Made by a program: the position numbers and the translations under genes. A stretch of DNA of 55,213 bases from a virus (taxonomy: Duplodnaviria; Heunggongvirae; Uroviricota; Caudoviricetes): the IMG/VR virus record IMGVR_UViG_2698536646_000013. One strand, 5' to 3'. Shown here one piece after another: positions 1 through 55,213 of this stretch (positions within the stretch are counted from its first letter, which is position 1; every line of letters starts with the position of its first letter). The notes under the pieces were generated by a model. The model was not told where the DNA came from. It did no database searches and saw nothing but the letters and a program-made list of their open reading frames with translations.

Positions 1-7
1 AAGAAAT

Positions 8-40
8 AGGGCTTCCACCTGGGAAGCCCTTTCTTTTTAT
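8..40 (-). terminator. Rho-independent terminator downstream of pspG
   Basis: Stem agggcttcc (8-16) / ggaagccct (22-30), loop acctg, flanked by an A-run on one side and ttctttttat on the other, so it could act in both directions. Lies just 3' of pspG on the minus strand. Confidence 0.6.
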
Positions 41-165
41 AGTTCGGCTGTATGTAGGGTACAGCACGATGAATCTGTTAGAGGCGCAATAGTGACAGAT
101 TTGATTATCAATTCCTATTTTGTTCTAAGGATAAAACCTTAGGTTGTGATCATCCGCACAATCCC

Positions 166-408
166 TTAGTAACGCCAGCGGTCATAACGCTGATATTTCG
201 GCACTTTTGGTGCTTTAATCGCCTTAATAACCCACACCACCGCAATCGCCAGTAGTAACCACGGCAGCAACTTAATCATCAATGCCAGCATACCGCCGAG
301 GAACATAATGGCCGTCGCCACAACCAGCGCGGCGATAATGCCCAGCAACGAAACGCCGGTGACCATCAGCATGACAAAAAAGCCAATCACAAAAAGTAGT
401 TCCAGCAT
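166..408 (-). CDS. pspG: Phage shock protein G (80 aa)
   Basis: C-terminal 80 aa of ORF 166..618 read MLELLFVIGFFVMLMVTGVSLLGIIAALVVATAIMF..., matching PspG as I recall it. ATG confirmed at 406-408 on the minus strand. Confidence 0.9.
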   Translation of the reverse strand: MLELLFVIGFFVMLMVTGVSLLGIIAALVVATAIMFLGGMLALMIKLLPWLLLAIAVVWVIKAIKAPKVPKYQRYDRWRY

Positions 409-443
409 GATGCTCTCCCAAATATGAAATCTCTTGCTGGCAT

Positions 444-459
444 TACAAGAATCATGCCA
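444..459 (-). promoter_or_regulatory. Candidate sigma54 (-24/-12) promoter for pspG
   Basis: Minus-strand sequence TGGCATGATTCTTGTA resembles the TGGCAC-N5-TTGCA consensus. It sits about 40 nt upstream of the pspG start, and pspG is known to be PspF/sigma54-dependent. Confidence 0.4.
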
Positions 460-541
460 AAAATAATCTATTGATTTAACAGCAAAACGCCCCGCGACGG
501 TGCGCAGGGCGTGGTGAATTTGACTACTTTTTGGTGAAAAG

Positions 542-1579
542 TTAACGCTTATCCGCCACCAGTTTGAGCGCGTGTTCCAGCACATTAATGTCTGCACCCG
601 CTTTATGGGCATTTTCACTTAAATAACGCCGCCACTGCCGCGCGCCAGGAATACCCTGGAACAAGCCCAACATATGCCGGGTAATATGGCCGAGATACGT
701 CCCCTGGCTGAGTTCACGCTCAATGTACGGATACATGGCGCGCACTACCGCCACCGGATCGGCATCGGTATCCGAGGAACCAAAGATCTCCCGGTCTACC
801 GCCGCCAGAATACCCGGATTCTGATACGCCTCGCGCCCGACCATCACGCCATCCATATGTTGCAGGTGTGCTTTGGCCTCTTCCAGCGACTTGATACCAC
901 CGTTAATCGACATTGTCAGATGCGGAAAGTCACGCTTCAGTTGATACACACGCGGATAATCGAGTGGCGGGATTTCACGGTTTTCTTTCGGGCTTAACCC
1001 CGAAAGCCAGGCTTTACGTGCGTGGATGATAAACATCTCACACTCGCCTTTGCCGGAAACGGTGTTGATGAAATCGCAGAGAAATTCATAGCTGTCCTGG
1101 TCATCGATGCCAATACGCGTTTTCACCGTCACTGGAATCGACACCACATCGCGCATCGCTTTCACGCAGTCGGCAACCAGCTGCGCATTACCCATCAGAC
1201 ACGCACCAAACATGCCGTTCTGCACCCGGTCAGACGGGCAGCCGACATTCAGGTTGATCTCATCATATCCACGCGCTTCTGCCAGCTTCGCACACTGTGC
1301 CAGCGCCGCCGGATCGCTACCGCCGAGTTGCAACGCTACCGGATGTTCTTCTTCACTGTACGCCAGGTAATCACCTTTACCGTGAATAATCGCCCCTGTG
1401 GTCACCATTTCGGTATACAGCAACGTATTGCGGGAAAGCAGACGCAAGAAATAGCGGCAATGTCTGTCCGTCCAGTCGAGCATAGGAGCAATGCTAAACC
1501 GAGAACTCCAGTAAGCGCCAGTTTTTTCAGGCATCACGCTGGTTTGATTAGTTTTCTGTGTTTCAGGATTATCGTGCAT
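542..1579 (-). CDS. dusA: tRNA-dihydrouridine(20/20a) synthase DusA
   Basis: 345-aa ORF with the conserved Dus core ([24 protein letters not shown]). The first ~30 residues differ from the K-12 N-terminus I remember, consistent with a phage-supplied replacement 5' end. Confidence 0.93.
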
Positions 1580-1612
1580 TTTTGAACATTTCAGGCTATT
1601 TTTCTCGCGTTA

Positions 1613-1647
1613 GGTTCCCGCACAGGTTCCCACGCTTTATGGGAACC
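1613..1647. repeat. Three copies of GGTTCCC (two direct, one inverted) in the dusA-int intergenic region
   Basis: aGGTTCCCgcacaGGTTCCCacgctttatGGGAACCcg. Candidate integrase or regulator binding sites, or a promoter element for the re-built dusA 5' end. Confidence 0.4.
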
Positions 1648-1667
1648 CGAAATAACGAGGTCGTGTA

Positions 1668-2765
1668 ATGGCGTACTATAACATAGAGAAACGACTAAAA
1701 TCCGATGGCACACCACGCTATCGCTGTAATGTGATTATCAAAGAAAAAGGTGTTATCACTTACAGGGAAAGCAAAACATTCCCTAAACATGCTCATGCCA
1801 AAACATGGGGCGCACAGAAAGTGATGGAATTAGATCTATATGGCATTCCATCATCAAATGCTGTTGACGGACTTACAGTCCGTGACTTACTACACAAATA
1901 TTTAAATGACCCAAATGCCGGAGGTAAAGCAGGCCGTACTAAAAGATATGTGCTGGAACTGCTTATGGATAGTGACATCTCCGCGATCAAACTATCTGAA
2001 CTGACAGAAAATGACGTAATTGAACATTGCAGGCTAAGAAACAACGCTGGTGCAGGCCCAGCAACAGTCAGCCACGATGTTAGTTATCTTGGCAGTGTTC
2101 TGGATGCGGCAAAACCTGTATACGGAATCAATTACACATCAAACCCGGCGAAAAGCGCTCGTCCATATCTACTTAAACTCGGTTTGATTGGTAAATCAAA
2201 CCGTCGTAATCGTAGACCAGCATCTGATGAACTGAACATGCTCATTGAAGGCCTTCAACAACGATCTACTCATAAATGCTCAAAAATTCCGTTCGTTGAT
2301 ATCCTCAAATTTTCTGTGTGGTCCTGTATGCGAATCGGAGAAGTATGCCGGTTACGATGGGAAGATCTCGACCAGGAACAAAAATCTATACTAGTAAGAG
2401 ACAGGAAAGATCCACGTAAAAAGGAAGGCAACCATATGAAAGTTGCCTTGCTTGGGGAAGCCTGGGATATCGTCCAGCGACAACCCAAAAAATCAGAATT
2501 CATTTTTCCATATAACAGCACTTCTGTTACCGCAGGATTTCAGAGGGTAAGAAGCAAATTAGGTATTAAAGATCTGAGATACCATGATTTGCGTAGAGAA
2601 GGGGCAAGTCGCTTATTTGAGGCTGGTTTTAGTATTGAGGAAGTCGCTCAGGTTACAGGGCATCGTTCATTAAACGTGCTATGGCAGGTATATACCGAAC
2701 TGTATCCGAAATCTTTACATAATCGTTTTGAAGAACTCCAAAGGAGCAGAAATAAGACCTCTTGA
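1668..2765 (+). CDS. Tyrosine recombinase / phage integrase, dusA-associated type
   Basis: 365 aa, divergent from dusA. C-terminal catalytic region has RIGEVCRLRWEDL and HDLRREGASRLF...VTGHRSLNVLWQVY (R..HxxR..H..Y). RBS aacgagg precedes the ATG. Confidence 0.9.
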   Translation: MAYYNIEKRLKSDGTPRYRCNVIIKEKGVITYRESKTFPKHAHAKTWGAQKVMELDLYGIPSSNAVDGLTVRDLLHKYLNDPNAGGKAGRTKRYVLELLMDSDISAIKLSELTENDVIEHCRLRNNAGAGPATVSHDVSYLGSVLDAAKPVYGINYTSNPAKSARPYLLKLGLIGKSNRRNRRPASDELNMLIEGLQQRSTHKCSKIPFVDILKFSVWSCMRIGEVCRLRWEDLDQEQKSILVRDRKDPRKKEGNHMKVALLGEAWDIVQRQPKKSEFIFPYNSTSVTAGFQRVRSKLGIKDLRYHDLRREGASRLFEAGFSIEEVAQVTGHRSLNVLWQVYTELYPKSLHNRFEELQRSRNKTS

Positions 2766-2825
2766 CACTGTTTATCCATACAGTTAAAAATAATACTGTA
2801 TACAAATACAGTGTAGGGGACTTTT

Positions 2826-3074
2826 ATGCGTATTGAAATCTGCATAGCCAAAGAAAAAATGACTAAAATGCCAACCGGTGCTGTGGATGCGTTAAAGGAA
2901 GAATTAACCCGACGCATCAGTAAACGTTATGACGATGTAGAAGTGATCGTAAAAGCCACCAGCAACGATGGCCTTTCTGTTACGCGCACCGCTGATAAAG
3001 ATTCAGCTAAAACTTTTGTTCAGGAGACTCTGAAAGATACCTGGGAGTCTGCTGACGAGTGGTTTGTTCATTAA
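2826..3074 (+). CDS. DinI-family protein
   Basis: 82 aa, MRIEICIAK...[11 protein letters not shown], matches the DinI pattern (MRIEVTIAK...ETWESADDWFV). Confidence 0.85.
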
Positions 3075-3105
3075 GTTCATCATCTCTGGACACCATTCAC
3101 TTGTA

Positions 3106-3135
3106 TTGACTTTAAGATCATTAAATTGTAATAAT
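3106..3135 (+). promoter_or_regulatory. Sigma70-like promoter driving the RT-module leader
   Basis: -35 TTGACT at 3106-3111, 18-bp spacer, extended -10 TGtAATAAT at 3127-3135. Predicted start near 3142, at the first inverted repeat. Confidence 0.4.
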
Positions 3136-3140
3136 TCAAA

Positions 3141-3277
3141 GGGATGGGGCAGGTTTTTCCTCTTGCGCATGCAAGGGCGGCTCTGATAATGAACAGTAAT
3201 ATTTTACTGTTGAGCTTATGCTCACTGATCCTGCCGGGCAGGATGTTCAACGGTTCCAATATATCCTGCCCCTTCCG
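3141..3277 (+). ncRNA. Candidate structured non-coding RNA (retron msr-msd-like leader)
   Basis: Inverted repeat gggatggggcagg (3141-3153) / cctgccccttcc (3265-3276) brackets three hairpins at 3162-3175, 3192-3211 and 3228-3244. Ends 20 nt before the next start codon. No ORF. Confidence 0.35.
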
Positions 3278-3296
3278 CTTTTAAAAAGGATCTTTT

Positions 3297-3848
3297 ATGC
3301 ATGACAATATTTGGTTTACATATAAAGCACGTATCCAAGCGCACCATCGACTAGAATGGCTTGAAAAACACTCTCAATTTATCCTCGTTTGGTATGCTAT
3401 ATTGAGTGCGGTACTTTCAATTGTAACGTTGCGATTTCCAAAGGTTCTAGGAGATAATACAGATGTCGTTGCGGCGATACTTTCAGTGGCTCTACTGGGT
3501 ATTTCTCTGATCGTATCTAACCTAGATTTTCGTGGTCGAGCAATAGCCATGAGAAGGAATTATATTGCACTACAGCGACTCTATTTTGACATTACCACCA
3601 GTCAACAGTTATCTCTTGAACAGAAAGAAAAATATTTTAATTTGCTCAATGAGGTTGAGAATCACCGTGACATAGATGATAAAATTTCAAGGGTAACTCA
3701 AGTTGGACTTAAGACGAGGATCCCCACACAAAAAGAAAAAATAATTGTTATTTTATGGATATTACTTCGAATATTTATTACTGCCGCACTTTATATACTC
3801 CCATTAATATATCTTTGGATTGACTATGACTGCAAGCAGAATTTTTAA
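3297..3848 (+). CDS. Membrane protein with three hydrophobic segments (candidate effector of the RT module)
   Basis: 183 aa. Hydrophobic helices FILVWYAILSAVLSIVTL, VVAAILSVALLGISLIVSNL and IIVILWILLRIFITAALYILPLIYLWI. AT-rich codons, overlaps the RT ORF by 29 nt, RBS aaagga. Confidence 0.75.
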   Translation: MHDNIWFTYKARIQAHHRLEWLEKHSQFILVWYAILSAVLSIVTLRFPKVLGDNTDVVAAILSVALLGISLIVSNLDFRGRAIAMRRNYIALQRLYFDITTSQQLSLEQKEKYFNLLNEVENHRDIDDKISRVTQVGLKTRIPTQKEKIIVILWILLRIFITAALYILPLIYLWIDYDCKQNF

Positions 3849-5196
3849 AAAGTCATTCTCGAAAAAAAATCTTCTAAAAGTATACTCTGAAAAAATCAAA
3901 GAATCAGGAGCGATTGGCATAGATCGGATTCGCCCATCAAAACTTGATTTGACAATAAAAAATGAGATCACTTTCATTTTTGAAAAGGTTAATTCTGGCA
4001 ATTACAAATTTACAGCATATAAAGAAAAATTAATATCTAAAGGCGCTAACTCTACACCCAGACAGATTTCCATACCAACTGCTAGGGACAGAATTACTCT
4101 TAGAGCTCTCTGTGAATGCCTTACGGAAATATATCCTAAGTCCAGATTAAAACTACCACATACAGTAATTGACTCATTGAAAGAAGCATTAAACAACAGT
4201 CTATATGCTGAATATGCAAAAATAGATCTTAAAAGTTTCTATCCTTCAATTGAACATAAATTGATAATTAATGCAATAAAAAATAAAATTAGAAAAAAAG
4301 AAATTAGACAGTTAATAACATCATCATTAATCGTGCCTACTGTAAGTGGAACCACAGGAAGCAAAGGTATCCCTAATAATACCAGAGGAGTACCTCAGGG
4401 ATTAGCGATATCAAACATTTTAGCTGAAATATCACTATCTAATTTCGATGATGAAATCAATAAAATGCATGACATATGGTACATGCGATACGTTGATGAC
4501 ATTCTTATTTTAACACCAAAATATCAAGCAACAAAAATAGCTTCTCATATCATTGATAAGCTTCAATCATTAAATTTAAACCCACATCCATTAAATGAAG
4601 AGAACTCAAAATCCAAAGTAGGCAGCTTGGATGAAAGTTTCAACTTTTTGGGCTACCACATAAAAAATCGAGAATTATTGATAAAACATGAGAGCATTCT
4701 TAGATTTGAGTCATCCTTAGCAAAAATTTTTACTGCATATAGACACGCTCTACTACAAGCTAAAAATAAGCGCGATAAAGAACGAGCTGTTGCATATTGT
4801 CAGTGGAAACTAAATCTTAGAATTACGGGATGTGTGTTTGAAGGTAAACGATTGGGATGGGTATCGTACTTCTCACAAATAACGTCAACAGCTCAACTTC
4901 GAGCTGTTAATCATACGATCAATAATCTTATCCGCCGATTCGGCCTTTCATCAGAAATAAAACCAAAGTCTTTGATTAAAACTTTCTATGAACTCCGCAG
5001 GGGTAGAGCGGAGACTTTTAAATACATACCTAACTTTGACAATCTACATATATCTCAGAAACGAGAAATTGTTTCTATGTGGATAGGGAAAGAGAATGAA
5101 AAAAAACTTAGCAATAGTGAAATAGAGAGAAAATTTAAATTTAAAATTGCGAAATCAGTAAAAGAGCTTGAAGAGGACATTTCAGGGATATCATAG
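3820..5196 (+). CDS. Reverse transcriptase (retron-type or defence-associated RT)
   Basis: 458 aa with RT motifs PRQISIPTARDRITLRAL, KIDLKSFYPSI, GVPQGLAISNIL, YMRYVDDILIL and FNFLGYHI, plus an ITG motif in the C-terminal thumb-like region. Very AT-rich. Confidence 0.9.
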   Translation: MTMTASRIFKKSFSKKNLLKVYSEKIKESGAIGIDRIRPSKLDLTIKNEITFIFEKVNSGNYKFTAYKEKLISKGANSTPRQISIPTARDRITLRALCECLTEIYPKSRLKLPHTVIDSLKEALNNSLYAEYAKIDLKSFYPSIEHKLIINAIKNKIRKKEIRQLITSSLIVPTVSGTTGSKGIPNNTRGVPQGLAISNILAEISLSNFDDEINKMHDIWYMRYVDDILILTPKYQATKIASHIIDKLQSLNLNPHPLNEENSKSKVGSLDESFNFLGYHIKNRELLIKHESILRFESSLAKIFTAYRHALLQAKNKRDKERAVAYCQWKLNLRITGCVFEGKRLGWVSYFSQITSTAQLRAVNHTINNLIRRFGLSSEIKPKSLIKTFYELRRGRAETFKYIPNFDNLHISQKREIVSMWIGKENEKKLSNSEIERKFKFKIAKSVKELEEDISGIS

Positions 5197-5260
5197 ATAT
5201 GTAATCCATTAAATCCTTTATATATAAAGCAATAAACACACTATTTAAATTCACAAATCA

Positions 5261-5294
5261 GCCGCAGTATCCTGCCATGACAAGTTGCTGCGGC
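5261..5294. other. Hairpin between the convergent RT and tfa genes
   Basis: gccgcag...ctgcggc 7-bp inverted repeat with a 20-nt loop, T-rich on the minus-strand side. Possible terminator for the late operon. Confidence 0.3.
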
Positions 5295-5308
5295 ATATCA
5301 CAAAACGA

Positions 5309-5998
5309 TTACTCCATAACAGGGACCGCAGGCCACTCAATATCAGGTGCAGTTGATGTATCAACACGGTTCAGCAACACCCGATACTTCTTCCAGGCTT
5401 CCAGCAACGAGTTTTCTTCCTCCGNNNNNNNNNNNNNNNNNNNNNNNNNNNNNNNNNNNNNNNNNNNNNNNNNNNNNNNNNNNNNNNNNNNNNNNNNNNN
5501 NNNNNNNNNNNNNNNNNNNNNNNNNNNNNNNNNNNNNNNNNNNNNNNNNNNNNNNNNNNNNNNNNNNNNNNNNNNNNNNNNNNNNNNNNNNNNNNNNNNN
5601 NNNNNNNNNNNNNNNNNNNNNNNNNNNNNNNNNNNNNNNNNNNNNNNNNNNNNNNNNNNNNNNNNNNNNNNNNNNNNNNNNNNNNNNNNNNNNNNNNNNN
5701 NNNNNNNNNNNNNNNNNNNNNNNNNNNNNNNNNNNNNNNNNNNNNNNNNNNNNNNNNNNNNNNNNNNNNNNNNNNNNNNNNNNNNNNNNNNNNNNNNNNN
5801 NNNNNNNNNNNNNNNNNNNNNNNNNNNAACAGCCACAAAGCCAGCCGGAATATCTGGCGGTGCAATATAGGTACTGTTTGCTGGCAGACCTGTATGAGGC
5901 GGAATATATGCGTCACCTTCACCAATAAATTCATTAGTTCCGGTCAGCAGATTATAAATTTTTATGGTCCGTGGTTGTTCACTCATTCTGAATGCCAT
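5309..5998 (-). CDS. tfa: Tail fibre assembly protein (Tfa), interrupted by N-run
   Basis: N-terminus [18 protein letters not shown]...[10 protein letters not shown] and C-terminus [30 protein letters not shown] resemble lambda/Rac Tfa. Start overlaps the stf stop (TAATG). Confidence 0.8.
5425..5827. other. N-run (assembly gap or masked sequence) inside tfa
   Basis: 403 consecutive N. Confidence 0.95.
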
Positions 5999-8900
5999 TA
6001 TGCAAGCCTCACAATATAGTTAAATGCGATGTTTTTGACGGTGTTTTNNNNNNNNNNNNNNNNNNNNNNNNNNNNNNNNNNNNNNNNNNNNNNNNNNNNN
6101 NNNNNNNNNNNNNNNNNNNNNNNNNNNNNNNNNNNNNNNNNNNNNNNNNNNNNNNNNNNNNNNNNNNNNNNNNNNNNNNNNNNNNNNNNNNNNNNNNNNN
6201 NNNNNNNNNNNNNNNNNNNNNNNNNNNNNNNNNNNNNNNNNNNNNNNNNNNNNNNNNNNNNNNNNNNNNNNNNNNNNNNNNNNNNNNNNNNNNNNNNNNN
6301 NNNNNNNNNNNNNNNNNNNNNNNNNNNNNNNNNNNNNNNNNNNNNNNNNNNNNNNNNNNNNNNNNNNNNNNNNNNNNNNNNNNAAAAACACTGGGGTTAA
6401 ATCGACGGCCATCTCTATGGCTGTGATTACCAGCTGCATTCGTGCTGCCACTTAAACTATGGGTATGCGCACCAGTGTTATTCGTGGATTTAGTGCCGTA
6501 ATCAAACGACGATGTGGTTTTCGTCCCCAAATCCGTACTGGATGCGCTGGCGCTGTGGGTATGCGATTTAATGCCGTCCTGTTCCTGAGACAATACGGCC
6601 CGACCACTGGCAGGTTTGCCCTTAATCGTCCAGCCACGCATATCAGGGATCACACCTGACGGATAAACGGCTGCAAGTTTCGGGTAAGCAGATTTGTCAA
6701 AAGTCTGTCCCTGCATCAGGGCATAACCAGACGGAACGGTATCTGATGGCCACGGGATTGGTGCACCGACTGGGTAGCTTTCTGGTGGAAGATTTTTCGA
6801 GGTATAAACTTCTGCCCAGTCTTCCTCAAAACCATAACCGTCTCTTGAAGAACGGTAGAACAGACCACCATTTCTGTAATGCGCCTTCATCTGCAAGGTC
6901 CGGCAACTTCCGACTCCGGTATAGAAGTTAACCAGAATATAGCTGTTGCCAGAGCGGGTGACATTGTAAGCGCCTGATTCGGCATTCCATGGAACGCCAC
7001 CATCCGCATCGGCATATGTATCCGTTGCCCTTCTGGCAAAAGCAGCCACATGCGCGGCGGTTAAAGTAATATCTTTGGAACCATCAAACTCAACACCAGA
7101 AACCAGTCTTGGCGTTTGCAGCTTTGTTGCTGTCAATGCGTTACCGTTCAGACTTGCAGACAGTTTGGTTCCAATAACCAGTTCGCCGGTTGCGTTATCA
7201 ATAACAAACGGTCTTAATGTATTCCAGCCACCATAAACATCACCTTGATTGGTAAGCAGCAGGTAAGTTTTAGCGCCATCATTACGCCATAATGCACCAT
7301 ACTCCCCACCTATCATTCGAATCTGATTACCACCACGCGCTACAATTTCGTCTGTGGCAAAAAGTTTTTTGCACGACAAGTTATCGTTAACGATTAACGA
7401 ATGAGACTCATAAAAACCACGCCCACTCTTAAAATCAAGGATAACGTCCGCCGCGATACATTCAGTCGCCGGATTTGTTGCCCCAAACTTATAGGTCGTA
7501 TCATTAACAACGAGATCAGCACCAGGTGCGGATATTGACAGGCCATCTTCGAGAAACGCAAAAACAGGGAAAGCAGCGCCATCAACATAGAACACAGAGC
7601 GCAAATCATCGCCCTTATTACTCATCATTATTGAGTGGATGGCTCGTTCATTGTTTTGATATTGCCAGAACATTCCATAAGCATAACGCCCCCTGTCAGT
7701 CCAGCCACCAGGCATAACAAATCCGTTAAACTCGCAGTTATTCATCGGATCGCCTGCGATTCGCGTTGCCGTGGTGATAATGACCCTTGATGCCAGTTCG
7801 CTTACTGAGCCAGCAGAACGCATAACAACAACAGGGTAATATTTTCCAGATGTTGCACCTGCAGGAGCGTTAACCCGCACATAACGCATACCACGCTTAT
7901 CAGCAAAGTCTGTTTTACTGACCGCGTTAATGTTGTTCAGGAAGCGTCCCTTATCGGGTATATCAGCGCCGTTCTGGTCTTTCTGCAGACGTTTCTCAGC
8001 ATTGTCATTGGCTGCTTTTACTGCCTTTGGCGTTGCCGCCAGCGTTTCAGACGTGCTATTAGTCGCACTACTGAGCTGTACTATCCCCTTTTTCGTCGTG
8101 CTCGCATCCTCAAGCGCCACGGCGGATGCAATATCCTCTGCACGTTTTGCCGCTGTCTCGGCGCGCGTTGCCGCGGATTCCGCCGTACTTTTGCTCTGTG
8201 CTGCCGCCGTCGCACTGCCAGCAGCCTCTGTCGCCTTCGTGGATGCTGTCGTGGCGCTGCCCTTCGCTGCGGACGCTTGTCTGGTCGCCTCATCTTTTGA
8301 AGCAGACGCCGATGATGCCGATGACGCCGCCGAACTGGCGGACGATGCGGCAGCCGTTTTTGAGGATTCTGCGCTGGTCTCCGACGCTTTCGCGTTCGTC
8401 TCCGATGTCTTCGCTGCGGAAGCAGACCTCGCTGCTGCACTGGCCTGTTCAGTGGCTTCGCCAGCCTTCGTTGTGGCTGTTGAAGCGGACGATGCGGCGC
8501 TTTCTGCCGATTTTCCGGCGGCGCTAGCACTGGCTGAGGCCTGCCCGGCACTTGTTGACGCTGCACTGGCAGACGACGCAGCCGCTGTTTTTGAGCCTGC
8601 TGCTGCGGAGGCACTCTGTGCTGCTGCCGTTTCAGAGGACTTAGCGTTTGTCTCAGACGTCTTTGCCGCCTTCGCGGAATTTCCTGCCGCCGTTGCCGAG
8701 GAAGCGGCATTACTGGCGCTCGAAGCTGCGCTCGTTTCTGATAATTTTGCCGCCTCTTTTGAAGCCGACGCATCTCTGGCTGAGGTGGCTGCTTCTGACG
8801 CTTTCGTGGTCGCGGTGGATGCAGAAGTGGCAGCTGATTGTTGTGACGCTGCCGCATTCGTTTCTGACGTTTTCGCCGCACCGGCACTGGTGGCCGCCGC

Positions 8901-9485
8901 GCTTTTTGAGGACTCTGCAGCGGCAGCACTTTTTGATGCTTCAGTGGCCTTTGCTGATGCCGTTCCTGCGCTGGAAGACGCAGACTGAGCCGACGAAGCG
9001 GCCTGTCCGGCTGACGTGCTGGCTGCTCGTGCTGAGCCTGCAGCATCAGTCGCACGGGTTGCCGCCTCACGGGCTGATGTGCTGGCATCGCTGGCTGATT
9101 TCTTCGCGGCTGCCGTGTTCTGTGCCACCGCGGACGCGTTACGCGCCACCTCTTCCACCATCAGCTCAAAACGGCGCAGTGCCTCCGGACGGGCATCATC
9201 CTCCGTCATGGCACCGAGAAAATCATTCAGCGTACCGGGTCGGGAATCTTCATACACGGTGATGGTCCCGGCATGTGACGGCGGGAATCCTTCCACCAAC
9301 AGAATAACGCTGTACTGACCGTACTCAACGTCCATGCTGTAACGCCCGGCTTCATCCGGATTTTCTGAGGCCAGCGTGTTCACCACCACCGTGGTGCTGT
9401 TACGTTTTGCTTTCAGCTGGATTGTGCAGTTCTGTACCGGTTTTCCTGTGCCGTCTTTCAGTACACCTGAAATCTTTACTGCCAT
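5998..9485 (-). CDS. stf: Side tail fibre protein (Stf), interrupted by N-run near the C-terminus
   Basis: [26 protein letters not shown]... followed by long Ala/Ser-rich repeats and GAPIPWPSD...[17 protein letters not shown]. The true C-terminus ...[12 protein letters not shown] is read in the frame ending at 5998-6000. The ORF-table end at 6009 is a frame artefact of the gap. Confidence 0.85.
6048..6383. other. N-run inside stf
   Basis: 336 consecutive N. Confidence 0.95.
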
Positions 9486-9494
9486 ATTCACCCC

Positions 9495-9523
9495 ACAAAA
9501 AAGCCCGCCTGAACCGGCGGGCT
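9495..9523 (-). terminator. Rho-independent terminator between lom and stf
   Basis: Stem agcccgcc / ggcgggct, loop tgaacc, followed on the minus strand by TTTTTT. Confidence 0.5.
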
Positions 9524-9549
9524 GTCATAACACTGTGTTACCTGGCTAA

Positions 9550-10606
9550 TCAGAATTTATAACCGACACCCACGATGAAACCGTCAGTGCGCCAGTCGCC
9601 ACTGCCGGAGCCTTCATAAGCAATATCAATGGCCACGGATTCGGTCGGGTTAAACTGCACGCCAGCTCCCCACGCCAGAGACGTGTTGCTGTGGCGACCG
9701 TCATCACTTCCGGTCAGCACGTCGTGCGTTTTCCCCTTGTTGTCAGTTACGCGGAGATAATCCCCGGAGAAAGTCGACACACGGCTGTAAGCCACACCCG
9801 CCATCGCATACGCGCTGAACCATTCATTCACGCGCACAGACGGCCCCGCCATTACGCTGAACCAGCGGTTACGAACGGAATCTTCATGCCAGCGGGTATC
9901 GCTGTAACGGGTCAGCTGGCGATTCTTGTCTCCTGCATAGCTGAATGACGTCACCAGCCCCAGNNNNNNNNNNNNNNNNNNNNNNNNNNNNNNNNNNNNN
10001 NNNNNNNNNNNNNNNNNNNNNNNNNNNNNNNNNNNNNNNNNNNNNNNNNNNNNNNNNNNNNNNNNNNNNNNNNNNNNNNNNNNNNNNNNNNNNNNNNNNN
10101 NNNNNNNNNNNNNNNNNNNNNNNNNNNNNNNNNNNNNNNNNNNNNNNNNNNNNNNNNNNNNNNNNNNNNNNNNNNNNNNNNNNNNNNNNNNNNNNNNNNN
10201 NNNNNNNNNNNNNNNNNNNNNNNNNNNNNNNNNNNNNNNNNNNNNNNNNNNNNNNNNNNNNNNNNNNNNNNNNNNNNNNNNNNNNNNNNNNNNNNNNNNN
10301 CCCCGCCATTACGCTGAACCAGCGGTTACGAACGGAATCTTCATGCCAGCGGGTATCGCTGTAACGGGTCAGCTGGCGATTCTTGTCTCCTGCATAGCTG
10401 AATGACGTCACCAGCCCCAGCGTATCCGTAAACTCATAACGGTATTTCACGTTAATCCCGTTCAGATCATCACTGCCGGGAACGTTGGTCCGGGCATGAA
10501 GATACCCCGCGCTCAGCGTGGACTGATGTTCAGACGCCCATGCAGGCGCACCGGATACGGCCAGACAAATGGCTGCGGACAAAATGGCGGCACAAACTTT
10601 ACGCAT
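9550..10606 (-). CDS. lom: Lom-like outer membrane protein (Ail/Lom family), split by N-run and duplication
   Basis: MRKVCAAILSAAICLAVSGAPAWA signal peptide, then beta-barrel sequence ending ...GFIVGVGYKF. Removing the gap and one copy of the duplicate gives a ~199-aa protein. Confidence 0.85.
9844..10420. repeat. 120-bp direct duplication (9844-9963 = 10301-10420) flanking the N-run 9964-10300
   Basis: Identical sequence ccccgccattacgctgaacc...gtcaccagccccag on both sides of the N-run. Typical of unmerged contig ends in a scaffold. Confidence 0.85.
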
Positions 10607-10630
10607 AATTACCTCTCGCTTTTCTGCAAT

Positions 10631-10654
10631 AAAAAAGGCGTCATTCCTGACGCC
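10631..10654 (-). terminator. Rho-independent terminator between J and lom
   Basis: Stem ggcgtca / tgacgcc, loop ttcc, followed on the minus strand by TTTTTTATT. Confidence 0.5.
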
Positions 10655-10676
10655 ATTTATTGGGGTTATAAATATT

Positions 10677-13600
10677 TCAACGAATACTGATGCCGGAAGC
10701 CGCTTTTTTGGTCACAATCACCGTACAGTCGGTGATATTGCCTGCCCCCTGATTGCCTTTCTGGAAAATCTTAAACTCCAGAGTGACGCTACCACCACCA
10801 CTAGGCATATCAATAACTGCACTGTAACTACCGGGAATGGCACCTTTAGTTTCTCTGGATGCGATTAATACGCCGTTTTTGCGAACTTCAAAACCATAAC
10901 CCGTGTATCGCGTGCCTCCTGGGTTATTTCCGCTCCCCGGATCGTCATACGCTATACCGTTAAAAATAATGGGCGGAATAATAATCTGGCGGTCAAAGTT
11001 ATGATCATCGCTGATGGTGACTGTAACCGTACCGTCTGGTGTTTCCGTGTTACCCCACGTACCGACTTTTTTCGGGAAGGCTTTTGATACAGCTTTAACG
11101 AAATCCCCTCTGACCTGGGTCGCCTCCAGCATGCCCTTAATCGTACAGTTCTGGTTAATCGTGACATTGTTGAGCGTTCCTGAGTTCGCATTCACACTAC
11201 CACTGATATCCGCATTTTTAGCGGTCAGCTTTCCGTCTGATGTCAGGGAAAATACCGGAGGACTGCCACCGCTGGTAATGGCGGGGGCTGTCAGGCGCTT
11301 CAGGAACACGTCGTTCATGAATATCTGGTTGCCCTGCGCCACAAACATCGGCGTTTCATTCCCGTTTGCCGGGTCAATAAACGCGATACGATTGGCGGCA
11401 ACCAGAAACTGGCTCAGCTTGCCTTCCTCCGTGTCCTCCATGCTGAGGCCAATACCCGCGACATAATGTTTGCCGTCTTTGGTCTGCTCAATTTTGACGC
11501 CCCACATCGCATTCCATTTATCGTTAGCGTCCTTCCACTCTTTCGAAAACTCATCCAGTCTGCTGGCGTTATCCTCCGTCAGATCAACTTTTTCCAGCAG
11601 CTCTTTACCGAGATGGGATTCGGTTATCTTGCCTTTGAAAAAATCCAGGTAACCTTCCGCATCATCGCTCGCCCGACCGACGGCCTCCACGAATGCCGAT
11701 TTGCCAACGGTGTTCACACTGCGGATATAAAAGTAATAATCATGGCCCGGTTTGATATTGATACTGGCGGCTATCCAGTACAGCCCCGCGCCAAGGTAGC
11801 GGGCTGTGGTTTCAACCTGCCTGATATCGGTAATCCGCGTTTCCGAGAACCAGAACTCAAACTGTACCGTCGGATCATAAACCGCAAGATGCGGCGTGGC
11901 AGTTATCTGAAAATAGCCCGGCGTCAGCTCAATCCGCGACGGTGCTACCGGTGCGGCAATCCTGAACGATACCGACGCCGGATCGCCCTGCTGTCCCCAG
12001 GCATTTACCGCCCGGACTGTCAGCGTGTACCGTCCCAGCGCCAGTTGCGTGAAGCGGTATGTGGTTTCCGTCGTCCGGGCCGTGCTGACCAGCCGCTCAC
12101 TGCCGTCATCCGCTGCCACGGTCAGGCGAAGCATAAAGCTCACCCCCTTCACCACCTTCGGCGTGTCCCAGCGCGCCAGCACCTGATATTCCCCGCTGTC
12201 TGCGGTGACTTCGGCAGTCAGGTGCTGCACCGCTGGCGGCGTGACACCATTCACCGTGCCGCTCTGGTCGCCGTCAAAGTGCGCCCCGTTATCCACGATG
12301 GCTTCTTTTTCCGGTACATGCTGCACGGCAGTGATGGCATACGTGCCGTCATCGTTCTCACGGATACTCACACAGCGGAACAGGCGCTGGCGCAACGTCG
12401 GCAGCTTCAGCCCCCACACGCTGTATTCAGCAACGCCGTCAGGAACACGGCTCACTTTCACCTTCACGCCGTCGGTGACGGACTGAACCTCCACGCTGAC
12501 CGGATTGCCACTTCCGTCAACCAGGCTTATCAGCATGGTACCGGAGGATGGCAGCGTGATTTCACGGTCGAGCGTCAGCGTCCGGGTCTGGCTGTTTACC
12601 GCCAGCACGCGCCCGCCGATGCTGATACCCGCATAGTCATCATCACAGATTTCAATGACATCGCCCGGCACATGGCGAAGCCCTTCTGCGCCCACGCTGA
12701 AGTCCACGGTCTGCGTTTCCAGCAGTTCTGTTTTAATCAGCCACAGCCCGGCGCGGTGTGCCTGCCCCCGGCTGGTACAGCCAAAAGCATCCATCTTCGT
12801 GACGTTACGACCGTAACGGGCAATGGCCTGCGTATCCTCCACAAGCTCTGTCGCCGTCTCCCAGCCGTTATCCGGGTCAATCCAGTTCACCTCAACGGCA
12901 TTATGGCGGTCTTTCAGGGCGCTGAAGCTGTAGCGGAACGGCGCGCCATCATCCGGCATCACCACATTACTGCGGTTATAGGTCCACACCTTATCCGACG
13001 GTCGGTCCTGCACGAACGTCAGCGTCTGCCCGTTCCATACCGGCATACAGCGCATCGCCGAGCAGAAATCACTGAGCACATCCCACGCCTTGCGCTGTGT
13101 GGTCAGGTACGCATTACAGGTGATGCGCGGCTCCGTGCCGCCAAAGCCGTCCGGCACTGACTGGTCGCAGTACTGGCCGATGACATACAGCGCCCATTTG
13201 TCCACATCCGCCGCACCAAGACGTTTCCCCATGCCGTAGCGCGGGTGGGTCAGCATATCCCACAGACACCAGGCCATGTTGTTGCTGTATGCTGGTTTTA
13301 ACGTTCCGTCCCAGATACCGCTGTATTGTCGCGTCTGCGGGTTATAGTTCGACGGCACCTGCAGAATGCGCCCGCGAAGATGATAATTACGACTCACCTG
13401 CTGGCTGCCGAACTGCTCCGAGTCCACCTGTACGCCGACCAGTGCAGTGTTCGGGTAGCACTGTTTCACATCGATGATTTCGGTGTATGACGACCAGAGC
13501 GTTTTGTTCTGCAGCTGGTCTGTGGTGCTGTCCGGTGTCATCCTGCGCATCCGGATACTGAACGGGCGCGGAGGCAGGTTATCCACCACCACCGAGACCA

Positions 13601-14090
13601 GATACTGCGAGGTGGTTTTGCCCTTAATGGTGATGTCTTTTTCCGTCACCCAGCCACCGTTACGCTGTATCTGAACCAGCAGGCGGACTTCCGACGGATT
13701 CCTGTCTCCCTTTGAGGTGGTTTCCACCAGTGCCTGTACACCGAAGGTAAAGCGCAGACGGTCGATGTTTGCCGACGTGATGGTCCGGGTGATCGGCGTG
13801 TCATATTTCACTTCCGTACCCAGCACCGTCTCGGAGCCGGAGGATTCAAACCCCTCCGGCGGTGACTGCTCCTGCTCACCTGCCCGGAACACCACCGTGA
13901 CGCCGGAGATGTTGGTATTCCCCTCATTGTCCAGCACCGGCGTACTGTTCAGCAGCACGCTTTTTAATCCATCCACCGGACCTTCAACCGGCCCTTCACT
14001 GATGGCATCGATCACACTCAGCAGCTGCGTGGACTTCAGGTTGTCCTTCGCTTCGCGCGGGGTATGCCCCTTACTGCTGCCTTTACCCAT
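10677..14090 (-). CDS. J: Tail tip / host specificity protein J
   Basis: 1137 aa, [37 protein letters not shown]..., lambda gpJ-like along its length. Confidence 0.95.
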
Positions 14091-14150
14091 TCCTCACGCT
14101 CCATAAACGACAAAACCGCCCGCAGGCGGTTTCTCATAAAACATTTTGCA

Positions 14151-14987
14151 TCAGCGACCAATCACCACAACCTGACCACCATCCCCTTCGTCTGCCGTGC
14201 TGATCTCCTGAGAAACCACACGTGACCCCACGCGCATTTCCCCGTACAGAACAGGCAGAACATTACCCTGGGCAACCATGTTATCCAGTGACGAGAAATA
14301 CGTGTTCTGTTTGCCGTTATCTGTACTGGCTGCCNNNNNNNNNNNNNNNNNNNNNNNNNNNNNNNNNNNNNNNNNNNNNNNNNNNNNNNNNNNNNNNNNN
14401 NNNNNNNNNNNNNNNNNNNNNNNNNNNNNNNNNNNNNNNNNNNNNNNNNNNNNNNNNNNNNNNNNNNNNNNNNNNNNNNNNNNNNNNNNNNNNNNNNNNN
14501 NNNNNNNNNNNNNNNNNNNNNNNNNNNNNNNNNNNNNNNNNNNNNNNNNCATCTGCGCCACACCACCCAGGATCATACTGGCCCCTGCTGCATACATACC
14601 CGATACAGCCGCGGCCCCCAGCCAGCCCACAGGGTTCCACCATGCCACCGCAATCAGCGCCGCACCCAGCACCGCCTGAAACACACCGCCACTTTTGGCA
14701 CCCGCCAGACGCGGAACGATGTGGATCACGGCACCATTTGCCAGCGGTTCATTAAGACGGGCAGATAATTCATTTTCGCCTGCATCACGCCCGGCAATGC
14801 GCACCTGATACCAGCCGTCGCTCAGTTTCTGACGAAATGCCGGGAGCTGTGTGGCCAGTGCCCGGATGGCTTCGGCCCCCGTTTTCACACGAAGGTCGAT
14901 GCGGCGGCCAAATCGCTGCAAATCCCCGTAAAGGCAGATGCGTGCCATGCCCGGTGACGCCAGAGGGAGTGTGTGCGTCGCTGCCAT
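14151..14987 (-). CDS. I: Tail assembly protein I, interrupted by N-run
   Basis: MAATHTLPLASPGMARICLYGDLQRFGRRIDLRVKTG... and C-terminus TDNGKQNTYFSSLDNMVAQGNVLPVLYGEMRVG... match lambda gpI. Confidence 0.9.
   Translation of the reverse strand: MAATHTLPLASPGMARICLYGDLQRFGRRIDLRVKTGAEAIRALATQLPAFRQKLSDGWYQVRIAGRDAGENELSARLNEPLANGAVIHIVPRLAGAKSGGVFQAVLGAALIAVAWWNPVGWLGAAAVSGMYAAGASMILGGVAQMXXXXXXXXXXXXXXXXXXXXXXXXXXXXXXXXXXXXXXXXXXXXXXXXXXXXXXXXXXXXXXXXXXXXXXXXAASTDNGKQNTYFSSLDNMVAQGNVLPVLYGEMRVGSRVVSQEISTADEGDGGQVVVIGR
14335..14549. other. N-run inside gene I
   Basis: 215 consecutive N. Confidence 0.95.
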
Positions 14988-15996
14988 TTGTCGGTGTACC
15001 TCTCTCGTTTACTCAGTTGTTCAGGAATATGGTGCAGCAGCTCGCCGTCACCACAGTAAATGGCGGCATGATTCGGCACCGATGAACCAAAACAGCACAG
15101 CAGCACATCGCCCGGCTGCGCCGTTGACAACGGCACCTGATACAGCCCTGTAGCCTCCAGATTATCCAGATAGAGATTCTGACCATTACGCCACCAGTCG
15201 TCCTCACGATGAAAATCTGGCATCTCAATTCCCGCCAGATGGTAAGCGTCCCGGAACAGCGTGTAACAGTCCGTCACCCCGTGCTCAAAGCGCCGCCCGG
15301 TGAGATGCGGCACACAGCGGAACTTGTGAATCGCCCCGCGGCAGACCAGCCACCACGACAAATCACTCTGCACCTGCAGCCGCCGGTCGGCCTCACTCAG
15401 CCAGGGCAGACCACCGGGGTGGCTGTGGACCAGCGCCACAATCTCACCCTGCATCTCTGCCTGCAGCCAGTCCTCCGGAGNNNNNNNNNNNNNNNNNNNN
15501 NNNNNNNNNNNNNNNNNNNNNNNNNNNNNNNNNNNNNNNNNNNNNNNNNNNNNNNNNNNNNNNNNNNNNNNNNNNNNNNNNNNNNNNNNNNNNNNNNNNN
15601 NNNNNNNNNNNNNNNNNNNNNNNNNNNNNNNNNNNNNNNNNNNNNNNNNNNNNNNNNNNNNNNNNNNNNNNNNNNNNNNNNNNNNNNNNNNNNNNNNNNN
15701 NNNNNNNNNNNNNNNNNNNNNNNNNNNNNNNNNNNNNNNNNNNNNNNNNNNNNNNNNNNNNNNNNNNNNNNNNNNNNNNNNNNNNNNNNNNNNNNNNNNN
15801 NNNNNNNNNNNNNNNNNNNNNNNNNNNNNNNNNNNNNNNNNNNNNNNNNNNNNNNNNNNNNNNNNNNNNNNNNNNNGGAAATATTCACGCAGGGAAAATA
15901 TCTTTCCCCCTCCGGTGTTCTCACCACGAAGCCGCACGACTCCGCTGGCGCACATCGCCGGGCGTGCGCCAGAATCGCTGATTCTGTCTGTGTCAT
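14885..15996 (-). CDS. K: Tail assembly protein K (MPN/JAMM plus NlpC/P60), interrupted by N-run
   Basis: N-terminus MTQTESAILAHARRCAPAESCGFVV... on one side of the gap, ...HSHPGGLPWLSEADRRLQ...NHAAIYCGDGELLHHI... on the other. The two halves are in different frames across the gap. Confidence 0.85.
15481..15876. other. N-run inside gene K
   Basis: 396 consecutive N. Confidence 0.95.
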
Positions 15997-16001
15997 GGGA
16001 T

Positions 16002-16700
16002 TTACTGCGAAAGTTTGTTAATGGAAAGGAAGCCGCCAAAGTTGCCGACGTTATTGCGAAACTTACAGCCACTCAGGCATTTGCTGCATTTATCCTTCGT
16101 GATATCGGACGTTGGCTGGTCATATTCATCCGCGACAGCCGGACCGTGATAACCGCACTCATCACCGCGATAGGTCCAGGTGCAGGTATTAGCAAGCATG
16201 ATGCGCCCCGGAAAAACAGCGCCGTCCGTTTCCGTCGGCGTGGACAGTACAAAGGAGGCACTGACCGCGCTCAGTTCGCTGCACTGCTCAATACGCCAGC
16301 GGCTGATCACCTCCTGCTCCGGATCGGCGTCACTGTTTCCGTTGACGAAGTTCACCGCATCCAGAAAACGGGCGTAAACCTTACGCCTGACCACCGTTCC
16401 GCCGACCAGACTCTGCAGGTCTTCCGCCATCCCGGTGACCATGCCGTGCAGATTAGAGACTTTCAGCGTTGGCCTTGCACTGGCACCTTTGCCGTTCATC
16501 TCAAATCCACTCCCCTGAATGGGATAGGCCTGATACTGCCGACTCTGCCAGGTGACAGACTCTCCTTTCTCGTTCTGCTCATTGCAGAAAAAGTAGCGAT
16601 CCCCGCCTACCTCGGTCAGGTCGATTTCCCAGAGCACCACGCTGGCCGACTGCTCCGCACGAATGCATTCATTCAGCGTTTCCTGTTGTATGTCCTGCAT
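16002..16700 (-). CDS. L: Minor tail protein L
   Basis: 232 aa, [33 protein letters not shown]..., lambda gpL-like. Confidence 0.95.
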   Translation of the reverse strand: MQDIQQETLNECIRAEQSASVVLWEIDLTEVGGDRYFFCNEQNEKGESVTWQSRQYQAYPIQGSGFEMNGKGASARPTLKVSNLHGMVTGMAEDLQSLVGGTVVRRKVYARFLDAVNFVNGNSDADPEQEVISRWRIEQCSELSAVSASFVLSTPTETDGAVFPGRIMLANTCTWTYRGDECGYHGPAVADEYDQPTSDITKDKCSKCLSGCKFRNNVGNFGGFLSINKLSQ

Positions 16701-17038
16701 CAGATCACCACTTCGTCAAACTGACACGAAAAATCGGTATAGGTGATATGTTCTGTCGCTGACCACGTTCGACACACCACTCTGATTTTTCTGTTAATAC
16801 CCGGCGGGCGCCAAAAAAAAGATTTATAGCCTTCATGCCGGGCTAAAAATTTTTCAAATGAATCACGTTCATTCGCCTCAACTTTGAAATCACAGGTGAA
16901 AACGCGCAGAGAATGATTAAGTCCATTTGGACTTCGTTGCTCATAACCATCACCAAATCTTACAGTTTTTATCGATGGTTTATTTTCTGTTTTCATTCCA
17001 TCCTCTGGTAACCAGTGAAATTCTTCCGTATTAGCCAC
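16700..17038 (-). CDS. M: Minor tail protein M
   Basis: 112 aa with [12 protein letters not shown]...[16 protein letters not shown], lambda gpM family. Confidence 0.85.
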
Positions 17039-20000
17039 TTAACATTCCCCCATCACGTCGCATATTTAACAGATTGCCCTGCACCCGCTGATCAACCATC
17101 CCCATAAGTGCTTTTATTGCCTGAGGGCCAATCTCTCCATTCTGGCCGTCATTTTGAATAGTGATTTGGTATACAGGGGCATAGGTAATATCTCCGCCTC
17201 CATTACCACTTTTACTATTAATAGCTCTGACACCAAGAGAACCATCGGAAGTTCGTGTTAATGGCATAATGGCTTCCGGTCCAGCCTCACCAAAAACACC
17301 AGCCCCTTTTGCAAAAGCAAAAAATTGCGGGGAATCATAAATACCGTTCGAATACGTGCTCAATGACGGAGACTCATAAACACCGCCCTTTGCATTCGGA
17401 ATAAATTTACTAATAGCACTCCCGATAGTTCCTAAAATCCCCCCAGAAGAACTGTTACTAATGCTGTCGAAAATCCCAGTAATTGAAGCCTTTAATGCTA
17501 TTCGACTAAGATCCGAAATCACGGAAGTAGCGAAAGAACGAAAATTTGCCTTGCCTGTCGTGACAAAATCACCCAGCGCATCGGTCATCCCATCAAACAT
17601 CTGAGTCGTGGTTGATTTTATCTGCTCACTGATATCCTTAGTGTCATCCAGCCAGTTATTGAATCCCTGGGAGGCACCACTAACCCAGTCTCCTGCCTGA
17701 ATATCGAGCTGCTCGTTTTTCTGTCTGACAATTTCTTTTTCCCGTTCCAGAGCATCATTCAGAGCCTGCATTTTCTCTTGAAAAACATGATCTGACATTC
17801 CACGGGATTTATCTGCATAGTCACGTTCAAGTTGCAGACGCTGATTGTTATATCCATGTTCAATCCGCAGTAATTCCTGCTGGCGTTGCTGATTTTTATC
17901 GCCAACCCCATAACCAGCAATCTGAATATCATACCCCTGCTGACGATTATCAATCGAAGCCTGCAATGAATCACGCCATGCTGTTATTTCGGCGGATTCC
18001 TTGATTAGCCTGTTATTTTTTTCAATCGCAACATTTTTCTCCATCAACGTGGTTATTTCTTCCCGGTGTAAGAGAAGCGATTTCTGATCCTGGGTTAATT
18101 TCGATGATGGTCGTGACTCTAGGTCGGCAATCCGCTGACGCCACTTAACCAGTTCCTGTTCAGAGGAACTTAATTTAACGGTCAACTCAGCTTGTGAACT
18201 TAGTAACGCATTCTGTTGATTCAGATGATCAATCATTCGTTGGGCTGCATCATCAGAATAACCTTTCGCCTTTGGTTGCTTTGGATCTTTATAACGCTCA
18301 TTTATTTGAGCGATAAGATTATTATATTCTTCCTTTGAATACTGATTCTTTAGCTTTTCCAGTTTTGCAAGTTCACTAGCTCTCTGCTGCTCCCGGGTCT
18401 GATATTGTTTTGAAAAGGCATCTGCTCTCTGTCTGAGTTCAATTCCTTCCTGTTGTCGCTTGTTGTAATCGTTTATTGATGAATTTAGTACGTCCTGAGC
18501 AATTTTTTCTGCTTGAAGTACGCCCAATTGCTGCTTTAATCGTGCCAGCCTTTTATTTTGAGCTCCGCCATCTCCAATGCCACCTAACCCGAAAACTCCG
18601 GGTCGGGTATTTTTTTCTATTTCATCAATTTGACGGAGAACATCTGAGATTTTTTGATCAAGGGAGGCCTCACGGCCAATATCCAGCATGGAATCCCATG
18701 CCCATTTTGCGGAGTCTGCGACAGCTTTCCATGCAGTCTCAAGATAACCAAGATTTTCTTTAATCTGGTTGGTGCGCTGGATCATTGAGGATGAGTATTC
18801 TTCTGTCGCAATGCGGGCGGCCTCCTGCTGGTTCCCTTCATCCTGTAGCGCCTTAATCTGGTTATAAGTCGCAAGTGTCAGAAAATGGTACTGATCATTA
18901 AGTTTTGATATGGCACTGACAGGATCCTTTGCAATTTCATTGAAGTCATTAACCAGTTGTTCGGTTGATATTCCTGTTACTTCGCTCGTTTTTACTATCG
19001 CTGTCGTCACTTGCTCCAGCGAACTGCTCGCTACCTTTCCCGAACGCACAAGCTGATTTAATACTGCCGCCGCAGCACCAGTTGTCGAATCAGCCGCATT
19101 CCCGGCACGTTGAGCTATATCGCCCAATTGCCCGCTGGTTGTCCCCAACTGATTTCCGGTAAGAATAAGAGATTTATTAAATTCGTCCTGCTCCTGAGAG
19201 CCTTTATAGTAAGCCAGTCCTAAGACCCCAACGGCTGCTGCGGCCAGGGTAAAAGGATTAATTAATCCCAGCACATAAGAACCTACACCTTTGATCGCCG
19301 GGCCAATCCCACCGAACATATCTTTTAGCTGGCCGCCCTGCTGCATTAACACCATAAATGGCGACTGACCAGTGGACAACCCAACAACAATATCCGTCAT
19401 TTGTACAGGCAACATGCGCATAGCAAAAGCCGTTTGTTTTGCCGACATTCCGGTTTTGCTTAATTGTGATTGAGTAACCTCAAGCTCACTCCGCATAGCA
19501 CGAAGTTTTCCAGAAAGCTCCTCATACATTTCAGGAGAAAGCATCCCCTTAGCTTTTGCTTCATTGAGCTGTTTCTGTTGTTCTACCAGACGATTAAAAG
19601 CAGTTCCGACAGGATCAAGTTGAGCAATCAGACGTTGCAAAGCAACAACCTGTTCATCATGCGCTTTTGCTGCTTCTCGCTCTGCCTGAGCCTCTCCGGT
19701 AAGCTCTCGCCGTGTTTCCTGTATTTTTCGGCTATAATTCTCAAACTGAGAACCATTTATTTTCCCGGATGCAAACGCAGCATTAAGTTCATCATGCTGT
19801 TGTTCAAGATTTCTTAGCGCCGCAGCCAGAGGGTCGATCTTGTCCAGCATTCTTTGAAAGGCCTGAGCCTGCGCTTCCTGCTGGGCGGCAGCAAGTTTTC
19901 CGGCCTTCTCGGCTTCTCTCTGCGCTTGCGCAACCCCGCTCAATTCCTCTGTGGTTTCATTAAGTTTACGGACAAGAAATTCATATTCTTCTTTATCAAT

Positions 20001-20264
20001 AAGCCCTTTATCGAAAAATTTCTTTAATTCAGAATAGCGTCGACCGACAGTATCAATTGCGGCACCAACTGGATCAATAGCTGCTTTTAATTTTGCGAGC
20101 GCGTTCTTCTCATCTTCTGTTGCCTTAGTCACTTTCCCTGCGCTATTTGCAGCAGTTTCCCCAGCCTGCGTCATTTTGACTAATGAGGAGGTCAGATTGT
20201 CAGCATTATTTTTCGCTCCAGTGCTATCAATAATTATTGCGAGACGCGAGGTTTGCTCTGCCAT
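17031..20264 (-). CDS. H: Tail tape measure protein
   Basis: 1077 aa, long coiled-coil/alpha-helical sequence. Positioned between the G/GT chaperone and M. Confidence 0.9.
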
Positions 20265-20284
20265 TTATTAAAACTCCTGACAAC

Positions 20285-20309
20285 AAAAAACCCACCGCGA
20301 AGTGGGTTT
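20285..20309 (-). other. Hairpin with U-run immediately upstream of the tape-measure RBS
   Basis: Stem aacccac / gtgggtt, loop cgcgaa, followed on the minus strand by TTTTGTT and then the AGGAG RBS of H. Confidence 0.3.
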
Positions 20310-20429
20310 CAGGCGACATAATAGTAGATATAGCGATTACGAGGCCACGCAATGCTTTTCTCCAGGAGCATCATCGATTTAATTAAAGACACCATCACAT
20401 CTCTGTAACAGAGTGTACGTAATTAACAA

Positions 20430-21199
20430 CTACACACACTGCTCCTGAAAATACTGGTCATCCAGTGCAAAGATCACTGCTTCAAATTCATCGCGCTCAA
20501 TCAATACCGGATGAGTGGCTAAATATTCATTTATCTCTGTCAGAGATAAAGGCAAAGGCACCCCAGCCATTCCAGCATAACGTCGGGCACGGGATATTAC
20601 CGAATAGGCGTACAACAACTCCTTAAGCACCGGGTCTATTTCTGGTTCCGGTATCGGTGGCAACCTGAGTTTTTCTCGCTTCCATCTTGCCTTTTCCCCC
20701 CTTTCTCCCCCGAACTCCGATAACCACCGCTGGGCAGCTATGGCTTTTTTATCGTATCCTGCTTCTGCTGCTCTTTACCCTGGGCGATGCTGGCTGCTTC
20801 TGCAAGGATCTGCCAGTACAACTCTGGATTCTGCTTAAGCAGCGCGATCCCTCGTTCTGCCGTATATTCCAGTGCAACCTCAACACCATTAACCAGTTCA
20901 CCAACCCCTTTCCAGTCTTTCAGCAGATAACGAGCGGCATTATCAATGAGTAAATCATCAACAGAATCCACCTCGGAAACCTTTGAAATATCAAACTCCT
21001 TCGTTCCGACGTGCAAACTGGCATCCATTTTCTCAATGTGGCGACGGATTAATGCATTACGGGAGCGATACTGATCGTTATCGCTGCTTGCCACCAACAG
21101 TTTTAACCCGTCTACAGGTTTTAAGTCCTTCATTGGCGTAAACCAGCGTTCTCCACCAATGATAATTTTCTGATTAAGAATAAACATCCATAACCTCAT
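20430..21199 (-). CDS. Tail assembly chaperone GT (programmed -1 frameshift product)
   Basis: The G frame runs 21199 to 20738. The -1 frame after the slippery site continues KKAIAAQRW...PPIPEPEIDPVLKELLYAY... to 20430. Confidence 0.7.
20738..21199 (-). CDS. G: Tail assembly chaperone G
   Basis: 153 aa ending ...QDTIKKP*, located between the major tail protein and the tape measure gene. Confidence 0.85.
   Translation of the reverse strand: MRLWMFILNQKIIIGGERWFTPMKDLKPVDGLKLLVASSDNDQYRSRNALIRRHIEKMDASLHVGTKEFDISKVSEVDSVDDLLIDNAARYLLKDWKGVGELVNGVEVALEYTAERGIALLKQNPELYWQILAEAASIAQGKEQQKQDTIKKP
20744..20750 (-). promoter_or_regulatory. Slippery heptamer A-AAA-AAG for the G/GT -1 frameshift
   Basis: On the minus strand the last codons of G read ata aaa aag cca tag. 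AAAAAAG lies in the zero frame 2 codons before the stop. Confidence 0.7.
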
Positions 21200-21247
21200 T
21201 CAATGCGTCCCCCTGTAGGGCAGTACCACAGGAGGAATAACGGAAAA

Positions 21248-22210
21248 TCAACTAATCGCCTCAGCACTGGCTTTTGCGATCACGGCAGCCGGGGAATTTT
21301 TTTTTCTGGTTATCGTAGGTGCTTCATCTGCTGCGGTAATGCTCAATTGAACCTGGATAATGTCGCTATTACCCCCATCAGGCCATTCACCTGACACCTG
21401 AACCTTCGGGAAACTGAAAGTGTATGCCCCCTCTCCATTCGAAAGCGTGAAGCTGAACGGAACTGTTTCTCCAGTCAGTGTTTTACTCCAGATTTCCCAC
21501 GCGGCTTTAGACCATGAAAGCGTCACCGTACCGGACGGTGTAAAAGTAGTCGGAATATTTGCTCCTGCATAAGGCGAGCCAGTCCCGATACAACGCTGTG
21601 TCTGGAGTTTGTTATCGAACTGAATATCAAAACTGTCGATACAAAAACCGTTACCTCCGGCAACACCATTCAGGCTTACTGCTGAAACCTCCTTAAACGA
21701 ATAACGTAGCTTTCCTGCACTATCCACAGGTTCGCCTTTGATAAAATTCGTATCATCGGCCTTTGATTCCCAGTCCAGTCCGGCAAAGGTTACGGTCGCT
21801 GTAATATCGCCGTCGTTAGGGATCTGCATTTTCCATGAGCCAACCTGCGCTCCTCTGACGACAGAGGCAATTCCGACATCGGACGCATAGGTCGCCAGAG
21901 AAAATGTTATTCGCTCATTCCCCATTGTCAGAGAATCGCCTGACCATTCCGCGCCGAAACAGGATGCAAGAAAATCATCATGTTGACCCCAGCGAAATTT
22001 GGTACCAACATCACCGCCGACATCCACAGTGCCAGGCGTCGCCCCCTGAGCCATCCGGGAGCCACCAATCTCATTATTTTCGCCTTTATTCTGGGTGGGT
22101 TTTACTCCCCAGCTTGTGCGTTTTAATAAACTCCAGTCACCACTTGCTGGCGTAGTGCCTGCAACCGTCTCCCGGATAAATGCCGAGATAACCTTTGCAC
22201 CTGAACTCAC
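21248..22210 (-). CDS. Major tail (tube) protein
   Basis: 320 aa, immediately upstream of G/GT. Not lambda gpV-like in sequence, so the call is by position and size. Confidence 0.75.
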   Translation of the reverse strand: MSSGAKVISAFIRETVAGTTPASGDWSLLKRTSWGVKPTQNKGENNEIGGSRMAQGATPGTVDVGGDVGTKFRWGQHDDFLASCFGAEWSGDSLTMGNERITFSLATYASDVGIASVVRGAQVGSWKMQIPNDGDITATVTFAGLDWESKADDTNFIKGEPVDSAGKLRYSFKEVSAVSLNGVAGGNGFCIDSFDIQFDNKLQTQRCIGTGSPYAGANIPTTFTPSGTVTLSWSKAAWEIWSKTLTGETVPFSFTLSNGEGAYTFSFPKVQVSGEWPDGGNSDIIQVQLSITAADEAPTITRKKNSPAAVIAKASAEAIS

Positions 22211-22236
22211 AGGAGCCTCCTATGTCATTAATTGCG

Positions 22237-22629
22237 CTAGAGCGCGCGATATGGAATTTGAAGATTAAGCTGGAACCAGCCATTCTTTTCGCCAACGGCT
22301 ATTGAGGAAACAGCCTGGTAACTGAGACGATCGTCATCCTGAAACTCAAACAGTTCCCGCAATTTATCGGCTGTCTCAGTAATGAGTTTTGAACCAGAAC
22401 CTGCGGGGACAAATAACTGAATAATGATTATCCCCGTGCGATAAACAACCGGCCCCGCGCCAATTTCATTAACTCCAGCCTGCCCGGGAATATTACTTAA
22501 CCGCGCCCAGATTAACTTACCGGAAGGATCGAACGTTGGCCCGTTCGGATACAATACGTCTTTTCCATCAATAATCGTCTGTGCCGTCATTCTGGAAATA
22601 ACCGTATTTCTGATTTCAGTAAACTTCAT
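22237..22629 (-). CDS. Tail terminator / completion protein (gpU position)
   Basis: 130 aa, position between neck proteins and major tail protein. Confidence 0.65.
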   Translation of the reverse strand: MKFTEIRNTVISRMTAQTIIDGKDVLYPNGPTFDPSGKLIWARLSNIPGQAGVNEIGAGPVVYRTGIIIIQLFVPAGSGSKLITETADKLRELFEFQDDDRLSYQAVSSIAVGEKNGWFQLNLQIPYRAL

Positions 22630-23006
22630 TTGTAAGCCTGTAAAACACCATGAAAAGCGTTGGCATACACGCCAGTTGGCGCTTGTTGTGAATGACCGTT
22701 TTCAAGAGCCTCTGCATAAGGAAGGTTATTCTGGATATAAATAACCCCGTAATTTGCAGCTTTCGAAATAACCCCGATCCCACGCTGAACAGCAATCGTA
22801 CCGTTCGGATCCACGTTATCAGATATACCAAAATCGGGATGCTGTAACGACACCAGGTTGTTATTTCTGAAACGTCCGGTATCAACCGGAGCAGCAATAT
22901 CAATAGCAGTAAGAATCTGCATAGCGATGTAGCGAATCTTCAGCCCTACATCTTCCTCAATCATCCCGGCAAATATTGACGGTTCTATATCCCATGCCTT
23001 TGCCAT
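22626..23006 (-). CDS. Head-tail joining / tail completion protein
   Basis: 126 aa, adjacent to and partly overlapping neighbours as in phage neck modules. Confidence 0.65.
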   Translation of the reverse strand: MAKAWDIEPSIFAGMIEEDVGLKIRYIAMQILTAIDIAAPVDTGRFRNNNLVSLQHPDFGISDNVDPNGTIAVQRGIGVISKAANYGVIYIQNNLPYAEALENGHSQQAPTGVYANAFHGVLQAYK

Positions 23007-23390
23007 TTACGCTCTCCTTAACTGGATAGAGTAAACTGATGCGGAAGGATCTACACTTGCTGTAATTACCTCGTATCGTTGTAACTGCCTTGATACAGGA
23101 TCATAAATCTCAATAATATGGTCGACAGCTGGTTTATCCGTAACCTCGCATACCAGAGCGGTTAATTTAAGGTCACCATGCAAAATATTAATCCCATCAA
23201 TTCTGCCCAGCTTATAACGTGTCAACACGCCTCGCCCGGTATAGATTGCGGTTGATTCGCCGCCAGTTTCCGTCACAGGATCCCAGTGCCGGTGCGTAAC
23301 GTAAGAACCAGAAAAATCACTCACGGCGTCCGCTAAATCCTCATCAAAAGCAGCGGCAACCTCTGACTGAATCTCTTCACGAAGCCCCAT
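23007..23390 (-). CDS. Head closure / head-tail adaptor protein
   Basis: 127 aa, start codon overlaps the upstream gene stop. Confidence 0.65.
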   Translation of the reverse strand: MGLREEIQSEVAAAFDEDLADAVSDFSGSYVTHRHWDPVTETGGESTAIYTGRGVLTRYKLGRIDGINILHGDLKLTALVCEVTDKPAVDHIIEIYDPVSRQLQRYEVITASVDPSASVYSIQLRRA

Positions 23391-23785
23391 TATCCCCCCC
23401 TCACAACCCTGACTTGTGAGCGACTAAGTCCGTACGGTTTCAGCAGTGCTATCGCAAGCTGTAAATCGGGTTCAAGCAATGCAGTGCTGTTTGCTGGCAA
23501 CTCAGAAAATGATTTCGATACACTGACCCCGTCAGCCGACACGGCTTTACTGATAACAACGCCAGAATCATTTTTCTGCTGAAACAACTTACCGAATGAG
23601 GCAATTCTGGCTGCATATGCTCCCGCAAGTTTTACCTCTTCCGGAATACGGGATGGGTTAATTTTCAGGTTGAAGCCATTAAGCCAGGCATTAGCCATTA
23701 AAACAGCTTTATTTTTAGCGTTCTCACTCGTCCAGGCGTTCCCAAACGCATTATCAACGTCATCACAGGTCACGTAAGTGATCAT
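23390..23785 (-). CDS. Head-tail connector protein (gp6-like)
   Basis: 131 aa, MITYVTCDDVDNAFGNAW...DLQLAIALL..., typical connector-family N-terminus. Confidence 0.7.
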   Translation of the reverse strand: MITYVTCDDVDNAFGNAWTSENAKNKAVLMANAWLNGFNLKINPSRIPEEVKLAGAYAARIASFGKLFQQKNDSGVVISKAVSADGVSVSKSFSELPANSTALLEPDLQLAIALLKPYGLSRSQVRVVRGG

Positions 23786-23788
23786 GTG

Positions 23789-23965
23789 TTACTCCTGAGT
23801 TTTCCAGCCCATAGCCTTCCAGTTGTCAACTTCATCAGGATGAACATTAGCGATAGTTGGTGCGCCGGGAAACATCTGATAATCGGTCACCATAACCACT
23901 AACTCAATTTGCGTTTTTTGTGCGGCTTCACGCTGTGCTCTTTGCTCTTTAGTTAATCCGGCCAT
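23789..23965 (-). CDS. Small phage protein, 58 aa
   Basis: MAGLTKEQRAQREAAQKTQIELVVMVTDYQMFPGAPTIANVHPDEVDNWKAMGWKTQE, found by hand translation. Fills the gap between capsid and connector genes. Not in the ORF table (under 60 aa). Confidence 0.4.
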   Translation of the reverse strand: MAGLTKEQRAQREAAQKTQIELVVMVTDYQMFPGAPTIANVHPDEVDNWKAMGWKTQE

Positions 23966-24007
23966 ATGCCCCCCATTAAAAATGGGGCCGAAGCCCCGTT
24001 TGAATGT

Positions 24008-25147
24008 TTAACCAAGAATCAGACAACCATGTGCCGGCTTCACTGATGAAACACCCCATGCCAGTCCAACTTCATAGCGCACCTGGCGATACTGACGATA
24101 CAGTGCAATCTGGAACGTAATCCCTGAAATCGGGTCCGTAACATTCATTACATCATCAGCATTATCGCCACCTTCCGGCATTGCCGGAGTACGGGATGCC
24201 AGCAGAAACGCGTTGCGATCAAACGCCATATTTGCAGTAAAGGCCCCAACAACTGTGATGGCAGTATCATCGGCCAGATCCTGACGCAGTCCGGGCGCTG
24301 CAAGAGTAATCAGATTGCTGGTCGCTGCTGCCACAACATACTGATTCGGATCACCAGCGAACGTAACAATCTGACCTGCAGAAATACTCCCCGAACCAGT
24401 ATCAATGGAAATAAGAACATCGCCTTCTTTTTTCTCTCCATTCACGAGATAACCAGTTGCAGCAACCTTTGGCGCTCGTTTCACACCTGCCGAACTGTGA
24501 ATATTGAATCCCTCCAGACGCCCCAACACGCCCTCACGCAGTAGCTGTTCAGTGCCGGATTCATTCACTTTAAACAATACAGACTGTTTTCCGCGCAAAT
24601 TAGCAATGGCAGTGGAGCCAAGCACCATCTGCAGATCGGTTGTCGGTGCGCCGTTATCCTCCAGAACCTGACGAGCCAGAGCAGCATCAGAAAGATCATC
24701 TTTAACACCAAACGGCGTTGTCCCTGCGGTTCCCACGGCGCGGGAAGCACCGAAATACAACGCACCAAGATCAGCCTCAACCTCGTTTGCAAGGGCGCGA
24801 AAAGCCTGCTTGAACTGATCAGCCAGAATGGTGTTGTAAGTCCCTGAAGGGCCAAGAGCCAGTTGTTCTTCACCATTCCATTTAACCGGTGCCATTTTGG
24901 ATTTAGTAATTTTTACATCAACAGTGCCAATATTTTGATCACCGGTATTCGGAGCTGACGGCCCCGGTACGATATCTTCGGTTTTCGCCTCAGGCGCAAC
25001 TGGCGCGGTTACCGTCTGATCTTTTGCTGCGGCGTCAGCTTTTGCGTTTTTTGCTACCGCAGGGATAAAACCTACCTGCTCACGGGATACAACATCCAGG
25101 GCGGTATAAATAGTCGGGATCAACCCGGTCAGGGTATTTCCAGCCAT
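24008..25147 (-). CDS. Major capsid protein
   Basis: Start placed at MAGNTLTGLIPTIY (ATG 25147, RBS aagga). About 379 aa, downstream of the scaffold gene. Confidence 0.85.
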   Translation of the reverse strand: MAGNTLTGLIPTIYTALDVVSREQVGFIPAVAKNAKADAAAKDQTVTAPVAPEAKTEDIVPGPSAPNTGDQNIGTVDVKITKSKMAPVKWNGEEQLALGPSGTYNTILADQFKQAFRALANEVEADLGALYFGASRAVGTAGTTPFGVKDDLSDAALARQVLEDNGAPTTDLQMVLGSTAIANLRGKQSVLFKVNESGTEQLLREGVLGRLEGFNIHSSAGVKRAPKVAATGYLVNGEKKEGDVLISIDTGSGSISAGQIVTFAGDPNQYVVAAATSNLITLAAPGLRQDLADDTAITVVGAFTANMAFDRNAFLLASRTPAMPEGGDNADDVMNVTDPISGITFQIALYRQYRQVRYEVGLAWGVSSVKPAHGCLILG

Positions 25148-25245
25148 AATTAAATATTCCTTAAAAATTTGCGTAATTGTGAATAGATGGAGTAATGAGC
25201 TATCCAGCCCTGACACCAGCTCCCATCCGGAAGCTGACAAATGTG

Positions 25246-26010
25246 TTAATCAACGATTGTGATACCGTCTTTCAATGCGTTTTGCTTACCTGCAACATCC
25301 AGTGCATCAAAAGCAGAGCGTTTCATCGTTTTCTGACCAATATCATGCTGTGTCGGACGGGAGCCGCCGCCATTGTTGCCACTGGCTTTCAGGATGTAGT
25401 CTTTCTGAGGGTAATTTTCGACAAGGAACTCCAGCGCCTCATCAAACTGCGCCAGTTCGCCAGGCTTCGCGCGGGAATAAATTTTGTTGCCGGAAGCGTC
25501 ATAAGCAACGATCCTCCCTTCTTCCACTTTGAATGCCTGCCCGAAGCGGGCTTGTAATAAATCTGCCGGGATCGCAATTTTATCGGCAATATATTTTGAA
25601 CCCGCAAAACTACCGCCAATCATAGAATCGTAAAGCTGCTTCTCCAGCATCTGAGAGCGTTGCTTTTCTTCATCTAATTGCTGCTGAAAATTTTTCGTAA
25701 TTTCTGCCTTAACCTGGTCAACCTGTCCCGCATCGAGCAGCTTTTTCTGGTCGATTTTTGACAGCATTTCCAGTGCCTCGATCGCCTTCTTCGGGTCTTC
25801 GATAGCGGCAAACTTAGCCAGTTTTTCCTCTGCAGCTTCTTTAGCCAGGCGATGATTTTTTGCCTCGCCATTAAGCTCTGTAATTTTTTTTGTCGCCAGC
25901 GGTGCATCGAAGCCAATTTCTTTACCATCGTCGTGCACATAAACTGGCAGGCCAGCAGTATCAATTTCTGCGTATTGTTTTCCGTTAATCTCGACCGTTT
26001 TCAGTTTCAT
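25246..26010 (-). CDS. Capsid scaffolding protein
   Basis: Start placed at MKLKTVEINGKQ (ATG 26010). Charged coiled-coil-like sequence (EEKQRSQMLEKQLYD). Confidence 0.75.
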   Translation of the reverse strand: MKLKTVEINGKQYAEIDTAGLPVYVHDDGKEIGFDAPLATKKITELNGEAKNHRLAKEAAEEKLAKFAAIEDPKKAIEALEMLSKIDQKKLLDAGQVDQVKAEITKNFQQQLDEEKQRSQMLEKQLYDSMIGGSFAGSKYIADKIAIPADLLQARFGQAFKVEEGRIVAYDASGNKIYSRAKPGELAQFDEALEFLVENYPQKDYILKASGNNGGGSRPTQHDIGQKTMKRSAFDALDVAGKQNALKDGITIVD

Positions 26011-26064
26011 ATTAGTACCTGGTTTAAGTCTTCCGACAGTTACGCTGCTCACCATCCGGATCGC

Positions 26065-26094
26065 AGCAATAAAAAAGGCCACCCGAAGGTAGCC
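26065..26094 (-). terminator. Rho-independent terminator/attenuator between the MuF-like and scaffold genes
   Basis: Minus-strand hairpin ggctacc-ttcg-ggtggcc (UUCG loop, one G-U pair) followed by TTTTTT. Confidence 0.5.
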
Positions 26095-26114
26095 TGTTGT
26101 AATAAATGATTTAT

Positions 26115-27230
26115 TTAAATCCCTGCTTTTCTGAATACCTGTGCATCACGCTCACGGAGCTGCTTCAGCGTCAGCCATTCGCCTTTATCGGTGTAAAATT
26201 CATCTGGCGACATACCACCATCCCGAATCAGCTTTGCTCGGCTTTCCCCCACAATCTGTTTTTGTCTGGTGTAAGGCTGACGCAAAAACCATTCCCTGTA
26301 GGTTGTATCTCCGGCCACCACGCCATCCATGCTGGCCCGCTCAGCCGGGGAAATATCGCGAACATCAATACCCAGTTCCTTCGCTGATTTCAGAATGAAC
26401 GTTTCCGTTGAGCGGCAGCAGAAATGAATTTTTCCCGGCCCCTGCAAATAAGGCACGCTGTGACCTACAGGTTTATTATTCAGCGTATATTTGAGGCGAT
26501 CCCTGATTCGACATTGTGGCGTAGTACGATTATCAAGCGTTGATAACCATTGCTTACCCTTAATCAAATCATTATTCGCGCTGGCAAAACTCTCACGGGC
26601 AGTAGCAGCAAGATGTCCAACCGCTGTTTTTGCAATGCTGGCCGCATTAGCCCGGCTCATCTGCAATGCACCATCCTGAAATCCCTTACTGACATGTCCC
26701 CGAATTTTTCTTGCGATCTGCTCATTGGTATCCCCCAGCAAAAAACCCTGACGCACTGTATTTGTTATGCGTCTGAGCCGATCCGCCTCAAGATCTGAGG
26801 CCCACTCACTGAGCAGTCGTCCCTGGAATGGTCGCGCCATTGCAGCGGCATAAAGTGCATCAGGAGAGATACCAACCAGAGGGTGAACATCAGCAACAAA
26901 ATCAGGTAGCATAGAATCAAACAGACTTAACTGATAACCAGCCTCATAAATTGCCAGCTCGTTCAGCTCTCCGGAGAGACTGGTAAACATGCTGTTAATA
27001 GCAGTGCGGTTAACCTCTCTGACGCTCGCCAGAAGTGACTCCAGGCGCTTAACGGTAAAACTACCTGGATCGAGGCTGTCCAGTGCTATCAGCAGGCGAG
27101 CAGTAAGTTCCGCATCGCTGTCATTCAGTATTTTCACCATTCTGGCAGCCACGCCAGTGCTATAGCGGGATATCCAGACTGCATGAGCAATTGATTCATC
27201 ACGCAGCCGTTCATTCACGGTTTGCATCAT
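26115..27230 (-). CDS. Head morphogenesis protein (Mu F-like / SPP1 gp7 family)
   Basis: 371 aa, downstream of portal, with conserved ...DNRTTPQCRIRD...HFCCRS... region. Confidence 0.8.
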   Translation of the reverse strand: MMQTVNERLRDESIAHAVWISRYSTGVAARMVKILNDSDAELTARLLIALDSLDPGSFTVKRLESLLASVREVNRTAINSMFTSLSGELNELAIYEAGYQLSLFDSMLPDFVADVHPLVGISPDALYAAAMARPFQGRLLSEWASDLEADRLRRITNTVRQGFLLGDTNEQIARKIRGHVSKGFQDGALQMSRANAASIAKTAVGHLAATARESFASANNDLIKGKQWLSTLDNRTTPQCRIRDRLKYTLNNKPVGHSVPYLQGPGKIHFCCRSTETFILKSAKELGIDVRDISPAERASMDGVVAGDTTYREWFLRQPYTRQKQIVGESRAKLIRDGGMSPDEFYTDKGEWLTLKQLRERDAQVFRKAGI

Positions 27231-28617
27231 TGATTTCCATCAGCATTACACTCTGATTTTTTAATTCATCGATCACTTCCTCTGGACGGGAATCCTGATC
27301 GATAAATTTCAACGCCTGCAACACCCGAACCGCATCAATCTGACGTATATCACCGCCCTGACGCAATGACTGAACAGCCAGCGCGGAGGATGAGTCAAAC
27401 ACCTGGGCAGATACATCCAGTTCAGTGCGCACATCCACATTGCCACCGCAACTCTCTCCGATCCATTCCGCCATTATCTGGAGAATATTATCGAGGGCAT
27501 CTTCGAGGGAGTTCGCCATTGTATAAAGCGGCGAGTTTTCCTGCATTCGCTCTTCATTAGTCTGATCAACAGATTTGGTGGATGTATTTTCAGCACGCAG
27601 AAGTTTAGCGCCGGCATGACGCATCTGATTTTCCAGCTTCTCAAGTGATGTTTCGCCAGATTCTATCGCTGCGCCACTATGTTCAACATATTCGAGGCCA
27701 TTTTTTGTTCTGTCCTCAAAAATCGTAGCGGTGGATGCACCAACCGTCAGTTCTTCATTCCTGTCCAGCCCGTAGGCCACCAGCAATGGAACGCGGGCAA
27801 CATGAAGAATATTGTCCTGCTCGCTCTGGCTTTGCCAGTGCTTGATATTCAGCAAGCCAAGATTAAGCAATGGCGGTGTACCACGCATAAATCCTGTTTT
27901 CTTCGTGTACAGTGTTACCAGAGGAATATCATCACGGCTGGTATTCCATGACTCATGAAGCGTCCAGACAGATTCGCCATTAGTGCCTTCGCTACGTCGA
28001 TAAATTTCAACTCGACGGGGCATAATATGGCGGATCTGCTCCACCTTCTTCTGCCCGAAATCATCACCATCAATAATGATGACCTCTTTTATACGCAAAT
28101 CAGTGAGAACAACTTTCCCTTTTTCAACTTTCGATTTCCATCCAATAACCTGGCGTGGATTCAGCATCGTAACGTACGGACGACCACCGGTCGCGTTTTC
28201 ATCGGCTTTTGTCCGAATCTCTTTCATATCCGTTCGTGGATAGTCCACCAGCGCATGTGCCACACCATACTGAAATGCGAGGCTGAAAAATTGCTGCGCC
28301 CACACATCCAGTCGGCTCCCCTCCATGTCGATATTTTCTGCATATTCCCTGATTTTTGCCGGCGTTTCCTCACTCAATACTGTCGGCTCTGCAAATATGC
28401 GCCCAATATTTTGCTTGATGCTTTCTTCATACACAGGAAGTAGCGTAGCCACAGACAGGCGTTTTTTATAAGCGTCTTCATCTTCGTTAGGCCATTTTGG
28501 GAGATAATTTTCCCCCTGCCTGCGCATTTCAAGCGTACCGCCCATCAGTGCGTCGTTAATATCCCACGCCTCCAGCATATCGTTATAGTCGAGGTTGGGT
28601 GTTGATATATCAGCCAT
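27211..28617 (-). CDS. Portal protein
   Basis: 468 aa, immediately downstream of the terminase large subunit. Confidence 0.85.
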   Translation of the reverse strand: MADISTPNLDYNDMLEAWDINDALMGGTLEMRRQGENYLPKWPNEDEDAYKKRLSVATLLPVYEESIKQNIGRIFAEPTVLSEETPAKIREYAENIDMEGSRLDVWAQQFFSLAFQYGVAHALVDYPRTDMKEIRTKADENATGGRPYVTMLNPRQVIGWKSKVEKGKVVLTDLRIKEVIIIDGDDFGQKKVEQIRHIMPRRVEIYRRSEGTNGESVWTLHESWNTSRDDIPLVTLYTKKTGFMRGTPPLLNLGLLNIKHWQSQSEQDNILHVARVPLLVAYGLDRNEELTVGASTATIFEDRTKNGLEYVEHSGAAIESGETSLEKLENQMRHAGAKLLRAENTSTKSVDQTNEERMQENSPLYTMANSLEDALDNILQIMAEWIGESCGGNVDVRTELDVSAQVFDSSSALAVQSLRQGGDIRQIDAVRVLQALKFIDQDSRPEEVIDELKNQSVMLMEINDANRE

Positions 28618-28619
28618 AA

Positions 28620-29930
28620 TTAAATCCGAAGTGATGTGACTCTTCCGGTCGGTTTGACAATAGGGAATTGCTTAACGATGAAATAACCTCCGGCATCATT
28701 CGGGTGATCATTGCCAGATTTTTTATCAGGCTCCCCCTTCTCATCCCAGACCTGTTGCTCCAGAGATTCGGCATATAACGGGCAACGCTTCACATTAACT
28801 TTATAGCGACGCTCACCATTGGCATTGCAGAACATTGCATTCATTGAGTTAACGCGATCTTTTACTGGCGGGTTCGAGCTGTTCACCACAACGTTAAAAC
28901 CAGCCTGCTTAAGCTGGGCTATATCCGTCGTACTTGCGTTACTTGATTTTCTGGAATCCCCGGAAGCATCTGGATAAATATAAATTTCCCTCACTTTCCG
29001 GTAATCATTCCCATCATACAGCCAGAAGCGTTCTTTAATGATGCGGATCATATCCGGCGTATCGTAGGCATTGATGATTTCAGTTACCGCACATGGAAGC
29101 CCCAAACGCAGCACATGGACGATTCCCGCCATCTTTCCAACGTTAAAATCCATCCCAATATAAATCGGCTCCCCTGGCTGCTCCACTTCTTCGCAATTAT
29201 TCAGTTTCCGGTCAAACTGATGGTAAACAGTACCACTTGTCAGGTTAGTAAACTGTCCTCGAAGATAGGCTTTAATCAGCTCTGGAGGGTATGATTCAAG
29301 AAGCGAAGGAATGTAATCTGCTGGCAGGTTCTTTTCATTATCGAAAGTAGATGCCTGCACCAGACCATACAGTGAGGCCAGCTCTGTTTTTTCACGCACG
29401 GCTTTAACAAACTGCTCGTAGACAAATTTGAATCCTTCCGGCGTGGTTGTAACGTCAATACCGTTGCGAAGTCCATCAATCTTATAACGCATACGTGCAA
29501 TTATCTTGCGCCACGCCGTTCTGGCTTTTTCCTTCGGCAAAATGTCCAGTTCATCCACCAACGCATTACCAATTTTGAAACCGACGATCGTTTGTGGCTT
29601 CTCCATCGATCTGCAGATAGTGGTTCCCCGATACTGGCGTCCGTAATAAAAGTGAACCTCTTTATTTCCCTCATTAATTTTTACGTTCAATCCCCAGTCA
29701 GCAGCAACTTCTTCCACTGTAGGGTAAAAAATATCGCGAATTTGGGGATACGTTGGCGCAAAATATCCCTGATTTATACCTGGATGCTCCCAAATCCCCT
29801 TGCATATGCCGCCACACCCAACCCATGTTTTGCCCGAGCCAAAACCAGCAATATAGGCTTTAAATTTATGGGGCATTGAAAGAAATCGCGCCTGAGGCAC
29901 ATTAAGCGTCGGAGAGATCATCTTCATCAC
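28620..29930 (-). CDS. Terminase large subunit
   Basis: 436 aa, Walker A AGFGSGKT and a C-terminal nuclease-like region. Confidence 0.9.
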   Translation of the reverse strand: MMKMISPTLNVPQARFLSMPHKFKAYIAGFGSGKTWVGCGGICKGIWEHPGINQGYFAPTYPQIRDIFYPTVEEVAADWGLNVKINEGNKEVHFYYGRQYRGTTICRSMEKPQTIVGFKIGNALVDELDILPKEKARTAWRKIIARMRYKIDGLRNGIDVTTTPEGFKFVYEQFVKAVREKTELASLYGLVQASTFDNEKNLPADYIPSLLESYPPELIKAYLRGQFTNLTSGTVYHQFDRKLNNCEEVEQPGEPIYIGMDFNVGKMAGIVHVLRLGLPCAVTEIINAYDTPDMIRIIKERFWLYDGNDYRKVREIYIYPDASGDSRKSSNASTTDIAQLKQAGFNVVVNSSNPPVKDRVNSMNAMFCNANGERRYKVNVKRCPLYAESLEQQVWDEKGEPDKKSGNDHPNDAGGYFIVKQFPIVKPTGRVTSLRI

Positions 29931-30996
29931 TCCTTACTCTGGCATCAACCACATTAATATTGATCGCCACAGGCTGGGGATGTTCATTATCTTCCACCGT
30001 TTCGATCTCTTTGCGCAGCTTCTGGTTTTCCATTCTGCGCCGTTCAATTTCCAGTTCCCGTAGCCGCTTATCTGCACATAAAGCCCCGCCAGCAGAAAAC
30101 AAACGCAACAATTCACGCCGGGCGGCAGCCTTATCCTCCAGCAGGATCTCAACGCCGAATTTTCCGAATTTTGCCCCTGCATATAATTGCCGCGCATCCC
30201 CATCAAGCAGAGTGGTATCAGCCATATAAAGCTGTCCCGTTCCCTCACCGCAGCACTTCGGGCAGTCCGGATTGGGTATGGCGTTATCAACAAAGCCGAG
30301 GCCTCCATATTCCGGTTCGGGTTTGCCATCTCTGGAAGCCTGCGCCGCTGCCTTGTCGAATTCTGCTATATCGCGCCACTGGTAGAGATGATTCTCGCCC
30401 CAGCAATAACGGCAGTTAACACGGCGAAATTGTGCAAGCTGATTGGGGTCGGCCAGGACAATAGCCATCAACTGACTCACTAGTAAATCCAGGTCTGCGG
30501 TATAGCGTTTCTGGTACTGATTGCGGAAGTAGCTGATAGCGCGAAAAACCCTGGCATTTCTAAGCATACGACTGGCGTTGCTGTTAGCTGTCGCACCTTG
30601 CCCCTCATAACCGGCTAGTCGGTACGCCTCTGTCGGCTTTTTACCCTGAGCAACAAGCATCGCAAACTTAGCCTGCTGGTCAGAAATGCCGAATTCATCG
30701 GGACAGAACGAAAATTCCTCCGCGTCGCCCTCATTCAGGCCCGCATCGAATACTGGCTTTTTTTCCTGAGATTTTTCGTTCCGCTTTTGTGCAGTCTGCG
30801 CAGATTTTTTCTGCGCACTTTTTTGCGCAGTTTTGCACATTTCTGTCTGCGCATTTTTCGGAGTTTTTTTGATGTAACGACGGGCTGTTGCGTAATTCAG
30901 TCCCCTTGCTTCACACCATGCCACCGGAGATATACCGGAGCGGGTGTATTCAGCAATATACTCCTGCTGCAACGCCCCCCAGTCCGGTCTGCTCAT
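29902..30996 (-). CDS. Putative terminase small subunit
   Basis: 364 aa, N-terminal HTH-like region and lysine-rich linker, directly upstream of the large subunit. Confidence 0.6.
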   Translation of the reverse strand: MSRPDWGALQQEYIAEYTRSGISPVAWCEARGLNYATARRYIKKTPKNAQTEMCKTAQKSAQKKSAQTAQKRNEKSQEKKPVFDAGLNEGDAEEFSFCPDEFGISDQQAKFAMLVAQGKKPTEAYRLAGYEGQGATANSNASRMLRNARVFRAISYFRNQYQKRYTADLDLLVSQLMAIVLADPNQLAQFRRVNCRYCWGENHLYQWRDIAEFDKAAAQASRDGKPEPEYGGLGFVDNAIPNPDCPKCCGEGTGQLYMADTTLLDGDARQLYAGAKFGKFGVEILLEDKAAARRELLRLFSAGGALCADKRLRELEIERRRMENQKLRKEIETVEDNEHPQPVAININVVDARVRSDEDDLSDA

Positions 30997-30999
30997 CAG

Positions 31000-31251
31000 T
31001 TAGTCCTGATTTTTATCCACCCTGAGTAGTTCGCGCAGAGCAAAGGCATCCCCTTTTCTGGCAAGCTTAAACAATGCCGCTCGTAACTCGGCTTCACCTT
31101 TCGCTCTGCCCTTACGGATGGCCGCATAAAAATCTGTCATTGCTTCCCGATTTTCTTTCAGTCGGTTCAGATCAACATCCAGAACGTCAGCGATTTGTTG
31201 TGCAGTCATCCGGCACGCTGCCAGAGACTCGACTTTCGAATACGGAATCAT
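31000..31251 (-). CDS. Small DNA-binding protein (possible packaging accessory)
   Basis: 83-aa ORF, may start internally at MTAQQIADVL (31209). HTH-like sequence. Confidence 0.5.
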   Translation of the reverse strand: MIPYSKVESLAACRMTAQQIADVLDVDLNRLKENREAMTDFYAAIRKGRAKGEAELRAALFKLARKGDAFALRELLRVDKNQD

Positions 31252-32137
31252 TTGTCACCCCCATTGATATGCAGGGTGTCTTCTTCCTGTATTTTTCGTG
31301 AAGGATTTTTACTGCAGCGTTGTTCCAGGTGACCTGATGGTGAATGCGTTTATGACTGGCACCCATAAGTGAGATTTTTACGCACGACGGCGCATACATG
31401 ACGGAGTAAAAACTTTTAACGTAGGTTCCGGAATCCAGATACAGCTCGGTCATTCCGCCGCTGTTTTTCTGCGTCTGTTTCTGCCCTAACTGGACAGCAC
31501 CGATCGTCATAAACAATTCACCACAGCGACCGAGATTCGTGTACGTATTCACATCCTCGTTAATGCGCCCCATGAATGAGAACGGTCGATCAACCGAACA
31601 GATAAAGCTGTTCATTGCCTTGCGTTTCACCCACGAAGCATGGCCGCCATTGTCACCAAGAAAATCCCCGCCCTGCGACATAGCGATGGAAAGAGCAGGT
31701 ATTGATTCGTAGTACGCAAGCATTTCAGAAAGGATCTCATCCAGTTTCCTTATCGGGAAATAGGCCTGGTCATAGTTGCGATCCACCCGAAACTGGAACT
31801 CGTGATAATCATCATCGAGCTGAATGAAGTATTTACACCCGACCAGTTTTGCCTGGTCGAAACAGGCATTACGGGCGTAAAAAATTGAGCGGCGGTCACT
31901 AAAATTATCGGCTTCGTCAAAACGACTAGCAATATCGGCTTTGGAAAATACCAGCACCTGTTCACCAAATTCAGCCATGTACTGATGCCGTGTCTTATCT
32001 TCATCATCAACAACGATAAAAATTTTCCCGGTATAGCCAGCACGACGCAACGTCCGGTAAGTCAGAACTTTGTCCGGTCGCCCGTGAGTCAGAATAAAGG
32101 CGCAAAAATCATCACGCATATTCCTCCTCCCCGCCAT
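31187..32137 (-). CDS. YdaY-like protein with glycosyltransferase-like (GT-A) motifs
   Basis: 316 aa, FILTHGRPD...IVVDDEDK...IQLDDDY (DxD-type motifs). Occupies the position of the Rac ydaY pseudogene between ynaK and the terminase. Confidence 0.65.
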   Translation of the reverse strand: MAGRRNMRDDFCAFILTHGRPDKVLTYRTLRRAGYTGKIFIVVDDEDKTRHQYMAEFGEQVLVFSKADIASRFDEADNFSDRRSIFYARNACFDQAKLVGCKYFIQLDDDYHEFQFRVDRNYDQAYFPIRKLDEILSEMLAYYESIPALSIAMSQGGDFLGDNGGHASWVKRKAMNSFICSVDRPFSFMGRINEDVNTYTNLGRCGELFMTIGAVQLGQKQTQKNSGGMTELYLDSGTYVKSFYSVMYAPSCVKISLMGASHKRIHHQVTWNNAAVKILHEKYRKKTPCISMGVTNDSVFESRVSGSVPDDCTTNR

Positions 32138-32900
32138 GCATGATCTCCACCATGCGCTGCGTCATTCGGACAAATCCATTTTCAATAGCCTGCTGATAAT
32201 CAATGATCACCAGCGCCGACTCCTCGAAAAGGCACTGAATTTCAGCGGGGGCATGAGCGTAATAGTCCGCAATTCTGCTGAAATTAAACACCGTGTGACG
32301 TTCTGCTGCACACAGGAGGAATTTCTCAATATCAGGATCAAGGGACGCCGAACGTATCCGGCTGATCAGCTCCTGAGTTTTCGTATCGTCGTACAGTTCA
32401 CTGATATCCGGTTTACCGCCTGACGGCTCATAAACAGGCGTATCAATTTTCGTCGTATACGGCTCCTCCTCATTTCCTGTACCGGGCAAAACATCCGTCA
32501 ACAGTTCATCAATTTCTGCCGGGATGAAGCCTGTCAGGGAGACATCAAAATCAGCATTGATTAGGTCCGACAGCTCCATCCGCAACAGATCTTCATCCCA
32601 GCCAGCATTCATCGGCAGGCGATTATCTGCCAGGCGGTACGCCTTTTTCTGCTCATCCGTCAGGCCAGACAGAACAATGACCGGAACAGAATCCATTTTG
32701 AGCATTTCAGCCGCCATAACACGACCGTGACCCGCAATAATTTCGCCCTTTTCGTCAATCAGCACCGGATTAGTCCAGCCGAATTGCTTAATACTTTCTA
32801 CCAGTTGTGCCACCTGCTCAGTACTGTGCGTCCTGGCGTTGTGCGCATACGGTGACAATTCTTGTAATGGGCGATAGACTATCTTTAATTTCTCGCTCAT
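32112..32900 (-). CDS. ParB-like nuclease domain protein (YnaK-like)
   Basis: 262 aa, N-terminal ParB/Srx signature LQELSPYAHNARTH...NPVLIDEKGEIIAGHGRVMAA. Confidence 0.8.
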   Translation of the reverse strand: MSEKLKIVYRPLQELSPYAHNARTHSTEQVAQLVESIKQFGWTNPVLIDEKGEIIAGHGRVMAAEMLKMDSVPVIVLSGLTDEQKKAYRLADNRLPMNAGWDEDLLRMELSDLINADFDVSLTGFIPAEIDELLTDVLPGTGNEEEPYTTKIDTPVYEPSGGKPDISELYDDTKTQELISRIRSASLDPDIEKFLLCAAERHTVFNFSRIADYYAHAPAEIQCLFEESALVIIDYQQAIENGFVRMTQRMVEIMHGGEEEYA

Positions 32901-33037
32901 ACAGCCTTGCTTTATGAATAAAACGCACCCCAGCAGCCAGTGCTACTGGGGGCGGAGGTGTTGCTGGTAAAGTTAGGTATTGGATCAATGAGTGAGTCAA
33001 CATAATATTAAACTCACAATTATAAATCAGCCATATA

Positions 33038-34495
33038 TTAGGAGCGCCAAAAAAAACCTGAAAACAATATAATAACAGGATAAATTTCAAGGCGACCAAG
33101 AATCATAGCTATGCACATTAAATATTTTGCAATGTCATTAAGCACTCCGAATGACGATGCAGTAGCCCCAAAACCTAATCCCATATTATTAATACATGCA
33201 GCCACTGTTGCAAATGATGTAAGAAAATCATATCCCATACCATTTAACACCAGTATAAAAAACACCGTGAAGAGAGTATAAAGAAAAAAGAAACTCCATA
33301 CAGACCTCATTACACGATCTGTAACTATCTTCCCTCCTACATTTACACTCAACAACGCTCTGGGATGAGAAAGCTGATTTATCTCGTGTTTGCTTTGTTT
33401 GAAAAGTATAAGAAATCGAAGTGACTTAATTCCACCACAGGTTGAACCTATACATCCCCCAAAGAAACTTGACAACAGCAAAAACACTATCGTGTGCGTG
33501 GGCCAGTTTGCATAATCCTGCGTAGCTAAACCATTATCAGTGAGCATGGAGCTGGCAAGAAAAAACGAATGAATAAAACTTCCATGCAAGTCATACATAC
33601 CTATATGCCAGACCTGGAAAGAGGTAACAATGATCACCCCTAAGGCTATTAACAGAAAGAAACGAAGTTCAATATCTCTGATTAAAGGTTTTATCGTTTT
33701 TCTGCTAATAACAATATACCAAAGAGTGAAGTTGAAAGCCGATAGCAGGGAAAAAGAACCAGCCACCAGCTCAACCAAATAGTTATTAAAATATCCGATA
33801 CTCTCGCTATGAGTTGAGAAACCACCAAGCGAAACTGTGGAAATCCCGTGACAAATAGCATCAAACAAAGGCATTCCTGCAAGTCTATAACAGACAATAC
33901 AAGCAATACCTAATAAAGAATAAGTTATCCACAGTGTCCGTGACGTATCGGCCAGGCGGGGAGTGAGTTTGTCATCCTTAAATGGCCCCGGCATTTCTGA
34001 CTGATAAAGCTTTGCACCACCAATACCCAATAATGGCAATACTGCAACCGCCAGAACAATAACTCCTAAACCACCTATAAAATTTAACTGTGACCGATAG
34101 TACAAATATGCCCGAGGTAATGAACTAACATCATCAATTACAGTTGCTCCTGTTGTTGTTATTCCAGAAACCCCTTCAAACAGAGCATCAATGAACGTTA
34201 AATTAAGTTCTGAGTCAATCCATAAAGGGAATGCACTAATAACAGAAAACAAAATCCAAAACATTACAATTATAATAAACCCATCACGGGTACGTAATTG
34301 AATGCCAGATTTCTTAGTTGTATACCACGCTCCGCCACCAATGCAAAAAAATATAACGAAAGTTATAAAGAAAACGAACAGGCTTTTTTCTTTATAAAAC
34401 AATGCTACAACCATTGGTGGCAACATTGAAAGACTATAGAGCCAAACCAGGAACCCACACATATGAGTAACAACTCTTACATGAGATGTATTCAT
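33038..34495 (-). CDS. trkG: Trk-system potassium uptake protein TrkG
   Basis: 485 aa from MNTSHVRVVTHMCGFLVWLYS (ATG 34495), multi-pass TrkH/TrkG transporter. trkG is a known Rac prophage gene. Confidence 0.9.
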   Translation of the reverse strand: MNTSHVRVVTHMCGFLVWLYSLSMLPPMVVALFYKEKSLFVFFITFVIFFCIGGGAWYTTKKSGIQLRTRDGFIIIVMFWILFSVISAFPLWIDSELNLTFIDALFEGVSGITTTGATVIDDVSSLPRAYLYYRSQLNFIGGLGVIVLAVAVLPLLGIGGAKLYQSEMPGPFKDDKLTPRLADTSRTLWITYSLLGIACIVCYRLAGMPLFDAICHGISTVSLGGFSTHSESIGYFNNYLVELVAGSFSLLSAFNFTLWYIVISRKTIKPLIRDIELRFFLLIALGVIIVTSFQVWHIGMYDLHGSFIHSFFLASSMLTDNGLATQDYANWPTHTIVFLLLSSFFGGCIGSTCGGIKSLRFLILFKQSKHEINQLSHPRALLSVNVGGKIVTDRVMRSVWSFFFLYTLFTVFFILVLNGMGYDFLTSFATVAACINNMGLGFGATASSFGVLNDIAKYLMCIAMILGRLEIYPVIILFSGFFWRS

Positions 34496-34632
34496 ATCTA
34501 AATATTCTTTCAATTATAACCACCTTGCTGCAATATTATGATTATACTGTATAAAATTTAACTCCTCTTAGATCTTACTTCACTGTTCCTTATGAAACAA
34601 TCATCAAAATGAATCATATTGTAGTTAAGATT

Positions 34633-35097
34633 TTACTTTAAACACTGCTCGGTTATGTATTGCTGAGCACCTTCAAGTTGGGCCTGCATCATTACCAGTC
34701 GTTCCCGGAGGGTGAAATAATCCCGTTCAGCGGTGTCTGCCAGTCGGGGGGAGGCTGCATTATCCACGCCGGAGGCGGTGGTGGCTTCACGCACTGACTG
34801 ACAGACTGCTTTGATGTGCAACCGACGACGACCAGCGGCAACATCATCACGCAGAGCATCATTTTCAGCTTTCGCATCAGCTAACTCCTTCGTGTATTTT
34901 GCATCGAGCGCAGCAACATCACGCTGACGCATCTGCATGTCAGTAATTGCCGCGTTCGCCAGCTTCAGTTCTCTGGCATTTTTGTCGCGCTGGGCTTTGT
35001 AGGTAATGGCGTTATCACGGTAATGATTAACAGCCCATGACAGGCAGACGATGATGCAGATAACCAGAGCGGAGATAATCGCGGTTACTCTGTTCAT
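34633..35097 (-). CDS. Spanin inner-membrane subunit Rz
   Basis: [38 protein letters not shown]..., phage-21-type Rz. ATG overlaps the endolysin stop (ATGA). Confidence 0.85.
34692..34877 (-). CDS. Spanin outer-membrane lipoprotein Rz1, embedded in Rz in the +1 frame
   Basis: 61 aa, lipobox LVVVGC and proline-rich [18 protein letters not shown], entirely inside Rz. Confidence 0.8.
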
Positions 35098-35591
35098 TGC
35101 TGACCCCACAAACAGATTTCACGCTCAATCTCACGACGAGTCATGAGACCTTTCCATTGCTTACCGCCAGCATATGTCCAGCGACGTAGCTGATCACATG
35201 CGCCTTTGATATCGCCCTGGTTTATTTTGCGAAGAAGCGTCGATGTTCTGAAATTGCCAGCACCCACGTTGTAAACGAATGAGTAAAGAGCGCCGCGCGT
35301 TGTTTCCGGTATATCGACTTTGATGTACGGGTTAATTTGTCTGGCGACAGTGGCAAGGTCTTTATTCAAGAGTGTTTTGCATTCTGCTTTGGTATACGTT
35401 TTACCGAGCATGATGTCTTTTCCTGTATGCCCGTGACATACAGTCCATACACCAACAATATCTTTGTATGGTATGTAGCTGACACCTTCCAGACCATCGT
35501 TACCACTTGGGCCAGTGATTAACACTGATGCTATAGCAATTGCTCCGCCACCAATAGCAGCAGCAACGACTTTTCGTAATGATGGAGGCAT
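35094..35591 (-). CDS. SAR endolysin (T4-type lysozyme fold)
   Basis: 165 aa, N-terminal signal-anchor-release segment [18 protein letters not shown], then a lysozyme core. Phage-21-R-like. Confidence 0.9.
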
Positions 35592-35806
35592 TATTCACCT
35601 CTCGCAGCCTTGCGCTTATCTTCTTTAATCTTGAAATAAAGGTTTGTCAGGTACGTCAGCAGGCCAAATACCAGACTACCCAGCACACCGATTGCAGCCC
35701 ACTGTGACGGAGTTACTCTATCGAGCAACTGTAAAAACCAGTAGCCAGCACTGCCTGCGGAGGTGCCGTAGGCAATGCCTGTTGAAATTTTGTCCATGGA
35801 TTTCAT
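35591..35806 (-). CDS. Class II holin (pinholin, phage-21-S-like)
   Basis: Start [14 protein letters not shown] with dual starts M1 and M4 (antiholin/holin). RBS GGAGGTGAGG. The ORF table shows a longer upstream extension. Confidence 0.85.
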
Positions 35807-35904
35807 AGCCTCACCTCCGCACGGAACGGATGGCATAGTTATTATGTGTAGGCTTTCAGACACATCAATCAGAGCCTTAATTGATATATATGCTGGAGAC
35901 GATG

Positions 35905-35931
35905 CAATATAAAAAGCTCGCCGTAGCGAGC
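35905..35931 (-). terminator. Rho-independent terminator between lipoprotein gene and holin
   Basis: Stem agctcgc / gcgagct, loop cgta, followed on the minus strand by TTTTATATT. Confidence 0.45.
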
Positions 35932-36057
35932 TAATAAAATGTATTTCTCTGATATTATGTTTATTTGTATTAGCTCAGACTTGACATCACAGGTTTCGTA
36001 TATAGAACATCATCAAATCTGTCAGTTTGCTATGAATGAGATATAGTAATTGAAGAG

Positions 36058-36453
36058 CTAACCTCGCATGTCAAAGCCAGATTTCTGAAAATCTCTGTAG
36101 ACTTCCGGATTGTTGAAGGCCGGAAATTTGGCTTTATGAGCTGCGGACTTTATCGCTTCGCAATAGGCTTTATCACCGTTACTGGTAGATATTTTTAACG
36201 CCGTGCCATCCTGAGAGAATTCCATATGCAACCTGCATTTTTTCCCTTTCCAGTTATGCGGCTCATCAAGTTTGGCATTAATTGCAGCTCTGATTCCCCG
36301 CGCTTGCGCCCCCCATTCATCCTGATCATCCCAGCGTCCTGAACTGCAACTACCTGTAGCAGTAGTTTTGTGGCAATCTGAAGGGTGTAAAGGTGTGCAT
36401 CCCGCAACAAAACCGACCCAAAAAGTCAACATAACGATTTTCTTTAATCCCAC
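36058..36453 (-). CDS. Lipoprotein with TolA C-terminal (domain III)-like region, paralogue 1
   Basis: 131 aa, lipobox FVAGC, C-terminus ...GKKCRLHMEFSQDGTALKIS...FPAFNNPEVYRDFQKSGFDMRG. Paralogous to the next gene. Confidence 0.8.
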   Translation of the reverse strand: MGLKKIVMLTFWVGFVAGCTPLHPSDCHKTTATGSCSSGRWDDQDEWGAQARGIRAAINAKLDEPHNWKGKKCRLHMEFSQDGTALKISTSNGDKAYCEAIKSAAHKAKFPAFNNPEVYRDFQKSGFDMRG

Positions 36454-36603
36454 TTCTTGCTCCTCAATCCATTAAAATCTCAGCAATAGTAGTTGTTACG
36501 TCCGCCACTGGCTCAGAGCTGACTATCCGCTAAATTTAGCTCAGTGCCGTAGCTGTGTCAGAACAAACCTAAGCCGAAACCGTTTATTACAAAACAATAA
36601 ATA

Positions 36604-37032
36604 TCAGGGTTTAAAATCCAGCACCCCATTTTGAAATACTTTATATACTTCCGGCGAAGGGGGGGCAGGTATATCAGCATTCTTTATCGCATTCATCGCT
36701 TCACGACATAAATCGAGGTCTCCACTTTCTCTTTTAACCTCCAGTAGAAGGCCATTCGGGGCCATATGCATTCTCAGTGTACACTCTTTTCCTGAATACT
36801 TACTCGCATCCCCGAACTGTTTTTCGATGGCGCTCTTGATTTGATGGGCATACAGACGGATATCCTCACTAACATCAGAAGTACGTTCAGATGAACTCAC
36901 ATACTGTGTCTCTATTGCTTTATCGGAGTAATATGATGTACGGTCATGATAATTTGTCGATACAGCATCAGTGCACCCGATAATAATCCCACTAATAATC
37001 AACGTAAGAATTGATGCGCTACGAAAACCCAT
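36604..37032 (-). CDS. Lipoprotein with TolA C-terminal (domain III)-like region, paralogue 2
   Basis: 142 aa, lipobox IIGC, C-terminus YAHQIKSAIEKQFGDASKYSGKECTLRMHMAPNGLLLEVK...IPAPPSPEVYKVFQNGVLDFKP, which resembles the TolA C-terminal domain as I recall it. Confidence 0.8.
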   Translation of the reverse strand: MGFRSASILTLIISGIIIGCTDAVSTNYHDRTSYYSDKAIETQYVSSSERTSDVSEDIRLYAHQIKSAIEKQFGDASKYSGKECTLRMHMAPNGLLLEVKRESGDLDLCREAMNAIKNADIPAPPSPEVYKVFQNGVLDFKP

Positions 37033-37620
37033 TTTTCCTCACATATGTCATATAGTAAAGGATTATATATACCGTTGTTTTGGACGCTCAAACAGCGAAT
37101 CAGATCAAATAAAACGCACATTTGTTAACATTTACACAAAGTCTGCGTGGGATATTCTGAAAGAATATCCATAATGTGGAGAGAATCTATTGAAGTGCAT
37201 GGTGCCGGGTGCCTCCCGGTGAACAAAATGTTCGTGATACCTGTCGGCGACAGAAAAGGTTAATGGTATCACCCCACCGCACAGGGGGATTCACCATGCA
37301 GGAGTTTTCTTAGCAAACTCACTGCGCGCCCGGCAACTCCCAACCACATAAAATGCGGAGTTTGTGGCATTTATGCATATAACTCGCAGGAATTATCTTA
37401 AAAAACTGATGTCGATCCGGATTAAAAAGAAGCAGGTCATCATCAGATGACTGGAAAAAAGGAAAACAAAAAATACTCATCATACAGTTTTGATTGCAGG
37501 GATGAGCCTGCTATGCACAATATGCAGAATATAAGCAAGATAAAAATATGCAGGCATATTATTTCGGATCTTGTTATTAACACAACCTTTTTAATAATCA
37601 TTTGGCATACAATAAACCAG

Positions 37621-37650
37621 CCCAAAAAGAACCGCCTAAACAGGCGGTTG
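37621..37650 (-). terminator. Rho-independent terminator in the Q-to-lysis intergenic region
   Basis: Stem aaccgcc / ggcggtt, loop taaaca, followed on the minus strand by CTTTTTGGG. Confidence 0.5.
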
Positions 37651-37969
37651 GTCAATACAAAGGATGCTTCGTCTTTATTATAGTAATCTGAGGCGTCGGG
37701 TGTCTTGTATCAGACAACATATTGTCCCGCTAAACAGCGAATTACAAACCACCCTGCAATGATCTCTCATCTCATTTTATATGAGTTGACGACATCAGGA
37801 TAACGCATCATCAGCCCCTGCCAAGAAATATCAAAACTCCCGCCAGCAATGTGTTATCACAATATTGTAAAAAAAACACAGCACCGAAACTATAACTGGT
37901 CTCTGTTATAATTTGGAGCAGAAAGACCAGTTGCCCAACTAGCAGCATTCTCCCCTGCTTTCCTGACGT

Positions 37970-37997
37970 AAAAAAACCGCATTAAGCGGTTTTTTTA
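37970..37997. terminator. Bidirectional rho-independent terminator about 80 bp downstream of Q (tR'-like)
   Basis: A7-aaccgc-attaa-gcggtt-T7: hairpin flanked by an A-run and a T-run, so it can terminate on either strand. Confidence 0.55.
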
Positions 37998-38076
37998 CGA
38001 TGTCCATGTCTGCAATCCGCCTCGCGATACAGCTTTGCGAAGCATAGCAAAATTGAAGCAGTTTATACGTAAGAAA

Positions 38077-38619
38077 TCAAGCCATTTTCTCAGCAAATGA
38101 TTCACGCATGGGAATATATAGGGCATACTCAGCAACAGCTAACCAATTAGCAATCCGTTTTTCGCATGTGCTAAAACACCACTCTGGGTGTGCATCATTT
38201 AGCAATTCAGCCATTTTGCGCTTAGTCATCCCCCGCCCTTCATAGCGTTGCCGGAGAATGCAAATCAATCCTGGATGCTCTGCCAGCACCTCACTTATGA
38301 CTCGATCAATACATAACGCCTCTGCATCAGTACAATGCGCCAGCCAGCTCTTTTGCTTGCCGTTGATCATCTCTCGCAAAAACGCTTCCAGCTCAGCTTT
38401 CTCTATTCCCGCTTTTTTCATTCTGCGCAGGGCTTCATTAATGGCTGTTTTCGTCAGTTTTTTGGATGCCAACAACTGATTGAACATATTCCCTGACCTG
38501 CCACCGCCAATATACGACCAGCGCCCCCACATACGTAGTTTTCCCTGAATCCAGACACTTTCCAGCGTGGTGAGGCGAAGGTGTTCTCCGCTTTTTCCTG
38601 TATTCGTTGGGTAAATCAT
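38077..38619 (-). CDS. Late-gene antitermination protein Q
   Basis: 180 aa, located just upstream of the terminator-rich late leader and lysis genes. Start overlaps the ybcO-like stop (ATGA). Confidence 0.75.
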   Translation of the reverse strand: MIYPTNTGKSGEHLRLTTLESVWIQGKLRMWGRWSYIGGGRSGNMFNQLLASKKLTKTAINEALRRMKKAGIEKAELEAFLREMINGKQKSWLAHCTDAEALCIDRVISEVLAEHPGLICILRQRYEGRGMTKRKMAELLNDAHPEWCFSTCEKRIANWLAVAEYALYIPMRESFAEKMA

Positions 38620-38906
38620 AAATGACCTTTCTTTCTCCAGATTTCTTGTGTGCGAAAAACCCCTTCAGCATGCATCAGGCGCAATTCTTCTTTGGTGTAA
38701 TCGCTGGTTTTTACCCGCCCGTCGATTAGATCGTGGCATGAGCTACAGGCTATCGCCGCCTGCATATCATGTGGTTTTGTCGCTGTTCCGCACGTCCCCG
38801 CCAGCCTGTAATGCGCCAGCACAGAGGTTTCGGGATTGTGATTGCAGTAGCCAGGGATTCTGATCTGGCACATCTGGCCTTTAGCCGCTTTACGTAAATT
38901 CACCAT
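38616..38906 (-). CDS. YbcO-like protein (DUF1364)
   Basis: 96 aa, MVNLRKAAKGQMCQIRIPGYCNHNPETSVLAHYRLAG...ACSSCHD, matches DLP12 YbcO as I recall it. Confidence 0.8.
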   Translation of the reverse strand: MVNLRKAAKGQMCQIRIPGYCNHNPETSVLAHYRLAGTCGTATKPHDMQAAIACSSCHDLIDGRVKTSDYTKEELRLMHAEGVFRTQEIWRKKGHL

Positions 38907-39505
38907 TACGCAAACTCCAGTAGTTGTGCGGCCACATTTTCAACTTCCTCCTGAGAGGAGAATTTACGGAACAGAATCCAGTTCCACAGCACATTCAGTA
39001 CAGATTTATAAACCTGCTGAAACTCGACTTCGTCCATATTCGCAAAAGCGATGGATTTTGCCCGACGCCCACGGCTACCGTCCGGATAAATATGCTCGGT
39101 GTAAAATCCGGCCTGAATGGTTACCCACTCGCGGAAAGCCTCAAACGACTTTAGCAACGCCGTATCCCGGGTTCTACGAGTCGCAACGGTGTTAAGGTAT
39201 TGCTCTGCGGCATCACTCAGGGCTGGCGTGTGTTCCCGACCAACTGATTCGCACAGGTAATCAACGAAACCAGACAGCAGTTCTCGTTCGCGAGGCGTGA
39301 TCGCCCCACCGACCGGAGTCCAGTAATCGAATCCCAGTTGCAGGAGTTTGAAAAAACGCTTGTGGAATGCGTAGTTACGCACACGCTTAAAGTCTGCGTG
39401 TATCCACTCACCTATTTTGATTTGATGCAGAAAATCGCAACTCTCCGGCGTCGCCGGGAGAAGTAAACCAGAAGAGGTTTGTTTGACCAGTTGTATATGC
39501 GCCAT
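38906..39505 (-). CDS. DUF1367-family phage protein
   Basis: 199 aa, MAHIQLVKQTSSGLLLPATPESCDFLHQIKIGEWIHADFK..., a common nin-region protein of lambdoid prophages. Confidence 0.75.
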   Translation of the reverse strand: MAHIQLVKQTSSGLLLPATPESCDFLHQIKIGEWIHADFKRVRNYAFHKRFFKLLQLGFDYWTPVGGAITPRERELLSGFVDYLCESVGREHTPALSDAAEQYLNTVATRRTRDTALLKSFEAFREWVTIQAGFYTEHIYPDGSRGRRAKSIAFANMDEVEFQQVYKSVLNVLWNWILFRKFSSQEEVENVAAQLLEFA

Positions 39506-39785
39506 TTCTCAATCTCTCGATGGCGCAGCGCAGCAGATGCCAGTTGTTCAGGCTGACGAATAAAGTATAAATAAACTGGCTATGGTGTAAAGCCCCACAT
39601 AGCATGAACAAACACTACATATCAAATAGCTGGTACAAGGATAGAAATACGACACTTATTATTAAAAACGATTAGATAAATTACATTTTAATGTTATGCA
39701 AAAGTTCTTTTTTATCATAACATTTCAATAAAAGCATTACAGATGCAATCATCCCGTCATCATCAATTATTTAAGGTGGTTAAAC

Positions 39786-39872
39786 ATGGAAAATAACAAG
39801 TTCGCACATCTCGCTCCTTTTTTATCCGTAATCCTTTTCGCTTGTTGTTTTATATGGGCATTATTTTTATAA
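39786..39872 (+). CDS. Candidate small hydrophobic peptide (28 aa)
   Basis: MENNKFAHLAPFLSVILFACCFIWALFL, strong RBS AAGGTGG 6 nt upstream, in an ~800-bp AT-rich non-coding island. Hand-translated, not in the ORF table. Confidence 0.35.
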   Translation: MENNKFAHLAPFLSVILFACCFIWALFL

Positions 39873-40263
39873 AGTAGCCACATGATAAGTTGCTGGAATC
39901 ATATTTCCCACTCAAGTCATTAACATTTGATAAGATATATCTAAAAGGACGCCTTTACATTATTTATGCGTATATAATTTATTTATATACACAGTAAAGG
40001 TATCCTGGGAAAATATTTATCGTTAAAAAATACATCATAAATAATTAAGCTGAAATTTCAGAACACAACTAATACACACAATAAGGTTCAGTAACAGTAA
40101 TCTATGTGGACTACATCGAGATTTTTTGATTAAACTTTAATAACTTATTCCTAACACACAGAATGCATAAACTAAAAGTAAAACAAATAGTTATACGAAA
40201 AACAACCATATTTATTCTATCTTCTCCTCTAATCAACATATCAATTATGTGTTTCATAACAGC

Positions 40264-40303
40264 TTGACATAACCCTCCAAAAGATGCATTTTTAATGCAT
40301 GTT
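40264..40303 (+). promoter_or_regulatory. Promoter with NsrR-type operator upstream of the yeaR-like gene
   Basis: -35 TTGACA at 40264-40269. AAGATGCATTT-T-TAATGCATGTT at 40281-40303 fits the 11-1-11 NsrR inverted repeat (AAGATGCATTT-N-AAATGCATCTT) at 20 of 22 positions. Confidence 0.5.
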
Positions 40304-40318
40304 TTGGAGGAGGTGGTT

Positions 40319-40657
40319 ATGACACACAAGAGAATTCCTAAAGATTGGGTAATCAAACGCTCAACTCCGTTCTTCACAAAAGAGAACGTACCTTCAGCGT
40401 TATTAACACATCATAATACAGCAGCAGGTGTTTTTGGGCAGTTGTGCGTAATGGAAGGCACTGTAACATATTATGGTTTTACTGATGAGAATGCTACTGA
40501 ACCGGAGATAAAAGTAGTCATTAATGCTGGCGCTTTTGCAACAAGCCCACCACAATACTGGCACCGTGTTGAACTAAGCGATGATGCTCAGTTTAATATT
40601 AACTTTTGGGTCGCTCCAGACTTTTCGGGCGAAAAAGTCTATAGCACCAAAAAATAG
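40319..40657 (+). CDS. YeaR-like protein (DUF1971, TehB-like cupin)
   Basis: 112 aa from MTHKRIPKDW, RBS GGAGGAGGTGG. RSTPFF...AAGVF...LCVMEGTVTYYGF..EP...AGAFA..PPQYWH...FNINFWVAP parallels K-12 YeaR. Confidence 0.85.
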   Translation: MTHKRIPKDWVIKRSTPFFTKENVPSALLTHHNTAAGVFGQLCVMEGTVTYYGFTDENATEPEIKVVINAGAFATSPPQYWHRVELSDDAQFNINFWVAPDFSGEKVYSTKK

Positions 40658-40686
40658 ATGATCATATTAAAAATGCTTTAACAGTC

Positions 40687-40723
40687 AGACCCGGCAGGGC
40701 TATCCCCGACGGGTCTCATTTTT
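40687..40723 (+). terminator. Rho-independent terminator after the yeaR-like gene
   Basis: Stem agacccg / cgggtct with an internal GC-rich loop, followed by CATTTTTG. Confidence 0.6.
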
Positions 40724-41277
40724 GTAAATATATTGGTTCTACATTGACAGGAGACTTCAACCATAAGAAGTAATCTGAATACTTGAGCAATAAATTTACT
40801 TAAGATTAATGAGCGCACCTTGCCGGACAAAGATAAACCAAGGTAACACCTTTTTTCTAGCCAGTATGTAATCAATCAGAAAGCCGCTCCATAAGAACAA
40901 CAGCAAGACAATAAATTGCCATTACAGCCGCAATAGCCAGCGCACATTTGAGAACCAGCACGACAACCCCCTGTATTAGACGCACACCAGTCCTGATAAA
41001 TATGAGGCTGTCTCGTCAGTGATTCAATACAACTATTGGGTATAGTTTCTGTGATTTTATTCTGTAGAAATGGAACACAACAACCAGTCACCACCAGCAC
41101 TTCCTTAAATGCTCTAAGTCAGAAACAAGCCAACATTTTAGTCCGCTTTGAGCGATCTGCAGACATTGCTAGCAGCCTTCTGTGTGAATTCTCAGGGAGC
41201 AGGTCGGCATAGCATCACGTTGAGGCTCTTACCCTACTTGTTCACACCAACCCTAACTCCACAGACTGATTCATAAA

Positions 41278-42279
41278 TTAGTAATCTGCGTGTTTCGCAC
41301 TTTTCAGAAATGCTTTCATATTTTCATTAGGTCGCTCAATTTCGAAGTTACTTCCATATAACTCTTGTAATTTTGGCCATAACTTACTTAATAACCCTCT
41401 CCTGCGATAAAATGGATGTATCCAAACGGTAGATAGGTACGGAGAATTTGCATTTGAATTGTTTATTGTGACCAGCCCAACTAAACATTGTCGATAACCA
41501 CTATTATCCATTGATTGTATTTCTTCGACGAATGGATACGCGATTACATCAGTCCAACCATGATCGGTTGTATCCCATTGCATTCCGTCATGACATTCCT
41601 TCGACTGATAGCGGCGTAAAGCTACACACGCGAGCTTTTGCCAATCTGGAGAATTAATTGTGATCTCTTCATCGTATGACGCGCCTATTGGAGCGGGTAT
41701 TGGTCTGATTAATCCAGCATGGCATTCATCATAGAACTTCATGTTTCCCTCAGAAACGTTGTGTACGTTGGGTTGCTCCATGTGTGCGCCATTCAAAAAT
41801 AGCTCTGATAGTAGTGTATCTACACTGTAATCTTTATTGATTATTGTCGGCTTAGAGTTTTTCTTATTAAGGCCGCGAGTAACGATTTTTTGATCAATGT
41901 TAACAACATGGAATAATCCGTCGGGGAGGCTAGCGAACCACGATGGGGCATCGGACCAGAATAGCATGCCTTTTGTACTTCTTAAGAGTTTAATTAAGTT
42001 AATACAAGCTTCTTCACTAGTCTTGCCGTTGATGCGAAGTATGTTAGGACTAAAGTAATATTCATCCATATCAGGGAATGCAGCTTCGCAAAACTCCTGT
42101 ACATAATTTAGCACCTGGATTCTACAGAGATCATCATAGCTGGTAATAACTAAGGGGGTATCTTCATTACTATTATGATTATCAATAATGCAATCTATAG
42201 CGAGACTTACTGCTTTGCGTATCACTTCAGTTGAATCTAACGACTCTAAAAATTTTGTCTTTCGTGTGCGAATATCCAT
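41278..42279 (-). CDS. Hypothetical protein, possible GNAT-like C-terminus (second gene of AT-rich cargo operon)
   Basis: 333 aa. C-terminal LVGLVTINN...VWIHPFYRRRGLLSKLW loosely resembles GNAT motif A. N-terminal 200 aa have no recognisable family. 15-bp gap to the upstream gene. Confidence 0.7.
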   Translation of the reverse strand: MDIRTRKTKFLESLDSTEVIRKAVSLAIDCIIDNHNSNEDTPLVITSYDDLCRIQVLNYVQEFCEAAFPDMDEYYFSPNILRINGKTSEEACINLIKLLRSTKGMLFWSDAPSWFASLPDGLFHVVNIDQKIVTRGLNKKNSKPTIINKDYSVDTLLSELFLNGAHMEQPNVHNVSEGNMKFYDECHAGLIRPIPAPIGASYDEEITINSPDWQKLACVALRRYQSKECHDGMQWDTTDHGWTDVIAYPFVEEIQSMDNSGYRQCLVGLVTINNSNANSPYLSTVWIHPFYRRRGLLSKLWPKLQELYGSNFEIERPNENMKAFLKSAKHADY

Positions 42280-42294
42280 GTATGACCTGCGCTA

Positions 42295-43317
42295 TTAAAA
42301 TTCATGAATGAACGGTTTGTCATCTGGTTGCAAAATGGTGGTTTTATTCGTTGCTACATTTAAACTGTTGTAGAGCATAATTGCCAGGTTCGATGCATTT
42401 TCAATCAGCGTTTCAAGATCCTGGTCTGTAATCACTACGAGGTTCCCTTCTTTATCCTTTCCACCACGATGCACTAAGTGATTTCGATTGAGGGTTGCCA
42501 ATTCAATAGCTTCTATCGGACAGTCTTTTTGTACTTTTATATCGAATGTAGCTTCATAGCGGTCGATTACCTTTTTAGTGCTATGCCAGCTTGCACTGAT
42601 CAAGTGTTCCTTGATTGACCTGATTAGCTCTCCCCTAATTTTCTCGATGGGTTCACCCTTGAAAGGCAACGCAGCAATATCTTTGCTTACTTTAAATTCA
42701 GTCTTACCTTTTTCTATACAATTGGCTATGTAGACATCATCTTTCTCTATAGAATTAATGAATAGCTCAACATAAAGCGTTTCCAAAGCTGTAATAACAT
42801 TCGTGTAGAGCAAACTAAGCAAGTGGTTTTTTTGCTGTTGTTCAGTTTTATCTTTTGCAAGTTTTTTTATTTTATCGATATTATCAATGAATTTTAAATA
42901 CGGATTACCGGAAGACGTTACAGCGTCGTAGATATCATCATCGTACCAATCATCTATATTATTTGAGTTTCCAGACCAGTCAAAACATTGTGTTTGTAAT
43001 TCATCTACTAATTCCTCAATATACTCAGATTTAACATATTGACCGAAGATGGATTGTAGTTCTTCGCTCGCATCATACGGCCCGCCATATATGTAAGCAT
43101 AGCCACCTTCTCTACTTTCATACGGACAAGCATTTGCCGGATCTTCAAAGTTTTCAAAGAACCAGTTTTTCATTACTTCGAGTTGATCTTTTTTGCTTAT
43201 GTATTTTAAAGATTTTAGTGGAACTTTCTTTCCATTAACCTCGAAAACAATTTTCACGATGTAACGCTCCCTTGTATCAATTGCGCAACTATTATACCAC
43301 AGCGAAATACAGGGCAT
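42295..43317 (-). CDS. Hypothetical protein with HEPN-type RNxxxH motif (first gene of AT-rich cargo operon)
   Basis: 340 aa from MPCISLWYN (ATG 43317, RBS AAGGAGG). C-terminal ...ELATLNRNHLVHRGG... contains R-N-x3-H. AT-rich relative to flanking phage genes. Confidence 0.7.
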   Translation of the reverse strand: MPCISLWYNSCAIDTRERYIVKIVFEVNGKKVPLKSLKYISKKDQLEVMKNWFFENFEDPANACPYESREGGYAYIYGGPYDASEELQSIFGQYVKSEYIEELVDELQTQCFDWSGNSNNIDDWYDDDIYDAVTSSGNPYLKFIDNIDKIKKLAKDKTEQQQKNHLLSLLYTNVITALETLYVELFINSIEKDDVYIANCIEKGKTEFKVSKDIAALPFKGEPIEKIRGELIRSIKEHLISASWHSTKKVIDRYEATFDIKVQKDCPIEAIELATLNRNHLVHRGGKDKEGNLVVITDQDLETLIENASNLAIMLYNSLNVATNKTTILQPDDKPFIHEF

Positions 43318-43455
43318 AACCTGCCTCCTTAAACTAACATACCATGAGCCAGCAATGTCCGCTATTGGCACAAAGCGGACAACCACGCTAGCTCTCCCCT
43401 GTGCCAGAAAAATGTCAATTTACATATGAACTAATGCTCTTTGATCTAGTAACGT

Positions 43456-43887
43456 CTATAAATACCGAAGATTTCCTTGATAAAATGCCAGTACACGTTT
43501 CATAACTTCACTCTTCCGGCACTCGCGACAGATTATGTTCTGACGCCTGTCATAGCGGCGTATTTCTCCGTCTGGTAATGACCAGATAAGGTCAGGATCA
43601 ACCACAACCGTTTTTTTCACCTTTGCCCTGGATAGTTTTTTGCGGGCGTTTTTCCAATCCTTACGAGCCTGTTCAGACGGGAATAACCCATAGCCAGAGT
43701 TGTATACATCGCCACTGGCAACCAACTCTCTGGCAAGAATGCTCATCAGATATCTTGTCGCACCTGTCTTGGCCTCCAGTTGCCTTAACGTCTCGCGCCC
43801 ACTCTGGCGTACCAACTCAACAACCTGCTCCTTAATTTTTTCACGCTCTTCCTGTGTAAAAACTTTTGCCATAAGCGCCTCCGGCAA
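43456..43887 (-). CDS. Hypothetical early-region protein
   Basis: 143 aa, basic, with a Cys-containing C-terminus (ICRECRKSEV). No family recognised. Confidence 0.6.
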   Translation of the reverse strand: MPEALMAKVFTQEEREKIKEQVVELVRQSGRETLRQLEAKTGATRYLMSILARELVASGDVYNSGYGLFPSEQARKDWKNARKKLSRAKVKKTVVVDPDLIWSLPDGEIRRYDRRQNIICRECRKSEVMKRVLAFYQGNLRYL

Positions 43888-44649
43888 TCACTTTTCCGAC
43901 ACAATACGACTGGAGGAATCGACAATCTGTCGGACAATATCCCGGTGCTTGTTCAGCTCCCGCAGCGCGGCGCAGACTCGCTCCCACTTCTGGACATGAT
44001 TTTTCGCCCGACGCAGTTCGCGGTTTGCCATATGCAGCGATGGTAAAACTAGGTCATCCGCTTGCGTTTCAGTAAACGATGGCAGCGACTGCACAATGTC
44101 CGCCACAGTTTCTGTTTTAATATCTTCCTGTGTTGCCGCTTCCTGTACTGGTAACGCAACACCGGCTGGCTGAGGAAAGGCTTTACCATCAGTTTCCGCT
44201 ACCGATGCAGCTTTCGGCTCTGCTGGTAAATTATCGCCCGGCATGCAGTAACGAAATTTACTGTTCTGGTTTACGCGAATCAGGCGTCCTTTGCTGATTG
44301 CCATTGCCAGCGTTGAAGCAACTTTGCGGGATGTTGTACCGAACAGCGTAGCCAGTTCATCCGCCGTTTGTGGTCCGCGTTGTTCAATCGTCGCGGTTAA
44401 ATCGCACTCTGAGATTTTCACTACAGTTGCCGTGGTGGTTTCTTCCGGCAGTTCTGCCTGCATTGGCTGTTCCTGCTGAACGTTGTTATCAGCCACACGC
44501 CAGGTGTACGCGCTTTTATCAACGAAACCAGCTTTTTTCAGTTCCCATAGTTCGTTCAGCACTTCTTCACGACTGATATCAAGTCGCGCAGCAAGTTCTA
44601 TGGATGTGGCTTTTCCCATTGCTTTCAGTGCGTCAAAAACAGTCTCCAT
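43888..44649 (-). CDS. Hypothetical DNA-binding protein (two winged-helix-like segments)
   Basis: Start placed at [13 protein letters not shown] (ATG 44649, RBS GGGAGG). Lies downstream of the DnaC-like gene. Confidence 0.65.
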
Positions 44650-44671
44650 AAAAATTTCCTCCCGGTAAAAA

Positions 44672-45418
44672 TTACTTCTCAATTCCTGGCTGGACGACAT
44701 TCGGACGCCAGCTCTCCCAGTTAAAATTCACCCATCGCCCGCCGTTCATGGTCATGCGATCCATAATCCGCTCGCCGAGCAATGTTTTCATGGCCTCATA
44801 GTTCAGGTTTGTCAGCATCCCCACGCTGCGCATCGACGCTGTCCGGCGATCAACAATCTGGTGCAGCACCACCTGCTCGTTTTTCGTCTCGCGCTGAATG
44901 CCAATTTCATCAAGAACCAGCAGATCCACTTCGCATAGTTCCCGCAAAAATTTTTCGCCTGACTGCCCATCGTCATAGCTGGCGTGCAGGGCACTCATAA
45001 CATCAGCCACGGTAACCACAATCACTGTCTGACCGTCTTTCAGCAGGCGATTCCCGATAGCTGCCGCTAAGTGGTTCTTCCCGGTACCAGGTTTTCCGCT
45101 GAACGCAAAATTTGTACACCCGGTCATCAGTTCATCAGCGATGGATTTCGCCTGACTCAACGCGTATCGCTGCGCTTCGTTCTGCACCTGGTAATTCGAA
45201 AACGAGCATTTGCGGTGCAATGGCTGGATGCCAGAGCGATTCAGAATTTTTTCCACCCGCAACTGACGATTCTGACGGTTGATCTCCTCACAACGTTTCT
45301 GGCCTTCGGAAAGTTGCCACTCGCGCCACTCCGCTACCGTCTTGAATGGCGCGGTTACATGTGACGGGGCCAGTCTGCGGATACGTTCAAGAACGTCGCC
45401 TGTCGCAATATTTTTCAT
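44672..45418 (-). CDS. ydaV: DnaC-like replication protein / helicase loader (YdaV-like)
   Basis: 248 aa, Walker [16 protein letters not shown] and Walker B LLVLDEIG, IstB/DnaC family. Confidence 0.9.
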
Positions 45419-45424
45419 GGTCAG

Positions 45425-46282
45425 TTACCCCCTGAAGCCTGGCGGGATCGCACTATCCGGTAACGAGACGGTGTTAACCTGTCGGAGTAACGTCTCAGGT
45501 CGAACACCTTTCGGCGCGAACAAGCCCTGGTATTCATTGGCGATGCTGTGTCGAATCACCTGCTCAGGTGAAAAACCCTGCTGGCGGAATTTTTCCAGCT
45601 CCCGTATCGCCCCGTTAGCGCCCTGCTCCGTTCGAATCGGTTTTCGCAATGCCTGGCGAAATTCAACCCACTCACGCCAAAGCGAGACAGAAATCCAGTT
45701 CGGCAAAGCAATATCCAGAGGGTCAAACTTTTTGACACCTCGATTCCCCCGGGGGGGATTTAGGGGGGGATCTGTTTTTAGATCTTTATCTGTATCTTTA
45801 TTAGTTGCCTTTGTGTTGACATCATGTTCAAACACCACTTCAACATCTGTTTGAACACCTGTTAAATTTCTCTCTTGTTTTGTTTGAACATCTGCTTCCT
45901 TTCTGCTTCTTCTGGCCTGAACAGATGCTTTTCCTGCGGCTGATTTTTTGGTTAATTTTTCCCTGACTGATGCCAGATCTTCCTCAATCCGAAGATGCAC
46001 CCATTCCTCGCCGTTATCGCAAAAAAACTCCTGCAAGGATGGTTCAACATCAGCCCATCGCTCGTTAGTCAGACGGGCAATTTTTGCCAGCCTGTTTTTA
46101 GGTATTGGCTTTCCTGTTTGCCAGTAATTGAACATCAGCAACAAATACGCACCATGCTCCTCTGCTGACAAATGCATGGTGTCAGCCAGGTAATCAGCTA
46201 TGTACAGTTGCATGTATGGTAATGCGGCCATAATTGCCCCGTATGATGCTGCCCGGTGGCTTAGAATAAGCACAAACAGCAT
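45425..46282 (-). CDS. ydaU: Replication initiation protein, YdaU-like (DUF1376)
   Basis: 285-aa ORF with an alternative internal start MAALPYMQLYIADY at 46231. Immediately upstream of the DnaC-like gene. Confidence 0.8.
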   Translation of the reverse strand: MLFVLILSHRAASYGAIMAALPYMQLYIADYLADTMHLSAEEHGAYLLLMFNYWQTGKPIPKNRLAKIARLTNERWADVEPSLQEFFCDNGEEWVHLRIEEDLASVREKLTKKSAAGKASVQARRSRKEADVQTKQERNLTGVQTDVEVVFEHDVNTKATNKDTDKDLKTDPPLNPPRGNRGVKKFDPLDIALPNWISVSLWREWVEFRQALRKPIRTEQGANGAIRELEKFRQQGFSPEQVIRHSIANEYQGLFAPKGVRPETLLRQVNTVSLPDSAIPPGFRG

Positions 46283-46294
46283 GGAAACTTTTGC

Positions 46295-46717
46295 TTAATG
46301 AACAATGACAGAATCGTCGGAAGACCCGCCGCCGCTGAAATGCGCTTTCCGGTAAACGGCTTGGACTGCATCATCATGCGCATCAATTGCCGTACTTAAC
46401 GCTTCCTGCGCCGCCAGTAATGCACGGCGTTCCAGGGTATCGAAGATGCAGAGTCGGTGACGCAGCTCGCGCGGAAGGATTGCCAGAATTGCTGGGATCA
46501 GCTTCTGAATTTTTTCTCTTTGCGTTTTCGTTTCACCTTTCAACCAACGGTGATAGATATTCTGCTGATTATTCCAGTCCTTGCCTGGTACCAGGGGCAA
46601 TTCGCCGCCCCCCTGGCGCAGATATTCTTCAGTAATGGCATTGGCTACCCATGCCTGCCCTTTTTCGGCTGCCAGGGCTAACAACACTGACTCGATGTGC
46701 TCATGCTTGATTTTCAT
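46295..46717 (-). CDS. ydaT: YdaT (CII-like regulator of the Rac prophage)
   Basis: 140 aa, MKIKHEHIESVLLALAAEKGQAWVANAITEEYLRQGG..., matches K-12 YdaT as I recall it. Confidence 0.85.
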   Translation of the reverse strand: MKIKHEHIESVLLALAAEKGQAWVANAITEEYLRQGGGELPLVPGKDWNNQQNIYHRWLKGETKTQREKIQKLIPAILAILPRELRHRLCIFDTLERRALLAAQEALSTAIDAHDDAVQAVYRKAHFSGGGSSDDSVIVH

Positions 46718-46968
46718 GAATCAACTCCCATCAGCTTTTTCGTAGTAGTTTTATTTCTGCCAATAGTTAAAATTACATCAGCAGAAAATAATCCGTTTGA
46801 TGCATGAGCGATTTTTTCAGCGTAATTTGTTTCGCCGGTATATTCTGTGCGAGGCAATTTTCCGTTATCCATCCATTTGTAGATTGCTCTTTGGCTGACA
46901 CCACAAACGTCGGCCACAACAGAAACGCGAACAGTTTTGATTACATCTTCAAGTGTTTTCTGGTTCAT
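46714..46968 (-). CDS. Cro-like HTH regulator (ydaS position)
   Basis: Start placed at MNQKTLEDV (ATG 46968). HTH CGVSQRAIYKWMDNGKLP. Divergent from racR. Confidence 0.75.
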   Translation of the reverse strand: MNQKTLEDVIKTVRVSVVADVCGVSQRAIYKWMDNGKLPRTEYTGETNYAEKIAHASNGLFSADVILTIGRNKTTTKKLMGVDS

Positions 46969-47029
46969 ATCACCCTCACAATGTGAACTTTGAGTACATG
47001 CTATAACAGAACTGACAGTACATTCAAGA

Positions 47030-47467
47030 GTGAATATCATTGAACTTATGGTTCATGAAGATAAAGCGCGTAAAGAGTTCGCCAGTAGGCTTGCGCTAGC
47101 CTGTGAAAACGCTGGTTATGAACAACATGGAAGGCAGGCAGAAATTGCCCGTCGAATGAAATTAACACCAAAAGCGGTTAGCAAATGGTTTAATGGCGAA
47201 ACAATTCCTCGCCGAGAGAAATTAAGGGAATTAGCAACACTCATTGGAACAACACCAACCTATCTTTTGGGAGAGGATACAGAAGAAAGTGGACAGGTAC
47301 GTTTCTATCAGGAGTTAAATCCAAGACAAAAAATCATCATTGACCTTCTGGACGAGCTCCCTGACAGTGAGACAGATGAACTTTTAAAAACTCTTGAGGA
47401 GAAAAAACAGAAGTACAATGCAATTTACGAAGAGCTAGCACGAAAGAAAAAACAAAAAGCCTCTTAA
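47030..47467 (+). CDS. racR: Prophage repressor RacR
   Basis: 145 aa, ...ELMVHEDKARKEFASRLALACENAGYEQHGRQAEIARRMKLTPKAVSKWFNGE..., cI-like HTH. Confidence 0.9.
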   Translation: MNIIELMVHEDKARKEFASRLALACENAGYEQHGRQAEIARRMKLTPKAVSKWFNGETIPRREKLRELATLIGTTPTYLLGEDTEESGQVRFYQELNPRQKIIIDLLDELPDSETDELLKTLEEKKQKYNAIYEELARKKKQKAS

Positions 47468-47757
47468 ACCAGCATAAATCCGGTAGCGTCCCCCTCCGGG
47501 TTTGTGCTTCACTTTATCCCATCTCATTTTTTTACACACAAAATGTACTTATAGTACTTTACATCAATGAACACAAAGTACATTATATACCTACCAACCC
47601 ACCCCGCCCCACAGAACGCAGGGCAATACTTCGAGTTACCAGGCAGTGGTCAGGGGTTAAGTAGCCAGCCCGAGGCGTATGAACATGACGGCAGGGTTCA
47701 GATTTTGCAGTGCAGCAGGTTTCAGTTCCGCCACCCGGCGTTAAGGGGAGAGATAAG

Positions 47758-47892
47758 ATGGTGCATTACGAAGTAGTTCAGTATTTGATGGATTGTTGCG
47801 GTATCACTTACAACCAGGCTGTGCAGGCTTTACGCAGCAACGACTGGGATCTCTGGCAGGCAGAAGTCGCTATACACAGCAACAAGATGTGA
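47758..47892 (+). CDS. ydaG: YdaG-like small protein
   Basis: 44 aa MVHYEVVQYLMDCCGITYNQAVQALRSNDWDLWQAEVAIHSNKM, RBS AAGGGGAG. Confidence 0.65.
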   Translation: MVHYEVVQYLMDCCGITYNQAVQALRSNDWDLWQAEVAIHSNKM

Positions 47893-47900
47893 GATTCGCA

Positions 47901-48056
47901 AAATGCAAAAAATCGACCTCGGCAACAACGAATCCCTGGTGTGCGGCGTGTTCCCCAACCAGGATGGAACGTTCACTGCCATGACGTATACCAAAAGCAA
48001 AACATTTAAAACCGAAACTGGTGCGCGCCGATGGTTGGAGAAGCACACAGTAAGCT
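47901..48056 (+). CDS. ydaF: YdaF-like small protein
   Basis: 51 aa MQKIDLGNNESLVCGVFPNQDGTFTAMTYTKSKTFKTETGARRWLEKHTVS, hand-translated. Confidence 0.65.
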
Positions 48057-48543
48057 AACGATTAAAACGTCTACTCCTGCTGTTCCAGAATAACTTCATA
48101 AAATGGGAGTATTTTTCGGTGACGAGATAATAAGAACAGTTTGCGCTATCACTCTGATGTTGAATGATGCCCTTCCGTTCTAATTTTTTCATAACCGGGT
48201 TACGGCAAGGAGAAGTGATAATAAGATTTCCTGTTTTAAGGAAATCTTTAAATACAGCGATTTCTTTCTCAGATAAACGAAGCAATACTCGTTGCTCTGG
48301 TAGTAATGAATAATGCTTTTGAATATGTGCTCGCAATCTTGAGAAGGAAATGGCGACCACGAAAGAAAAGGCAAAAACGATAATCTGAAAGAGCCAAGGT
48401 ATTTCAGTATAAGCATTGAATGCGACAGTAAACTCTTTCGGTATCAGCCAGAGAGTGAGACCAAAAATGATAATCGTATACATAAGTATTTCGAGTGGCT
48501 CGTTAGCAAAAAGTTTCAACAATGGAGTAAATACATCCAACAT
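48055..48543 (-). CDS. sieB: Superinfection exclusion protein B
   Basis: 162 aa from MLDVFTPLLKLFANEPLEILMYTIIIFGLTLWLIP (ATG 48543). The ORF table shows a longer upstream extension. Confidence 0.85.
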   Translation of the reverse strand: MLDVFTPLLKLFANEPLEILMYTIIIFGLTLWLIPKEFTVAFNAYTEIPWLFQIIVFAFSFVVAISFSRLRAHIQKHYSLLPEQRVLLRLSEKEIAVFKDFLKTGNLIITSPCRNPVMKKLERKGIIQHQSDSANCSYYLVTEKYSHFMKLFWNSRSRRFNR

Positions 48544-48984
48544 ATCAATAACTCTCAACTGTAAGGGTATTGAAATGTTAACACAAGCTCTCGCTGTAGG
48601 GGTATAGCCGAGACCACCGAAGCCCGGAGGTGGTGAAATAAAACCGGGCACAACACGAAGGCGCATTTCCGATATCCATAAAGAGTCGGTCTTGTCTGTT
48701 AAATTTAAATGGTGGGAGTGCGCCTCCGGTTGTAAATAACGACATTGCTGTGTGTAGTCCTGGCGGCATCAGTTTTTTTCTTGAAGTTCGGCTGATGTCC
48801 GCCCTTTTTAAAGTGAATTTTGTGATGCGGTGAATGCGGCTAAGCGCACGTGGCACAGTTAAAAGTCATGTTAGTCCTTATTGGTTTGGGTGGGAAAGCC
48901 GACTGTAATTGTTAACTGGTTGCAGTCACCTGGAGGCACCAGGCACCGCATCAACAAAGTTCATTTGTAAAAATGGAGATAATT

Positions 48985-49206
48985 ATGATTGCACATCACT
49001 TCGGAACTGATGAAATACCACGTCAGTGTGTGACTCCTGGCGATTATGTTCTTCATGAAGGCCGGACATATATTGCCTCGGCAAACAATATTAAAAAGCG
49101 AAAACTATATATTCGTAACCTGACCACAAAAACATGCATTACTGACCGCATGATTAAAGTCTTCCTCGGTCGTGATGGTTTACCTGTAAAGGCGGAGTCA
49201 TGGTGA
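48985..49206 (+). CDS. kilR: Cell-division inhibitor KilR
   Basis: 73 aa [40 protein letters not shown]... Confidence 0.85.
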
Positions 49207-49376
49207 TGACTAAGAAAATAAAATGTGCTTACCACCTTTGCAAAAAAGACGTTGAAGAAAGCAAAGCTATTGAAAGAATGCTTCACTTCATGCACGGGAT
49301 TTTATCAAAAGACGAACCGAGAAAATATTGCAGTGAAGCTTGTGCCGAAAAAGACCAGATGGCACATGAACTTTAA
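49206..49376 (+). CDS. ydaE: YdaE-like zinc-binding small protein
   Basis: 56 aa [56 protein letters not shown]. Start overlaps the kilR stop. Confidence 0.7.
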   Translation: MTKKIKCAYHLCKKDVEESKAIERMLHFMHGILSKDEPRKYCSEACAEKDQMAHEL

Positions 49377-49450
49377 TTAATTGACTATTCGAAACTGAAT
49401 TTATGCCAGAAATGGCAGGTATTCGCTCAACCTTAATTAAGGAGAAAAAC

Positions 49451-49726
49451 ATGATTACCAATTATGAAGCCACTGTTGTAACTACCGATGACATTGTTCA
49501 CGAGGTGAATCTGGAAGGAAAGCGCATTGGCTACGTAATTAAAACAGAAAATAAAGAAACCCCATTCACTGTGGTTGATATCGATGGTCCATCAGGCAAC
49601 GTAAAAACACTTGATGAAGGTGTCAAAAAAATGTGCCTGGTGCATATCGGAAAGAATCTGCCCGCAGAAAAAAAAGCCGAATTTCTGGCAACTCTAATTG
49701 CAATGAAATTAAAAGGTGAAATCTGA
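49451..49726 (+). CDS. racC: RacC
   Basis: 91 aa from MITNYEATVVTTDDIVHEVNLEGKR, RBS AAGGAG. Confidence 0.85.
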   Translation: MITNYEATVVTTDDIVHEVNLEGKRIGYVIKTENKETPFTVVDIDGPSGNVKTLDEGVKKMCLVHIGKNLPAEKKAEFLATLIAMKLKGEI

Positions 49727-49827
49727 AAGAAATAGCCTGCGTATGGCGCAGGCTATGAACAGTGTGTATCCGGCAAGATCATTCACTGAACAAAACGAAT
49801 TTTAATCTGAGTTGAGGTTAAAAAACA

Positions 49828-52428
49828 ATGAGCACAAAACCACTCTTCCTGTTACGGAAAGCGAAAAAATCATCCGGTGAACCTGACGTCGTCCTGTGGG
49901 CAAGCAACGATTTTGAATCGACCTGTGCCACTCTGGACTACCTGATCGTTAAGTCAGGTAAAAAACTGAGCAGCTATTTTAAAGCTGTTGCCACGAATTT
50001 TCCTGTCGTTAATGACCTGCCCGCTGAAGGTGAGATCGATTTTACCTGGAGTGAACGCTATCAACTCAGCAAAGACTCCATGACATGGGAACTAAAACCG
50101 GGAGCAGCACCAGACAACGCTCACTATCAAGGCAATACCAACGTCAACGGCGAAGACATGCCTGAGATTGAGGAGAATATGCTACTCCCAATTTCTGGCC
50201 AGGAACTGCCCATTCGTTGGCTTGCTCAACACGGCAGCGAAAAACCGGTAACGCACGTTTCACGCGACGGACTCCAGGCATTACACATTGCTCGGGCTGA
50301 AGAACTACCGGCTGTTACTGCCCTGGCTGTTTCCCACAAAACCAGCCTGCTCGACCCGCTGGAAATTCGCGAACTCCACAAACTGGTTCGTGACACTGAC
50401 AAAGTTTTCCCTAATCCTGGTAATTCAAACCTGGGACTGATAACTGCTTTTTTCGAAGCATACCTGAACGCTGACTACACCGATCGAGGACTGCTGACAA
50501 AAGAGTGGATGAAGGGTAATCGTGTTTCACACATCACTCGCACGGCTTCCGGTGCTAATGCTGGCGGCGGAAACCTCACCGATCGCGGCGAAGGTTTCGT
50601 ACACGATCTGACGTCACTGGCGCGGGACGTAGCCACTGGCGTACTGGCCCGTTCAATGGATCTGGACATCTATAACCTTCATCCGGCACACGCTAAACGC
50701 ATTGAGGAAATTATCGCTGAAAATAAACCGCCCTTTTCTGTTTTCCGCGACAAATTCATCACCATGCCTGGCGGGCTGGATTATTCCCGCGCCATCGTGG
50801 TTGCGTCCGTAAAAGAAGCACCAATTGGGATCGAGGTCATCCCCGCGCACGTCACTGAATATCTGAACAAAGTACTGACTGAAACCGATCATGCCAACCC
50901 TGATCCGGAAATCGTGGATATTGCCTGCGGTCGCTCCTCTGCCCCGATGCCGCAGCGAGTAACAGAAGAAGGAAAACAGGATGATGAAGAAAAACCGCAA
51001 CCATCTGGAACAACGGCAGTTGAACAGGGAGAGGCTGAAACAATGGAACCGGACGCAACTGAACATCATCAGGACACGCAGCCGCTGGATGCTCAGTCAC
51101 AGGTAAATTCTGTTGATGCGAAATATCAGGAACTGCGGGCAGAACTCCATGAAGCCCGGAAAAACATTCCATCAAAAAATCCTGTCGATGCCGATAAATT
51201 GCTTGCTGCATCACGTGGTGAATTTGTTGACGGAATTAGCGACCCGAACGATCCGAAATGGGTAAAGGGGATCCAGACTCGCGATTGTGTGTACCAGAAC
51301 CAGCCAGAAACGGAAAAAACCAGCCCGGATATGAATCAACCTGAGCCAGTAGTGCAACAGGAACCGGAAATAGCCTGCAATGCCTGCGGCCAGACTGGCG
51401 GGGATAACTGCCCTGACTGTGGTGCGGTGATGGGCGACGCAACATACCAGGAAACATTCGATGAAGAGAGTCAGGTTGAAGCTAAGGAAAATGATCCGGA
51501 GGAAATGGAAGGCGCTGAACATCCGCACAATGAGAATGCTGGCAGCGATCCGCATCGCGATTGCAGTGATGAAACTGGCGAAGTCGCAGATCCCGTAATC
51601 GTAGAAGACATAGAGCCAGGTATTTATTACGGAATTTCGAATGAGAATTACCACGCGGGTCCCGGTGTCAGTAAGTCTCAGCTCGATGACATTGCTGATA
51701 CTCCGGCACTGTATTTGTGGCGTAAAAATGCCCCCGTGGACACCACAAAGACAAAAACGCTCGATTTAGGAACCGCTTTCCACTGCCGGGTACTTGAGCC
51801 GGAAGAATTCAGTAACCGCTTTATCGTAGCACCTGAATTTAACCGCCGGACAAACTCCGGAAAAGAAGAAGAGAAAGCGTTTCTGAGGGAATGCGCAAGC
51901 ACAGGAAAAACGGTTATCACTGCCGAAGAAGGCCGGAAAATTGAACTCATGTATCAGAGCGTTATGGCTTTGCCGCTGGGGCAATGGCTTGTTGAAAGCG
52001 CCGGACACGCTGAATCATCAATTTACTGGGAAGATCCTGAAACAGCAATTTTGTGTCGGTGCCGTCCGGACAAAATTATCCCTGAATTTCACTGGATCAT
52101 GGACGTGAAAACTACGGCGGATATTCAACGATTCAAAACCGCTTATTACGACTACCGCTATCACGTTCAGGATGCATTCTACAGTGACGGTTATGAAGCA
52201 CAGTTTGGAGTGCAGCCAACTTTCGTTTTTCTGGTTGCCAGCACAACTATTGAATGCGGACGTTATCCGGTTGAAATTTTCATGATGGGCGAAGAAGCAA
52301 AACTGGCAGGTCAGCTGGAATATCACCGCAATCTGCGAACCCTGGCTGACTGCCTCAATACCGATGAATGGCCAGCTATTAAGACGTTATCACTGCCCCG
52401 CTGGGCTAAGGAATATGCAAATGACTAA
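49828..52428 (+). CDS. recE: Exonuclease VIII (RecE)
   Basis: 866 aa, [41 protein letters not shown]... to ...[11 protein letters not shown]. Stop overlaps the recT start. Confidence 0.95.
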
Positions 52429-53230
52429 GCAACCACCAATCGCAAAAGCCGATCTGCAAAAAACTCAGGGAAACCGTGCACCAGCAGCAATTAAAAATAA
52501 CGACGTGATTAGTTTTATTAACCAGCCATCAATGAAAGAGCAACTGGCAGCAGCTCTTCCACGCCATATGACGGCTGAACGTATGATCCGTATCGCCACC
52601 ACAGAAATTCGTAAAGTTCCGGCGTTAGGAAACTGTGACACTATGAGTTTTGTCAGTGCAATCGTACAGTGTTCACAGCTCGGACTTGAGCCCGGTAGCG
52701 CCCTCGGTCATGCATATTTACTGCCTTTTGGTAATAAAAACGAAAAGAGCGGTAAAAAAAACGTTCAGCTAATCATTGGCTATCGCGGCATGATTGATCT
52801 GGCTCGCCGTTCAGGTCAAATCGCCAGCCTGTCAGCCCGTGTTGTCCGTGAAGGTGACGAGTTTAATTTCGAATTTGGCCTTGATGAAAAGTTAATACAC
52901 CGCCCAGGAGAAAACGAAGATGCCCCTGTTACCCACGTCTATGCTGTCGCAAGACTGAAAGACGGAGGTACTCAGTTTGAAGTTATGACGCGCAAACAGA
53001 TTGAGCTGGTGCGCAGCCAGAGTAAAGCTGGTAATAACGGGCCGTGGGTAACTCACTGGGAAGAAATGGCAAAGAAAACGGCTATTCGTCGCCTGTTCAA
53101 ATATCTGCCCGTATCAATTGAGATCCAGCGTGCAGTATCAATGGATGAAAAGGAACCACTGACAATCGATCCTGCAGATTCCTCTGTATTAACCGGGGAA
53201 TACAGTGTAATCGATAATTCAGAGGAATAA
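52421..53230 (+). CDS. recT: Recombinase RecT (single-strand annealing protein)
   Basis: 269 aa from [23 protein letters not shown]..., ATG at 52421 inside the ATGACTAA overlap with recE. Confidence 0.95.
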
Positions 53231-53285
53231 TTCAGCCTGGCGGTGTAATGCACCGCCAACTTGAAATATTTTTATGAGAAAAATT

Positions 53286-53435
53286 ATGAGATATGACAAT
53301 GTTAAACCATGTCCATTTTGTGGTTGTCCATCAGTAACGGTGAAAGCCATTTCAGGATATTACCGAGCGAAGTGTAACGGATGCGAATCCCGAACCGGTT
53401 ATGGTGGAAGTGAAAAAGAAGCACTCGAACGATGA
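53286..53435 (+). pseudogene. ralR: ralR (Lar restriction-alleviation / type I toxin), apparently truncated by a nonsense codon
   Basis: MRYDNVKPCPFCGCPSVTVKAISGYYRAKCNGCESRTGYGGSEKEALER then TGA. Reading through would give WNKRTTGNNNGGVHV, the C-terminus I recall for K-12 RalR (64 aa). Confidence 0.55.
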
Positions 53436-53472
53436 AATAAACGAACCACTGGAAATAATAATGGAGGTGTTC

Positions 53473-53661
53473 ATGTATAAAATTACCGCCACTATTGAAA
53501 AGGAAGGTGGCACTCCTACTAACTGGACAAGATATTCAAAATCTAAACTAACGAAATCAGAATGCGAAAAAATGCTCTCAGGTAAAAAAGAAGCAGGCGT
53601 TTCCAGAGAGCAGAAAGTAAAACTGATAAATTTTAATTGCGAGAAACTTCAGTCCTCGTGA
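53473..53661 (+). CDS. ydaC: YdaC-like small protein
   Basis: 62 aa MYKITATIEKEGGTPTNWTRYSKSKLTKSECEKMLSGKKEAGVSREQKVKLINFNCEKLQSS, RBS GGAGG. Confidence 0.6.
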   Translation: MYKITATIEKEGGTPTNWTRYSKSKLTKSECEKMLSGKKEAGVSREQKVKLINFNCEKLQSS

Positions 53662-53760
53662 ATTGCATTGTATTCAAATTAAAACTTCATAGCTGATTAT
53701 TAATAATCAACATCGGGCGTCAATTTAAGTCTAACATTGGCGCCTGCCAGAGGTGATGCG

Positions 53761-53976
53761 ATGGCACAAGTAATCTTTAATGAAGAGTGGATGGTTGAAT
53801 ACGGCCTGATGCTTCGCACTGGTCTGGGGGCCAGACAAATTGAAGCATACCGCCAGAACTGTTGGGTGGAAGGCTTCCACTTCAAACGAGTATCTCCTTT
53901 AGGGAAGCCAGACAGTAAGCGAGGGATTATCTGGTATAACTATCCAAAGATAAATCAGTTTATCAAAGACTCATGA
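53761..53976 (+). CDS. xisR: Excisionase XisR (YdaQ)
   Basis: 71 aa [51 protein letters not shown]... immediately upstream of intR. Confidence 0.85.
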
Positions 53977-53977
53977 T

Positions 53978-55213
53978 ATGTCTAAATTACCAACAGGTGT
54001 CGAGATTCGAGGTAAATACATTCGCATCTGGTTCATGTTTCGAGGAAAACGATGTCGGGAAACATTGAAAGGCTGGGAGGTTACTAACAGTAACATTAAA
54101 AAAGCCGGGAATTTAAGAGCGTTGATAGTTCATGAAATCAATTCCGGTGAGTTTGAGTATTTAAGACGTTTTCCCCAGTCCAGCACTGGGGCAAAAATGG
54201 TGACAACGAGGGTCATAAAAACGTTCGGGGAGCTTTGTGATATCTGGACAAAAATTAAAGAAACAGAGTTAACAACAAACACAATGAAGAAAACGAAATC
54301 ACAATTAAAAACACTCAGGATAATAATTTGTGAGAGTACTCCGATATCGCATATTCGTTATAGCGATATCTTAAACTACCGGAATGAACTGCTGCATGGA
54401 GAAACGCTTTACCTGGATAATCCAAGATCCAACAAAAAAGGAAGAACCGTGCGCACAGTTGATAACTATATCGCCCTGCTCTGTTCGTTGTTACGTTTTG
54501 CGTATCAGTCGGGATTTATATCAACCAAACCATTTGAAGGAGTAAAGAAATTACAGAGAAACAGAATAAAGCCTGACCCGTTATCTAAAACAGAATTCAA
54601 TGCATTAATGGAAAGTGAAAAAGGACAGAGCCAGAACTTGTGGAAATTTGCCGTATACTCCGGGCTTCGTCACGGGGAACTGGCTGCTCTGGCGTGGGAG
54701 GATGTGGATTTCGAGAAGGGAGTTGTGAATGTCAGAAGAAACCTGACGATACTGGATATGTTCGGTCCCCCAAAAACAAATGCGGGGATCCGGACGGTAA
54801 CACTACTGCAGCCTGCTCTTGAAGCACTGAAGGAGCAATACAAACTGACCGGGCATCATCGCAAAAGCGAAATCACTTTTTATCATCGGGAGTACGGCAG
54901 AACCGAAAAGCAAAAACTGCATTTTGTTTTCATGCCCAGAGTGTGTAACGGAAAACAGAAACCTTATTACTCGGTAAGCAGTTTGGGTGCGAGATGGAAT
55001 GCAGCAGTAAAACGTGCTGGTATTCGCCGCCGTAATCCGTACCATACGCGGCATACTTTTGCCTGCTGGCTGTTGACGGCAGGAGCGAACCCGGCGTTTA
55101 TAGCCAGCCAGATGGGGCATGAAACTGCGCAGATGGTGTATGAAATTTACGGTATGTGGATTGATGACATGAACGACGAACAGGTAGCCATGTTGAATGC
55201 GCGGTTATCGTAG
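53978..55213 (+). CDS. intR: Rac-type prophage integrase IntR (tyrosine recombinase)
   Basis: 411 aa, MSKLPTGVEIRGKYIRIWFMFRGKRCRETLKGW... with catalytic YHTRHTFACWLL...MGHETAQMVYEIY. Stop codon is the last codon of the window. Confidence 0.95.
   Translation: MSKLPTGVEIRGKYIRIWFMFRGKRCRETLKGWEVTNSNIKKAGNLRALIVHEINSGEFEYLRRFPQSSTGAKMVTTRVIKTFGELCDIWTKIKETELTTNTMKKTKSQLKTLRIIICESTPISHIRYSDILNYRNELLHGETLYLDNPRSNKKGRTVRTVDNYIALLCSLLRFAYQSGFISTKPFEGVKKLQRNRIKPDPLSKTEFNALMESEKGQSQNLWKFAVYSGLRHGELAALAWEDVDFEKGVVNVRRNLTILDMFGPPKTNAGIRTVTLLQPALEALKEQYKLTGHHRKSEITFYHREYGRTEKQKLHFVFMPRVCNGKQKPYYSVSSLGARWNAAVKRAGIRRRNPYHTRHTFACWLLTAGANPAFIASQMGHETAQMVYEIYGMWIDDMNDEQVAMLNARLS

Follow-up and report, generated by a model that had tools for sequence, protein, structure and literature searches.

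The apparent prophage with two integrases in the window (the whole stretch of 55,213 nucleotides analysed) is most likely an assembly artefact of a draft E. coli scaffold. Very probably, the left end of a lambdoid prophage integrated in dusA was joined to a Rac-type prophage across gaps in tail genes that the two have in common, and the two integrases are probably not parts of one element. This reading draws on the identities of the two parts, the anatomy of the gaps and the absence of the join elsewhere.

The window would be a slice of a short-read E. coli scaffold that passes through tail genes common to several lambdoid prophages. The left part (1 to ~9963) would hold the chromosomal pspG-dusA locus and the left end of a prophage of the mEp460/phi1720a-02 type, comprising attL inside dusA, the dusA-specific integrase, dinI, a SLATT and UG17 reverse transcriptase cargo and tail-fibre genes. 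The remainder of that prophage (its own J, an HK97-like head, early genes and attR with the dusA 5′ remnant) would lie outside the window. The right part (10301-55213) would be a full-length Rac-type prophage running from lom/J to xisR-intR, of a kind integrated at ttcA in complete genomes, with its tail-fibre end (stf, tfaR, sitABCD and the att adjoining uspF) likewise outside. Each integrase would have its own site and its own element. The assembler would have broken the contigs at de Bruijn graph forks, where the prophage copies diverge, and the scaffolder would then have linked the unique contigs flanking the common ones, with gaps of the wrong size. We infer that both prophages are present in full in the source genome, each at its own locus, and that the missing halves (dusA-type J, head and attR; Rac-type stf, tfaR and sit) lie elsewhere in the same assembly.

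The dusA locus and the left end of its prophage

The tyrosine integrase that the original prediction placed beside dusA proved to be real and full-length. It matched PF00589, was 100% identical to WP_000332259.1 as encoded in O177:H21 and A14, and displayed the R...HxxR...H...Y motif in alignment. The gene lies at the 5′ end of dusA and is divergent from it, with 88 bp between the two, and at the nucleotide level it was 96.8-97.8% identical to int of phages mEp460, 1720a-02, Lys8385Vzw and phiSTEC1575-Stx2k. In 57 complete genomes the dusA locus matched window positions 1-5424 at 99.9% identity.

The first ~100 nt of dusA appear to be prophage-supplied. Window 1466-1582 was ~83% identical to the remnant of the dusA 5′ end that A14 and O177:H21 carry at attR of their dusA prophages; this remnant was absent from the window and seen only in these complete relatives. 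The motif at attL, TCCAGTCGAGCATAGGAGC, differed by one base from TCCAGTCGAGCATGGGAGC, the attB published for phi-stx2dact in C. rodentium (PMC6328086). Judging by the common core TCGAGCAT, the replacement 5′ end of dusA would start at 1484. A second copy of the dusA att, the partner of attL, was absent within the window, and a small dusA island with its attR inside these limits was accordingly rejected.

The SLATT and UG17 reverse transcriptase genes (3297-5196) form a defence-type cargo pair of the dusA prophage. In 10 of 10 megabase-scale contigs the exact reverse transcriptase was followed by dusA-type prophage tail genes, always with a different J; the J proteins of dusA-type prophages have 1132, 1160 or 1165 aa. 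In complete genomes 40 kb of phage genes belonging to the same element follow the int-dinI-SLATT-RT block without a break, as far as the dusA remnant. The dusA prophage of O177:H21 and A14 spans 44-46 kb, has a single integrase and ends at the dusA 5′ remnant by zur. The early-gene end of dusA-type phages carries PrtN/Panacea genes, not xis-int.

The Rac-type prophage

The xisR/intR pair predicted at the opposite end was likewise borne out as real and full-length, XisR being 100% identical to WP_000079604.1 (FORC_081) and IntR to WP_000040839.1 (FORC_081 and A14). The right part of the window holds tail, P22-like head, terminase, trkG, lysis, replication, immunity and recET genes, followed by xisR and intR. 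Positions 10301-24647 were 99.95-100% identical to a Rac-type contig (L014), and 15877-55213 gave a single match of 39,338 bp and 99.957% to the Rac prophage of NCTC10444, which lies between uspF/sitABCD and ttcA and has the same gene order recE-recT-ralR-DUF1187-xisR-intR.

The stop codon of intR is also the end of the window. Among genome contigs, exact matches to the final 51 bases occurred only in E. ruysiae, E. albertii and one metagenome-assembled genome, none of them the source. In three complete genomes (NCTC10444, FORC_081 and A14) ttcA starts 52 bp past this stop, consistent with the expectation that Rac normally sits in ttcA, and intR adjoined ttcA in all of the close relatives examined. 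In NCTC10444 the ttcA 5′ end recurs as a 43-bp repeat between uspF and sitA. Contigs with the exact J of the window continue into Lom, a 986-aa tail fibre, tfa, sitDCBA, uspF and ompN. The Rac-type part of the window lacks its own tail fibre, tfaR, sitABCD and both copies of the Rac att, presumably because the scaffold switches to another prophage. The dusA attL is the only att site in the window, which consequently has no bounding att pair. No tRNA genes, as possible alternative att sites, were found in the window.

Anatomy of the scaffold gaps

The two parts are linked solely through five runs of Ns (5425-15876) in tail-fibre, lom, J and tail-assembly genes. Each of the five falls in tail genes that are present in several copies, at 2-3 places per genome in the median and at 17 at most, and the run lengths are at odds with every reference. 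The flanks of the N-runs are 26, 28, 247 or 298 bp apart in references, or overlap by 120 bp, compared with 215-403 Ns in the window; length-preserving masks were therefore rejected as an explanation of the N-runs. The proposal that 1440-55213 is one prophage was not confirmed: the sequence between the integrase genes is interrupted by these mis-sized runs, it matched two chromosomal loci, and its one att site is unpartnered.

Table 1. Features of the window, with the evidence for each
Feature	Position	Strand	Basis
dusA, tRNA dihydrouridine synthase A (host gene)	542-1579	-	TIGR00742, 581 bits
dusA-type att motif at attL	1471-1489		read from sequence
Phage-supplied replacement 5′ end of dusA	1484-1582 (limits approximate)	-	alignment to remnants
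dusA-associated tyrosine integrase, 365 aa	1668-2765	+	PF00589
DinI-like protein, dusA-prophage cargo	2826-3074	+	PF06183
SLATT protein	3297-3848	+	PADLOC RTasSLATT, 1.5e-56
UG17-class reverse transcriptase	3826-5196	+	PADLOC RT_UG17, 1.1e-158
Scaffold gap 1, in tail fibre assembly gene	5425-5827		403 N vs 298 bp in O177:H21
Two small contigs, tail-fibre gene and 3′ part of lom	5828-6047, 6384-9963	-	reference identities
Scaffold gap 2	6048-6383		336 N vs 247 bp in references
Scaffold gap 3, inside lom	9964-10300		337 N vs 120-bp overlap
Rac-type prophage, lom/J to intR	10301-55213		99.95-100% identity to Rac-type prophages
Tail tip protein J, Rac-type allele, 1137 aa	10677-14090	-	exact protein in Rac-type contigs
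Scaffold gap 4	14335-14549		215 N vs 26 bp in references; mis-sized, colinear
Scaffold gap 5	15481-15876		396 N vs 28 bp in references; mis-sized, colinear
recE	49828-52428	+	NF007259, 1825 bits
recT	annotated start equivalent to 52421, end 53230	+	NF007351, 466 bits
xisR, excisionase	53761-53976	+	translation identical to FORC_081 CDS annotated xisR
intR, Rac integrase, 411 aa	53978-55213	+	PF12167 (Arm-DNA-bind_2) and PF00589 (Phage_integrase)

The first contig ends ~149 bp inside sequence common to the tfa genes of Rac loci. The two small contigs that follow it (5828-9963) appear by their identities to be dusA-type or Qin-type, not Rac(sit)-type: they were 97.7-100% identical to the dusA prophage of O177:H21 and 99.5-99.7% identical to a ydfJ-adjoining prophage of strain 15A, and they occur at a median of 3 and a maximum of 17 places per genome. 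The larger of the two, the tail-fibre contig, was 99.7% identical to the ydfJ-adjoining prophage (15A), 98.7% at a dusA locus (CM151362) and 97.7% to O177:H21, so that its best match is to a third prophage type and its assignment to the dusA prophage is less than certain.

Gap 3 is most likely the chimeric junction. Its flanks overlap exactly (9844-9963 equals 10301-10420, 120 bp), and the first base that distinguishes the Rac type from the dusA/Qin type is 10421, right at the end of the overlap. This coincidence therefore points to a fork in a de Bruijn assembly graph, which implies at least two different continuations in the source genome. Removal of the Ns and of one copy of the overlap restored an intact Lom of 199 aa. 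Left of the gap (8004-9963), identity was 94.7% to the Rac-type contig L014 and 97.7-99.7% to dusA/Qin-type prophages; right of it (10301-14334), the values were 99.95% and 92.6-96.3%, respectively. Both types are nearly identical over lom 9557-10420, within which an exact switch point is not fixable, and the lom SNPs at 9556 and 9721 do not place a crossover, since the references vary at both. A junction within common sequence is likewise to be expected of a true homologous recombinant. The ORF at 9884-10606, an artefact that spans the lom gap, had no match on record.

Occurrence of the join and alternative explanations

A search of 5,426 complete E. coli genomes gave no place that covered at least 80% of window 1-25000, and in none of them was the dusA end joined to this tail/head module. 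The rebuilt 2-kb junction was matched at 99.0% at best. Among phage records, 12 had the dusA-type int and 6 had intR, with no overlap between the two sets. Both elements are present in A14, with identical Int proteins and 1.85 Mb between them, and its dusA and ttcA loci were matched on the same strand.

We see only a small chance that the join exists physically in the source strain, as a hybrid with the dusA integrase and intR at its ends that arose when the tail regions of a dusA prophage and a Rac prophage recombined homologously. The junction falls within ~400 bp over which the lom sequences are nearly identical and could plausibly recombine, and such exchange between lambdoid prophages has precedent in E. 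coli. The contigs were linked by a scaffolder, so bridging read pairs are possible, and because scaffolding is based on read pairs each single link presumably has some physical support. However, the direct orientation of the dusA and ttcA loci in A14 means that simple recombination would give not an inversion but a deletion junction, with the lethal loss of ~2.9 Mb. On the K-12 map dusA lies at 4.26 Mb, oriC at 3.92 Mb and Rac at 1.41 Mb, and the lost stretch would, we presume, take in oriC. A real join could still have come about as the junction of a megabase-scale tandem duplication, or after a prior rearrangement that left the prophages mutually inverted. Its absence from all the complete genomes, the fork at 10421 with its second continuation in the same genome, and the incorrect size of every gap, which marks the scaffolding as unreliable, all argue against it. 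That lom recombination yielded a real hybrid prophage at dusA with two intact recombination modules, for which lysogeny at either dusA or ttcA would be possible, is given a very slim chance; such a phage would carry the dusA-specific Int at its late-gene end and XisR/IntR at its early-gene end.

The original prediction had favored a single mosaic phage in which one integrase is a relic, or which can use alternative sites. A phage at dusA with a whole Rac-type body and a relic or alternative xisR-intR, able to use dusA or ttcA, would agree with the intactness of both integrase genes and with the mosaicism of lambdoid phages, but is highly improbable. The arrangement was found in none of the 5,426 complete genomes and the two integrases together in no phage record, and the 45 kb that include intR are 99.95-100% identical to prophages resident at ttcA. 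Moreover, the window has no partner for the dusA att, the sequence between the integrases is not contiguous, and the early-gene end of dusA-type phages has PrtN/Panacea genes in place of xis-int. We consider it extremely improbable that a Rac-type phage inserted site-specifically into a dusA prophage, or that a small dusA island (int-dinI-SLATT-RT) stands in tandem with an independent prophage. The block is indeed compact and island-like, and a prophage body follows it immediately, but no second att closes it and in complete genomes the same block runs on into its own phage genes. The Rac-type part begins by homology within lom/J instead of at a Rac att site, and it lacks the stf-tfaR-sitABCD-att arm. 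A chimeric scaffold join, which had also been raised in view of the N-runs, is the best reading of the gap anatomy, the two loci and the absence of the join elsewhere.

The main value of this case is as a caution. Lambdoid prophages within one E. coli genome have tail-fibre, lom and J sequence in common, and short-read scaffolds can therefore stitch them into plausible but false mosaics, here an apparent element with two integrases. Automated prophage callers, and studies of mosaicism or dual-site integration on draft scaffolds, would mis-score this window. A real join would make this a temperate phage with two alternative modules for integration, an example of modest interest; the evidence points the other way.

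Relationship to known elements

Both underlying elements, a dusA-integrating lambdoid prophage and a full-length Rac-type prophage at ttcA, are already described, and the window is a textbook case of a chimeric scaffold through collapsed prophage repeats, with nothing unusual about it. As in other short-read scaffolds of this kind, repeat boundaries are where the contigs break, the lengths of the N-gaps are arbitrary and closed genomes lack the join; the 120 bases by which contig ends overlap would equal k-1 at k = 121.

Elements with DusA-associated integrases have been described (Farrugia et al. 2015; PMC4482086). The window shares with dusA-integrated lambdoid phages an integrase that adjoins the dusA 5′ end divergently, an att motif ~100 nt into dusA and what appears to be a phage-supplied dusA 5′ end. 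In phi-stx2dact, which is phage 1720a-02, int likewise lies next to the tail-fibre (late) end, a non-canonical orientation (PMC6328086). Unlike these phages, the window has the left end only, and its cargo is dinI with SLATT/UG17 RT in place of stx.

The Rac-type part differs from full Rac-type prophages in lacking the tail-fibre/sitABCD arm and both att sites, and is otherwise colinear with that of NCTC10444 from 15877 onward. The Rac prophage of E. coli (intR-xisR-recET-kilR-sieB, integrated in ttcA) has full-length relatives, among them phage Rac-SA53 and the NCTC10444 prophage. K-12 Rac is a defective remnant, whereas the copy in the window keeps a complete P22-like head and tail module. 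The xisR-intR DNA was 97.2% identical to that of phage Rac-SA53.

Two integrases in one scaffold

The full-length tyrosine integrase beside dusA and the xisR/intR pair at the opposite end, as described in the original prediction, were both present in the window, the DNA of which is that of E. coli, and both were substantiated by profile matches. The dusA-type integrase was full-length and 100% identical to WP_000332259.1 (annotated intact in RefSeq; strains O177:H21 and A14), and the likewise full-length IntR was 100% identical to WP_000040839.1 (annotated intact in RefSeq; FORC_081 and A14). Alignment of the dusA-type integrase to XerA revealed R...HxxR...H...Y. Alignment of IntR against Tn1549 Int placed a tyrosine at the first-histidine position (YHTRH), which is normal for the IntR family, because the window IntR equals RefSeq IntR. 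The two integrases shared only 53 identities across 158 aligned residues. A tRNA search found no tRNA genes in the window.

Features of the two window ends and of the region linking them
Feature	Position	Orientation	Remarks
pspG	left end, before dusA
dusA	542-1579	minus	TIGR00742, 581 bits
dusA-type tyrosine integrase, 365 aa	1668-2765	divergent from dusA	PF00589
Gap 1	5425-5827		403 N; 298 bp in references
Gap 2	6048-6383		336 N; 247 bp in references
Gap 3	9964-10300		337 N; overlap of 120 bp
Gap 4	14335-14549		215 N; 26 bp in references
Gap 5	15481-15876		396 N; 28 bp in references
Short linking contigs	5828-6047, 6384-9963, 10301-14334, 14550-15480		tfa, stf, lom, J, tail-assembly genes
recE, recT, DUF1187 gene	right end, ahead of xisR-intR
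xisR	53761-53976		right end
intR	53978-55213		right end; Arm-DNA-bind_2, Phage_integrase

The window is very probably a chimeric scaffold that joins two known prophages with separate integrases and attachment sites. Window 1-5424, spanning pspG, dusA, int and the DinI-like, SLATT and reverse transcriptase (RT) genes, has a 99.9% identical counterpart at the dusA locus in 57 of 5,426 complete E. coli genomes. In O177:H21 and A14 this block forms the left end of a lambdoid prophage of 44-46 kb (order int, dinI, SLATT-RT, tfa, stf, lom, J, tail, HK97-like head, terminase, lysis, Q, immunity, PrtN, Panacea). The prophage has one integrase in each strain, and at its far end a fragment annotated as partial "tRNA-dihydrouridine synthase" adjoins DUF2713/zur. 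Window 15877-55213 matched the Rac-type prophage of NCTC10444, located between uspF/sitABCD and ttcA, in one 39,338-bp stretch at 99.957% (16 mismatches, 1 gap). In that strain 52 bp separate the intR stop from the ttcA start, and FORC_081 and A14 have the same arrangement, in agreement with the statement that Rac normally sits in ttcA. A14 has both elements, with integrase proteins identical to those of the window, 1.85 Mb apart and matched on the same strand. Thus 1440-55213 is probably not one prophage: its two parts match two separate loci and are linked through five gaps. Each underlying element had been described before.

The first base of the window directly follows the qorA CDS and its last belongs to the intR stop codon. 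Limits of this kind make it probable that the slice was trimmed to genes, not to contig ends, and that the scaffold continues; ttcA is expected 52 bp past the window end.

The point of transition

All five N-runs in the window fell within 5425-15876. The contigs between them are multi-copy sequences: their median is 2-3 places per complete genome and their maximum 17. Treating the N-runs as length-preserving masks was rejected, since the N counts disagree with the reference spacings. Gaps 4 and 5 are colinear, mis-sized breaks within the Rac-type part.

Right of gap 3, 10301-24647 matched CXMZ01000003.1 (L014) and other draft contigs at 99.95-100% identity. There the exact 1137-aa J (tail tip protein) of the window precedes Lom, a 986-aa tail fibre, tfa, sitDCBA, uspF and ompN, the Rac locus. 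Left of the gap, 8004-9963 was only 94.7% identical to the L014 contig. Ten megabase-scale contigs encode an RT protein identical to that of the window; in every one, tfa-stf-lom comes next and then a J of 1132, 1160 or 1165 aa, and the 1137-aa allele in none. From the identities on either side and these RT/J pairings, the type changes at, or at most ~400 bp from, gap 9964-10300. The origin of the tail-fibre contigs in the dusA prophage is uncertain, and a third prophage could be their source: for 6384-9963, identity was 99.7% with a prophage adjoining ydfJ in strain 15A, as against 98.7% at the CM151362 dusA locus and 97.7% in the dusA prophage of O177:H21.

The 120 bp at 9844-9963 were repeated exactly at 10301-10420, and removal of the gap 3 Ns with one copy of the overlap restored an intact 199-aa Lom. 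The first base right of the gap that parts Rac-type from dusA-type and Qin-type (a third prophage class) sequence was 10421, directly past the overlap. The exact duplicate points to assembly with a k-mer of 121, after which scaffolding left overlapping contig ends unmerged; together with the divergence at 10421 it looks like a de Bruijn graph contig boundary at a fork (k-1 = 120). A fork past this 120-mer implies a source genome with at least two different continuations, that is, a second lom-J junction outside the window. We infer that the missing halves of both prophages are present elsewhere in that genome.

Attachment sites

The att motif at the dusA junction, TCCAGTCGAGCATAGGAGC, lies at 1471-1489. 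It differs by a single base from the published attB of phi-stx2dact, a dusA phage whose insertion point is ~100 bp inside the gene and which brings a replacement 5′ end with it (PMC6328086); a family of dusA-integrating elements has been described (PMC4482086). In A14 and O177:H21 the original dusA 5′ end persists as a remnant at attR, the far end of the prophage, and window 1466-1582 resembles it at ~83% identity, as would be expected of a phage-borne replacement 5′ end. With the first ~100 nt of dusA supplied by the phage, a chimeric DusA N-terminus would be expressed by the lysogen. A second copy of the dusA att was not found in the window. In NCTC10444, 43 bp of the ttcA 5′ end recur between uspF and sitA, and neither copy of this Rac att repeat lies within the window. 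Of the two elements, therefore, one is represented in the window by a single att site and the other by none.

Could the join be real?

None of the 5,426 complete E. coli genomes had a place covering at least 80% of window 1-25000. The best places began at 5276 or 5828, away from the dusA locus, and those inspected were at the Rac locus. A 2-kb junction rebuilt from both contigs matched at best at 99.0%, each half alone being near-perfect elsewhere. Among 50,697 phage records, the dusA-type integrase occurred in 12 (including mEp460, 1720a-02, Lys8385Vzw, phiSTEC1575-Stx2k, SKA5 and PhiR40_1) and xisR-intR DNA matched 6, five at 97% or more over the full length (Rac-SA53 and four vB_EcoS records) and the sixth, PHB10, weakly (30% coverage at 76%); no record was common to both lists.

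With both A14 loci matched on the same strand, the tail genes that they share are direct chromosomal repeats. Recombination between these genes could make the join physically real in only two ways, a large deletion or a tandem duplication, inversion needing a prior rearrangement. As a deletion the join would cost ~2.9 Mb. On the K-12 map dusA lies at 4.26 Mb, oriC at 3.92 Mb and Rac at 1.41 Mb, and the lost segment would therefore include oriC. The other way would make the join the junction of a ~1.85-Mb tandem duplication. Site-specific insertion of one phage into the other was ruled out because the Rac-type part starts by homology in lom/J, without its own stf-tfaR-sitABCD-att arm. The mosaic option offered originally, taken as one phage at dusA whose intR is a relic, fits poorly with the fork at 10421 and with 45 kb that are 99.95-100% identical to prophages resident at ttcA. 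The chimeric scaffold join, also suggested originally from the N-runs, is favoured by the mis-sized gaps, the 120-bp overlap, the fork and the two-locus identities, and most likely no real "two-integrase prophage" exists here.

Cargo and other gene content

In the dusA prophage the SLATT gene overlaps the start of the UG17-class RT (3297-5196; PADLOC RTasSLATT 1.5e-56, RT_UG17 1.1e-158), the pair being cargo between dinI and a tail fibre assembly gene.

The Rac-type part (10301-55213), with a P22-like capsid, DUF4055 portal, terminase and tape measure, looks structurally complete apart from gaps 4 and 5 and the missing tail-fibre/sitABCD arm; in relatives sitABCD lies inside the prophage, between the att site and tfaR. 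It also carries trkG, two TolA C-terminal-domain genes (36058-37032), sieB, kilR and ralR. At 31187-32900, directly upstream of its small terminase gene, the gene for a 262-aa ParB_N-domain protein, the N-terminal part of which also matches a PADLOC type II methyltransferase model, overlaps that of a TET-associated glycosyltransferase (TAGT, PF20691, 4e-34); together they may form a module for DNA modification. Between the replication genes and the DUF1367/1364/1133 late-regulator region, two neighbouring proteins annotated as hypothetical (41278-43386; 333 and ~320-363 aa) had no match in a PADLOC search and sub-threshold matches only (GNAT; HEPN/RES N-terminal domain), and are possibly uncharacterised accessory or defence cargo.

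Follow-up and report, generated by a model that had tools for sequence, protein, structure and literature searches.

Taken as a whole, the best explanation of positions 1440-1667 of the window (the entire stretch of viral DNA analysed, 55,213 nucleotides) is that they form attL, the left junction of a lambda-like, mEp460-like prophage inserted in the start of dusA; comparison with phage and host sequences makes this very likely. The element is a member of the published group of dusA-specific integrase elements (PMC4482086, PMC8409611), and the phenomenon is already known. In the proposed mechanism, an mEp460-like lambdoid phage would integrate at dusA codons 33-35 by tyrosine-recombinase site-specific recombination. 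Sequence comparison shows that strand exchange took place within TCGAGCAT and that everything rightward of it is phage DNA: a 96-bp surrogate for dusA codons 1-32, followed by an 88-bp spacer and the integrase gene. The features of the junction are the following.

542-1579, minus strand: dusA ORF, 345 aa, intact
542-1475, minus strand: chromosomal part of dusA, codon 36 to the stop plus part of codon 35
1476-1483: att core TCGAGCAT, within dusA codons M33-L34-D35, from a four-way att comparison
1483-1487: phage-side core-type half-site TAGGA (putative function), in attP the inverted partner of TCCTA across the overlap
1484-1579, minus strand: element-supplied dusA codons 1-32, contiguous with int in phages mEp460 and SKA5
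1580-1667: dusA-int spacer, 88 bp, wholly element DNA (P' arm of attP)
1668-2765, plus strand: dusA-specific tyrosine integrase, 365 aa, Pfam PF00589 at residues 187-346

The breakpoint is sharp. Identity between the window and K-12 DNA is 930/934 over 542-1475, falls to 81/99 over 1484-1582 and amounts to 20/85 (ungapped) further upstream; beyond 1582 it is at random level, and the divergence jumps from 0.4% to 18% exactly at the att core. Element codons 1-32 are related to the K-12 type of dusA (81/99 identical) and unrelated to what is called here the ancestral type. The Pfam Dus domain (PF01207) spans DusA residues 30-340. An earlier sequence-only reading had described an intact DusA ORF whose N-terminus departs from that of K-12, and this holds at the level of residues, ten of which differ among positions 1-33 and none among 34-345; the K-12 N-terminus that it quoted, MHGNSEMQKINQTSAMPEKTDVHWSGRFSVAPM, agrees with the DH5alpha locus.

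The crossover was located by comparing attP (mEp460 and SKA5, in both of which it is uninterrupted), attB (K-12 type and B2 type), attL (the window) and attR (AR434 and A14), which places it in TCGAGCAT at 1476-1483. In a five-way alignment this is the sole stretch common to attP of mEp460 and SKA5, attB of K-12, attL of the window and attR of AR434. The bases on either side tell the partners apart: AG at 1474-1475 is specific to attB and hence chromosomal, and the A at 1484 is specific to the phage. In the same alignment attL consists of the left of attB and the right of attP, and attR of AR434 consists of the left of attP followed by a K-12-type dusA 5' fragment. Homology to phage begins at window base 1476 (base 37 of the query), and the integrase with its upstream region is found unbroken in phage genomes including mEp460, SKA5 and Lys8385Vzw. 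The sequence-only reading had held that the core could not be placed from the window alone and had suggested alignment to an empty dusA locus; the core was indeed placed with the help of outside sequences, the empty locus among them. Its central proposal, that the element supplies the 5' end of dusA, is borne out by the breakpoint, by the linkage to the integrase and by the reconstruction of all four att sites.

Tyrosine-recombinase cores usually consist of inverted repeats around a short spacer. The attP core reads ATCCTA TCGAGCA TAGGAG, with the 5-bp inverted repeats TCCTA and TAGGA around a 7-bp spacer, and the overlap is, on this sequence, probably TCGAGCA (1476-1482). Lysogens of the B2 group show the same junction, with a displaced fragment of the ancestral type adjoining zur. 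In two of them (loci L008 and L009) attR retains the host core TCAAGCAT, one mismatch away from the phage core; since the host core is kept in the B2 attR, a mismatch at overlap position 3 is apparently tolerated by the integrase.

A search of bases 1300-1800 against 5426 complete E. coli genomes yielded three classes of match. The first comprises 742 genomes in which the dusA-integrase junction is the one seen in the window. In most of the remaining genomes, which carry the K-12 type, the match stops at the dusA start codon, and in a third class (ZJ3920, the type strain ATCC 11775 and other B2-like strains) it stops at about base 1492. The window-type dusA 5' end, together with the spacer, occurs in 742/5426 genomes and the junction likewise in 742/5426. 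A prophage-free strain with this same N-terminus, the case that the sequence-only reading had named as contrary to its proposal, was looked for among these genomes and did not turn up: the two counts coincide, and this 5' end is in every case accompanied by the integrase. Ordinary allelic variation in dusA, with the neighbouring integrase a coincidence, is scarcely credible as an explanation of the N-terminus. It draws on the retained reading frame and on the 82% identity to K-12 that remains over the first 99 bp, but the divergence switches from 0.4% to 18% precisely at the core, allele and integrase junction are found together in the same 742 genomes, the identical 5' segment lies beside int in free phage genomes, and lysogens contain a second, displaced 5' fragment. 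The attP/attB/attL/attR reconstruction refutes it.

The integrase gene is divergent from dusA and starts 88 bp from the dusA start (1579). Its 1538 homologues are spread across Enterobacterales. An AlphaFold2 model of the protein opens with an N-terminal three-strand sheet plus helix (residues 2-58, pLDDT about 88-90), followed by core-binding and catalytic domains, and the whole length of the model can be aligned to lambda Int (1z1g); the enzyme would be a three-domain, lambda-Int-like recombinase. Around the junction lie the following genes.

166-408, minus strand: pspG
2826-3074, plus strand: DinI-like gene (Pfam)
3297-3848, plus strand: SLATT membrane protein (Pfam; PADLOC RTasSLATT)
3820-5196, plus strand: UG17 reverse transcriptase (Pfam; PADLOC DRT RT_UG17)

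The SLATT protein and the UG17-class reverse transcriptase make up a defence pair, carried as cargo directly after int and the DinI-like gene. The cargo adjacent to int (2826-5196) has the same order in AR434 and A14.

Three copies of GGTTCCC lie in the 88-bp spacer, two direct and one inverted, as the sequence-only reading had described.

1613-1619, plus strand: putative arm-type repeat P'1, GGTTCCC, +137 from the core
1625-1631, plus strand: putative arm-type repeat P'2, GGTTCCC, +149 from the core, 12 bp after P'1
1641-1647, minus strand: putative arm-type repeat P'3, inverted (GGGAACC on the plus strand), +165 from the core

When the spacer was shuffled 20000 times, 12 of the shuffled copies contained some 7-mer in triplicate, both strands being counted. 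Four further copies of GGTTCCC are scattered over the 55-kb window. The arrangement of two direct copies and one inverted copy is invariant in all 68 of 68 related, near-identical IMG/VR loci, in which substitutions fall exclusively between the heptamers. When the whole attP is considered, the 560 bp scanned contain five copies of GG(T/C)TCCC, all of them within about 245 bp; those of the window are the P' set, and the other two are on the P arm, GGTTCCC at -61 and GGCTCCC at -50 from the core.

The layout is retained where the word itself has changed. Yersinia phage YeP1 uses the word CAGCACCCC, with two copies at 11-bp spacing on the P arm and, on the P' arm, two direct copies at 12-bp spacing plus one inverted copy, which is the same layout of two plus (two direct and one inverted) as in the element's attP with a different word. 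Pluralibacter and Silvania loci, for which the sequence covers the P' side, show the P' pattern with GTACACC/GGACACC and GGTGTAC, and an Intestinirhabdus locus has two direct copies and one inverted copy on the P' arm with yet another word. Kosakonia and Phytobacter loci carry the words GGTTCCC and GGCTCCC. The P'-arm pattern recurs in loci L021, L066 and L071. The suggestion that the repeats are arm-type sites has gained support from the two copies on the other attP arm and from the covariation in diverged relatives, and the best reading of these sequences is that the GGTTCCC copies are integrase arm-type sites, forming the P' half of a five-site set. The N-terminal domain of the integrase would then bind sites at -61 and -50 on the P arm and at +137, +149 and +165 (inverted) on the P' arm. 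Integrase on the P' sites would occupy the dusA leader directly upstream of int, and because these sites lie both in that leader and upstream of int, it could regulate both genes.

The copies may conceivably serve another purpose, as binding sites for a PrtN-type excision factor, RdfN, or for a repressor of int or dusA, or, for copies 2 and 3, as the stem of an RNA hairpin in the dusA leader. They lie in the putative dusA leader, 21-55 bp ahead of the int start codon, a position that would suit such roles; copies 2 and 3 form a 7-bp dyad, both of them are changed together in locus L010 (GGTCCCC/GGGGACC), and the leader is predicted to fold into a hairpin of the two. However, the other attP arm bears two more copies at a distance of about 200 bp, where there is no hairpin partner, and the integrase model has a putative domain for reading arm sites. 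Sites for excision factors are, in lambda biology, normally present on one arm only, and their usual confinement to one arm in lambda weighs against this role here. The fold z-score is only -1.5, and an Rfam search gave no match. Given copies on both arms, the z-score and the Rfam result, an excision-factor, repressor or hairpin function is unlikely, and arm-type sites remain the preferred reading of the repeats.

The prophage probably replaces the dusA promoter as well as its 5' coding sequence. A standard scan of 1400-2900 for -35/-10 promoters and terminators gave no promoter in the spacer on either strand. The following motif lies just beyond the spacer.

1675-1683, minus strand: extended -10-like TGTTATAGT, facing dusA, the reverse complement of int codons 3-6; candidate substitute dusA promoter

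This is the only match to TGNTATAGT in the 55-kb window. At about 70 unoccupied Enterobacteriaceae dusA loci, the APMLDW codons are preceded, at a distance of 91-99 nt, by a conserved TGCTATAGT (rarely TGGTATAGT); its near-invariance extends over about 70 species (loci L011-L089), and it is presumably the native dusA promoter. In every integrase-bearing locus the element form TG(T/C)TATA(G/A)T is found at -192 to -197, as the reverse complement of codons 3-6 (Y-Y-N-I). As TGTTATAGT at codons 3-6 resembles the conserved TGCTATAGT, a copy of the native dusA -10 seems to be carried inside the start of int, and dusA would stay expressed from this element-borne extended -10 overlapping the first integrase codons. 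Alternatively, the motif in occupied loci could be conserved just for encoding the invariant integrase start MAYYNI.

The far end of the element is not the far end of the window. BLAST with both K-12-type and ancestral-type 5' fragments detected no displaced dusA 5' fragment in the window, attR was not found there, and tblastn for a PrtN/RdfN gene gave no window match with E below 0.09. By comparison, a PrtN-family gene lies across attP from int in mEp460, AR434 and A14, and the complete prophages of A14 (about 45 kb) and of AR434 (degraded, about 24 kb) close with a PrtN-family gene, after which come an annotated dusA 5' pseudogene, DUF2713 and zur. The native dusA 5' fragment that the sequence-only reading had proposed to look for past the other prophage end is therefore absent here and present in AR434, A14 and the B2 lysogens. 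Over bases 1-5424 the window matches the A14 dusA prophage, at its left end, with 99.8% identity. Identity with AR434 stops at 5294, and colinearity with A14 at about 16.6 kb. From about 5.3-5.8 kb, in a tail-fibre-assembly gene beside a masked run, the window follows a lambdoid prophage of the Rac-locus type, to which the right-hand ~50 kb (5295-55213) belong, and its end coincides with the stop codon of a Rac-type intR (53978-55213). Because a Rac-locus-type prophage extends from about 5.3 kb to intR, the displaced fragment is not expected past the window's other end. With the dusA integrase on the left and a Rac-type intR on the right, two different integrases stand at the ends of one 'prophage'.

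None of the 5426 complete E. coli genomes has window bases 1-25000 in one place, and the joint between the dusA prophage and the Rac-type prophage is found in no complete E. coli genome of the 5426. The joint may have arisen by recombination between an incoming phage and a resident prophage or by duplication, or it may be an assembly chimera. A simple inversion between the dusA and Rac prophages was considered and rejected, both having the same orientation in A14. The window contains five N runs in tail-fibre and tail genes (5425-5827, 6048-6383, 9964-10300, 14335-14549 and 15481-15876), one of which is at the probable joint of the two prophage types.

The resemblance of the element-supplied codons to K-12 dusA bears on the origin of the K-12 allele itself. 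The 5' ends of dusA are strictly dimorphic in complete E. coli genomes, with 4303 of the K-12 type and 1123 of the ancestral type adding up to 5426. In the third class of strains (ZJ3920, ATCC 11775 and other B2-like strains) DusA has 331 aa and the start MPAESHTVYPAYRFSIAPM, and dusA directly adjoins zur. The short type with zur upstream is also that of E. albertii, E. whittamii and other Escherichia, and of Citrobacter, Klebsiella, Enterobacter, Kluyvera and others; the ancestral allele is probably the short B2 / E. albertii type with the start MPAESHTVYPAYRFS. Probably, the 5' end of K-12 dusA (codons 1-32 and promoter) together with an AT-rich segment encoding DUF2713 (yjbLM) is the fossil of an older dusA-specific island since deprived of its integrase, the start and promoter of the gene having been replaced serially. 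With the same probability, this account holds that the relic is present in 79% of E. coli, that present-day phages integrate into it, and that selection preserved no more of int than the few codons doubling as the dusA -10, in at least three independent relic lineages.

Several observations point this way. In the other genera sampled, the long MH.N.E...W.GRFS type of N-terminus stands beside a homologous integrase (64-99% identity) in five loci and is int-less in four, which are Kosakonia, Silvania and Superficieibacter loci (L022, L068, L071 and L037). The int-less Kosakonia locus L022 significantly matches the spacer and the int start of the element (E = 2e-6), and Silvania L071 retains the first int codons; L068 and L037 bear no sign of an element other than the long N-terminus. 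An extended -10-like motif is present at the element-type distance in L022, L068 and L071 and is lacking in L037. These four int-less loci are probably independent dusA-island relics. The K-12 5' end itself is closest to the element copies of Kosakonia and Phytobacter (81/96), and a K-12 -10-like TGGTATAGT is found at the element-type distance (-182), within GGGGTACTATACCATA. Upstream of K-12 dusA, GGGGTACTATACCATA resembles the int start, a local alignment pairing it with GGCGTACTATAACATA at the matching offset (p about 0.01), and the similarity is weak by itself; residual element homology in this upstream region is likewise not significant on its own (nhmmer, E = 0.2).

Between K-12 dusA and the homology on the zur side lie 1.6 kb, including DUF2713, with 34% GC as against 53-56% in the flanks. 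In K-12-type strains this low-GC segment is located at L001:1781-3283 and L005:25563-27190. Neither B2 strains nor any of the outgroup species sampled have the dusA-zur low-GC segment with DUF2713 (yjbL/yjbM), and because of this absence it is probably a remnant of an old dusA island. PHROG matches for DUF2713 were not taken as evidence of mobility, since loose boundaries of prophage records could bring the family in. No displaced ancestral fragment is left in K-12-type strains. The papers on dusA islands take the K-12 sequence as native, and no mention of an element origin of its 5' end was found in them.

The converse history, in which the dusA 5' surrogate was acquired by the phage from a K-12-type E. 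coli host, the K-12 type being native and the short B2 type derived, is quite improbable. That the phage and K-12 5' ends are 82% identical, and that the K-12 type is found in 4303/5426 E. coli genomes, would fit such a history. Yet the short type, with zur upstream and the conserved -10, is found in Escherichia species and about 65 other Enterobacteriaceae species, and the long type stands beside a homologous integrase in five loci, with element traces kept in L022 and L071. The closest relatives of the K-12 5' end (81/96) being element copies from Kosakonia and Phytobacter, and the 1.6 kb of 34% GC DNA between 53-56% flanks, also speak against it and for the K-12 5' end as the relic of an island.

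The element can be compared with several known systems. Farrugia et al. (2015) described dusA islands that supply the 5' end of the gene, including a replacement of the first beta-strand; about half of the dusA-associated integrase elements are prophages, Escherichia is well represented among them, and Escherichia integrases were placed in the DAI family (PMC4482086). Like the window, these elements have a tyrosine integrase divergent from dusA and are inserted in the dusA 5' end, and imperfect direct repeats form their attL and attR (PMC4482086). The paper reports a 21-bp semiconserved att and putative -10/-35 boxes, but is silent on arm-type repeats, on a -10 overlapping the start of int and on there being two attB types in E. 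coli (PMC4482086). Among the DAI features, the window has the divergent tyrosine integrase immediately upstream of dusA and the insertion with replacement 5' coding sequence; the displaced 5' fragment or attR at the far end and a PrtN-like RdfN across attP were not found in it. Rivard et al. (2021) showed experimentally that E. coli K-12 dusA acquires a new N-terminus and a new promoter when IMEVchUSA3 or a similar element integrates into it (PMC8409611). In the Vibrio dusA elements the excision factor is RdfN, a PrtN-like protein encoded on the far side of attP (PMC8409611). IMEVchUSA3-like elements are mobilizable SGI1-like islands, whereas the element of the window is a lambdoid phage (PMC8409611). 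Integrase DNA of the Vibrio elements matches part of the query, with about 71-74% identity to the window, and RdfN is present in these elements, unlike in the window, which has no RdfN gene.

The likeness to lambda lies in the architecture. The element's attP, of about 240 bp, resembles that of lambda in its short overlap between inverted core sites and in the repetition of arm-type sites on either arm; sites that are repeated, distinct from the core and present on both arms, as in the lambda-Int type, are found here in five copies and in YeP1 likewise. The core-binding and catalytic domains of lambda Int have counterparts in the predicted model of the window's integrase, whose N-terminal sheet plus helix may correspond to the arm-binding domain; the sequence identity between the two proteins is only 16-19%. 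The attP differs from that of lambda in the word, number and orientation (one inverted copy) of the repeats, and the element differs in that its attB falls within coding sequence and that 96 bp of surrogate gene separate the core of attP from the P' sites. SXT/R391, which integrates into prfC and was compared from the literature only, differs from the window in both integrase family and target.

Overall, the core finding is a textbook case of a published phenomenon in a common prophage family, found in about 14% of complete E. coli genomes, to which an exact core, a map of five sites in attP, the overlap of the -10 with int and the probable relic status of the K-12 allele are added as increments. 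The att core and the five-site attP map aid the calling of prophage boundaries and could support the mEp460-like integrase as a tool, and the conserved extended -10 over the integrase start is a concrete, testable candidate for the dusA promoter in lysogens. If the N-terminus and promoter of K-12 DusA are element-derived, as they probably are, this matters for studies that take K-12 as wild type and for the annotation of DusA starts.

Follow-up and report, generated by a model that had tools for sequence, protein, structure and literature searches.

What is encoded by an AT-rich block of phage DNA in which a structured leader, a small membrane protein and a reverse transcriptase (RT) follow one another beside an integrase gene? 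A sequence-only reading of the window (the whole 55,213-nucleotide stretch of viral DNA analysed here) had proposed a defence module built around an RT, with a structured non-coding RNA and a membrane effector as its other parts, and it suggested either a retron, possibly a variant one, or an undescribed RT-based defence system. The general description is borne out by a match to the DRT10 family, and neither of the two identities is correct. We conclude that, with a probability of roughly 0.93, an intact anti-phage system of the DRT10 (UG17) family and Eco_3 type is encoded here, and that it is cargo of a lambdoid prophage integrated at dusA, in which it occupies the tail-fibre end. The module is approximately 98% identical to a laboratory-characterised copy and it is therefore real, and already known rather than new.

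DRT10 is a prophage-borne anti-phage system in which the RT repeatedly copies a short stretch of its own small RNA into repeat DNA. It cannot be called undescribed, as the pairing of UG17 with SLATT was catalogued in 2022 and was worked out experimentally in 2025-26 in three preprints (Tang et al., bioRxiv 10.1101/2025.10.16.682844; Ramirez et al., bioRxiv 10.64898/2026.06.29.735271; Sanchez-Nieto et al., bioRxiv 10.64898/2026.04.29.721553). The published experiments cover defence, RIP-seq, the tandem-repeat cDNA, serine priming, the A-B-A' rules, cryo-EM, and control by SbcB and SSB. The family is of interest as a bacterial protein-primed, repeat-adding enzyme that parallels telomerase, and for a defence trigger that involves host exonuclease I and a phage SSB-like protein.

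Organization of the locus

The promoter, the structured RNA, the membrane protein gene and the RT gene follow one another in that order on the plus strand (Table 1). The block had been described as visibly AT-rich, and the GC contents confirm this: the SLATT gene has 36% and the RT gene 33%, compared with 42-43% in the integrase and DinI-like genes and 53% in both dusA and the gene for the tail fibre; the RNA has a GC content of 50%.

Table 1. Features of the DRT10 locus and its immediate neighbours, in window coordinates.
Feature	Position	Strand	Basis or remarks
Tyrosine integrase beside dusA, carrier element	1668-2765	+	Pfam Phage_integrase
DinI-like gene, left edge of cargo slot	2826-3074	+	Pfam DinI
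Sigma-70-type promoter (predicted)	3106-3135	+	-35 TTGACT 3106-3111, 18-nt spacer, TG-extended -10 AATAAT 3130-3135
DRT10 ncRNA (Eco_3 class), 137 nt	3142-3278	+	Fold, covariance model, RNAalifold
ncRNA SL1 (basal stem)	3142-3153 paired with 3265-3276	+	Inverted repeat, fold
ncRNA SL2	3160-3177	+	
ncRNA Loop A	~3181-3192	+	
ncRNA SL3	3192-3211	+	
ncRNA SL4	3212-3223	+	
ncRNA SL5	3228-3244	+	
ncRNA Loop B	3246-3264	+	
Predicted cDNA template, A-B segment CAACGGUUC	3248-3256	+	Position equivalent to Eco_3 C107-C115
Realignment segment A' (CAAU)	3257-3260	+	Includes C116 (window 3257); identical in all E. coli alleles
SLATT_5 membrane effector, 183 aa	3297-3848	+	PADLOC, Pfam, NCBIfam profiles
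UG17/DRT10 RT, 456 aa	3826-5196	+	PADLOC RT_UG17; OKX54664.1 identity; RefSeq start

The reverse transcriptase

The open reading frame at 3820-5196 (TTG start, 458 aa) had been said to carry the full RT motif set, and all of the quoted motifs are present, with the YVDD catalytic motif at nt 4489-4500 (residues Y222-D225). Translation probably begins at the ATG at 3826, leaving the upstream TTG at 3820 unused, because RefSeq uses ATG 3826 and because Tang et al. (bioRxiv 10.1101/2025.10.16.682844) corrected an equal, two-residue N-terminal over-extension of the Eco_3 RT. With this start the SLATT and RT genes overlap by 23 nt; the overlap between the two genes claimed earlier thus stands and its size of 29 nt does not.

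The protein matches the PADLOC RT_UG17 profile from end to end (profile positions 1-429 of 429, E 1.1e-158, 526.6 bits), while the second-best PADLOC family, Drt3a, scores 130 bits and Drt9 scores 69 bits. It is identical to the Eco_3_DRT10 RT (OKX54664.1) at 391 of the 399 residues available for comparison, with 8 substitutions. The C-terminus reads ...EEDISGIS, and Ser456 (codon at nt 5191-5193) is the predicted priming residue. In an alignment of 25 RT homologues S456, R371, K385, Y388 and YVDD are invariant. Published work assigns R371, K385 and Y388 of the RT, together with G86 and G104 of the RNA, to the anchoring of SL5 and SL1, and these residues and nucleotides are likewise invariant in the alignments of homologous loci.

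A placement of the RT among group II intron maturases or DGR RTs, raised by the sequence-only reading as the outcome that would speak against it, was checked by profile search and the RT is neither. The group II model TIGR04416 scores 144 bits against a cut-off of 300, and the Rfam scan gave no RNA of a group II intron. In a PDB sequence search, which returned neither a DRT10 entry nor a SLATT relative, group II RTs are the nearest solved structures, at no better than E 4e-14. No DGR RT model is found among the top profile matches (PADLOC, NCBIfam), and the leader has no repeats besides the inverted ones that were detected in the RNA stems.

The same profiles bear on the retron interpretation, under which the leader would be an msr-msd giving a branched msDNA primed from the 2'-OH of a conserved G beside a1/a2, and the membrane protein would be the effector as in Ec48. 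Several database records do call homologues 'retron-type reverse transcriptase'. Against this, the RT is assigned to the UG/Abi class 2 group UG17, which is its best PADLOC family, retron models are absent from the 25 best PADLOC matches, and the NCBIfam model retron_St85_RT, whose cut-off is 235, gives 58.4 bits. The order RNA-effector-RT and the C-terminal priming serine are features of DRT10.

The SLATT membrane protein

The upstream protein is a SLATT-domain protein by three profiles: PADLOC RTasSLATT (E 1.5e-56), Pfam SLATT_5 (100 bits, cut-off 29.5) and NCBIfam SLATT_5 (136 bits, cut-off 60). The three hydrophobic helices noticed in its 183 residues are found at approximately residues 25-48, 54-79 and 146-175. 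It shares 178 of 183 residues with the Eco_3 SLATT protein (5 substitutions), and a SLATT homologue lies directly upstream of the RT in all 27 loci with an RT identity of at least 50%.

Promoter and leader RNA

A sigma70-like promoter with its start at the inverted repeat had been proposed, and a promoter scan agrees, matching 10 of 12 consensus positions at the site with a predicted start at ~3142, the first position of the repeat. Promoter-like sites are not enriched in this AT-rich region (13 found, 10.6 expected), and so the scan by itself is weak proof of a promoter. The site is unchanged in five E. coli alleles and, by coordinate mapping, the predicted start is nucleotide 1 of the published 137-nt RNA. 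All of the RNA nucleotides named in the published work (G86, G104, U105-U106, C107, U110, G111, C116, A117, U119, A120-U123, U43 and G44) map to a window coordinate of 3141 plus the published number; the correspondence to the Eco_3 RNA is inferred from these nucleotide names and the template motif. The leader RNA boundaries predicted by the sequence-only reading are within one nucleotide of the published RIP-seq species, and the gap to the first ORF measures 19-20 nt where 20 nt had been given.

The folding energy of the RNA is -57.1 kcal/mol (z = -4.5), a stability that no shuffled sequence out of 200 attains. The inverted repeat at its ends (12 nt, 92% complementary) is as described earlier; the number of hairpins that it brackets is four and not three. 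This long-range repeat around a structured RNA, just 5' of an RT operon with a transmembrane protein, is the main resemblance to a retron, and it had been read as the a1/a2 layout of an msr-msd. The likeness is only topological, as the repeat is the basal stem SL1 and the product of the near-identical Eco_3 system is a protein-primed tandem-repeat single-stranded DNA, not a branched msDNA. The DNA made by that system, which is 98% identical, is protein-linked, RNase-resistant, and consists of tandem repeats of a 9-nt loop segment. Additionally, an Rfam 15 scan of 2700-5400 returned no family that identifies the leader at E <= 10, retron RNAs included; the single match that falls on it, to MEG8_1, is weak and at chance level, with 15 bits where the gathering score is 70. 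A retron is therefore highly improbable. No second copy of the RNA was found within the window.

Conservation of the RNA fold

The covariation analysis across homologous loci that had been suggested as a check reveals a conserved fold. Of 44 related loci, 27 are matched by a covariance model in the equivalent place upstream of SLATT, and where the RT identity is at least 50% the RNA lies upstream of SLATT in 27 of 27 loci. In a comparison of 28 loci the five-helix fold is recovered, and RNAalifold on an independent MAFFT alignment agrees with it. Compensatory changes are found in 17 of 34 base pairs and in all five helices, and 97.9% of the cells at paired positions are paired, as compared to 49-57% in slid controls and with none of 500 shuffles as high. 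The model of the Eco_3-class RNA does not match loci with alphaproteobacterial RTs (31-34% identity), which agrees with the published finding that DRT10 RNA models are subtype-specific.

Two alternative pairings were tried and set aside. Over 28 loci, a helix between GGGCAGGAU (3236-3244) and AUCCUGCCC (3263-3271), which would enclose the template loop, is paired in 53% of cells, the level of the shuffles, and was rejected as a conserved feature. The Loop A-Loop B pairs of the minimum free energy fold are paired in 80% of cells with covariation no greater than in shuffles and are unsupported.

The template and the predicted repeat product

The template region has the pattern CAA-CGGUUC-CAA at 3248-3259. 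In 25 of 28 loci a (U)CAA...(U)CAA arrangement (A-B-A') with a period of 9-11 occupies this place in the loop after stem-loop 5. The predicted product is (GAACCGTTG)n, a 9-nt repeat that would be the reverse complement of the template and be primed from Ser456. Only two template alleles occur among the 17 close E. coli relatives sampled, CAACGGUUC in 14 and CAAUGAUUC, the Eco_3 allele, in 3, and the remainder of the RNA is at least 97% identical. The RNA allele of E. coli CE10 has exactly the published Eco_3 template, CAAUGAUUC followed by CAAU, and the window differs from CE10 at 4 of the 137 nt. The locus is a natural allele of the best-studied DRT10 member, with no categorically new content; it carries the majority template allele and a different predicted repeat, and it offers a natural test of the published 3-nt realignment rule.

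In this allele A (CAAC) and A' (CAAU) share just three identical bases, and a competing 4-nt repeat, GUUC...GUUC, is present with an 8-nt period. Were the 5' boundary leaky, this competitor could make repeat addition less precise. An intact DRT10 system could accordingly be imagined that uses the GUUC...GUUC register (template GUUCAACG) in place of CAA(C)...CAA(U) and makes an 8-nt product, (CGTTGAAC)n, or an imprecise mixture. The G at 3253, which makes the GUUC repeat perfect, the reduction of A/A' homology to 3 nt, and the published loss of precision of Eco_1 through cryptic re-annealing sites are consistent with such a product. In Eco_3, however, the 5' boundary is geometric, being set two linker nucleotides from the SL5 anchor (R371-G104) and not by sequence. 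In this allele SL5, G104, the UU linker and R371 are unchanged, so the linker should stay uncopied. At the fourth position the mismatch amounts to a dG:rU wobble, which is tolerated, substitution of U110 is tolerated experimentally in the published work, and the same template is found in the majority (14/17) of relatives and is shared with Xenorhabdus. Given the geometric boundary, we judge the 8-nt register to be improbable and retain the 9-nt repeat.

Of the seven sites that vary between E. coli alleles, two lie within the 9-nt template, and this is not a significant enrichment for substitutions (binomial P ~0.07). The idea that the dimorphism is kept by selection on the sequence of the repeat DNA, for example through SbcB/SSB handling, SLATT activation or escape from phage counter-defence, is improbable.

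Proposed mechanism

Each of the following steps was demonstrated for Eco_3_DRT10 in published work and is carried over to this locus from the near-identity of the two systems. The promoter would drive synthesis of the 137-nt RNA, which would fold into the basal stem with four hairpins and be bound by the RT. The hydroxyl of the C-terminal Ser456 would then prime DNA synthesis opposite C116 (window 3257), and the RT would copy nine bases, from 3256 back to 3248. Synthesis is expected to halt two nucleotides before stem-loop 5, owing to the contact of Arg371 with the base of the stem. The new 3' end, ...GTTG, would detach and re-pair with the CAAU at 3257-3260, in this allele through three Watson-Crick pairs and one dG:rU wobble, and repeated cycles would build single-stranded (GAACCGTTG)n of kilobase length, joined covalently to the RT. 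The putative effector that would halt the infected cell is the SLATT membrane protein.

The control of this activity is less settled. Host exonuclease I (SbcB) restrains the DRT10 DNA, and a phage SSB-like protein has been implicated as the trigger. The two groups disagree on whether the cDNA falls or rises on infection, and the signalling step is uncertain as a result.

Genomic setting

The module is present in 188 of 5426 complete E. coli genomes (3.5%), always as prophage cargo between a DinI-like gene and tail-fibre genes. The DinI-like gene was considered as a fourth component and rejected: it occurs in 1725 E. coli genomes compared to 188 with DRT10, homology stops at its stop codon, other genera lack it within 3 kb upstream of the system, and some copies carry a frameshift in it. 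A further, weaker suggestion is that it might buffer RecA against constitutive single-stranded DNA. The integrase was also rejected as a component, being missing from prfC- and yecD-linked copies; Tang et al. (bioRxiv 10.1101/2025.10.16.682844) found that deletion of the associated recombinase leaves defence unaffected.

The prophage looks recombined, with a second, Rac-type integrase at its other end, and some E. coli copies have a frameshift in the adjacent DinI-like gene, as might be expected if the gene pair were a decayed or silent prophage remnant that lacks a current function. We consider this extremely improbable. Both ORFs are full length, the catalytic, priming and RNA-contact residues as well as the promoter and the RNA are all intact, and copies of the 2.2-kb module reach 100% identity in at least 15 complete genomes and 95% or more in 188. 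RefSeq labels the two proteins only as 'reverse transcriptase domain-containing protein' and 'SLATT domain-containing protein', and the RNA has no annotation in the records consulted or in Rfam 15.

Comparison with known systems

The closest known system is Eco_3_DRT10 of E. coli 703491, which has the same ncRNA-SLATT-RT order with overlapping genes and is 98% identical in the RT and 97% in SLATT. The two systems are also alike in the RNA, which has 137 nt, five stem-loops, a linker of 4 nt between SL1 and SL2 and a Loop B of 19 nt, in Ser456, R371, K385 and Y388, and in A' (CAAU) and the 5' and 3' linkers. They differ in the template, CAAUGAUUC in Eco_3 against CAACGGUUC here, with C for U at published position 110 and G for A at 112. 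The Eco_3 repeat is GAATCATTG with an A/A' identity of 4 nt, while the repeat predicted here is GAACCGTTG with 3 nt and a G:U wobble.

The UG17-A model from Escherichia sp. E3659 (bioRxiv 10.64898/2026.04.29.721553), alongside Eco_1_DRT10 as well as Eco_2_DRT10, belongs to the same family and shares its three-part logic, with an RNA upstream of SLATT and a repeated loop motif that is copied into tandem-repeat cDNA. In E3659, tolerance was shown to depend on SbcB (Sanchez-Nieto et al., bioRxiv 10.64898/2026.04.29.721553). These systems differ in the RT clade (~445 aa, with tyrosine priming in Eco_1), in having a 143-nt RNA with six stem-loops, and in their 7- or 8-nt repeats (AGTAATA, AATCGTGT).

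DRT9 (UG28) likewise has a class 2 UG RT that makes repetitive single-stranded DNA by protein priming, and its ncRNA is of similar shape, but DRT9 makes poly-dA from a U-rich template, is primed from tyrosine, and has no obligatory SLATT effector. Retrons with transmembrane effectors such as Ec48 resemble the locus in that the RT is carried by a prophage or island, the structured RNA has an inverted repeat at its ends, the effector is a membrane protein, and defence needs the reverse-transcribed product. They differ in RT lineage and gene order, and in having an msr-msd, a 2'-5' branch and a single templated msDNA in contrast to the protein-linked tandem repeat of DRT10.

Telomerase (TERT and TR) also uses an internal RNA template with a 3' alignment segment and a structured 5' template-boundary element, and shows repeat-addition processivity. 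It extends a chromosome end, whereas DRT10 is protein-primed, has two RT molecules per RNA and functions in immunity. A phylogenetic link between DRT10 and telomerase has been proposed in the published work.

Gene organization of the locus

The locus had been read from sequence as a retron-like reverse transcriptase (RT) module with a membrane protein and a structured leader; the observation holds up, with its anatomy well described. All of the quoted RT motifs are present, including YVDD, the 183-aa protein contains the three hydrophobic segments described, and the visibly AT-rich block has a GC content of 33-36% vs 42-53% for neighbouring genes. The SLATT and RT ORFs do overlap, by 23 nt rather than 29 when the likelier ATG start is used, which gives an RT of 456 aa and is the start used by RefSeq. 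The leader promoter and the inverted repeat were likewise found (see table). The AT-rich region holds 13 promoter-like sites vs 10.6 expected, a scan that is by itself not above chance; the leader site is invariant among alleles.

Features of the window
Feature	Position	Strand	Remark
dusA	542-1579	-	window's first gene
Tyrosine integrase	1668-2765		after dusA
DinI-like gene	2826-3074		after integrase
Leader			220 bp, between DinI-like gene and 183-aa ORF
Promoter	3106-3135		TG-extended, TTGACT-18-AATAAT
Inverted repeat	3142-3153, 3265-3276		12 nt
Leader RNA	3142-3278	+	137 nt
SLATT ORF	3297-3848		183 aa
RT ORF	3826-5196		likelier start, ATG 3826
YVDD motif	4489-4500		in RT
Tail-fibre assembly and tail-fibre genes			convergent, after RT, partly N-masked
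Partial IS009 match	5352-5400	-	Rfam
N runs	5425-5827, 6048-6383, 9964-10300, 14335-14549, 15481-15876		tail-fibre/tail genes
TAGT-like and ParB_N ORFs	31187-32900	-	adjacent
TrkH-family (Rac trkG-like) gene	33038-34513		Rac-type right end
STnc100 sRNA	37143-37329	-	prophage late region
363-aa ORF	42295-43386	-	adjoined by 333-aa ORF
sieB	48055-48666		Rac-type right end
recE	49828-52428		Rac-type right end
recT	52364-53230		Rac-type right end
RalA antitoxin sRNA	53479-53657		Rac-type right end
intR	53978-55213		Rac-type right end

Family assignment

The retron-like assignment is wrong. The RT matches the PADLOC RT_UG17 model along its entire length (E 1.1e-158, 526.6 bits), the second-best RT family being Drt3a at 130 bits, and models of retrons, group II introns, and other DRT systems were all far under their thresholds. 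The small protein matches RT-associated SLATT models and exceeds the cut-offs for SLATT_5 in both Pfam and NCBIfam. The system is DRT10, which is already known: a 98%-identical homologue has been described to the level of cryo-EM. Mestre et al. 2022 had catalogued UG17 with SLATT and already cited a genetic link to the essentiality of sbcB in E. coli H120. The name DRT10 was given by Tang et al. in October 2025 (bioRxiv 10.1101/2025.10.16.682844), and further studies were reported by Sanchez-Nieto et al. in April 2026 (10.64898/2026.04.29.721553) and Ramirez et al. in June 2026 (10.64898/2026.06.29.735271).

Structure and conservation of the leader RNA

No family in Rfam 15 covers the leader, whose 137-nt stretch is strongly structured (-57.1 kcal/mol, z = -4.5). 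The basal stem brackets the hairpins as proposed, although these number four, not three. One genome per species was scanned with an RT alignment, giving 44 loci; when these were searched with a covariance model based on four E. coli alleles, full-length RNAs turned up in 27, exactly those with RT identity of at least 50%. In all 27 the RNA lies just upstream of the gene for SLATT, which in turn abuts the RT. RNAalifold folding of a 28-sequence MAFFT alignment, which is independent of our own structural model, returned the same five helices. Compensatory changes occur in 17/34 pairs of this alignment; by pair counting 97.9% of cells are paired vs 49-57% with partners slid 1-3 columns, and 0/500 shuffles reached the observed values. 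Conserved G·U pairs, together with scores of 177 bits for the plus and 24.5 bits for the minus strand, fix the RNA strand as plus. After SL5, the last of the five stem-loops (SL1-SL5), a (U)CAA...(U)CAA repeat of period 9-11 begins at loop position 3-4 in 25/28 sequences.

In the RT, S456, YVDD, R371, K385, and Y388 are invariant across 25 homologues (59-83% identity); the last three residues are reported to anchor SL5 and SL1. The alphaproteobacterial UG17 loci (L032-L047, RT identity 31-34%) mostly have a SLATT gene upstream of the RT and were not hit by the Eco_3-class RNA model; any RNA they have is of another class.

Distribution and prophage setting

Of 5426 complete E. coli genomes, 188 carry the 2.2-kb module (identity at least 95%), always on the chromosome. 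All copies inspected have a DinI-like gene on one side and convergent tail-fibre genes on the other, and occupy one end of a lambdoid prophage; the carriers are integrated at different attachment sites (dusA, prfC, yecD/aspS). The DinI-like gene is far commoner than the module (3372 places in 1725 E. coli genomes), similarity to the window ends exactly at its stop codon, and in other genera the system occurs without this gene and without the integrase. The unit therefore consists of RNA + SLATT + RT; the cargo slot that holds it in the prophage begins at ~3075 and ends at 5294 at the latest. Different prophages carry different cargo downstream of the DinI-like gene, which marks a recombination boundary; in genome HCM-28C-2 a DUF4760 gene separates two DinI-like genes.

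At its left end (1-16652) the window holds a lambdoid prophage that is integrated at dusA and has an integrase of its own, and at its right end (from 33038) Rac-prophage early DNA. Since these two ends lie ~1.85 Mb apart in strain A14, the source genome has probably either undergone an inversion between two prophages or contains a hybrid one. Elsewhere, the TET-associated glycosyltransferase-like ORF (Pfam TAGT, E 4e-34) and its ParB_N neighbour may be DNA-modification cargo. The 363-aa ORF, with a weak sub-threshold match to HEPN/RES N-terminal domain 1 (22 vs a cut-off of 27 bits), and the 333-aa ORF, with a weak GNAT match, are possible toxin or defence cargo. The STnc100 match (86.6 bits) is above its gathering score; the IS009 match (42 bits, under the gathering score of 117) sits within the tail-fibre assembly gene and is ended by the N mask at 5425. 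ORFs spanning the five N runs (215-403 nt) were rejected as mask artefacts.

Comparison with Eco_3_DRT10

Eco_3_DRT10 is the laboratory-characterised copy, whose RT is OKX54664.1; the NCBI record is longer by two N-terminal residues, S458 being renumbered S456 (Tang et al. supplement), and shares the TTG/ATG start ambiguity of the window RT. The window proteins are identical to those of Eco_3 at 391 of the 399 RT residues printed in that supplement and at 178/183 SLATT residues. In E. coli CE10 the leader allele has the template and the realignment segment published for Eco_3, CAAUGAUUC and CAAU. Adding 3141 to the paper number reproduces every paper-named nucleotide (G86, G104, U105-U106, C107, U110, G111, C116, A117, U119, A120-U123, U43, G44). 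The published architecture also fits: five stem-loops, a 4-nt SL1-SL2 linker, stem GC of 75% for SL1 and 25% for SL3, and a 19-nt Loop B (the template loop after SL5) that in the Eco_3 allele has just one G. The published 137-nt RNA thus corresponds to 3142-3278, one nucleotide from the boundary first drawn.

By near-identity, the Eco_3_DRT10 mechanism would carry over to the window locus. Two RT molecules would bind one pseudo-symmetric RNA, and the Loop B-bound RT would start at C116 (3257), primed by the hydroxyl of its own C-terminal Ser456, and copy back as far as C107 (3248), where it would be stopped, a fixed distance away from the SL5 anchor. The nascent 3' end would then re-pair with the realignment segment A' (3257-3260) and the cycle would repeat, giving single-stranded, tandem-repeat, protein-linked DNA of kilobase length, steps shown for Eco_3_DRT10 by Tang et al. 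and Ramirez et al. As in the published studies, defence would require SLATT, the RT active site, and the RNA, toxicity would be suppressed by exonuclease I (SbcB), and activation would require a phage SSB-like protein. Tang et al. and Sanchez-Nieto et al. are at odds on whether infection lowers or raises the cDNA.

With template CAACGGUUC in place of CAAUGAUUC, the predicted repeat of the window allele is GAACCGTTG, and realignment under the published rules would use three Watson-Crick pairs and a dG:rU wobble. The G at 3253 also makes a perfect GUUC...GUUC repeat, which could offer an 8-nt register; its use is unlikely because geometry sets the 5' boundary of the template and the window allele shares the SL5 anchor and linker of Eco_3. 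The window template also occurs in 14/17 sampled close relatives and in Xenorhabdus santafensis, and that of Eco_3 is the minority allele, present in 3 of the 17. The residual novelty is this natural template dimorphism, indistinguishable from drift in the present data; two of the seven variable sites fall inside the template (P ~0.07).

What the first reader, a model, noticed from the sequence alone, without database searches (positions are those of the whole stretch)
31187..32900. ParB-like nuclease domain protein plus GT-A-like YdaY homologue, just upstream of the terminase genes
The 262-aa protein has a ParB/sulfiredoxin-type N-terminal domain. The adjacent 316-aa protein has glycosyltransferase-like DxD motifs (IVVDDEDK, IQLDDDY). 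In K-12 Rac these positions hold degraded fragments (ynaK, ydaY); here both are full length. ParB-like domains paired with sugar-transferase-like enzymes beside packaging genes suggest a DNA-modification or packaging-associated function.
Basis: inference. Interest (0 to 1): 0.45.

Follow-up and report, generated by a model that had tools for sequence, protein, structure and literature searches.

The report
ParB-partnered DNA glycosyltransferase cassette in prophage
A Rac-type E. coli prophage carries, just ahead of its DNA-packaging genes, a tightly coupled gene pair (a ParB-like adaptor and a TAGT-family sugar transferase). The same pair is found in phages of many bacterial phyla and in an archaeal virus. 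It most likely puts sugars on phage DNA, although the usual hydroxymethyl-base acceptor is nowhere encoded.

Summary
Both ORFs exist exactly where stated, on the minus strand. The 262-aa protein has a ParB/Srx NTP-binding fold. The 316-aa ORF (real start probably M7, giving 310 aa) is a GT-A glycosyltransferase of Pfam TAGT (PF20691). It carries the R…DDD…ED[Y/F] motifs shared with known DNA glycosyltransferases.

The "YdaY homologue" label is wrong. K-12 ydaY is the 3' part of a tail-region gene. It became joined to the first 85 codons of the ParB gene by an ~11.6-kb deletion.

New here: the pair is an obligate, translationally coupled cassette. TAGT was preceded by the ParB-like gene in 42/42 loci from diverse phyla. 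A previously undescribed C-terminal domain of the ParB-like protein was followed by TAGT in 80/80 viral loci. One Vibrio phage keeps that domain and TAGT but has no ParB domain.

The cassette usually sits directly upstream of the terminase genes, whatever the terminase family. No TET/5mYOX, thymidylate-synthase-like or C5-methylase gene accompanies it.

Best reading (confidence about 0.5): a ParB-activated DNA glycosyltransferase, analogous to the published ParB-dependent phage thymine dioxygenases, with an unknown acceptor. I rate it a new variant of a known kind. It is testable in E. coli.

The parts
32112..32900 (-). Gene for the 262-aa ParB-like protein (full-length form of K-12 ynaK). Layout: NTP-binding ParB/Srx domain, helical extension, disordered linker, conserved C-terminal domain.
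   Evidence: ORF. Pfam ParB_N and phrog_620 hits. AF2 mean pLDDT 80.4 with domain boundaries. Foldseek hits to ParB-CDP 6sdk, 7bnk, 7bm8, Noc and KorB.
32496..32900 (-). ParB/Srx nucleotide-binding domain plus helical extension (residues ~1-135). The same subtype is fused to DNA methyltransferases in other phages.
   Evidence: phrog_498 'DNA methyltransferase' E 6e-51 over residues 3-141. PADLOC MTase_II model E 1.5e-38 over residues 10-144. Alignment to Spo0J: GERRxRA becomes GHGRVMA and ENLQR becomes ADNRL. N21, G57 and N93 are conserved across phyla. This is the fastest-evolving part of the cassette, at 30% mean pairwise identity.
32424..32459 (-). Invariant linker motif Y-T-x-K-I-x-x-P-x-Y-E-P (residues 148-159) in a predicted disordered segment. 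It is a candidate docking peptide for the glycosyltransferase, or alternatively an acceptor site.
   Evidence: Y148, P155 and Y157 are invariant and K151 nearly so in 28 sequences from many phyla. pLDDT is below 50 for residues 137-153. The motif is retained in the CTD-only protein of Vibrio phage pv27.
32166..32423 (-). Conserved helical C-terminal domain (residues ~160-245) with motifs FLxxAAxRH, IAEFYAH, SALVIID and AIENGF. It has no Pfam model and is the obligate partner of this TAGT clade.
   Evidence: No Pfam hit. 1195 clusters at 50% identity with E<=1e-3, almost always at a protein's C-terminus. TAGT follows immediately in 80/80 viral loci retrieved with this domain. The pv27 partner is this domain alone, E 6e-57. 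Mean identity is 47%, against 30% for the N-domain. No relative in the PDB by sequence.
32112..32130 (-). Translational-coupling junction. Shine-Dalgarno GGAGGAGGAA lies at 32130..32121, the TAGT ATG at 32119..32117 and the ParB stop TGA at 32114..32112 (overlap ATGCGTGA).
   Evidence: Read directly from the sequence. Overlapping or abutting stop and start are the rule in the 42 + 80 related loci.
31187..32119 (-). Gene for the TAGT-family GT-A glycosyltransferase (310 aa from the ATG at 32119; the mechanical ORF from 32137 gives 316 aa). PGAP calls it 'GREB1-related protein'.
   Evidence: Pfam PF20691 at 118.8 bits, E 4e-34. phrog_842 E 8e-104. Invariant R20, DDEDK 44-48, DExDNF 74-79, DDD 108-110, E194-D195...Y199 and RIHH 264-267. 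AF2 model plus Foldseek GT-A hits.
32928..32951 (-). Terminator-like hairpin between the low-GC trkG moron and the ParB gene. It marks the upstream boundary of the cassette and is context, not a working part.
   Evidence: Consensus scan. GC drops to 36-40% over trkG.

Best explanation
The two genes encode a two-subunit nucleic-acid (most likely DNA) glycosyltransferase.

Proposed mechanism:
- The TAGT subunit is a GT-A Leloir enzyme that transfers a sugar from an NDP-sugar.
- The ParB-like subunit is its cognate adaptor or activator. Its conserved C-terminal domain and linker motif hold the enzyme. Its fast-evolving ParB/Srx NTP-binding domain brings the complex onto double-stranded phage DNA.
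- This parallels the published ParB proteins that activate phage thymine dioxygenases on dsDNA, and the ParB domains fused to phage DNA methyltransferases.
- The genes are translated as a coupled pair at the head of the late (packaging) operon, so replicated DNA would be modified just before it is packaged. The presumed benefit is protection from host nucleases.
- Because no hydroxymethyl-pyrimidine pathway accompanies the cassette, the acceptor is not the classical 5hmC or 5hmU made by a neighbouring enzyme. It remains unknown.

Shown here: family and fold of both proteins, catalytic motifs, coupling, obligate pairing, position, and absence of partner enzymes.

Inferred: DNA as substrate, the activator role of the ParB-like protein, timing, and biological benefit.
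For: 1. TAGT membership and GT-A fold, with invariant R...DDD...ED[Y/F]. These are the same motifs reported for phage GT-A DNA glycosyltransferases and trypanosome JGT (bioRxiv 10.1101/2023.12.21.572611).
2. Obligate pairing in both directions. A ParB-like gene lies immediately upstream of TAGT in 42/42 loci from Proteobacteria, Bacteroidota, Firmicutes, Chlorobi, Planctomycetes, Spirochaetes, Actinobacteria, Saccharibacteria and an archaeal MAG. TAGT lies immediately downstream of the CTD in 80/80 viral loci. The pair is also present in cultured phages c5 and phi jlb1 and in haloarchaeal virus HHTV-2.
3. Domain logic. Vibrio phage pv27 keeps CTD + TAGT without the ParB domain. CTD is conserved almost like TAGT (47% vs 52% mean identity), while the ParB domain diverges to 30%.
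4. The ParB N-domain subtype is the one fused to DNA methyltransferases (PMC12704722).
5. The protein has the same NBD, disordered linker and CTD layout, without a DNA-binding domain, as the ParB activators of 5mYOX T-dioxygenases, which are needed specifically on dsDNA (PMC13229309; AF2 model).
6. Neighbours are always DNA-centred. Terminase genes of several unrelated families are the commonest; in pv27 the neighbours are primase, exonuclease and helicase.
7. In a Virgibacillus element an NDP-sugar epimerase/dehydratase and a sugar-phosphate nucleotidyltransferase are fused into the same operon directly upstream.
8. SD sequence and stop/start overlap in the window.
Against: - No 5mYOX/TET, thymidylate-synthase-like hydroxymethylase or C5-methyltransferase was found in the window.
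- None appears in the whole genomes of phages c5 and phi jlb1.
- None appears among the neighbour families listed.
- Every characterised DNA-acting TAGT relative needs a hydroxymethyl or sugar hydroxyl as acceptor, and no GT-A enzyme is known to glycosylate canonical DNA.
- One family member, GREB1, glycosylates a protein (PMC7968844).
- No experimental report of modified DNA in any phage carrying the cassette was found.
- The GxxR motif of the ParB domain is not conserved in all relatives.
- The C-terminal third of the TAGT model is of low confidence.
Confidence: 0.5

Rival explanations
1. Protein glycosylation. TAGT glycosylates a protein rather than DNA, for instance the invariant Tyr/Thr-containing linker of its ParB-like partner (glycogenin-like priming) or another phage or host protein. 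The ParB-like protein would then be the substrate or a substrate adaptor.
For: GREB1, a TAGT-family member, O-GlcNAcylates ER-alpha (PMC7968844). An invariant Y-T-x-K-I-x-x-P-x-Y-E-P motif sits in a disordered segment next to the enzyme's obligate partner domain. No DNA acceptor pathway is encoded. Glycogenin is among the structural hits, although it is a generic GT-A match.
Against: This does not explain why a ParB/Srx domain of the subtype fused to DNA methylases is attached in 78 of the 80 CTD-retrieved viral loci and accompanies TAGT in all 42 genome loci. It also does not explain the DNA-centred neighbourhoods. No common candidate target protein exists across phages with unrelated terminases and capsids.
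Confidence: 0.15
2. Classical hydroxymethyl-pyrimidine glycosylation with a hidden precursor source. The cassette glycosylates 5hmU or 5hmC made by an unrecognised, highly divergent dioxygenase or by an enzyme encoded elsewhere in the phage or host.
For: Characterised TAGT relatives act on 5hmU (JGT), on 5hmC, or on glucosyl-5hmC in T2/T6 (PMC13216743). PMC13229309 reports thousands of 5mYOX-like contigs lacking a Pfam TET/JBP annotation. My neighbour census lists only the 25 commonest families of each set.
Against: Small complete genomes (c5 at 31.8 kb, phi jlb1 at 38 kb, and the ~50-kb prophage here) have no candidate. The cassette moves as a two-gene unit among phages of many phyla with variable upstream neighbours. 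E. coli itself is not known to make 5hmC or 5hmU (established knowledge).
Confidence: 0.12
3. Non-DNA nucleic-acid or small-molecule substrate. The pair glycosylates RNA, a nucleotide, or a signalling molecule (for example as an anti-defence function), with the ParB/Srx domain acting as an NTP-binding switch rather than a DNA loader.
For: ParB/Srx folds bind CTP, ATP or GTP and occur in non-DNA enzymes such as Srx and SerK (PMC12704722; Foldseek hits). The acceptor is unknown. The strong conservation of TAGT across phyla (52% mean identity) fits a universal substrate.
Against: No precedent exists in the TAGT family. There is no PADLOC or defence-context signal for TAGT. The consistent placement with packaging or replication genes points to DNA.
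Confidence: 0.1
4. Packaging accessory. The ParB-like protein is a nuclease or DNA-binding helper of the terminase, in the way HNH proteins help in HK97-like phages, and the glycosyltransferase is incidental.
For: The cassette lies directly 5' of TerS/TerL in most loci. In phage c5 these are the first two genes after cos.
Against: The neighbouring terminases belong to unrelated Pfam families (Terminase_6, Terminase_3, GpA, T7-type, TerL_ATPase). The strictly conserved partner is TAGT, not a terminase. In pv27 the pair is in the replication module and lacks the ParB domain. The cassette decays in some Lactobacillus phages (split or remnant genes in phiLdb, Ld17, Ld25A). I did not test whether these remain viable. 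No nuclease signature was found.
Confidence: 0.06
5. Partition protein or transcriptional regulator, as many database records name it ('chromosome (plasmid) partitioning protein', 'transcriptional regulator').
For: ParB_N domain. Source names.
Against: No ParA partner appears in the annotated prophage region, and no HTH domain or classical ParB C-terminal dimerisation domain was detected. TIGR00180 scores 38 bits against a cut-off of 58. The element is an integrating prophage. The obligate partner is a glycosyltransferase.
Confidence: 0.02

Closest known systems
ParB-dependent phage 5mYOX thymine dioxygenases (5mYOX176/ParB176; O'Toole et al., PNAS 2026, PMC13229309)
   Same: A phage ParB-like protein is built as nucleotide-binding domain, unstructured linker and C-terminal domain, with no DNA-binding domain. 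It is encoded next to a post-replicative DNA-modifying enzyme. It is needed as a cognate activator on dsDNA, and terminase genes are frequent neighbours. The window protein has the same predicted layout.
   Different: The partner here is a GT-A glycosyltransferase, not an Fe/2OG dioxygenase, and no dioxygenase is present. In that paper, ParB-dependent clusters are linked to kinases and amino-acid:DNA transferases, whereas GTs go mostly with ParB-independent enzymes. Whether the two C-terminal domains are homologous was not tested.
Phage ParB_N - N6/N4 DNA methyltransferase fusions (phrog_498; PADLOC MTase_II PDLC03229; Kaljevic et al., PNAS 2025, PMC12704722)
   Same: Same ParB N-domain subtype (E 6e-51 and 1.5e-38 over residues ~3-144). 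Enriched in prophages. A ParB fold is coupled to a DNA-modifying catalytic module.
   Different: Here the catalytic module is a separate polypeptide, joined through a dedicated adaptor domain and translational coupling. The chemistry is sugar transfer, not methyl transfer.
T2/T6 beta-glucosyl-HMC-alpha-glucosyltransferase (Ggt), the source of the PHROG/RefSeq label
   Same: Both are members of Pfam PF20691 with a GT-A fold (PMC13216743).
   Different: The relationship is very distant. T6 Ggt scores 35.8 bits on the TAGT model against 118.8 for the window protein, and hhalign probability is 0.1. T6 Ggt works on alpha-glucosyl-5hmC and is encoded next to dCMP hydroxymethylase, near alpha-GT. None of these is present here, and T6 has no ParB/CTD partner gene next to ggt.
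TET/5mYOX-associated phage GT-A glycosyltransferases and trypanosome base-J glucosyltransferase JGT (Pyle et al., bioRxiv 10.1101/2023.12.21.572611)
   Same: GT-A fold and R...DDD...ED[Y/F] active-site pattern. They act post-replicatively on DNA. 'ParB-like' and 'terminase' were listed among their neighbours.
   Different: Those enzymes use 5hmC or 5hmU made by an adjacent methylase/dioxygenase or a ThyS homologue. About 65% of the GT contigs in that survey lacked such a neighbour and were left unexplained. This cassette belongs to that unexplained set.
'Solitary TAGT' phages noted in Nucleic Acids Res 2026 (PMC13216743)
   Same: TAGT homologues occur without alpha-GT or beta-GT in 288 of 753 phage genomes, and their function was stated as undefined.
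   Different: That paper does not describe the ParB/CTD partner, the coupling or the terminase-proximal position.

Membership tests
Pfam PF20691 TAGT (TET-associated glycosyltransferase; includes JGT, GREB1 C-terminal domain, T2/T6 Ggt) | Match to the family HMM above the curated gathering score | tested here: met
   118.8 bits against a cut-off of 27.5, E 4.1e-34, residues 14-228 covering profile positions 4-205 of 205. PGAP and UniRef name it 'GREB1-related protein' or 'TAGT domain-containing'.
Pfam PF20691 TAGT | GT-A fold with a DxD motif and the R...DDD...ED[Y/F] catalytic pattern | tested here: met
   AF2 model is confident for residues 1-155. Foldseek PDB hits are all GT-A (SpsA at E 4e-5, and others). 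BFVD top hits are TAGT-domain proteins. R20, D108-D110, E194, D195 and Y199 are invariant in 16 homologues. The motif definition comes from bioRxiv 10.1101/2023.12.21.572611.
Pfam PF20691 TAGT | Genomic association with a TET/JBP (5mYOX) dioxygenase or another source of hydroxymethyl-pyrimidine | tested here: not met
   None in the window. None in whole genomes of phages c5 and phi jlb1. None among the listed neighbour families of about 95 divergent loci. Caveat: those lists show only the 25 commonest families.
Pfam PF20691 TAGT | Transfer of a sugar onto a base in DNA | not testable with these tools
   Needs nucleoside LC-MS or an in vitro assay.
T2/T6 beta-glucosyl-HMC-alpha-glucosyltransferase (label of phrog_842 and of RefSeq phage records) | Close sequence relationship to T6 Ggt, and co-occurrence with dCMP hydroxymethylase and alpha-GT | tested here: not met
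   hhalign of A2 against T6 Ggt gives probability 0.1. T6 Ggt scores only 35.8 bits on the TAGT model. tblastn of the window protein finds no T-even phage except Aeromonas phage 65 at 23% identity. No gp42 or alpha-GT homologue is annotated in the prophage.
ParB/Srx superfamily (ParB-CTPase fold, PF02195) | HMM match and fold | tested here: met
   PF02195 at 29.3 bits against a cut-off of 26.3. Foldseek gives 6sdk, 7bnk, 7bm8 and 8qa8 with rmsd 2.8-3.0 over ~140 columns, then Srx and SerK.
ParB/Srx superfamily | Conserved NTP-binding residues (Box I xPR, Box II GxxR, Box III N) | tested here: inconclusive
   In close relatives R23, G57-H58-G59-R60 and D92-N93 are conserved. Across phyla only N21, G57 and N93 stay (nearly) invariant, and some members lack the Box II arginine. 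The catalytic Glu of GERR is His here. Binding itself was not testable.
Canonical partition ParB (TIGR00180; ParABS) | HTH DNA-binding domain, C-terminal dimerisation domain, ParA partner | tested here: not met
   TIGR00180 scores 38.1 bits against a cut-off of 58.45 and covers only the N-domain. There is no Pfam HTH or ParB_C hit. No parA is annotated in the prophage region covered.
ParB-type activators of phage DNA-modifying enzymes (PMC13229309) | NBD + unstructured linker + CTD without a DNA-binding domain, encoded next to the cognate DNA-modifying enzyme | tested here: met
   AF2: residues 1-135 structured, 137-153 disordered, 160-240 structured. The glycosyltransferase gene is adjacent and overlapping. 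Adjacency holds in 122/122 loci.
ParB-type activators of phage DNA-modifying enzymes | The partner enzyme requires the ParB protein for activity on dsDNA | not testable with these tools
   Needs co-expression or in vitro reconstitution.
ParB-type activators of phage DNA-modifying enzymes | C-terminal domain homologous to that of the 5mYOX-associated ParBs | not tested
   Sequences of ParB176 and its relatives were not retrieved.
   K-12 ydaY aligns base-for-base to window ~20738-21089, the 153-aa tail-region gene, and not to 31187-32137. PGAP places ydaY there in strain EC2.

The most novel reading that the evidence does not exclude
The ParB(CTD)-TAGT pair is self-sufficient and glycosylates DNA that carries no hydroxymethyl precursor. 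That would mean a canonical base (for example N-glycosylation of an exocyclic amine) or another universal DNA position. It would be a previously unknown kind of enzymatic DNA glycosylation, present in phages of many bacterial phyla, in an archaeal virus, and in a prophage found in about 16% of complete E. coli genomes.
Probability: 0.2. Interest if true: 0.9.

Novelty: new variant of a known kind. Interest (0 to 1): 0.62.

Why it matters
Two recent surveys left most phage GT-A/TAGT genes unexplained because they lack a neighbouring dioxygenase, hydroxymethylase or alpha/beta-GT. About 65% of GT-containing contigs had no 5mYOX or ThyS neighbour, and 288 of 753 phage genomes have a 'solitary' TAGT.

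This cassette gives that set a defined, portable two-gene unit with a dedicated adaptor domain. It also extends the newly found principle that ParB-like proteins activate DNA-modifying enzymes from dioxygenases to glycosyltransferases.

The cassette sits in an inducible Rac-type prophage present in 867 of 5426 complete E. coli genomes, and K-12 has deleted it cleanly. That makes the question 'what is the acceptor?' directly testable by co-expression plus nucleoside mass spectrometry in a standard host.

If the acceptor turns out to be unmodified DNA, that would be new DNA chemistry. It would bear on restriction evasion, on sequencing artefacts, and on enzymatic DNA-labelling tools.

The work also corrects misleading annotations: 'partitioning protein', 'beta-glucosyl-HMC-alpha-glucosyltransferase', and ydaY as a GT fragment.

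Tried and rejected
- YdaY homology of the 316-aa protein: rejected by DNA alignment and junction mapping.
- Direct relationship to T6 Ggt: hhalign found nothing. Only the shared Pfam family links them.
- PDB sequence searches. TAGT profile: no relative. CTD profile: only spurious coiled-coil hits such as FadA.
- PADLOC: no defence-system model matches TAGT, the 83-aa ORF, or the two early hypothetical proteins.
- NCBIfam: nothing for TAGT.
- Search for TET, ThyS or C5-methylase in neighbours and whole genomes: none found.
- Iyer et al. 2013 (NAR 41:7635), which defined TAGT and may already mention ParB neighbours, could not be opened. Priority for the ParB-TAGT association therefore cannot be excluded.
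- The AFDB50 fold library was unavailable.
- The C-terminal ~95 residues of the TAGT model are unreliable (pLDDT below 50), so I draw nothing from them.
- A mirror-tree style correlation of CTD and TAGT distances was weak (r 0.26). I do not use it as evidence of interaction.
- 3'-OH or DNA-end glycosylation was considered and set aside, because it would block ligation of cos ends (reasoning only).
- Seroconversion or surface-glycan GT was considered and set aside. There is no Gtr-type partner in the annotated prophage, and the partner is a DNA-type ParB domain. I did not check the protein for membrane segments.


Full report
**1. What is there**

On the minus strand the window reads, in order:
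- lysis genes (35863..34633)
- the low-GC trkG moron (34513..33038)
- a 262-aa ORF (32900..32112)
- a 316-aa ORF (32137..31187)
- an 83-aa ORF (31251..31000)
- TerS (30996..29902), TerL (29930..28620) and portal (28617..27211)

The element is a Rac-type lambdoid prophage carrying recET, kilR, sieB and ydaSTUV. The 2.2-kb stretch around the two genes is at least 80% covered in 867 of 5426 complete E. coli genomes. It also occurs in ten deposited phage records (nine Escherichia, one Salmonella).

**2. The K-12 comparison is wrong in one half**

K-12 ynaK is identical to the first 254 nt of the 262-aa gene, down to window 32647. The K-12 sequence then resumes at window 21089, inside a 153-aa gene between the tail tube and tape-measure genes.

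K-12 YdaY is the C-terminal ~119 residues of that protein. An ~11.56-kb deletion with 2-nt microhomology therefore removed two thirds of the ParB-like gene, the whole glycosyltransferase, and the terminase, portal, head and tail-tube genes.

PGAP annotates ydaY at the tail gene in the 100%-identical strain EC2. It names the 316-aa protein 'GREB1-related protein' there.

**3. The glycosyltransferase**

- It matches Pfam PF20691 (TET-Associated GlycosylTransferase) at 118.8 bits, and phrog_842 end to end.
- More than 7,700 homologues were scored. Typical length is ~288 aa, with 46-80% identity across phyla.
- Sixteen homologues share invariant R20, DDEDK (44-48), DExDNF (74-79), YARNAC, QLDDDY (106-111), QGGD, RKAMN, GRINEDVNTY (190-199) and RIHH.
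- This includes the R...DDD...ED[Y/F] pattern that Pyle et al. describe for phage GT-A DNA glycosyltransferases and JGT.
- The AF2 model is good for residues 1-155 and poor after 222.
- It retrieves only GT-A enzymes from the PDB, and TAGT-domain phage proteins followed by other viral GT-A enzymes from BFVD.
- The real start is probably the ATG at 32119. It has a GGAGGAGGAA Shine-Dalgarno sequence and overlaps the upstream stop codon (ATGCGTGA).

The common label 'beta-glucosyl-HMC-alpha-glucosyltransferase' is an over-annotation. T6 Ggt reaches only 35.8 bits on the TAGT model and shows no direct similarity to this clade.

**4. The ParB-like protein**

- Residues 1-135 form a ParB/Srx NTP-binding fold plus helices. 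Best structural matches are CTP/CDP-bound ParB, Noc, PadC and KorB, then Srx and SerK.
- This N-domain is the subtype fused to DNA methyltransferases: phrog_498 at E 6e-51 and PADLOC MTase_II at E 1.5e-38.
- Residues 137-153 are predicted disordered and carry an invariant YTxKIxxPxYEP motif.
- Residues 160-240 form a confident helical domain with no Pfam model and no PDB relative by sequence.
- That C-terminal domain (CTD) defines a family of 1195 clusters at 50% identity. Most members are 250-300 aa with the CTD at the C-terminus, and a minority of 128-200 aa are CTD-only.

**5. The pair is an obligate cassette**

- In 42 of 42 loci found with TAGT in one-genome-per-species data, a homologue of the 262-aa protein lies immediately upstream on the same strand. 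The genes overlap or abut.
- Those loci come from Enterobacterales, Bacteroidales, Firmicutes, Chlorobi, Desulfovibrionaceae, Planctomycetes, Ignavibacteria, Spirochaetes, Actinobacteria, Saccharibacteria and an archaeal MAG.
- In the reverse direction, 80 of 80 viral loci found with the CTD alone have TAGT immediately downstream: 78 with ParB_N + CTD and 2 with CTD only.
- Cultured phages show the same pair. In Lactobacillus phage c5, ORF1 and ORF2 are the first genes after cos. It is also present in phi jlb1 and in haloarchaeal virus HHTV-2.
- In Vibrio phage pv27 the partner is a 139-aa protein made only of the linker motif and the CTD (E 6e-57). The pair sits between primase/exonuclease and helicase genes.
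- Across 108 loci, mean pairwise identity is 52% for TAGT, 47% for the CTD and 30% for the ParB domain.

So the CTD is the conserved partner of the enzyme. The ParB domain is a separable, faster-evolving module.

**6. Context**

- The ORFs downstream of the cassette are most often TerS-like and then TerL, but of different families: Terminase_6, Terminase_3, GpA, T7-type and TerL_ATPase.
- Upstream neighbours vary: SSB, VRR-NUC, DnaB, PolA and lysis genes.
- No Tet_JBP, thymidylate-synthase-like or C5-methylase family appears in those lists. None appears in the window or in the complete genomes of c5 and phi jlb1. The lists are limited to the 25 commonest families.
- In one Virgibacillus element, an NDP-sugar epimerase/dehydratase and a nucleotidyltransferase are joined directly upstream in the same overlapping gene string. 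This fits an NDP-sugar-using enzyme.

**7. What is known**

- O'Toole et al. (PNAS 2026, PMC13229309) showed that phage ParB-like proteins with the NBD-linker-CTD layout and no DNA-binding domain are cognate activators of 5mYOX thymine dioxygenases, specifically on dsDNA. NTP-site mutants still worked.
- Kaljevic et al. (PNAS 2025, PMC12704722) found ParB folds fused to DNA methylases to be enriched in prophages.
- Pyle et al. noted ParB-like and terminase genes near phage GT-A genes. They left ~65% of GT contigs, those without 5mYOX or ThyS, unexplained.
- An NAR 2026 paper noted 288 of 753 phage genomes with solitary TAGTs of undefined function.
- None of these describes the ParB(CTD)-TAGT two-gene unit.
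- Iyer et al. 2013, which defined TAGT and proposed that ParB directs modification machinery, could not be read.

**8. Interpretation**

The best-supported model (confidence ~0.5) is a two-subunit DNA glycosyltransferase.
- TAGT is the catalytic subunit.
- The CTD and linker of the ParB-like protein bind it.
- The ParB domain engages DNA.
- Expression from the head of the late operon lets replicated DNA be modified before packaging.

The weak point is the acceptor, because no hydroxymethyl-pyrimidine source is encoded.

Rival explanations:
- protein glycosylation, including of the invariant Tyr/Thr linker (0.15)
- a hidden precursor pathway (0.12)
- a non-DNA substrate (0.10)
- a packaging helper (0.06)
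- a partition or regulator role (0.02)

The most novel reading not excluded is direct glycosylation of unmodified DNA (probability ~0.2).

**9. Verdict**

The packaging idea is not supported.

The system is a new variant of known kinds (ParB-activated DNA modification; TAGT DNA glycosylation). It has an unexplained acceptor and an easy experimental route in E. coli.

Noticed in passing
window 3297-5196 (+), next to the integrase at 1668-2765 and dusA at 542-1579: A SLATT_5 two-TM effector gene (183 aa, E 1.3e-28) overlaps a reverse-transcriptase gene (458 aa, RVT_1 E 7e-21). Both lie beside a dusA-adjacent integrase. This looks like an RT-based anti-phage defence pair on the prophage end or on a separate islet.
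   Followed up: no
window 41278-43386 (-): Two adjacent hypothetical genes (333 aa and 363 aa) lie in the early region. They have only sub-threshold hits to GNAT (E 9e-4) and the HEPN/RES N-terminal domain (E 2e-4), and no PADLOC match. They may be an uncharacterised accessory or defence pair. One is frameshifted in strain EC2.
   Followed up: partly
window 33038-34513 (-) and hairpin 32928-32951: trkG (TrkH family, E 1e-144) is a low-GC (36-40%) moron inserted between the lysis genes and the ParB-TAGT cassette. It is followed by a terminator-like hairpin.
   Followed up: partly
window 31000-31251 (-): A small ORF (83 aa; PGAP aa) lies between TAGT and TerS. It matches only an internal piece of a TerS PHROG (phrog_309, profile positions 145-218 of 319, E 8e-23). 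It is conserved in Enterobacterales cassette loci but not in other phyla, and it overlaps the E. coli-specific C-terminal extension of TAGT.
   Followed up: partly
L001 21744-22001 (strain EC2, corresponding to window 32643-32900): PGAP annotates the intact 262-aa ParB-like gene of strain EC2 as a truncated pseudogene 'ynaK, missing C-terminus'. The DNA is 100% identical to the window, where the ORF is complete. This may be an artefact of using the 87-aa K-12 protein as evidence; I did not check PGAP's evidence.
   Followed up: partly
K-12 ynaK (L002 3991-4254), corresponding to window 32647-32900: A 2026 overexpression screen reports that K-12 ynaK raised the MIC of six antibiotics (PMC12924614). 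In K-12 this gene encodes only an 87-aa fragment of the ParB NTP-binding domain with a junction-derived tail.
   Followed up: no
window 36058-36453 and 36604-37032 (-): Two paralogous small proteins lie upstream of the lysis cassette. PGAP annotates them as TolA C-terminal-domain proteins, and their N-termini look like lipoprotein signal sequences by eye. They may be Tol-Pal mimics or superinfection-exclusion candidates.
   Followed up: no
L097 3587-6852 (Virgibacillus sp. plasmid pCBA3643-01): An NDP-sugar epimerase/dehydratase and a sugar-phosphate nucleotidyltransferase are fused into the same overlapping operon directly upstream of ParB-CTD and TAGT, ahead of TerS/TerL. This suggests that lineage supplies a dedicated sugar donor.
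   Followed up: partly
phage records H59-H67 and H74 (Lactobacillus delbrueckii phages phiLdb, Ld17, LL-Ku, Ld25A): In several dairy Lactobacillus phages the TAGT gene is split into two pieces or reduced to a 45-residue remnant, while c5 and PMBT4 keep it intact. The cassette may therefore be dispensable and decaying in that lineage; I did not test phage viability.
   Followed up: no
window 1668-2765 and 53978-55213: The window holds two tyrosine integrases, one beside dusA at the left end and one Rac intR-like at the right end. The region may therefore be a composite of two integrated elements rather than one prophage.
   Followed up: no

Follow-up and report, generated by a model that had tools for sequence, protein, structure and literature searches.

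Short TolA domain III lipoproteins encoded by a cargo cassette of an E. coli prophage: candidate decoys for TolA-binding invaders

In an E. coli prophage of the Rac type, the late-gene activator and the lysis genes are separated by two genes for short lipoproteins with the C-terminal domain III of TolA (TolAIII). Both genes were found on the minus strand of the analysed window, a stretch of viral DNA of 55,213 nucleotides, and all features described below lie on the same strand. ORF1 (36604..37032) starts with an ATG at 37032 that is preceded by GAGG and encodes 142 aa. ORF2 (36058..36453) starts with a GTG at 36453, preceded by GAGGAG, and encodes 131 aa with a more divergent TolAIII domain. 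We tentatively prefer the reading that both proteins are outer-membrane-tethered decoys for invaders that bind TolA. Its observed basis is the fold, the lipobox, the binding-site residues, the cassette structure, the distribution and the purifying selection described here.

The homology of ORF1 and ORF2 to TolA domain III is far beyond chance. The Pfam model PF06519 (96 positions, curated gathering threshold of 25 bits) matched ORF1 with 82.6 bits (E 2.4e-23, model positions 4-96) and ORF2 with 54.6 bits (E 1.3e-14, model positions 10-92). In phmmer searches against PDB TolAIII chains, E-values of 5e-28 and 5e-9 were obtained, respectively. This resemblance had been proposed in an earlier note on the same DNA, and the TolA sequence used there agrees with that in the PDB. 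Aligned to residues 336-421 of E. coli TolA, ORF1 shows 60.5% and ORF2 33.8% identity. AlphaFold models of both proteins reached a pLDDT of about 90 in the domain (in ORF1, about 90 for aa 51-142 and below 50 for aa 18-50), and the best Foldseek matches of both models were the TolAIII entries 3QDP, 3QDR, 2X9A and 1TOL, with an rmsd of 0.6-1.1 Å. The ORF1 model superimposed on 2X9A_B with 0.6 Å over 88 residues and the ORF2 model on 3QDP with 1.1 Å and a TM-score of 0.92. The fold of TolA domain III (residues about 330-421; 1S62, 3QDP, 1TOL, 2X9A, 3QDR), alpha1-beta1-beta2-alpha2-alpha3-beta3 with a disulfide, is common to both proteins, and the cysteine pair of this disulfide (C363-C388 in TolA numbering) is invariant in both families.

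Neither protein is a full-length TolA. With the full-length model NF007065 (cut-off 213), scores of 107.8 for ORF1 and 53.7 for ORF2 were obtained, both below the cut-off, and the alignments were limited to model positions of about 293-387. At 142 and 131 aa, an identity as full-length TolA was rejected. ORF1 passes TIGR02794 (75.6 vs 59.45) via its C-terminal domain alone. RefSeq already annotates a TolA domain in both proteins, labels that the earlier note had missed, and its name ‘cell envelope integrity protein TolA’ for ORF1 is an over-call because the protein is short and misses the full-length cut-off. Recent acquisition from the resident tolA of E. coli was also rejected: the protein identity of ORF1 is 60%, and megablast with the ORF1-ORF2 pair, which gave matches in only 1339 of 5426 complete E. 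coli genomes, missed the chromosomal tolA of every genome. The C-terminal domain of TonB, which also acts by beta-strand addition, is a distant structural relative, seen as a weak Pfam TonB_2 match of ORF1 and at Foldseek ranks 10-20. The similarity to TolAIII is much stronger, and ORF1 and ORF2 have neither TonB-box logic nor ExbBD coupling.

Both proteins begin with a lipoprotein signal and a lipobox, as had been claimed before. Lipoproteins were called from a positive n-region, a hydrophobic core and a lipobox [LVI][ASTVI][GAS]C within about the first 35 residues; by this PROSITE-type pattern, ORF1 carries R4 and the lipobox IIIG-C20, and ORF2 carries K4K5 and FVAG-C19. In ORF1, the signal peptide and lipobox (aa 1-20, 37032..36973, Cys20 at 36975..36973) are followed by a Ser/Thr/Tyr-rich tether that is predicted to be disordered (aa 21-53, 36972..36874) and by the TolAIII fold (aa 54-142, 36873..36607). 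In ORF2, the signal peptide and lipobox (aa 1-19, 36453..36397) precede a segment conserved in the family, PLHPSxCHKTTATGSCSSGRWDDQDEWG (aa 20-48, 36396..36310), and the TolAIII fold (aa 41-131, 36333..36061). The lipobox is kept in 118 of 120 ORF2-family and 26 of 30 ORF1-family homologues. Sorting to the outer membrane by the Lol system follows the rule that no Asp is present at position +2 after the lipobox cysteine. This residue is Thr in both ORF1 and ORF2 and A, T, S, G or V across both families, but never D, and both are predicted to be outer-membrane lipoproteins. Compared with TolA, they lack domain I, the inner-membrane anchor that couples to TolQR, as well as the long, Ala/Lys/Glu-rich helical domain II. 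The lipoprotein signal would place their TolAIII domain at the opposite membrane, without coupling to the proton-motive force.

In ORF1, the C-terminal beta3 strand LDFKP is identical to L417-D418-F419-K420-P421 of TolA. Proline mutants of TolA at D418 and K420 abolish binding of ColN, g3p and TolB (PMC4339652). In the colicin A site, as defined in PMC3365938, LLDIKP of TolA is conserved as LLEVKR, and K379 and K396 are kept. ORF1 appears to retain the strand-addition site for TolB, g3p and ColN together with most of the colicin A site. The corresponding strand of ORF2 reads FDMRG, with the Asp kept and the Lys replaced by Arg, and two of the three lysines of the colicin A site have no evident counterpart; a beta3 strand is predicted in the AlphaFold models of both proteins. 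ORF2 is at most a candidate TolA mimic: 34% identity, the FDMRG strand and the apparent lack of lysines count against it.

If the two proteins are decoys, the genes would form a prophage cargo cassette (‘moron’) whose two products are periplasmic copies of the TolA tip anchored in the outer membrane. After export, lipidation of the lipobox cysteine and Lol sorting to the inner leaflet of the outer membrane, the TolAIII domain would be suspended on a tether of 20-30 residues just below the outer membrane, where it would meet invaders ahead of the real, TolQR-coupled TolA. The N1 domain of g3p from filamentous phages of the Ff/If1 type, and likewise the translocation domains of group A colicins such as A and N, would be captured via the same beta-strand addition, so that import stalls. 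The lysogen, or the induced cell during virion assembly, would then tolerate those phages and colicins. From the features above we infer the localization, expression in the lysogen, ligand binding and protective phenotype that this reading entails. Levengood-Freyermuth et al. reportedly found in 1993 that export of TolA's C-terminal domain to the periplasm yields colicin-tolerant cells. A periplasmic block of the contact between TolA and its ligands does protect: pIII-N1 in the periplasm renders cells resistant to colicin A and lowers phage uptake by 4 logs (PMC10424213). In PMC4339652, an affinity of 1 µM is given for ColN and TolA, compared with 40 µM for TolB, which suggests that a modest quantity of decoy could trap invaders without titrating TolB.

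With its identical beta3 strand, ORF1 would be expected to bind TolB as well and thereby to disturb Tol-Pal, which counts against a decoy. The main rival, which we consider rather unlikely, is interference with Tol-Pal itself. At the outer membrane, the tethered TolAIII would bind the N-terminal strand of TolB in competition with TolA, TolB-Pal complexes would stay undissociated, and the outer membrane would be loosened. For the phage, the effect would come late, as a help in the final outer-membrane step of lysis or as increased vesiculation; plasmid and chromosomal copies would tune properties of the envelope. The exact TolB-binding strand in ORF1, including D418 and K420, is in its favour, as is the leakiness of cells with periplasmic TolAIII. 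A full tol phenotype of the TolA beta3 proline mutants (PMC4339652) indicates that this contact is critical, and a review states that modulated TolB interactions could regulate vesicle production (PMC7391070). On the other hand, the weak affinity of TolA for TolB (about 40 µM) would require high copy numbers.

The position of the genes bears on both readings. The location between Q and the holin had been described correctly in the earlier note and is a variable cargo slot. Upstream lies a Q-like late antiterminator gene of the DUF1133 family (38077..38619), whose counterpart in phage vB_EcoS-683R6 is annotated ‘antitermination protein Q’. A candidate late promoter, AAGACA-18-TATAAT (37706..37677), and a terminator (37649..37630), both assigned by position and consensus only, form a candidate pR'/tR'-like pair downstream of Q (37630..37706). 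The late-operon leader upstream of ORF1 contains an Rfam STnc100 structured RNA (37143..37329; 86.6 bits, gathering score 47). Downstream of ORF2, the lysis cassette (34633..35863) consists of the class II holin gene essD (35863/35806..35591), the lysozyme gene rrrD (35591..35094) and the spanin genes Rz (35109..34633) and Rz1 (34877..34692). Placement in a Q-dependent late operon directly upstream of holin, endolysin and spanins fits a role in Tol-Pal interference; the phage, however, already has a complete Rz/Rz1 spanin pair. For a decoy, placement within the late operon is unfavourable, as the strongest expression is expected in lytic growth.

The ORF1-ORF2 pair travels as a cassette of a promoter-like site, two genes and an intrinsic terminator. 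The sigma-70 promoter-like site TTGAGC-18-TATAAT (37062..37091, 10 of 12 consensus matches) lies about 30 nt upstream of the ORF1 start and recurs unchanged in phage mEp460_ev081; 79 of 80 IMG/VR loci contain the 190 nt upstream of ORF1, irrespective of the backbone. A weaker site, CTGACA-17-TAAATT (36533..36561, 9 of 12), is located in the 150-nt spacer between ORF1 and ORF2, in which folding found no significant structure or terminator (z = -0.42). Between ORF2 and the holin, the terminator AGCUCGC-UACG-GCGAGCU followed by UUUUUAUAUU (35915..35932; -16.4 kcal/mol, z = -3.45) marks the 3′ end of the cassette. The promoter-like site and this good terminator are consensus matches, which for the promoter counts against the decoy reading.

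The cassette has a GC content of 38-46%, compared with 47-52% in the flanks. In vB_EcoS-683R6, which has a Rac backbone with the same Q and holin, the cassette is absent and tRNAs occupy the slot. Across 80 IMG/VR loci the cassette is constant with at least two Q types and two lysozyme types, and it occupies the Q-to-holin slot in at least two lambdoid backbones. Variable presence on the same backbone, backbone switching and deviant composition are features of a moron. A dispensable cassette with its own promoter-like site and terminator argues against Tol-Pal interference. The earlier note had assigned the pair to a hotspot for stx or bor. An ORF1-type gene was indeed found at the exact stx position in an Stx-phage-like prophage, but the morons bor and lom of lambda are located elsewhere than in the Q-to-S slot, bor downstream of Rz. 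Like other lambdoid Q-to-S cargo (stx, nanS-p, tRNAs), the TolAIII cassette is alternative cargo in a variable slot, and like lambdoid morons it is AT-rich with a promoter-like site and a terminator of its own. Its products would be mimics of a host protein, whereas other cargo encodes a toxin, an esterase or a serum-resistance factor.

ORF1 and ORF2 belong to different lineages within one large family of lipoproteins that consist of little more than TolAIII. They had been called tandem paralogues. The shared domain agrees with this; the implied closeness does not, as their mutual identity is about 31%, compared with 34% between ORF2 and TolA. A recent tandem duplication was rejected on the same identity and because each gene is found alone elsewhere. 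The pair occurs in 776 of 5426 complete E. coli genomes (14%, about one in seven); since constitutive leakiness would be costly, this retention speaks against Tol-Pal interference. A scan of IMG/VR for divergent phage relatives returned near-identical E. coli prophage copies only, which helped to delimit the cassette but added no diversity. ORF2-type genes are located directly downstream of the nikB relaxase gene, with a gap of 68 nt, on MPF_I conjugative I-complex plasmids, where they may be co-transcribed with the transfer genes, and just downstream of nikB on pO157. They also occur as single chromosomal genes in Enterobacter, in non-mobile contexts, and in Serratia, and some further relatives adjoin defence-type genes. 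The division into two lineages had escaped the earlier note, as had the I-complex backbone genes and the single chromosomal genes of other genera. I-complex plasmids make pili that are used by filamentous phages of the proposed target type, which counts for a decoy; according to the title of PDB entry 2X9A, TolAIII is the coreceptor of the I-pilus phage IF1.

Pairwise Nei-Gojobori analysis gave a dN/dS of 0.06-0.13 across genera for the ORF2 family, indicative of strong purifying selection, and a relaxed 0.40 for the ORF1 family. In these comparisons of few sequences (0.06-0.40), no positive selection, which would have signalled an arms race, was seen. For the ORF2 family, the low dN/dS and the chromosomal copies in Enterobacter fit a conserved host partner, as in Tol-Pal interference, at least as well as they fit a contest with invaders, and so count against a decoy. 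Relaxed selection on ORF1 and frameshifted ORF1 alleles, for example in P0130, would suit an improbable third reading, in which the captured domain has a partner unrelated to known TolA ligands, for instance a different protein of the envelope, or functions in conjugation, or in which the genes are near-neutral passengers of the cassette. The conserved extra segment of ORF2, which has no counterpart in TolA, and the short distance to the relaxase gene in a possible transfer-gene transcript point in the same direction. Against this, dN/dS is well below 1 in both families, conservation extends to lipobox and disulfide, cassettes from hundreds of genomes and several backbones are 99-100% identical, and the ligand-binding strands of TolA are specifically kept in ORF1.

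We regard it as very doubtful that the ORF2-type family is not simply a mimic of TolA but a conserved trap dedicated to TolB. In that case, the invariant segment of Trp and acidic residues that follows the lipid anchor (SSGRWDDQDEWG) would dock onto the beta-propeller of TolB, like the colicin E9 epitope or Pal, and the TolAIII domain would meanwhile capture the N-terminal strand of TolB. This would make the protein an outer-membrane-tethered Tol-Pal regulator of chromosomes, I-complex plasmids and prophages, with control over envelope stability, vesiculation and all TolB-dependent import. The likeness of the N-terminal segment of ORF2 to the TolB-binding epitope of colicin E9 is by eye, and an unbiased search gave no colicin match.

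For the preferred decoy reading, small outer-membrane exclusion lipoproteins of mobile elements offer a comparison. Cor (phi80, N15, mEp167), Llp (T5) and TraT (F) are encoded by cargo genes, are expressed from the resident element and protect the carrier against incoming phage or DNA. They have no sequence relationship with ORF1 and ORF2 and block an outer-membrane receptor (FhuA, OmpA), whereas ORF1 and ORF2 would mimic a periplasmic coreceptor and titrate the invader. Superinfection immunity by pIII of filamentous phages concerns the same periplasmic contact, that of TolAIII with g3p-N1 or a colicin, in mirror image: there TolA itself is occupied by pIII, with tol-like defects as a result, whereas the TolAIII lipoproteins would engage the invader and TolA would stay free.

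If they are decoys, they would represent a natural ‘coreceptor decoy’, distinct from receptor masking, restriction and abortive infection, that is found on prophages of about one complete E. coli genome in seven as well as on common I-complex resistance plasmids and pO157. The response of carrier strains to colicin-based antimicrobials and to pilus-specific filamentous phages, which have been proposed as anti-plasmid agents, could be affected. If they interfere with Tol-Pal, which is under study as an antibiotic target, they would be the first natural Tol-Pal inhibitors encoded by mobile elements. The proteins are small and soluble under either reading.

No PADLOC defence-system model matched ORF1 or ORF2, and the protein family PHROG 5772 is annotated ‘unknown function’. 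Full-text literature searches found no functional study of short TolA-like lipoproteins encoded by phages, plasmids or chromosomes, and the accessible part of a TraDIS paper on an I-complex plasmid does not mention the ORF2-type gene. A UPEC paper goes no further than naming a prophage-associated variable region of 1355 bp ‘TolA protein, hypothetical protein’.

Both minus-strand lipoprotein genes of the late region, ORF1 and ORF2, encode a TolA C-terminal domain (domain III, TolAIII), a likeness that the earlier note had recognized and on which all searches agree. Against the Pfam TolA C-terminal domain, ORF1 scored 82.6 bits and ORF2 54.6 bits (cut-off 25), and solved E. coli TolAIII chains were matched at E values of 5e-28 and 5e-9, respectively. 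The alignment to TolA residues ~330-421 that the note had proposed gave identities of 60.5% (ORF1) and 33.8% (ORF2) to residues 336-421. AlphaFold models reach a pLDDT of ~90 over residues 51-142 of ORF1 and 41-131 of ORF2, with helices and strands ordered as in TolAIII; the segment between lipid cysteine and domain has low confidence in both. The best Foldseek matches of both models were TolAIII structures (2X9A_B for ORF1, with an rmsd of 0.6 Å over 88 residues; 3QDP for ORF2, with an rmsd of 1.1 Å and TM 0.92). Of the description as tandem paralogues, the common TolAIII type stands, and both proteins fall into PHROG 5772 ('unknown function'), but a mutual identity of ~31% rules out close paralogues. 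The domain homology is already on record in RefSeq, where the genes are named 'cell envelope integrity protein TolA' and 'TolA C-terminal domain-containing protein'. The former name is an over-call because TolA domains I and II are absent.

The lipoprotein signals noted before were matched by a strict lipobox pattern search in both proteins (R4...IIIG-C20 in ORF1, K4K5...FVAG-C19 in ORF2), and in each the +2 residue is Thr. Of the family members, 118 of 120 (ORF2) and 26 of 30 (ORF1) retain the lipobox, and none has Asp at +2. The Lol sorting rule relates the +2 residue to an outer-membrane destination, and by this rule ORF1 and ORF2 are predicted to be outer-membrane lipoproteins. ORF1 (142 aa; 37032..36604) starts with ATG preceded by GAGG, and ORF2 (131 aa; 36453..36058), after a 150-nt spacer on the same minus strand, with GTG preceded by GAGGAG. 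The RefSeq start of ORF2 is an internal Met (124 aa), which removes the Lys-Lys n-region; plasmid homologues are annotated 12 codons too long, their 'EEQ' codons being the same Shine-Dalgarno sequence as that of ORF2.

The whole window represents an E. coli lambdoid prophage of the Rac type, apparently intact and inserted at ttcA. Besides the head and tail genes, it carries intR, xisR, ralR/RalA, recET, kilR, sieB and trkG. It seems complete from the tail genes through to intR at the ttcA site. Consistent with a Rac prophage, the RalA antitoxin sRNA of the RalR/RalA type I toxin-antitoxin pair was found at 53479-53657 (minus strand, 225 bits). The late region, also on the minus strand, begins with a Q-like antiterminator gene (DUF1133; 38619..38077) and continues with a non-coding leader of ~1 kb, ORF1, ORF2, a terminator, the class II holin gene essD, the lysozyme gene rrrD and the spanin genes Rz/Rz1. 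The potassium transporter gene trkG (33038-34513, minus strand) is cargo, with the lysis genes on one side and the ParB-like and terminase genes on the other. Directly 3' of the Q-like gene is a strong terminator (AAAAAAACCGCTTAATGCGGTTTTTTT; 37967-38043, minus strand), which overlaps a weak isrK-like Rfam match (21.6 bits, under the gathering score). At 37630-37706 (minus strand) in the leader, a promoter-like site AAGACA-18-TATAAT is followed after ~30 nt by a terminator; this candidate pR'/tR' pair looks like a short late-promoter unit for the DUF1133 Q-like protein. The same leader, between Q and ORF1, includes a match to the STnc100 sRNA family (37143-37329, minus strand; 86.6 bits in Rfam against a gathering score of 47). 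The U-tract of the family consensus is missing from the 3' hairpin of this match, and its 3' ~80 nt accompany the TolA-like cassette in other phage backbones.

The cassette is AT-rich compared to its flanks, with a consensus-matching promoter-like site (TTGAGC-18-TATAAT, minus strand) ~30 nt upstream of ORF1 and a good intrinsic terminator after ORF2. In phage mEp460_ev081, both genes (99%) are set between a different Q and the holin, and the sequence shared with the window is limited to the stretch from the holin through ~190 nt upstream of ORF1. The block of these 190 nt, ORF1, ORF2, terminator and holin is constant in 80 IMG/VR prophage loci, in which the upstream Q region and the lysozyme each occur as at least two types; among 5426 complete E. 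coli genomes, 776 cover at least 80% of the pair. The interval between Q and holin is indeed a cargo slot, as had been suggested: in vB_EcoS-683R6 (locus L014, 2585-2735) the same Rac Q and holin enclose tRNA-Gly and tRNA-Thr as alternative cargo, and a Stx-phage-like prophage has a lone ORF1-type gene (66% aa identity) between tRNA-Ile/Arg and nanS-p, the exact position expected for stx.

About 600 plasmids carry an ORF2-type gene (88% aa identity) without the partner ORF1. On conjugative MPF_I plasmids of the I-complex, IncK2/Z for example, it lies 68 nt 3' of the relaxase gene nikB, and on pO157 it adjoins what is left of nikB. Enterobacter and Serratia have one chromosomal gene of the same family (80-88% identity), located outside prophages; in Serratia marcescens (locus L011, 7001-9736) it lies in a defence-type neighbourhood between nrdDG and a GmrSD and HEPN gene pair. 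HMMER, run exhaustively against 1.8 billion representatives, retrieved 130 relatives; 72 of them measure 100-175 aa, 49 of these with a strict lipobox, and the consensus of 26 divergent members ends in ...FKNAxLDFK, as in TolA. Sampled contexts of divergent members were Klebsiella IncFII/IncFIB plasmids (L018, 2083-3297; L007, 5217-6246), where a 133-144 aa TolAIII gene adjoins a thioredoxin-fold gene; a variable islet between cysH and cysG (L020/L021, 4715-8399), where a 137-aa lipoprotein gene lies 5 nt after an HNH_2 gene and before an HTH/HipA pair; and a variable chromosomal region of Hafnia. From these searches and contexts, short TolAIII lipoproteins are a broad, mostly accessory-genome family of Enterobacterales. 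The Klebsiella plasmid type, ~35% identical to ORF2, is present in about 300 plasmid records.

TolB, colicin N and g3p-N1 each add a beta-strand to TolA beta3, and either of the TolA mutations D418P and K420P is enough to abolish these three interactions (PMC4339652). This C-terminal strand, L417-D418-F419-K420-P421, is identical in ORF1 (TolA residue minus 279 gives the ORF1 residue). The colicin A site comprises L375-P380 plus K368, K379 and K396 (PMC3365938); ORF1 has LLEVKR there and retains K379 and K396, with K368 changed to His. Both families retain the disulfide C363-C388 without exception. The C-terminus of ORF2 is FDMRG, and the protein is far less TolA-like at known ligand-site positions; in its family, the lipid Cys is followed by an additional, invariant segment, PLHPSxCHKTTATGSCSSGRWDDQDEWG, which contains two more cysteines. 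By eye, the ORF2 motif SSGRWDDQDEWG recalls the colicin E9/E3 epitope GASDGSGWSSENNPWG, whose sequence was verified and whose role in TolB binding has been described (PMC7391070). This likeness stays a lead only, because an unbiased search returned no colicin epitope match.

We tentatively propose that ORF1 and ORF2 may act as outer-membrane-tethered decoys for TolA-binding invaders, one of two roles raised earlier. After export and lipidation, the domain would hang 20-30 residues below the outer membrane, the place where the translocation domains of colicins and the N1 domain of g3p first emerge. Binding would use the same strand-addition surfaces as TolA, and import would stall because the decoy is uncoupled from TolQR. 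In support, TolAIII binding is far tighter for invaders than for TolB (1 µM versus 40 µM; PMC4339652). With the contact blocked from the other side, periplasmic pIII-N1 confers colicin A resistance and 4-log lower phage uptake (PMC10424213). Also in favour, ORF2-type relatives reside on plasmids building I pili; phage IF1 uses these pili, with TolAIII as its coreceptor. Cells with exported TolAIII were reportedly colicin-tolerant (Levengood-Freyermuth, 1993). DNA damage would induce the prophage and, at the same time, make neighbours release colicins, so a late-operon decoy that would keep the induced cell alive until burst would make sense. The main rival is that TolB binding interferes with Tol-Pal, to aid lysis or to modulate the envelope; it is favoured by the late position, by the identity of the TolB-binding strand in ORF1 and by how strongly chromosomal ORF2-type genes are conserved. 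Yet the TolA-TolB affinity is weak, the spanin pair is already complete, the cassette is dispensable on the same backbone and a fitness cost is expected; we consider this role less likely than the decoy. A third option, a different partner or near-neutral carriage, is the least likely. Exclusion lipoproteins of mobile elements are a known kind, and ORF1 and ORF2, rated here as putative members, are set apart by the proposed coreceptor mimicry. No functional study of short TolA-like lipoproteins was found in the literature searched, nor a PADLOC model matching either gene.

In pairwise Nei-Gojobori comparisons, dN/dS was 0.06-0.13 in the ORF2 family, N-terminal segment included, and 0.40 between ORF1 and the Stx-slot variant. 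Judged from sequence, both are functional genes. ORF1 alleles are mosaic, P0143 combining a divergent N-terminal half with an identical C-terminal half. A few are frameshifted, for example P0130 (compare window positions 36558-36680, minus strand), in which the last ~17 residues including the LDFKP strand are swapped for an overlapping-frame product; these are probably inactivated copies. In strain LD39-1 (L001, 10259-12092), an otherwise identical prophage carries IS2 in the lysozyme gene rrrD, and the TolA-like pair is intact.
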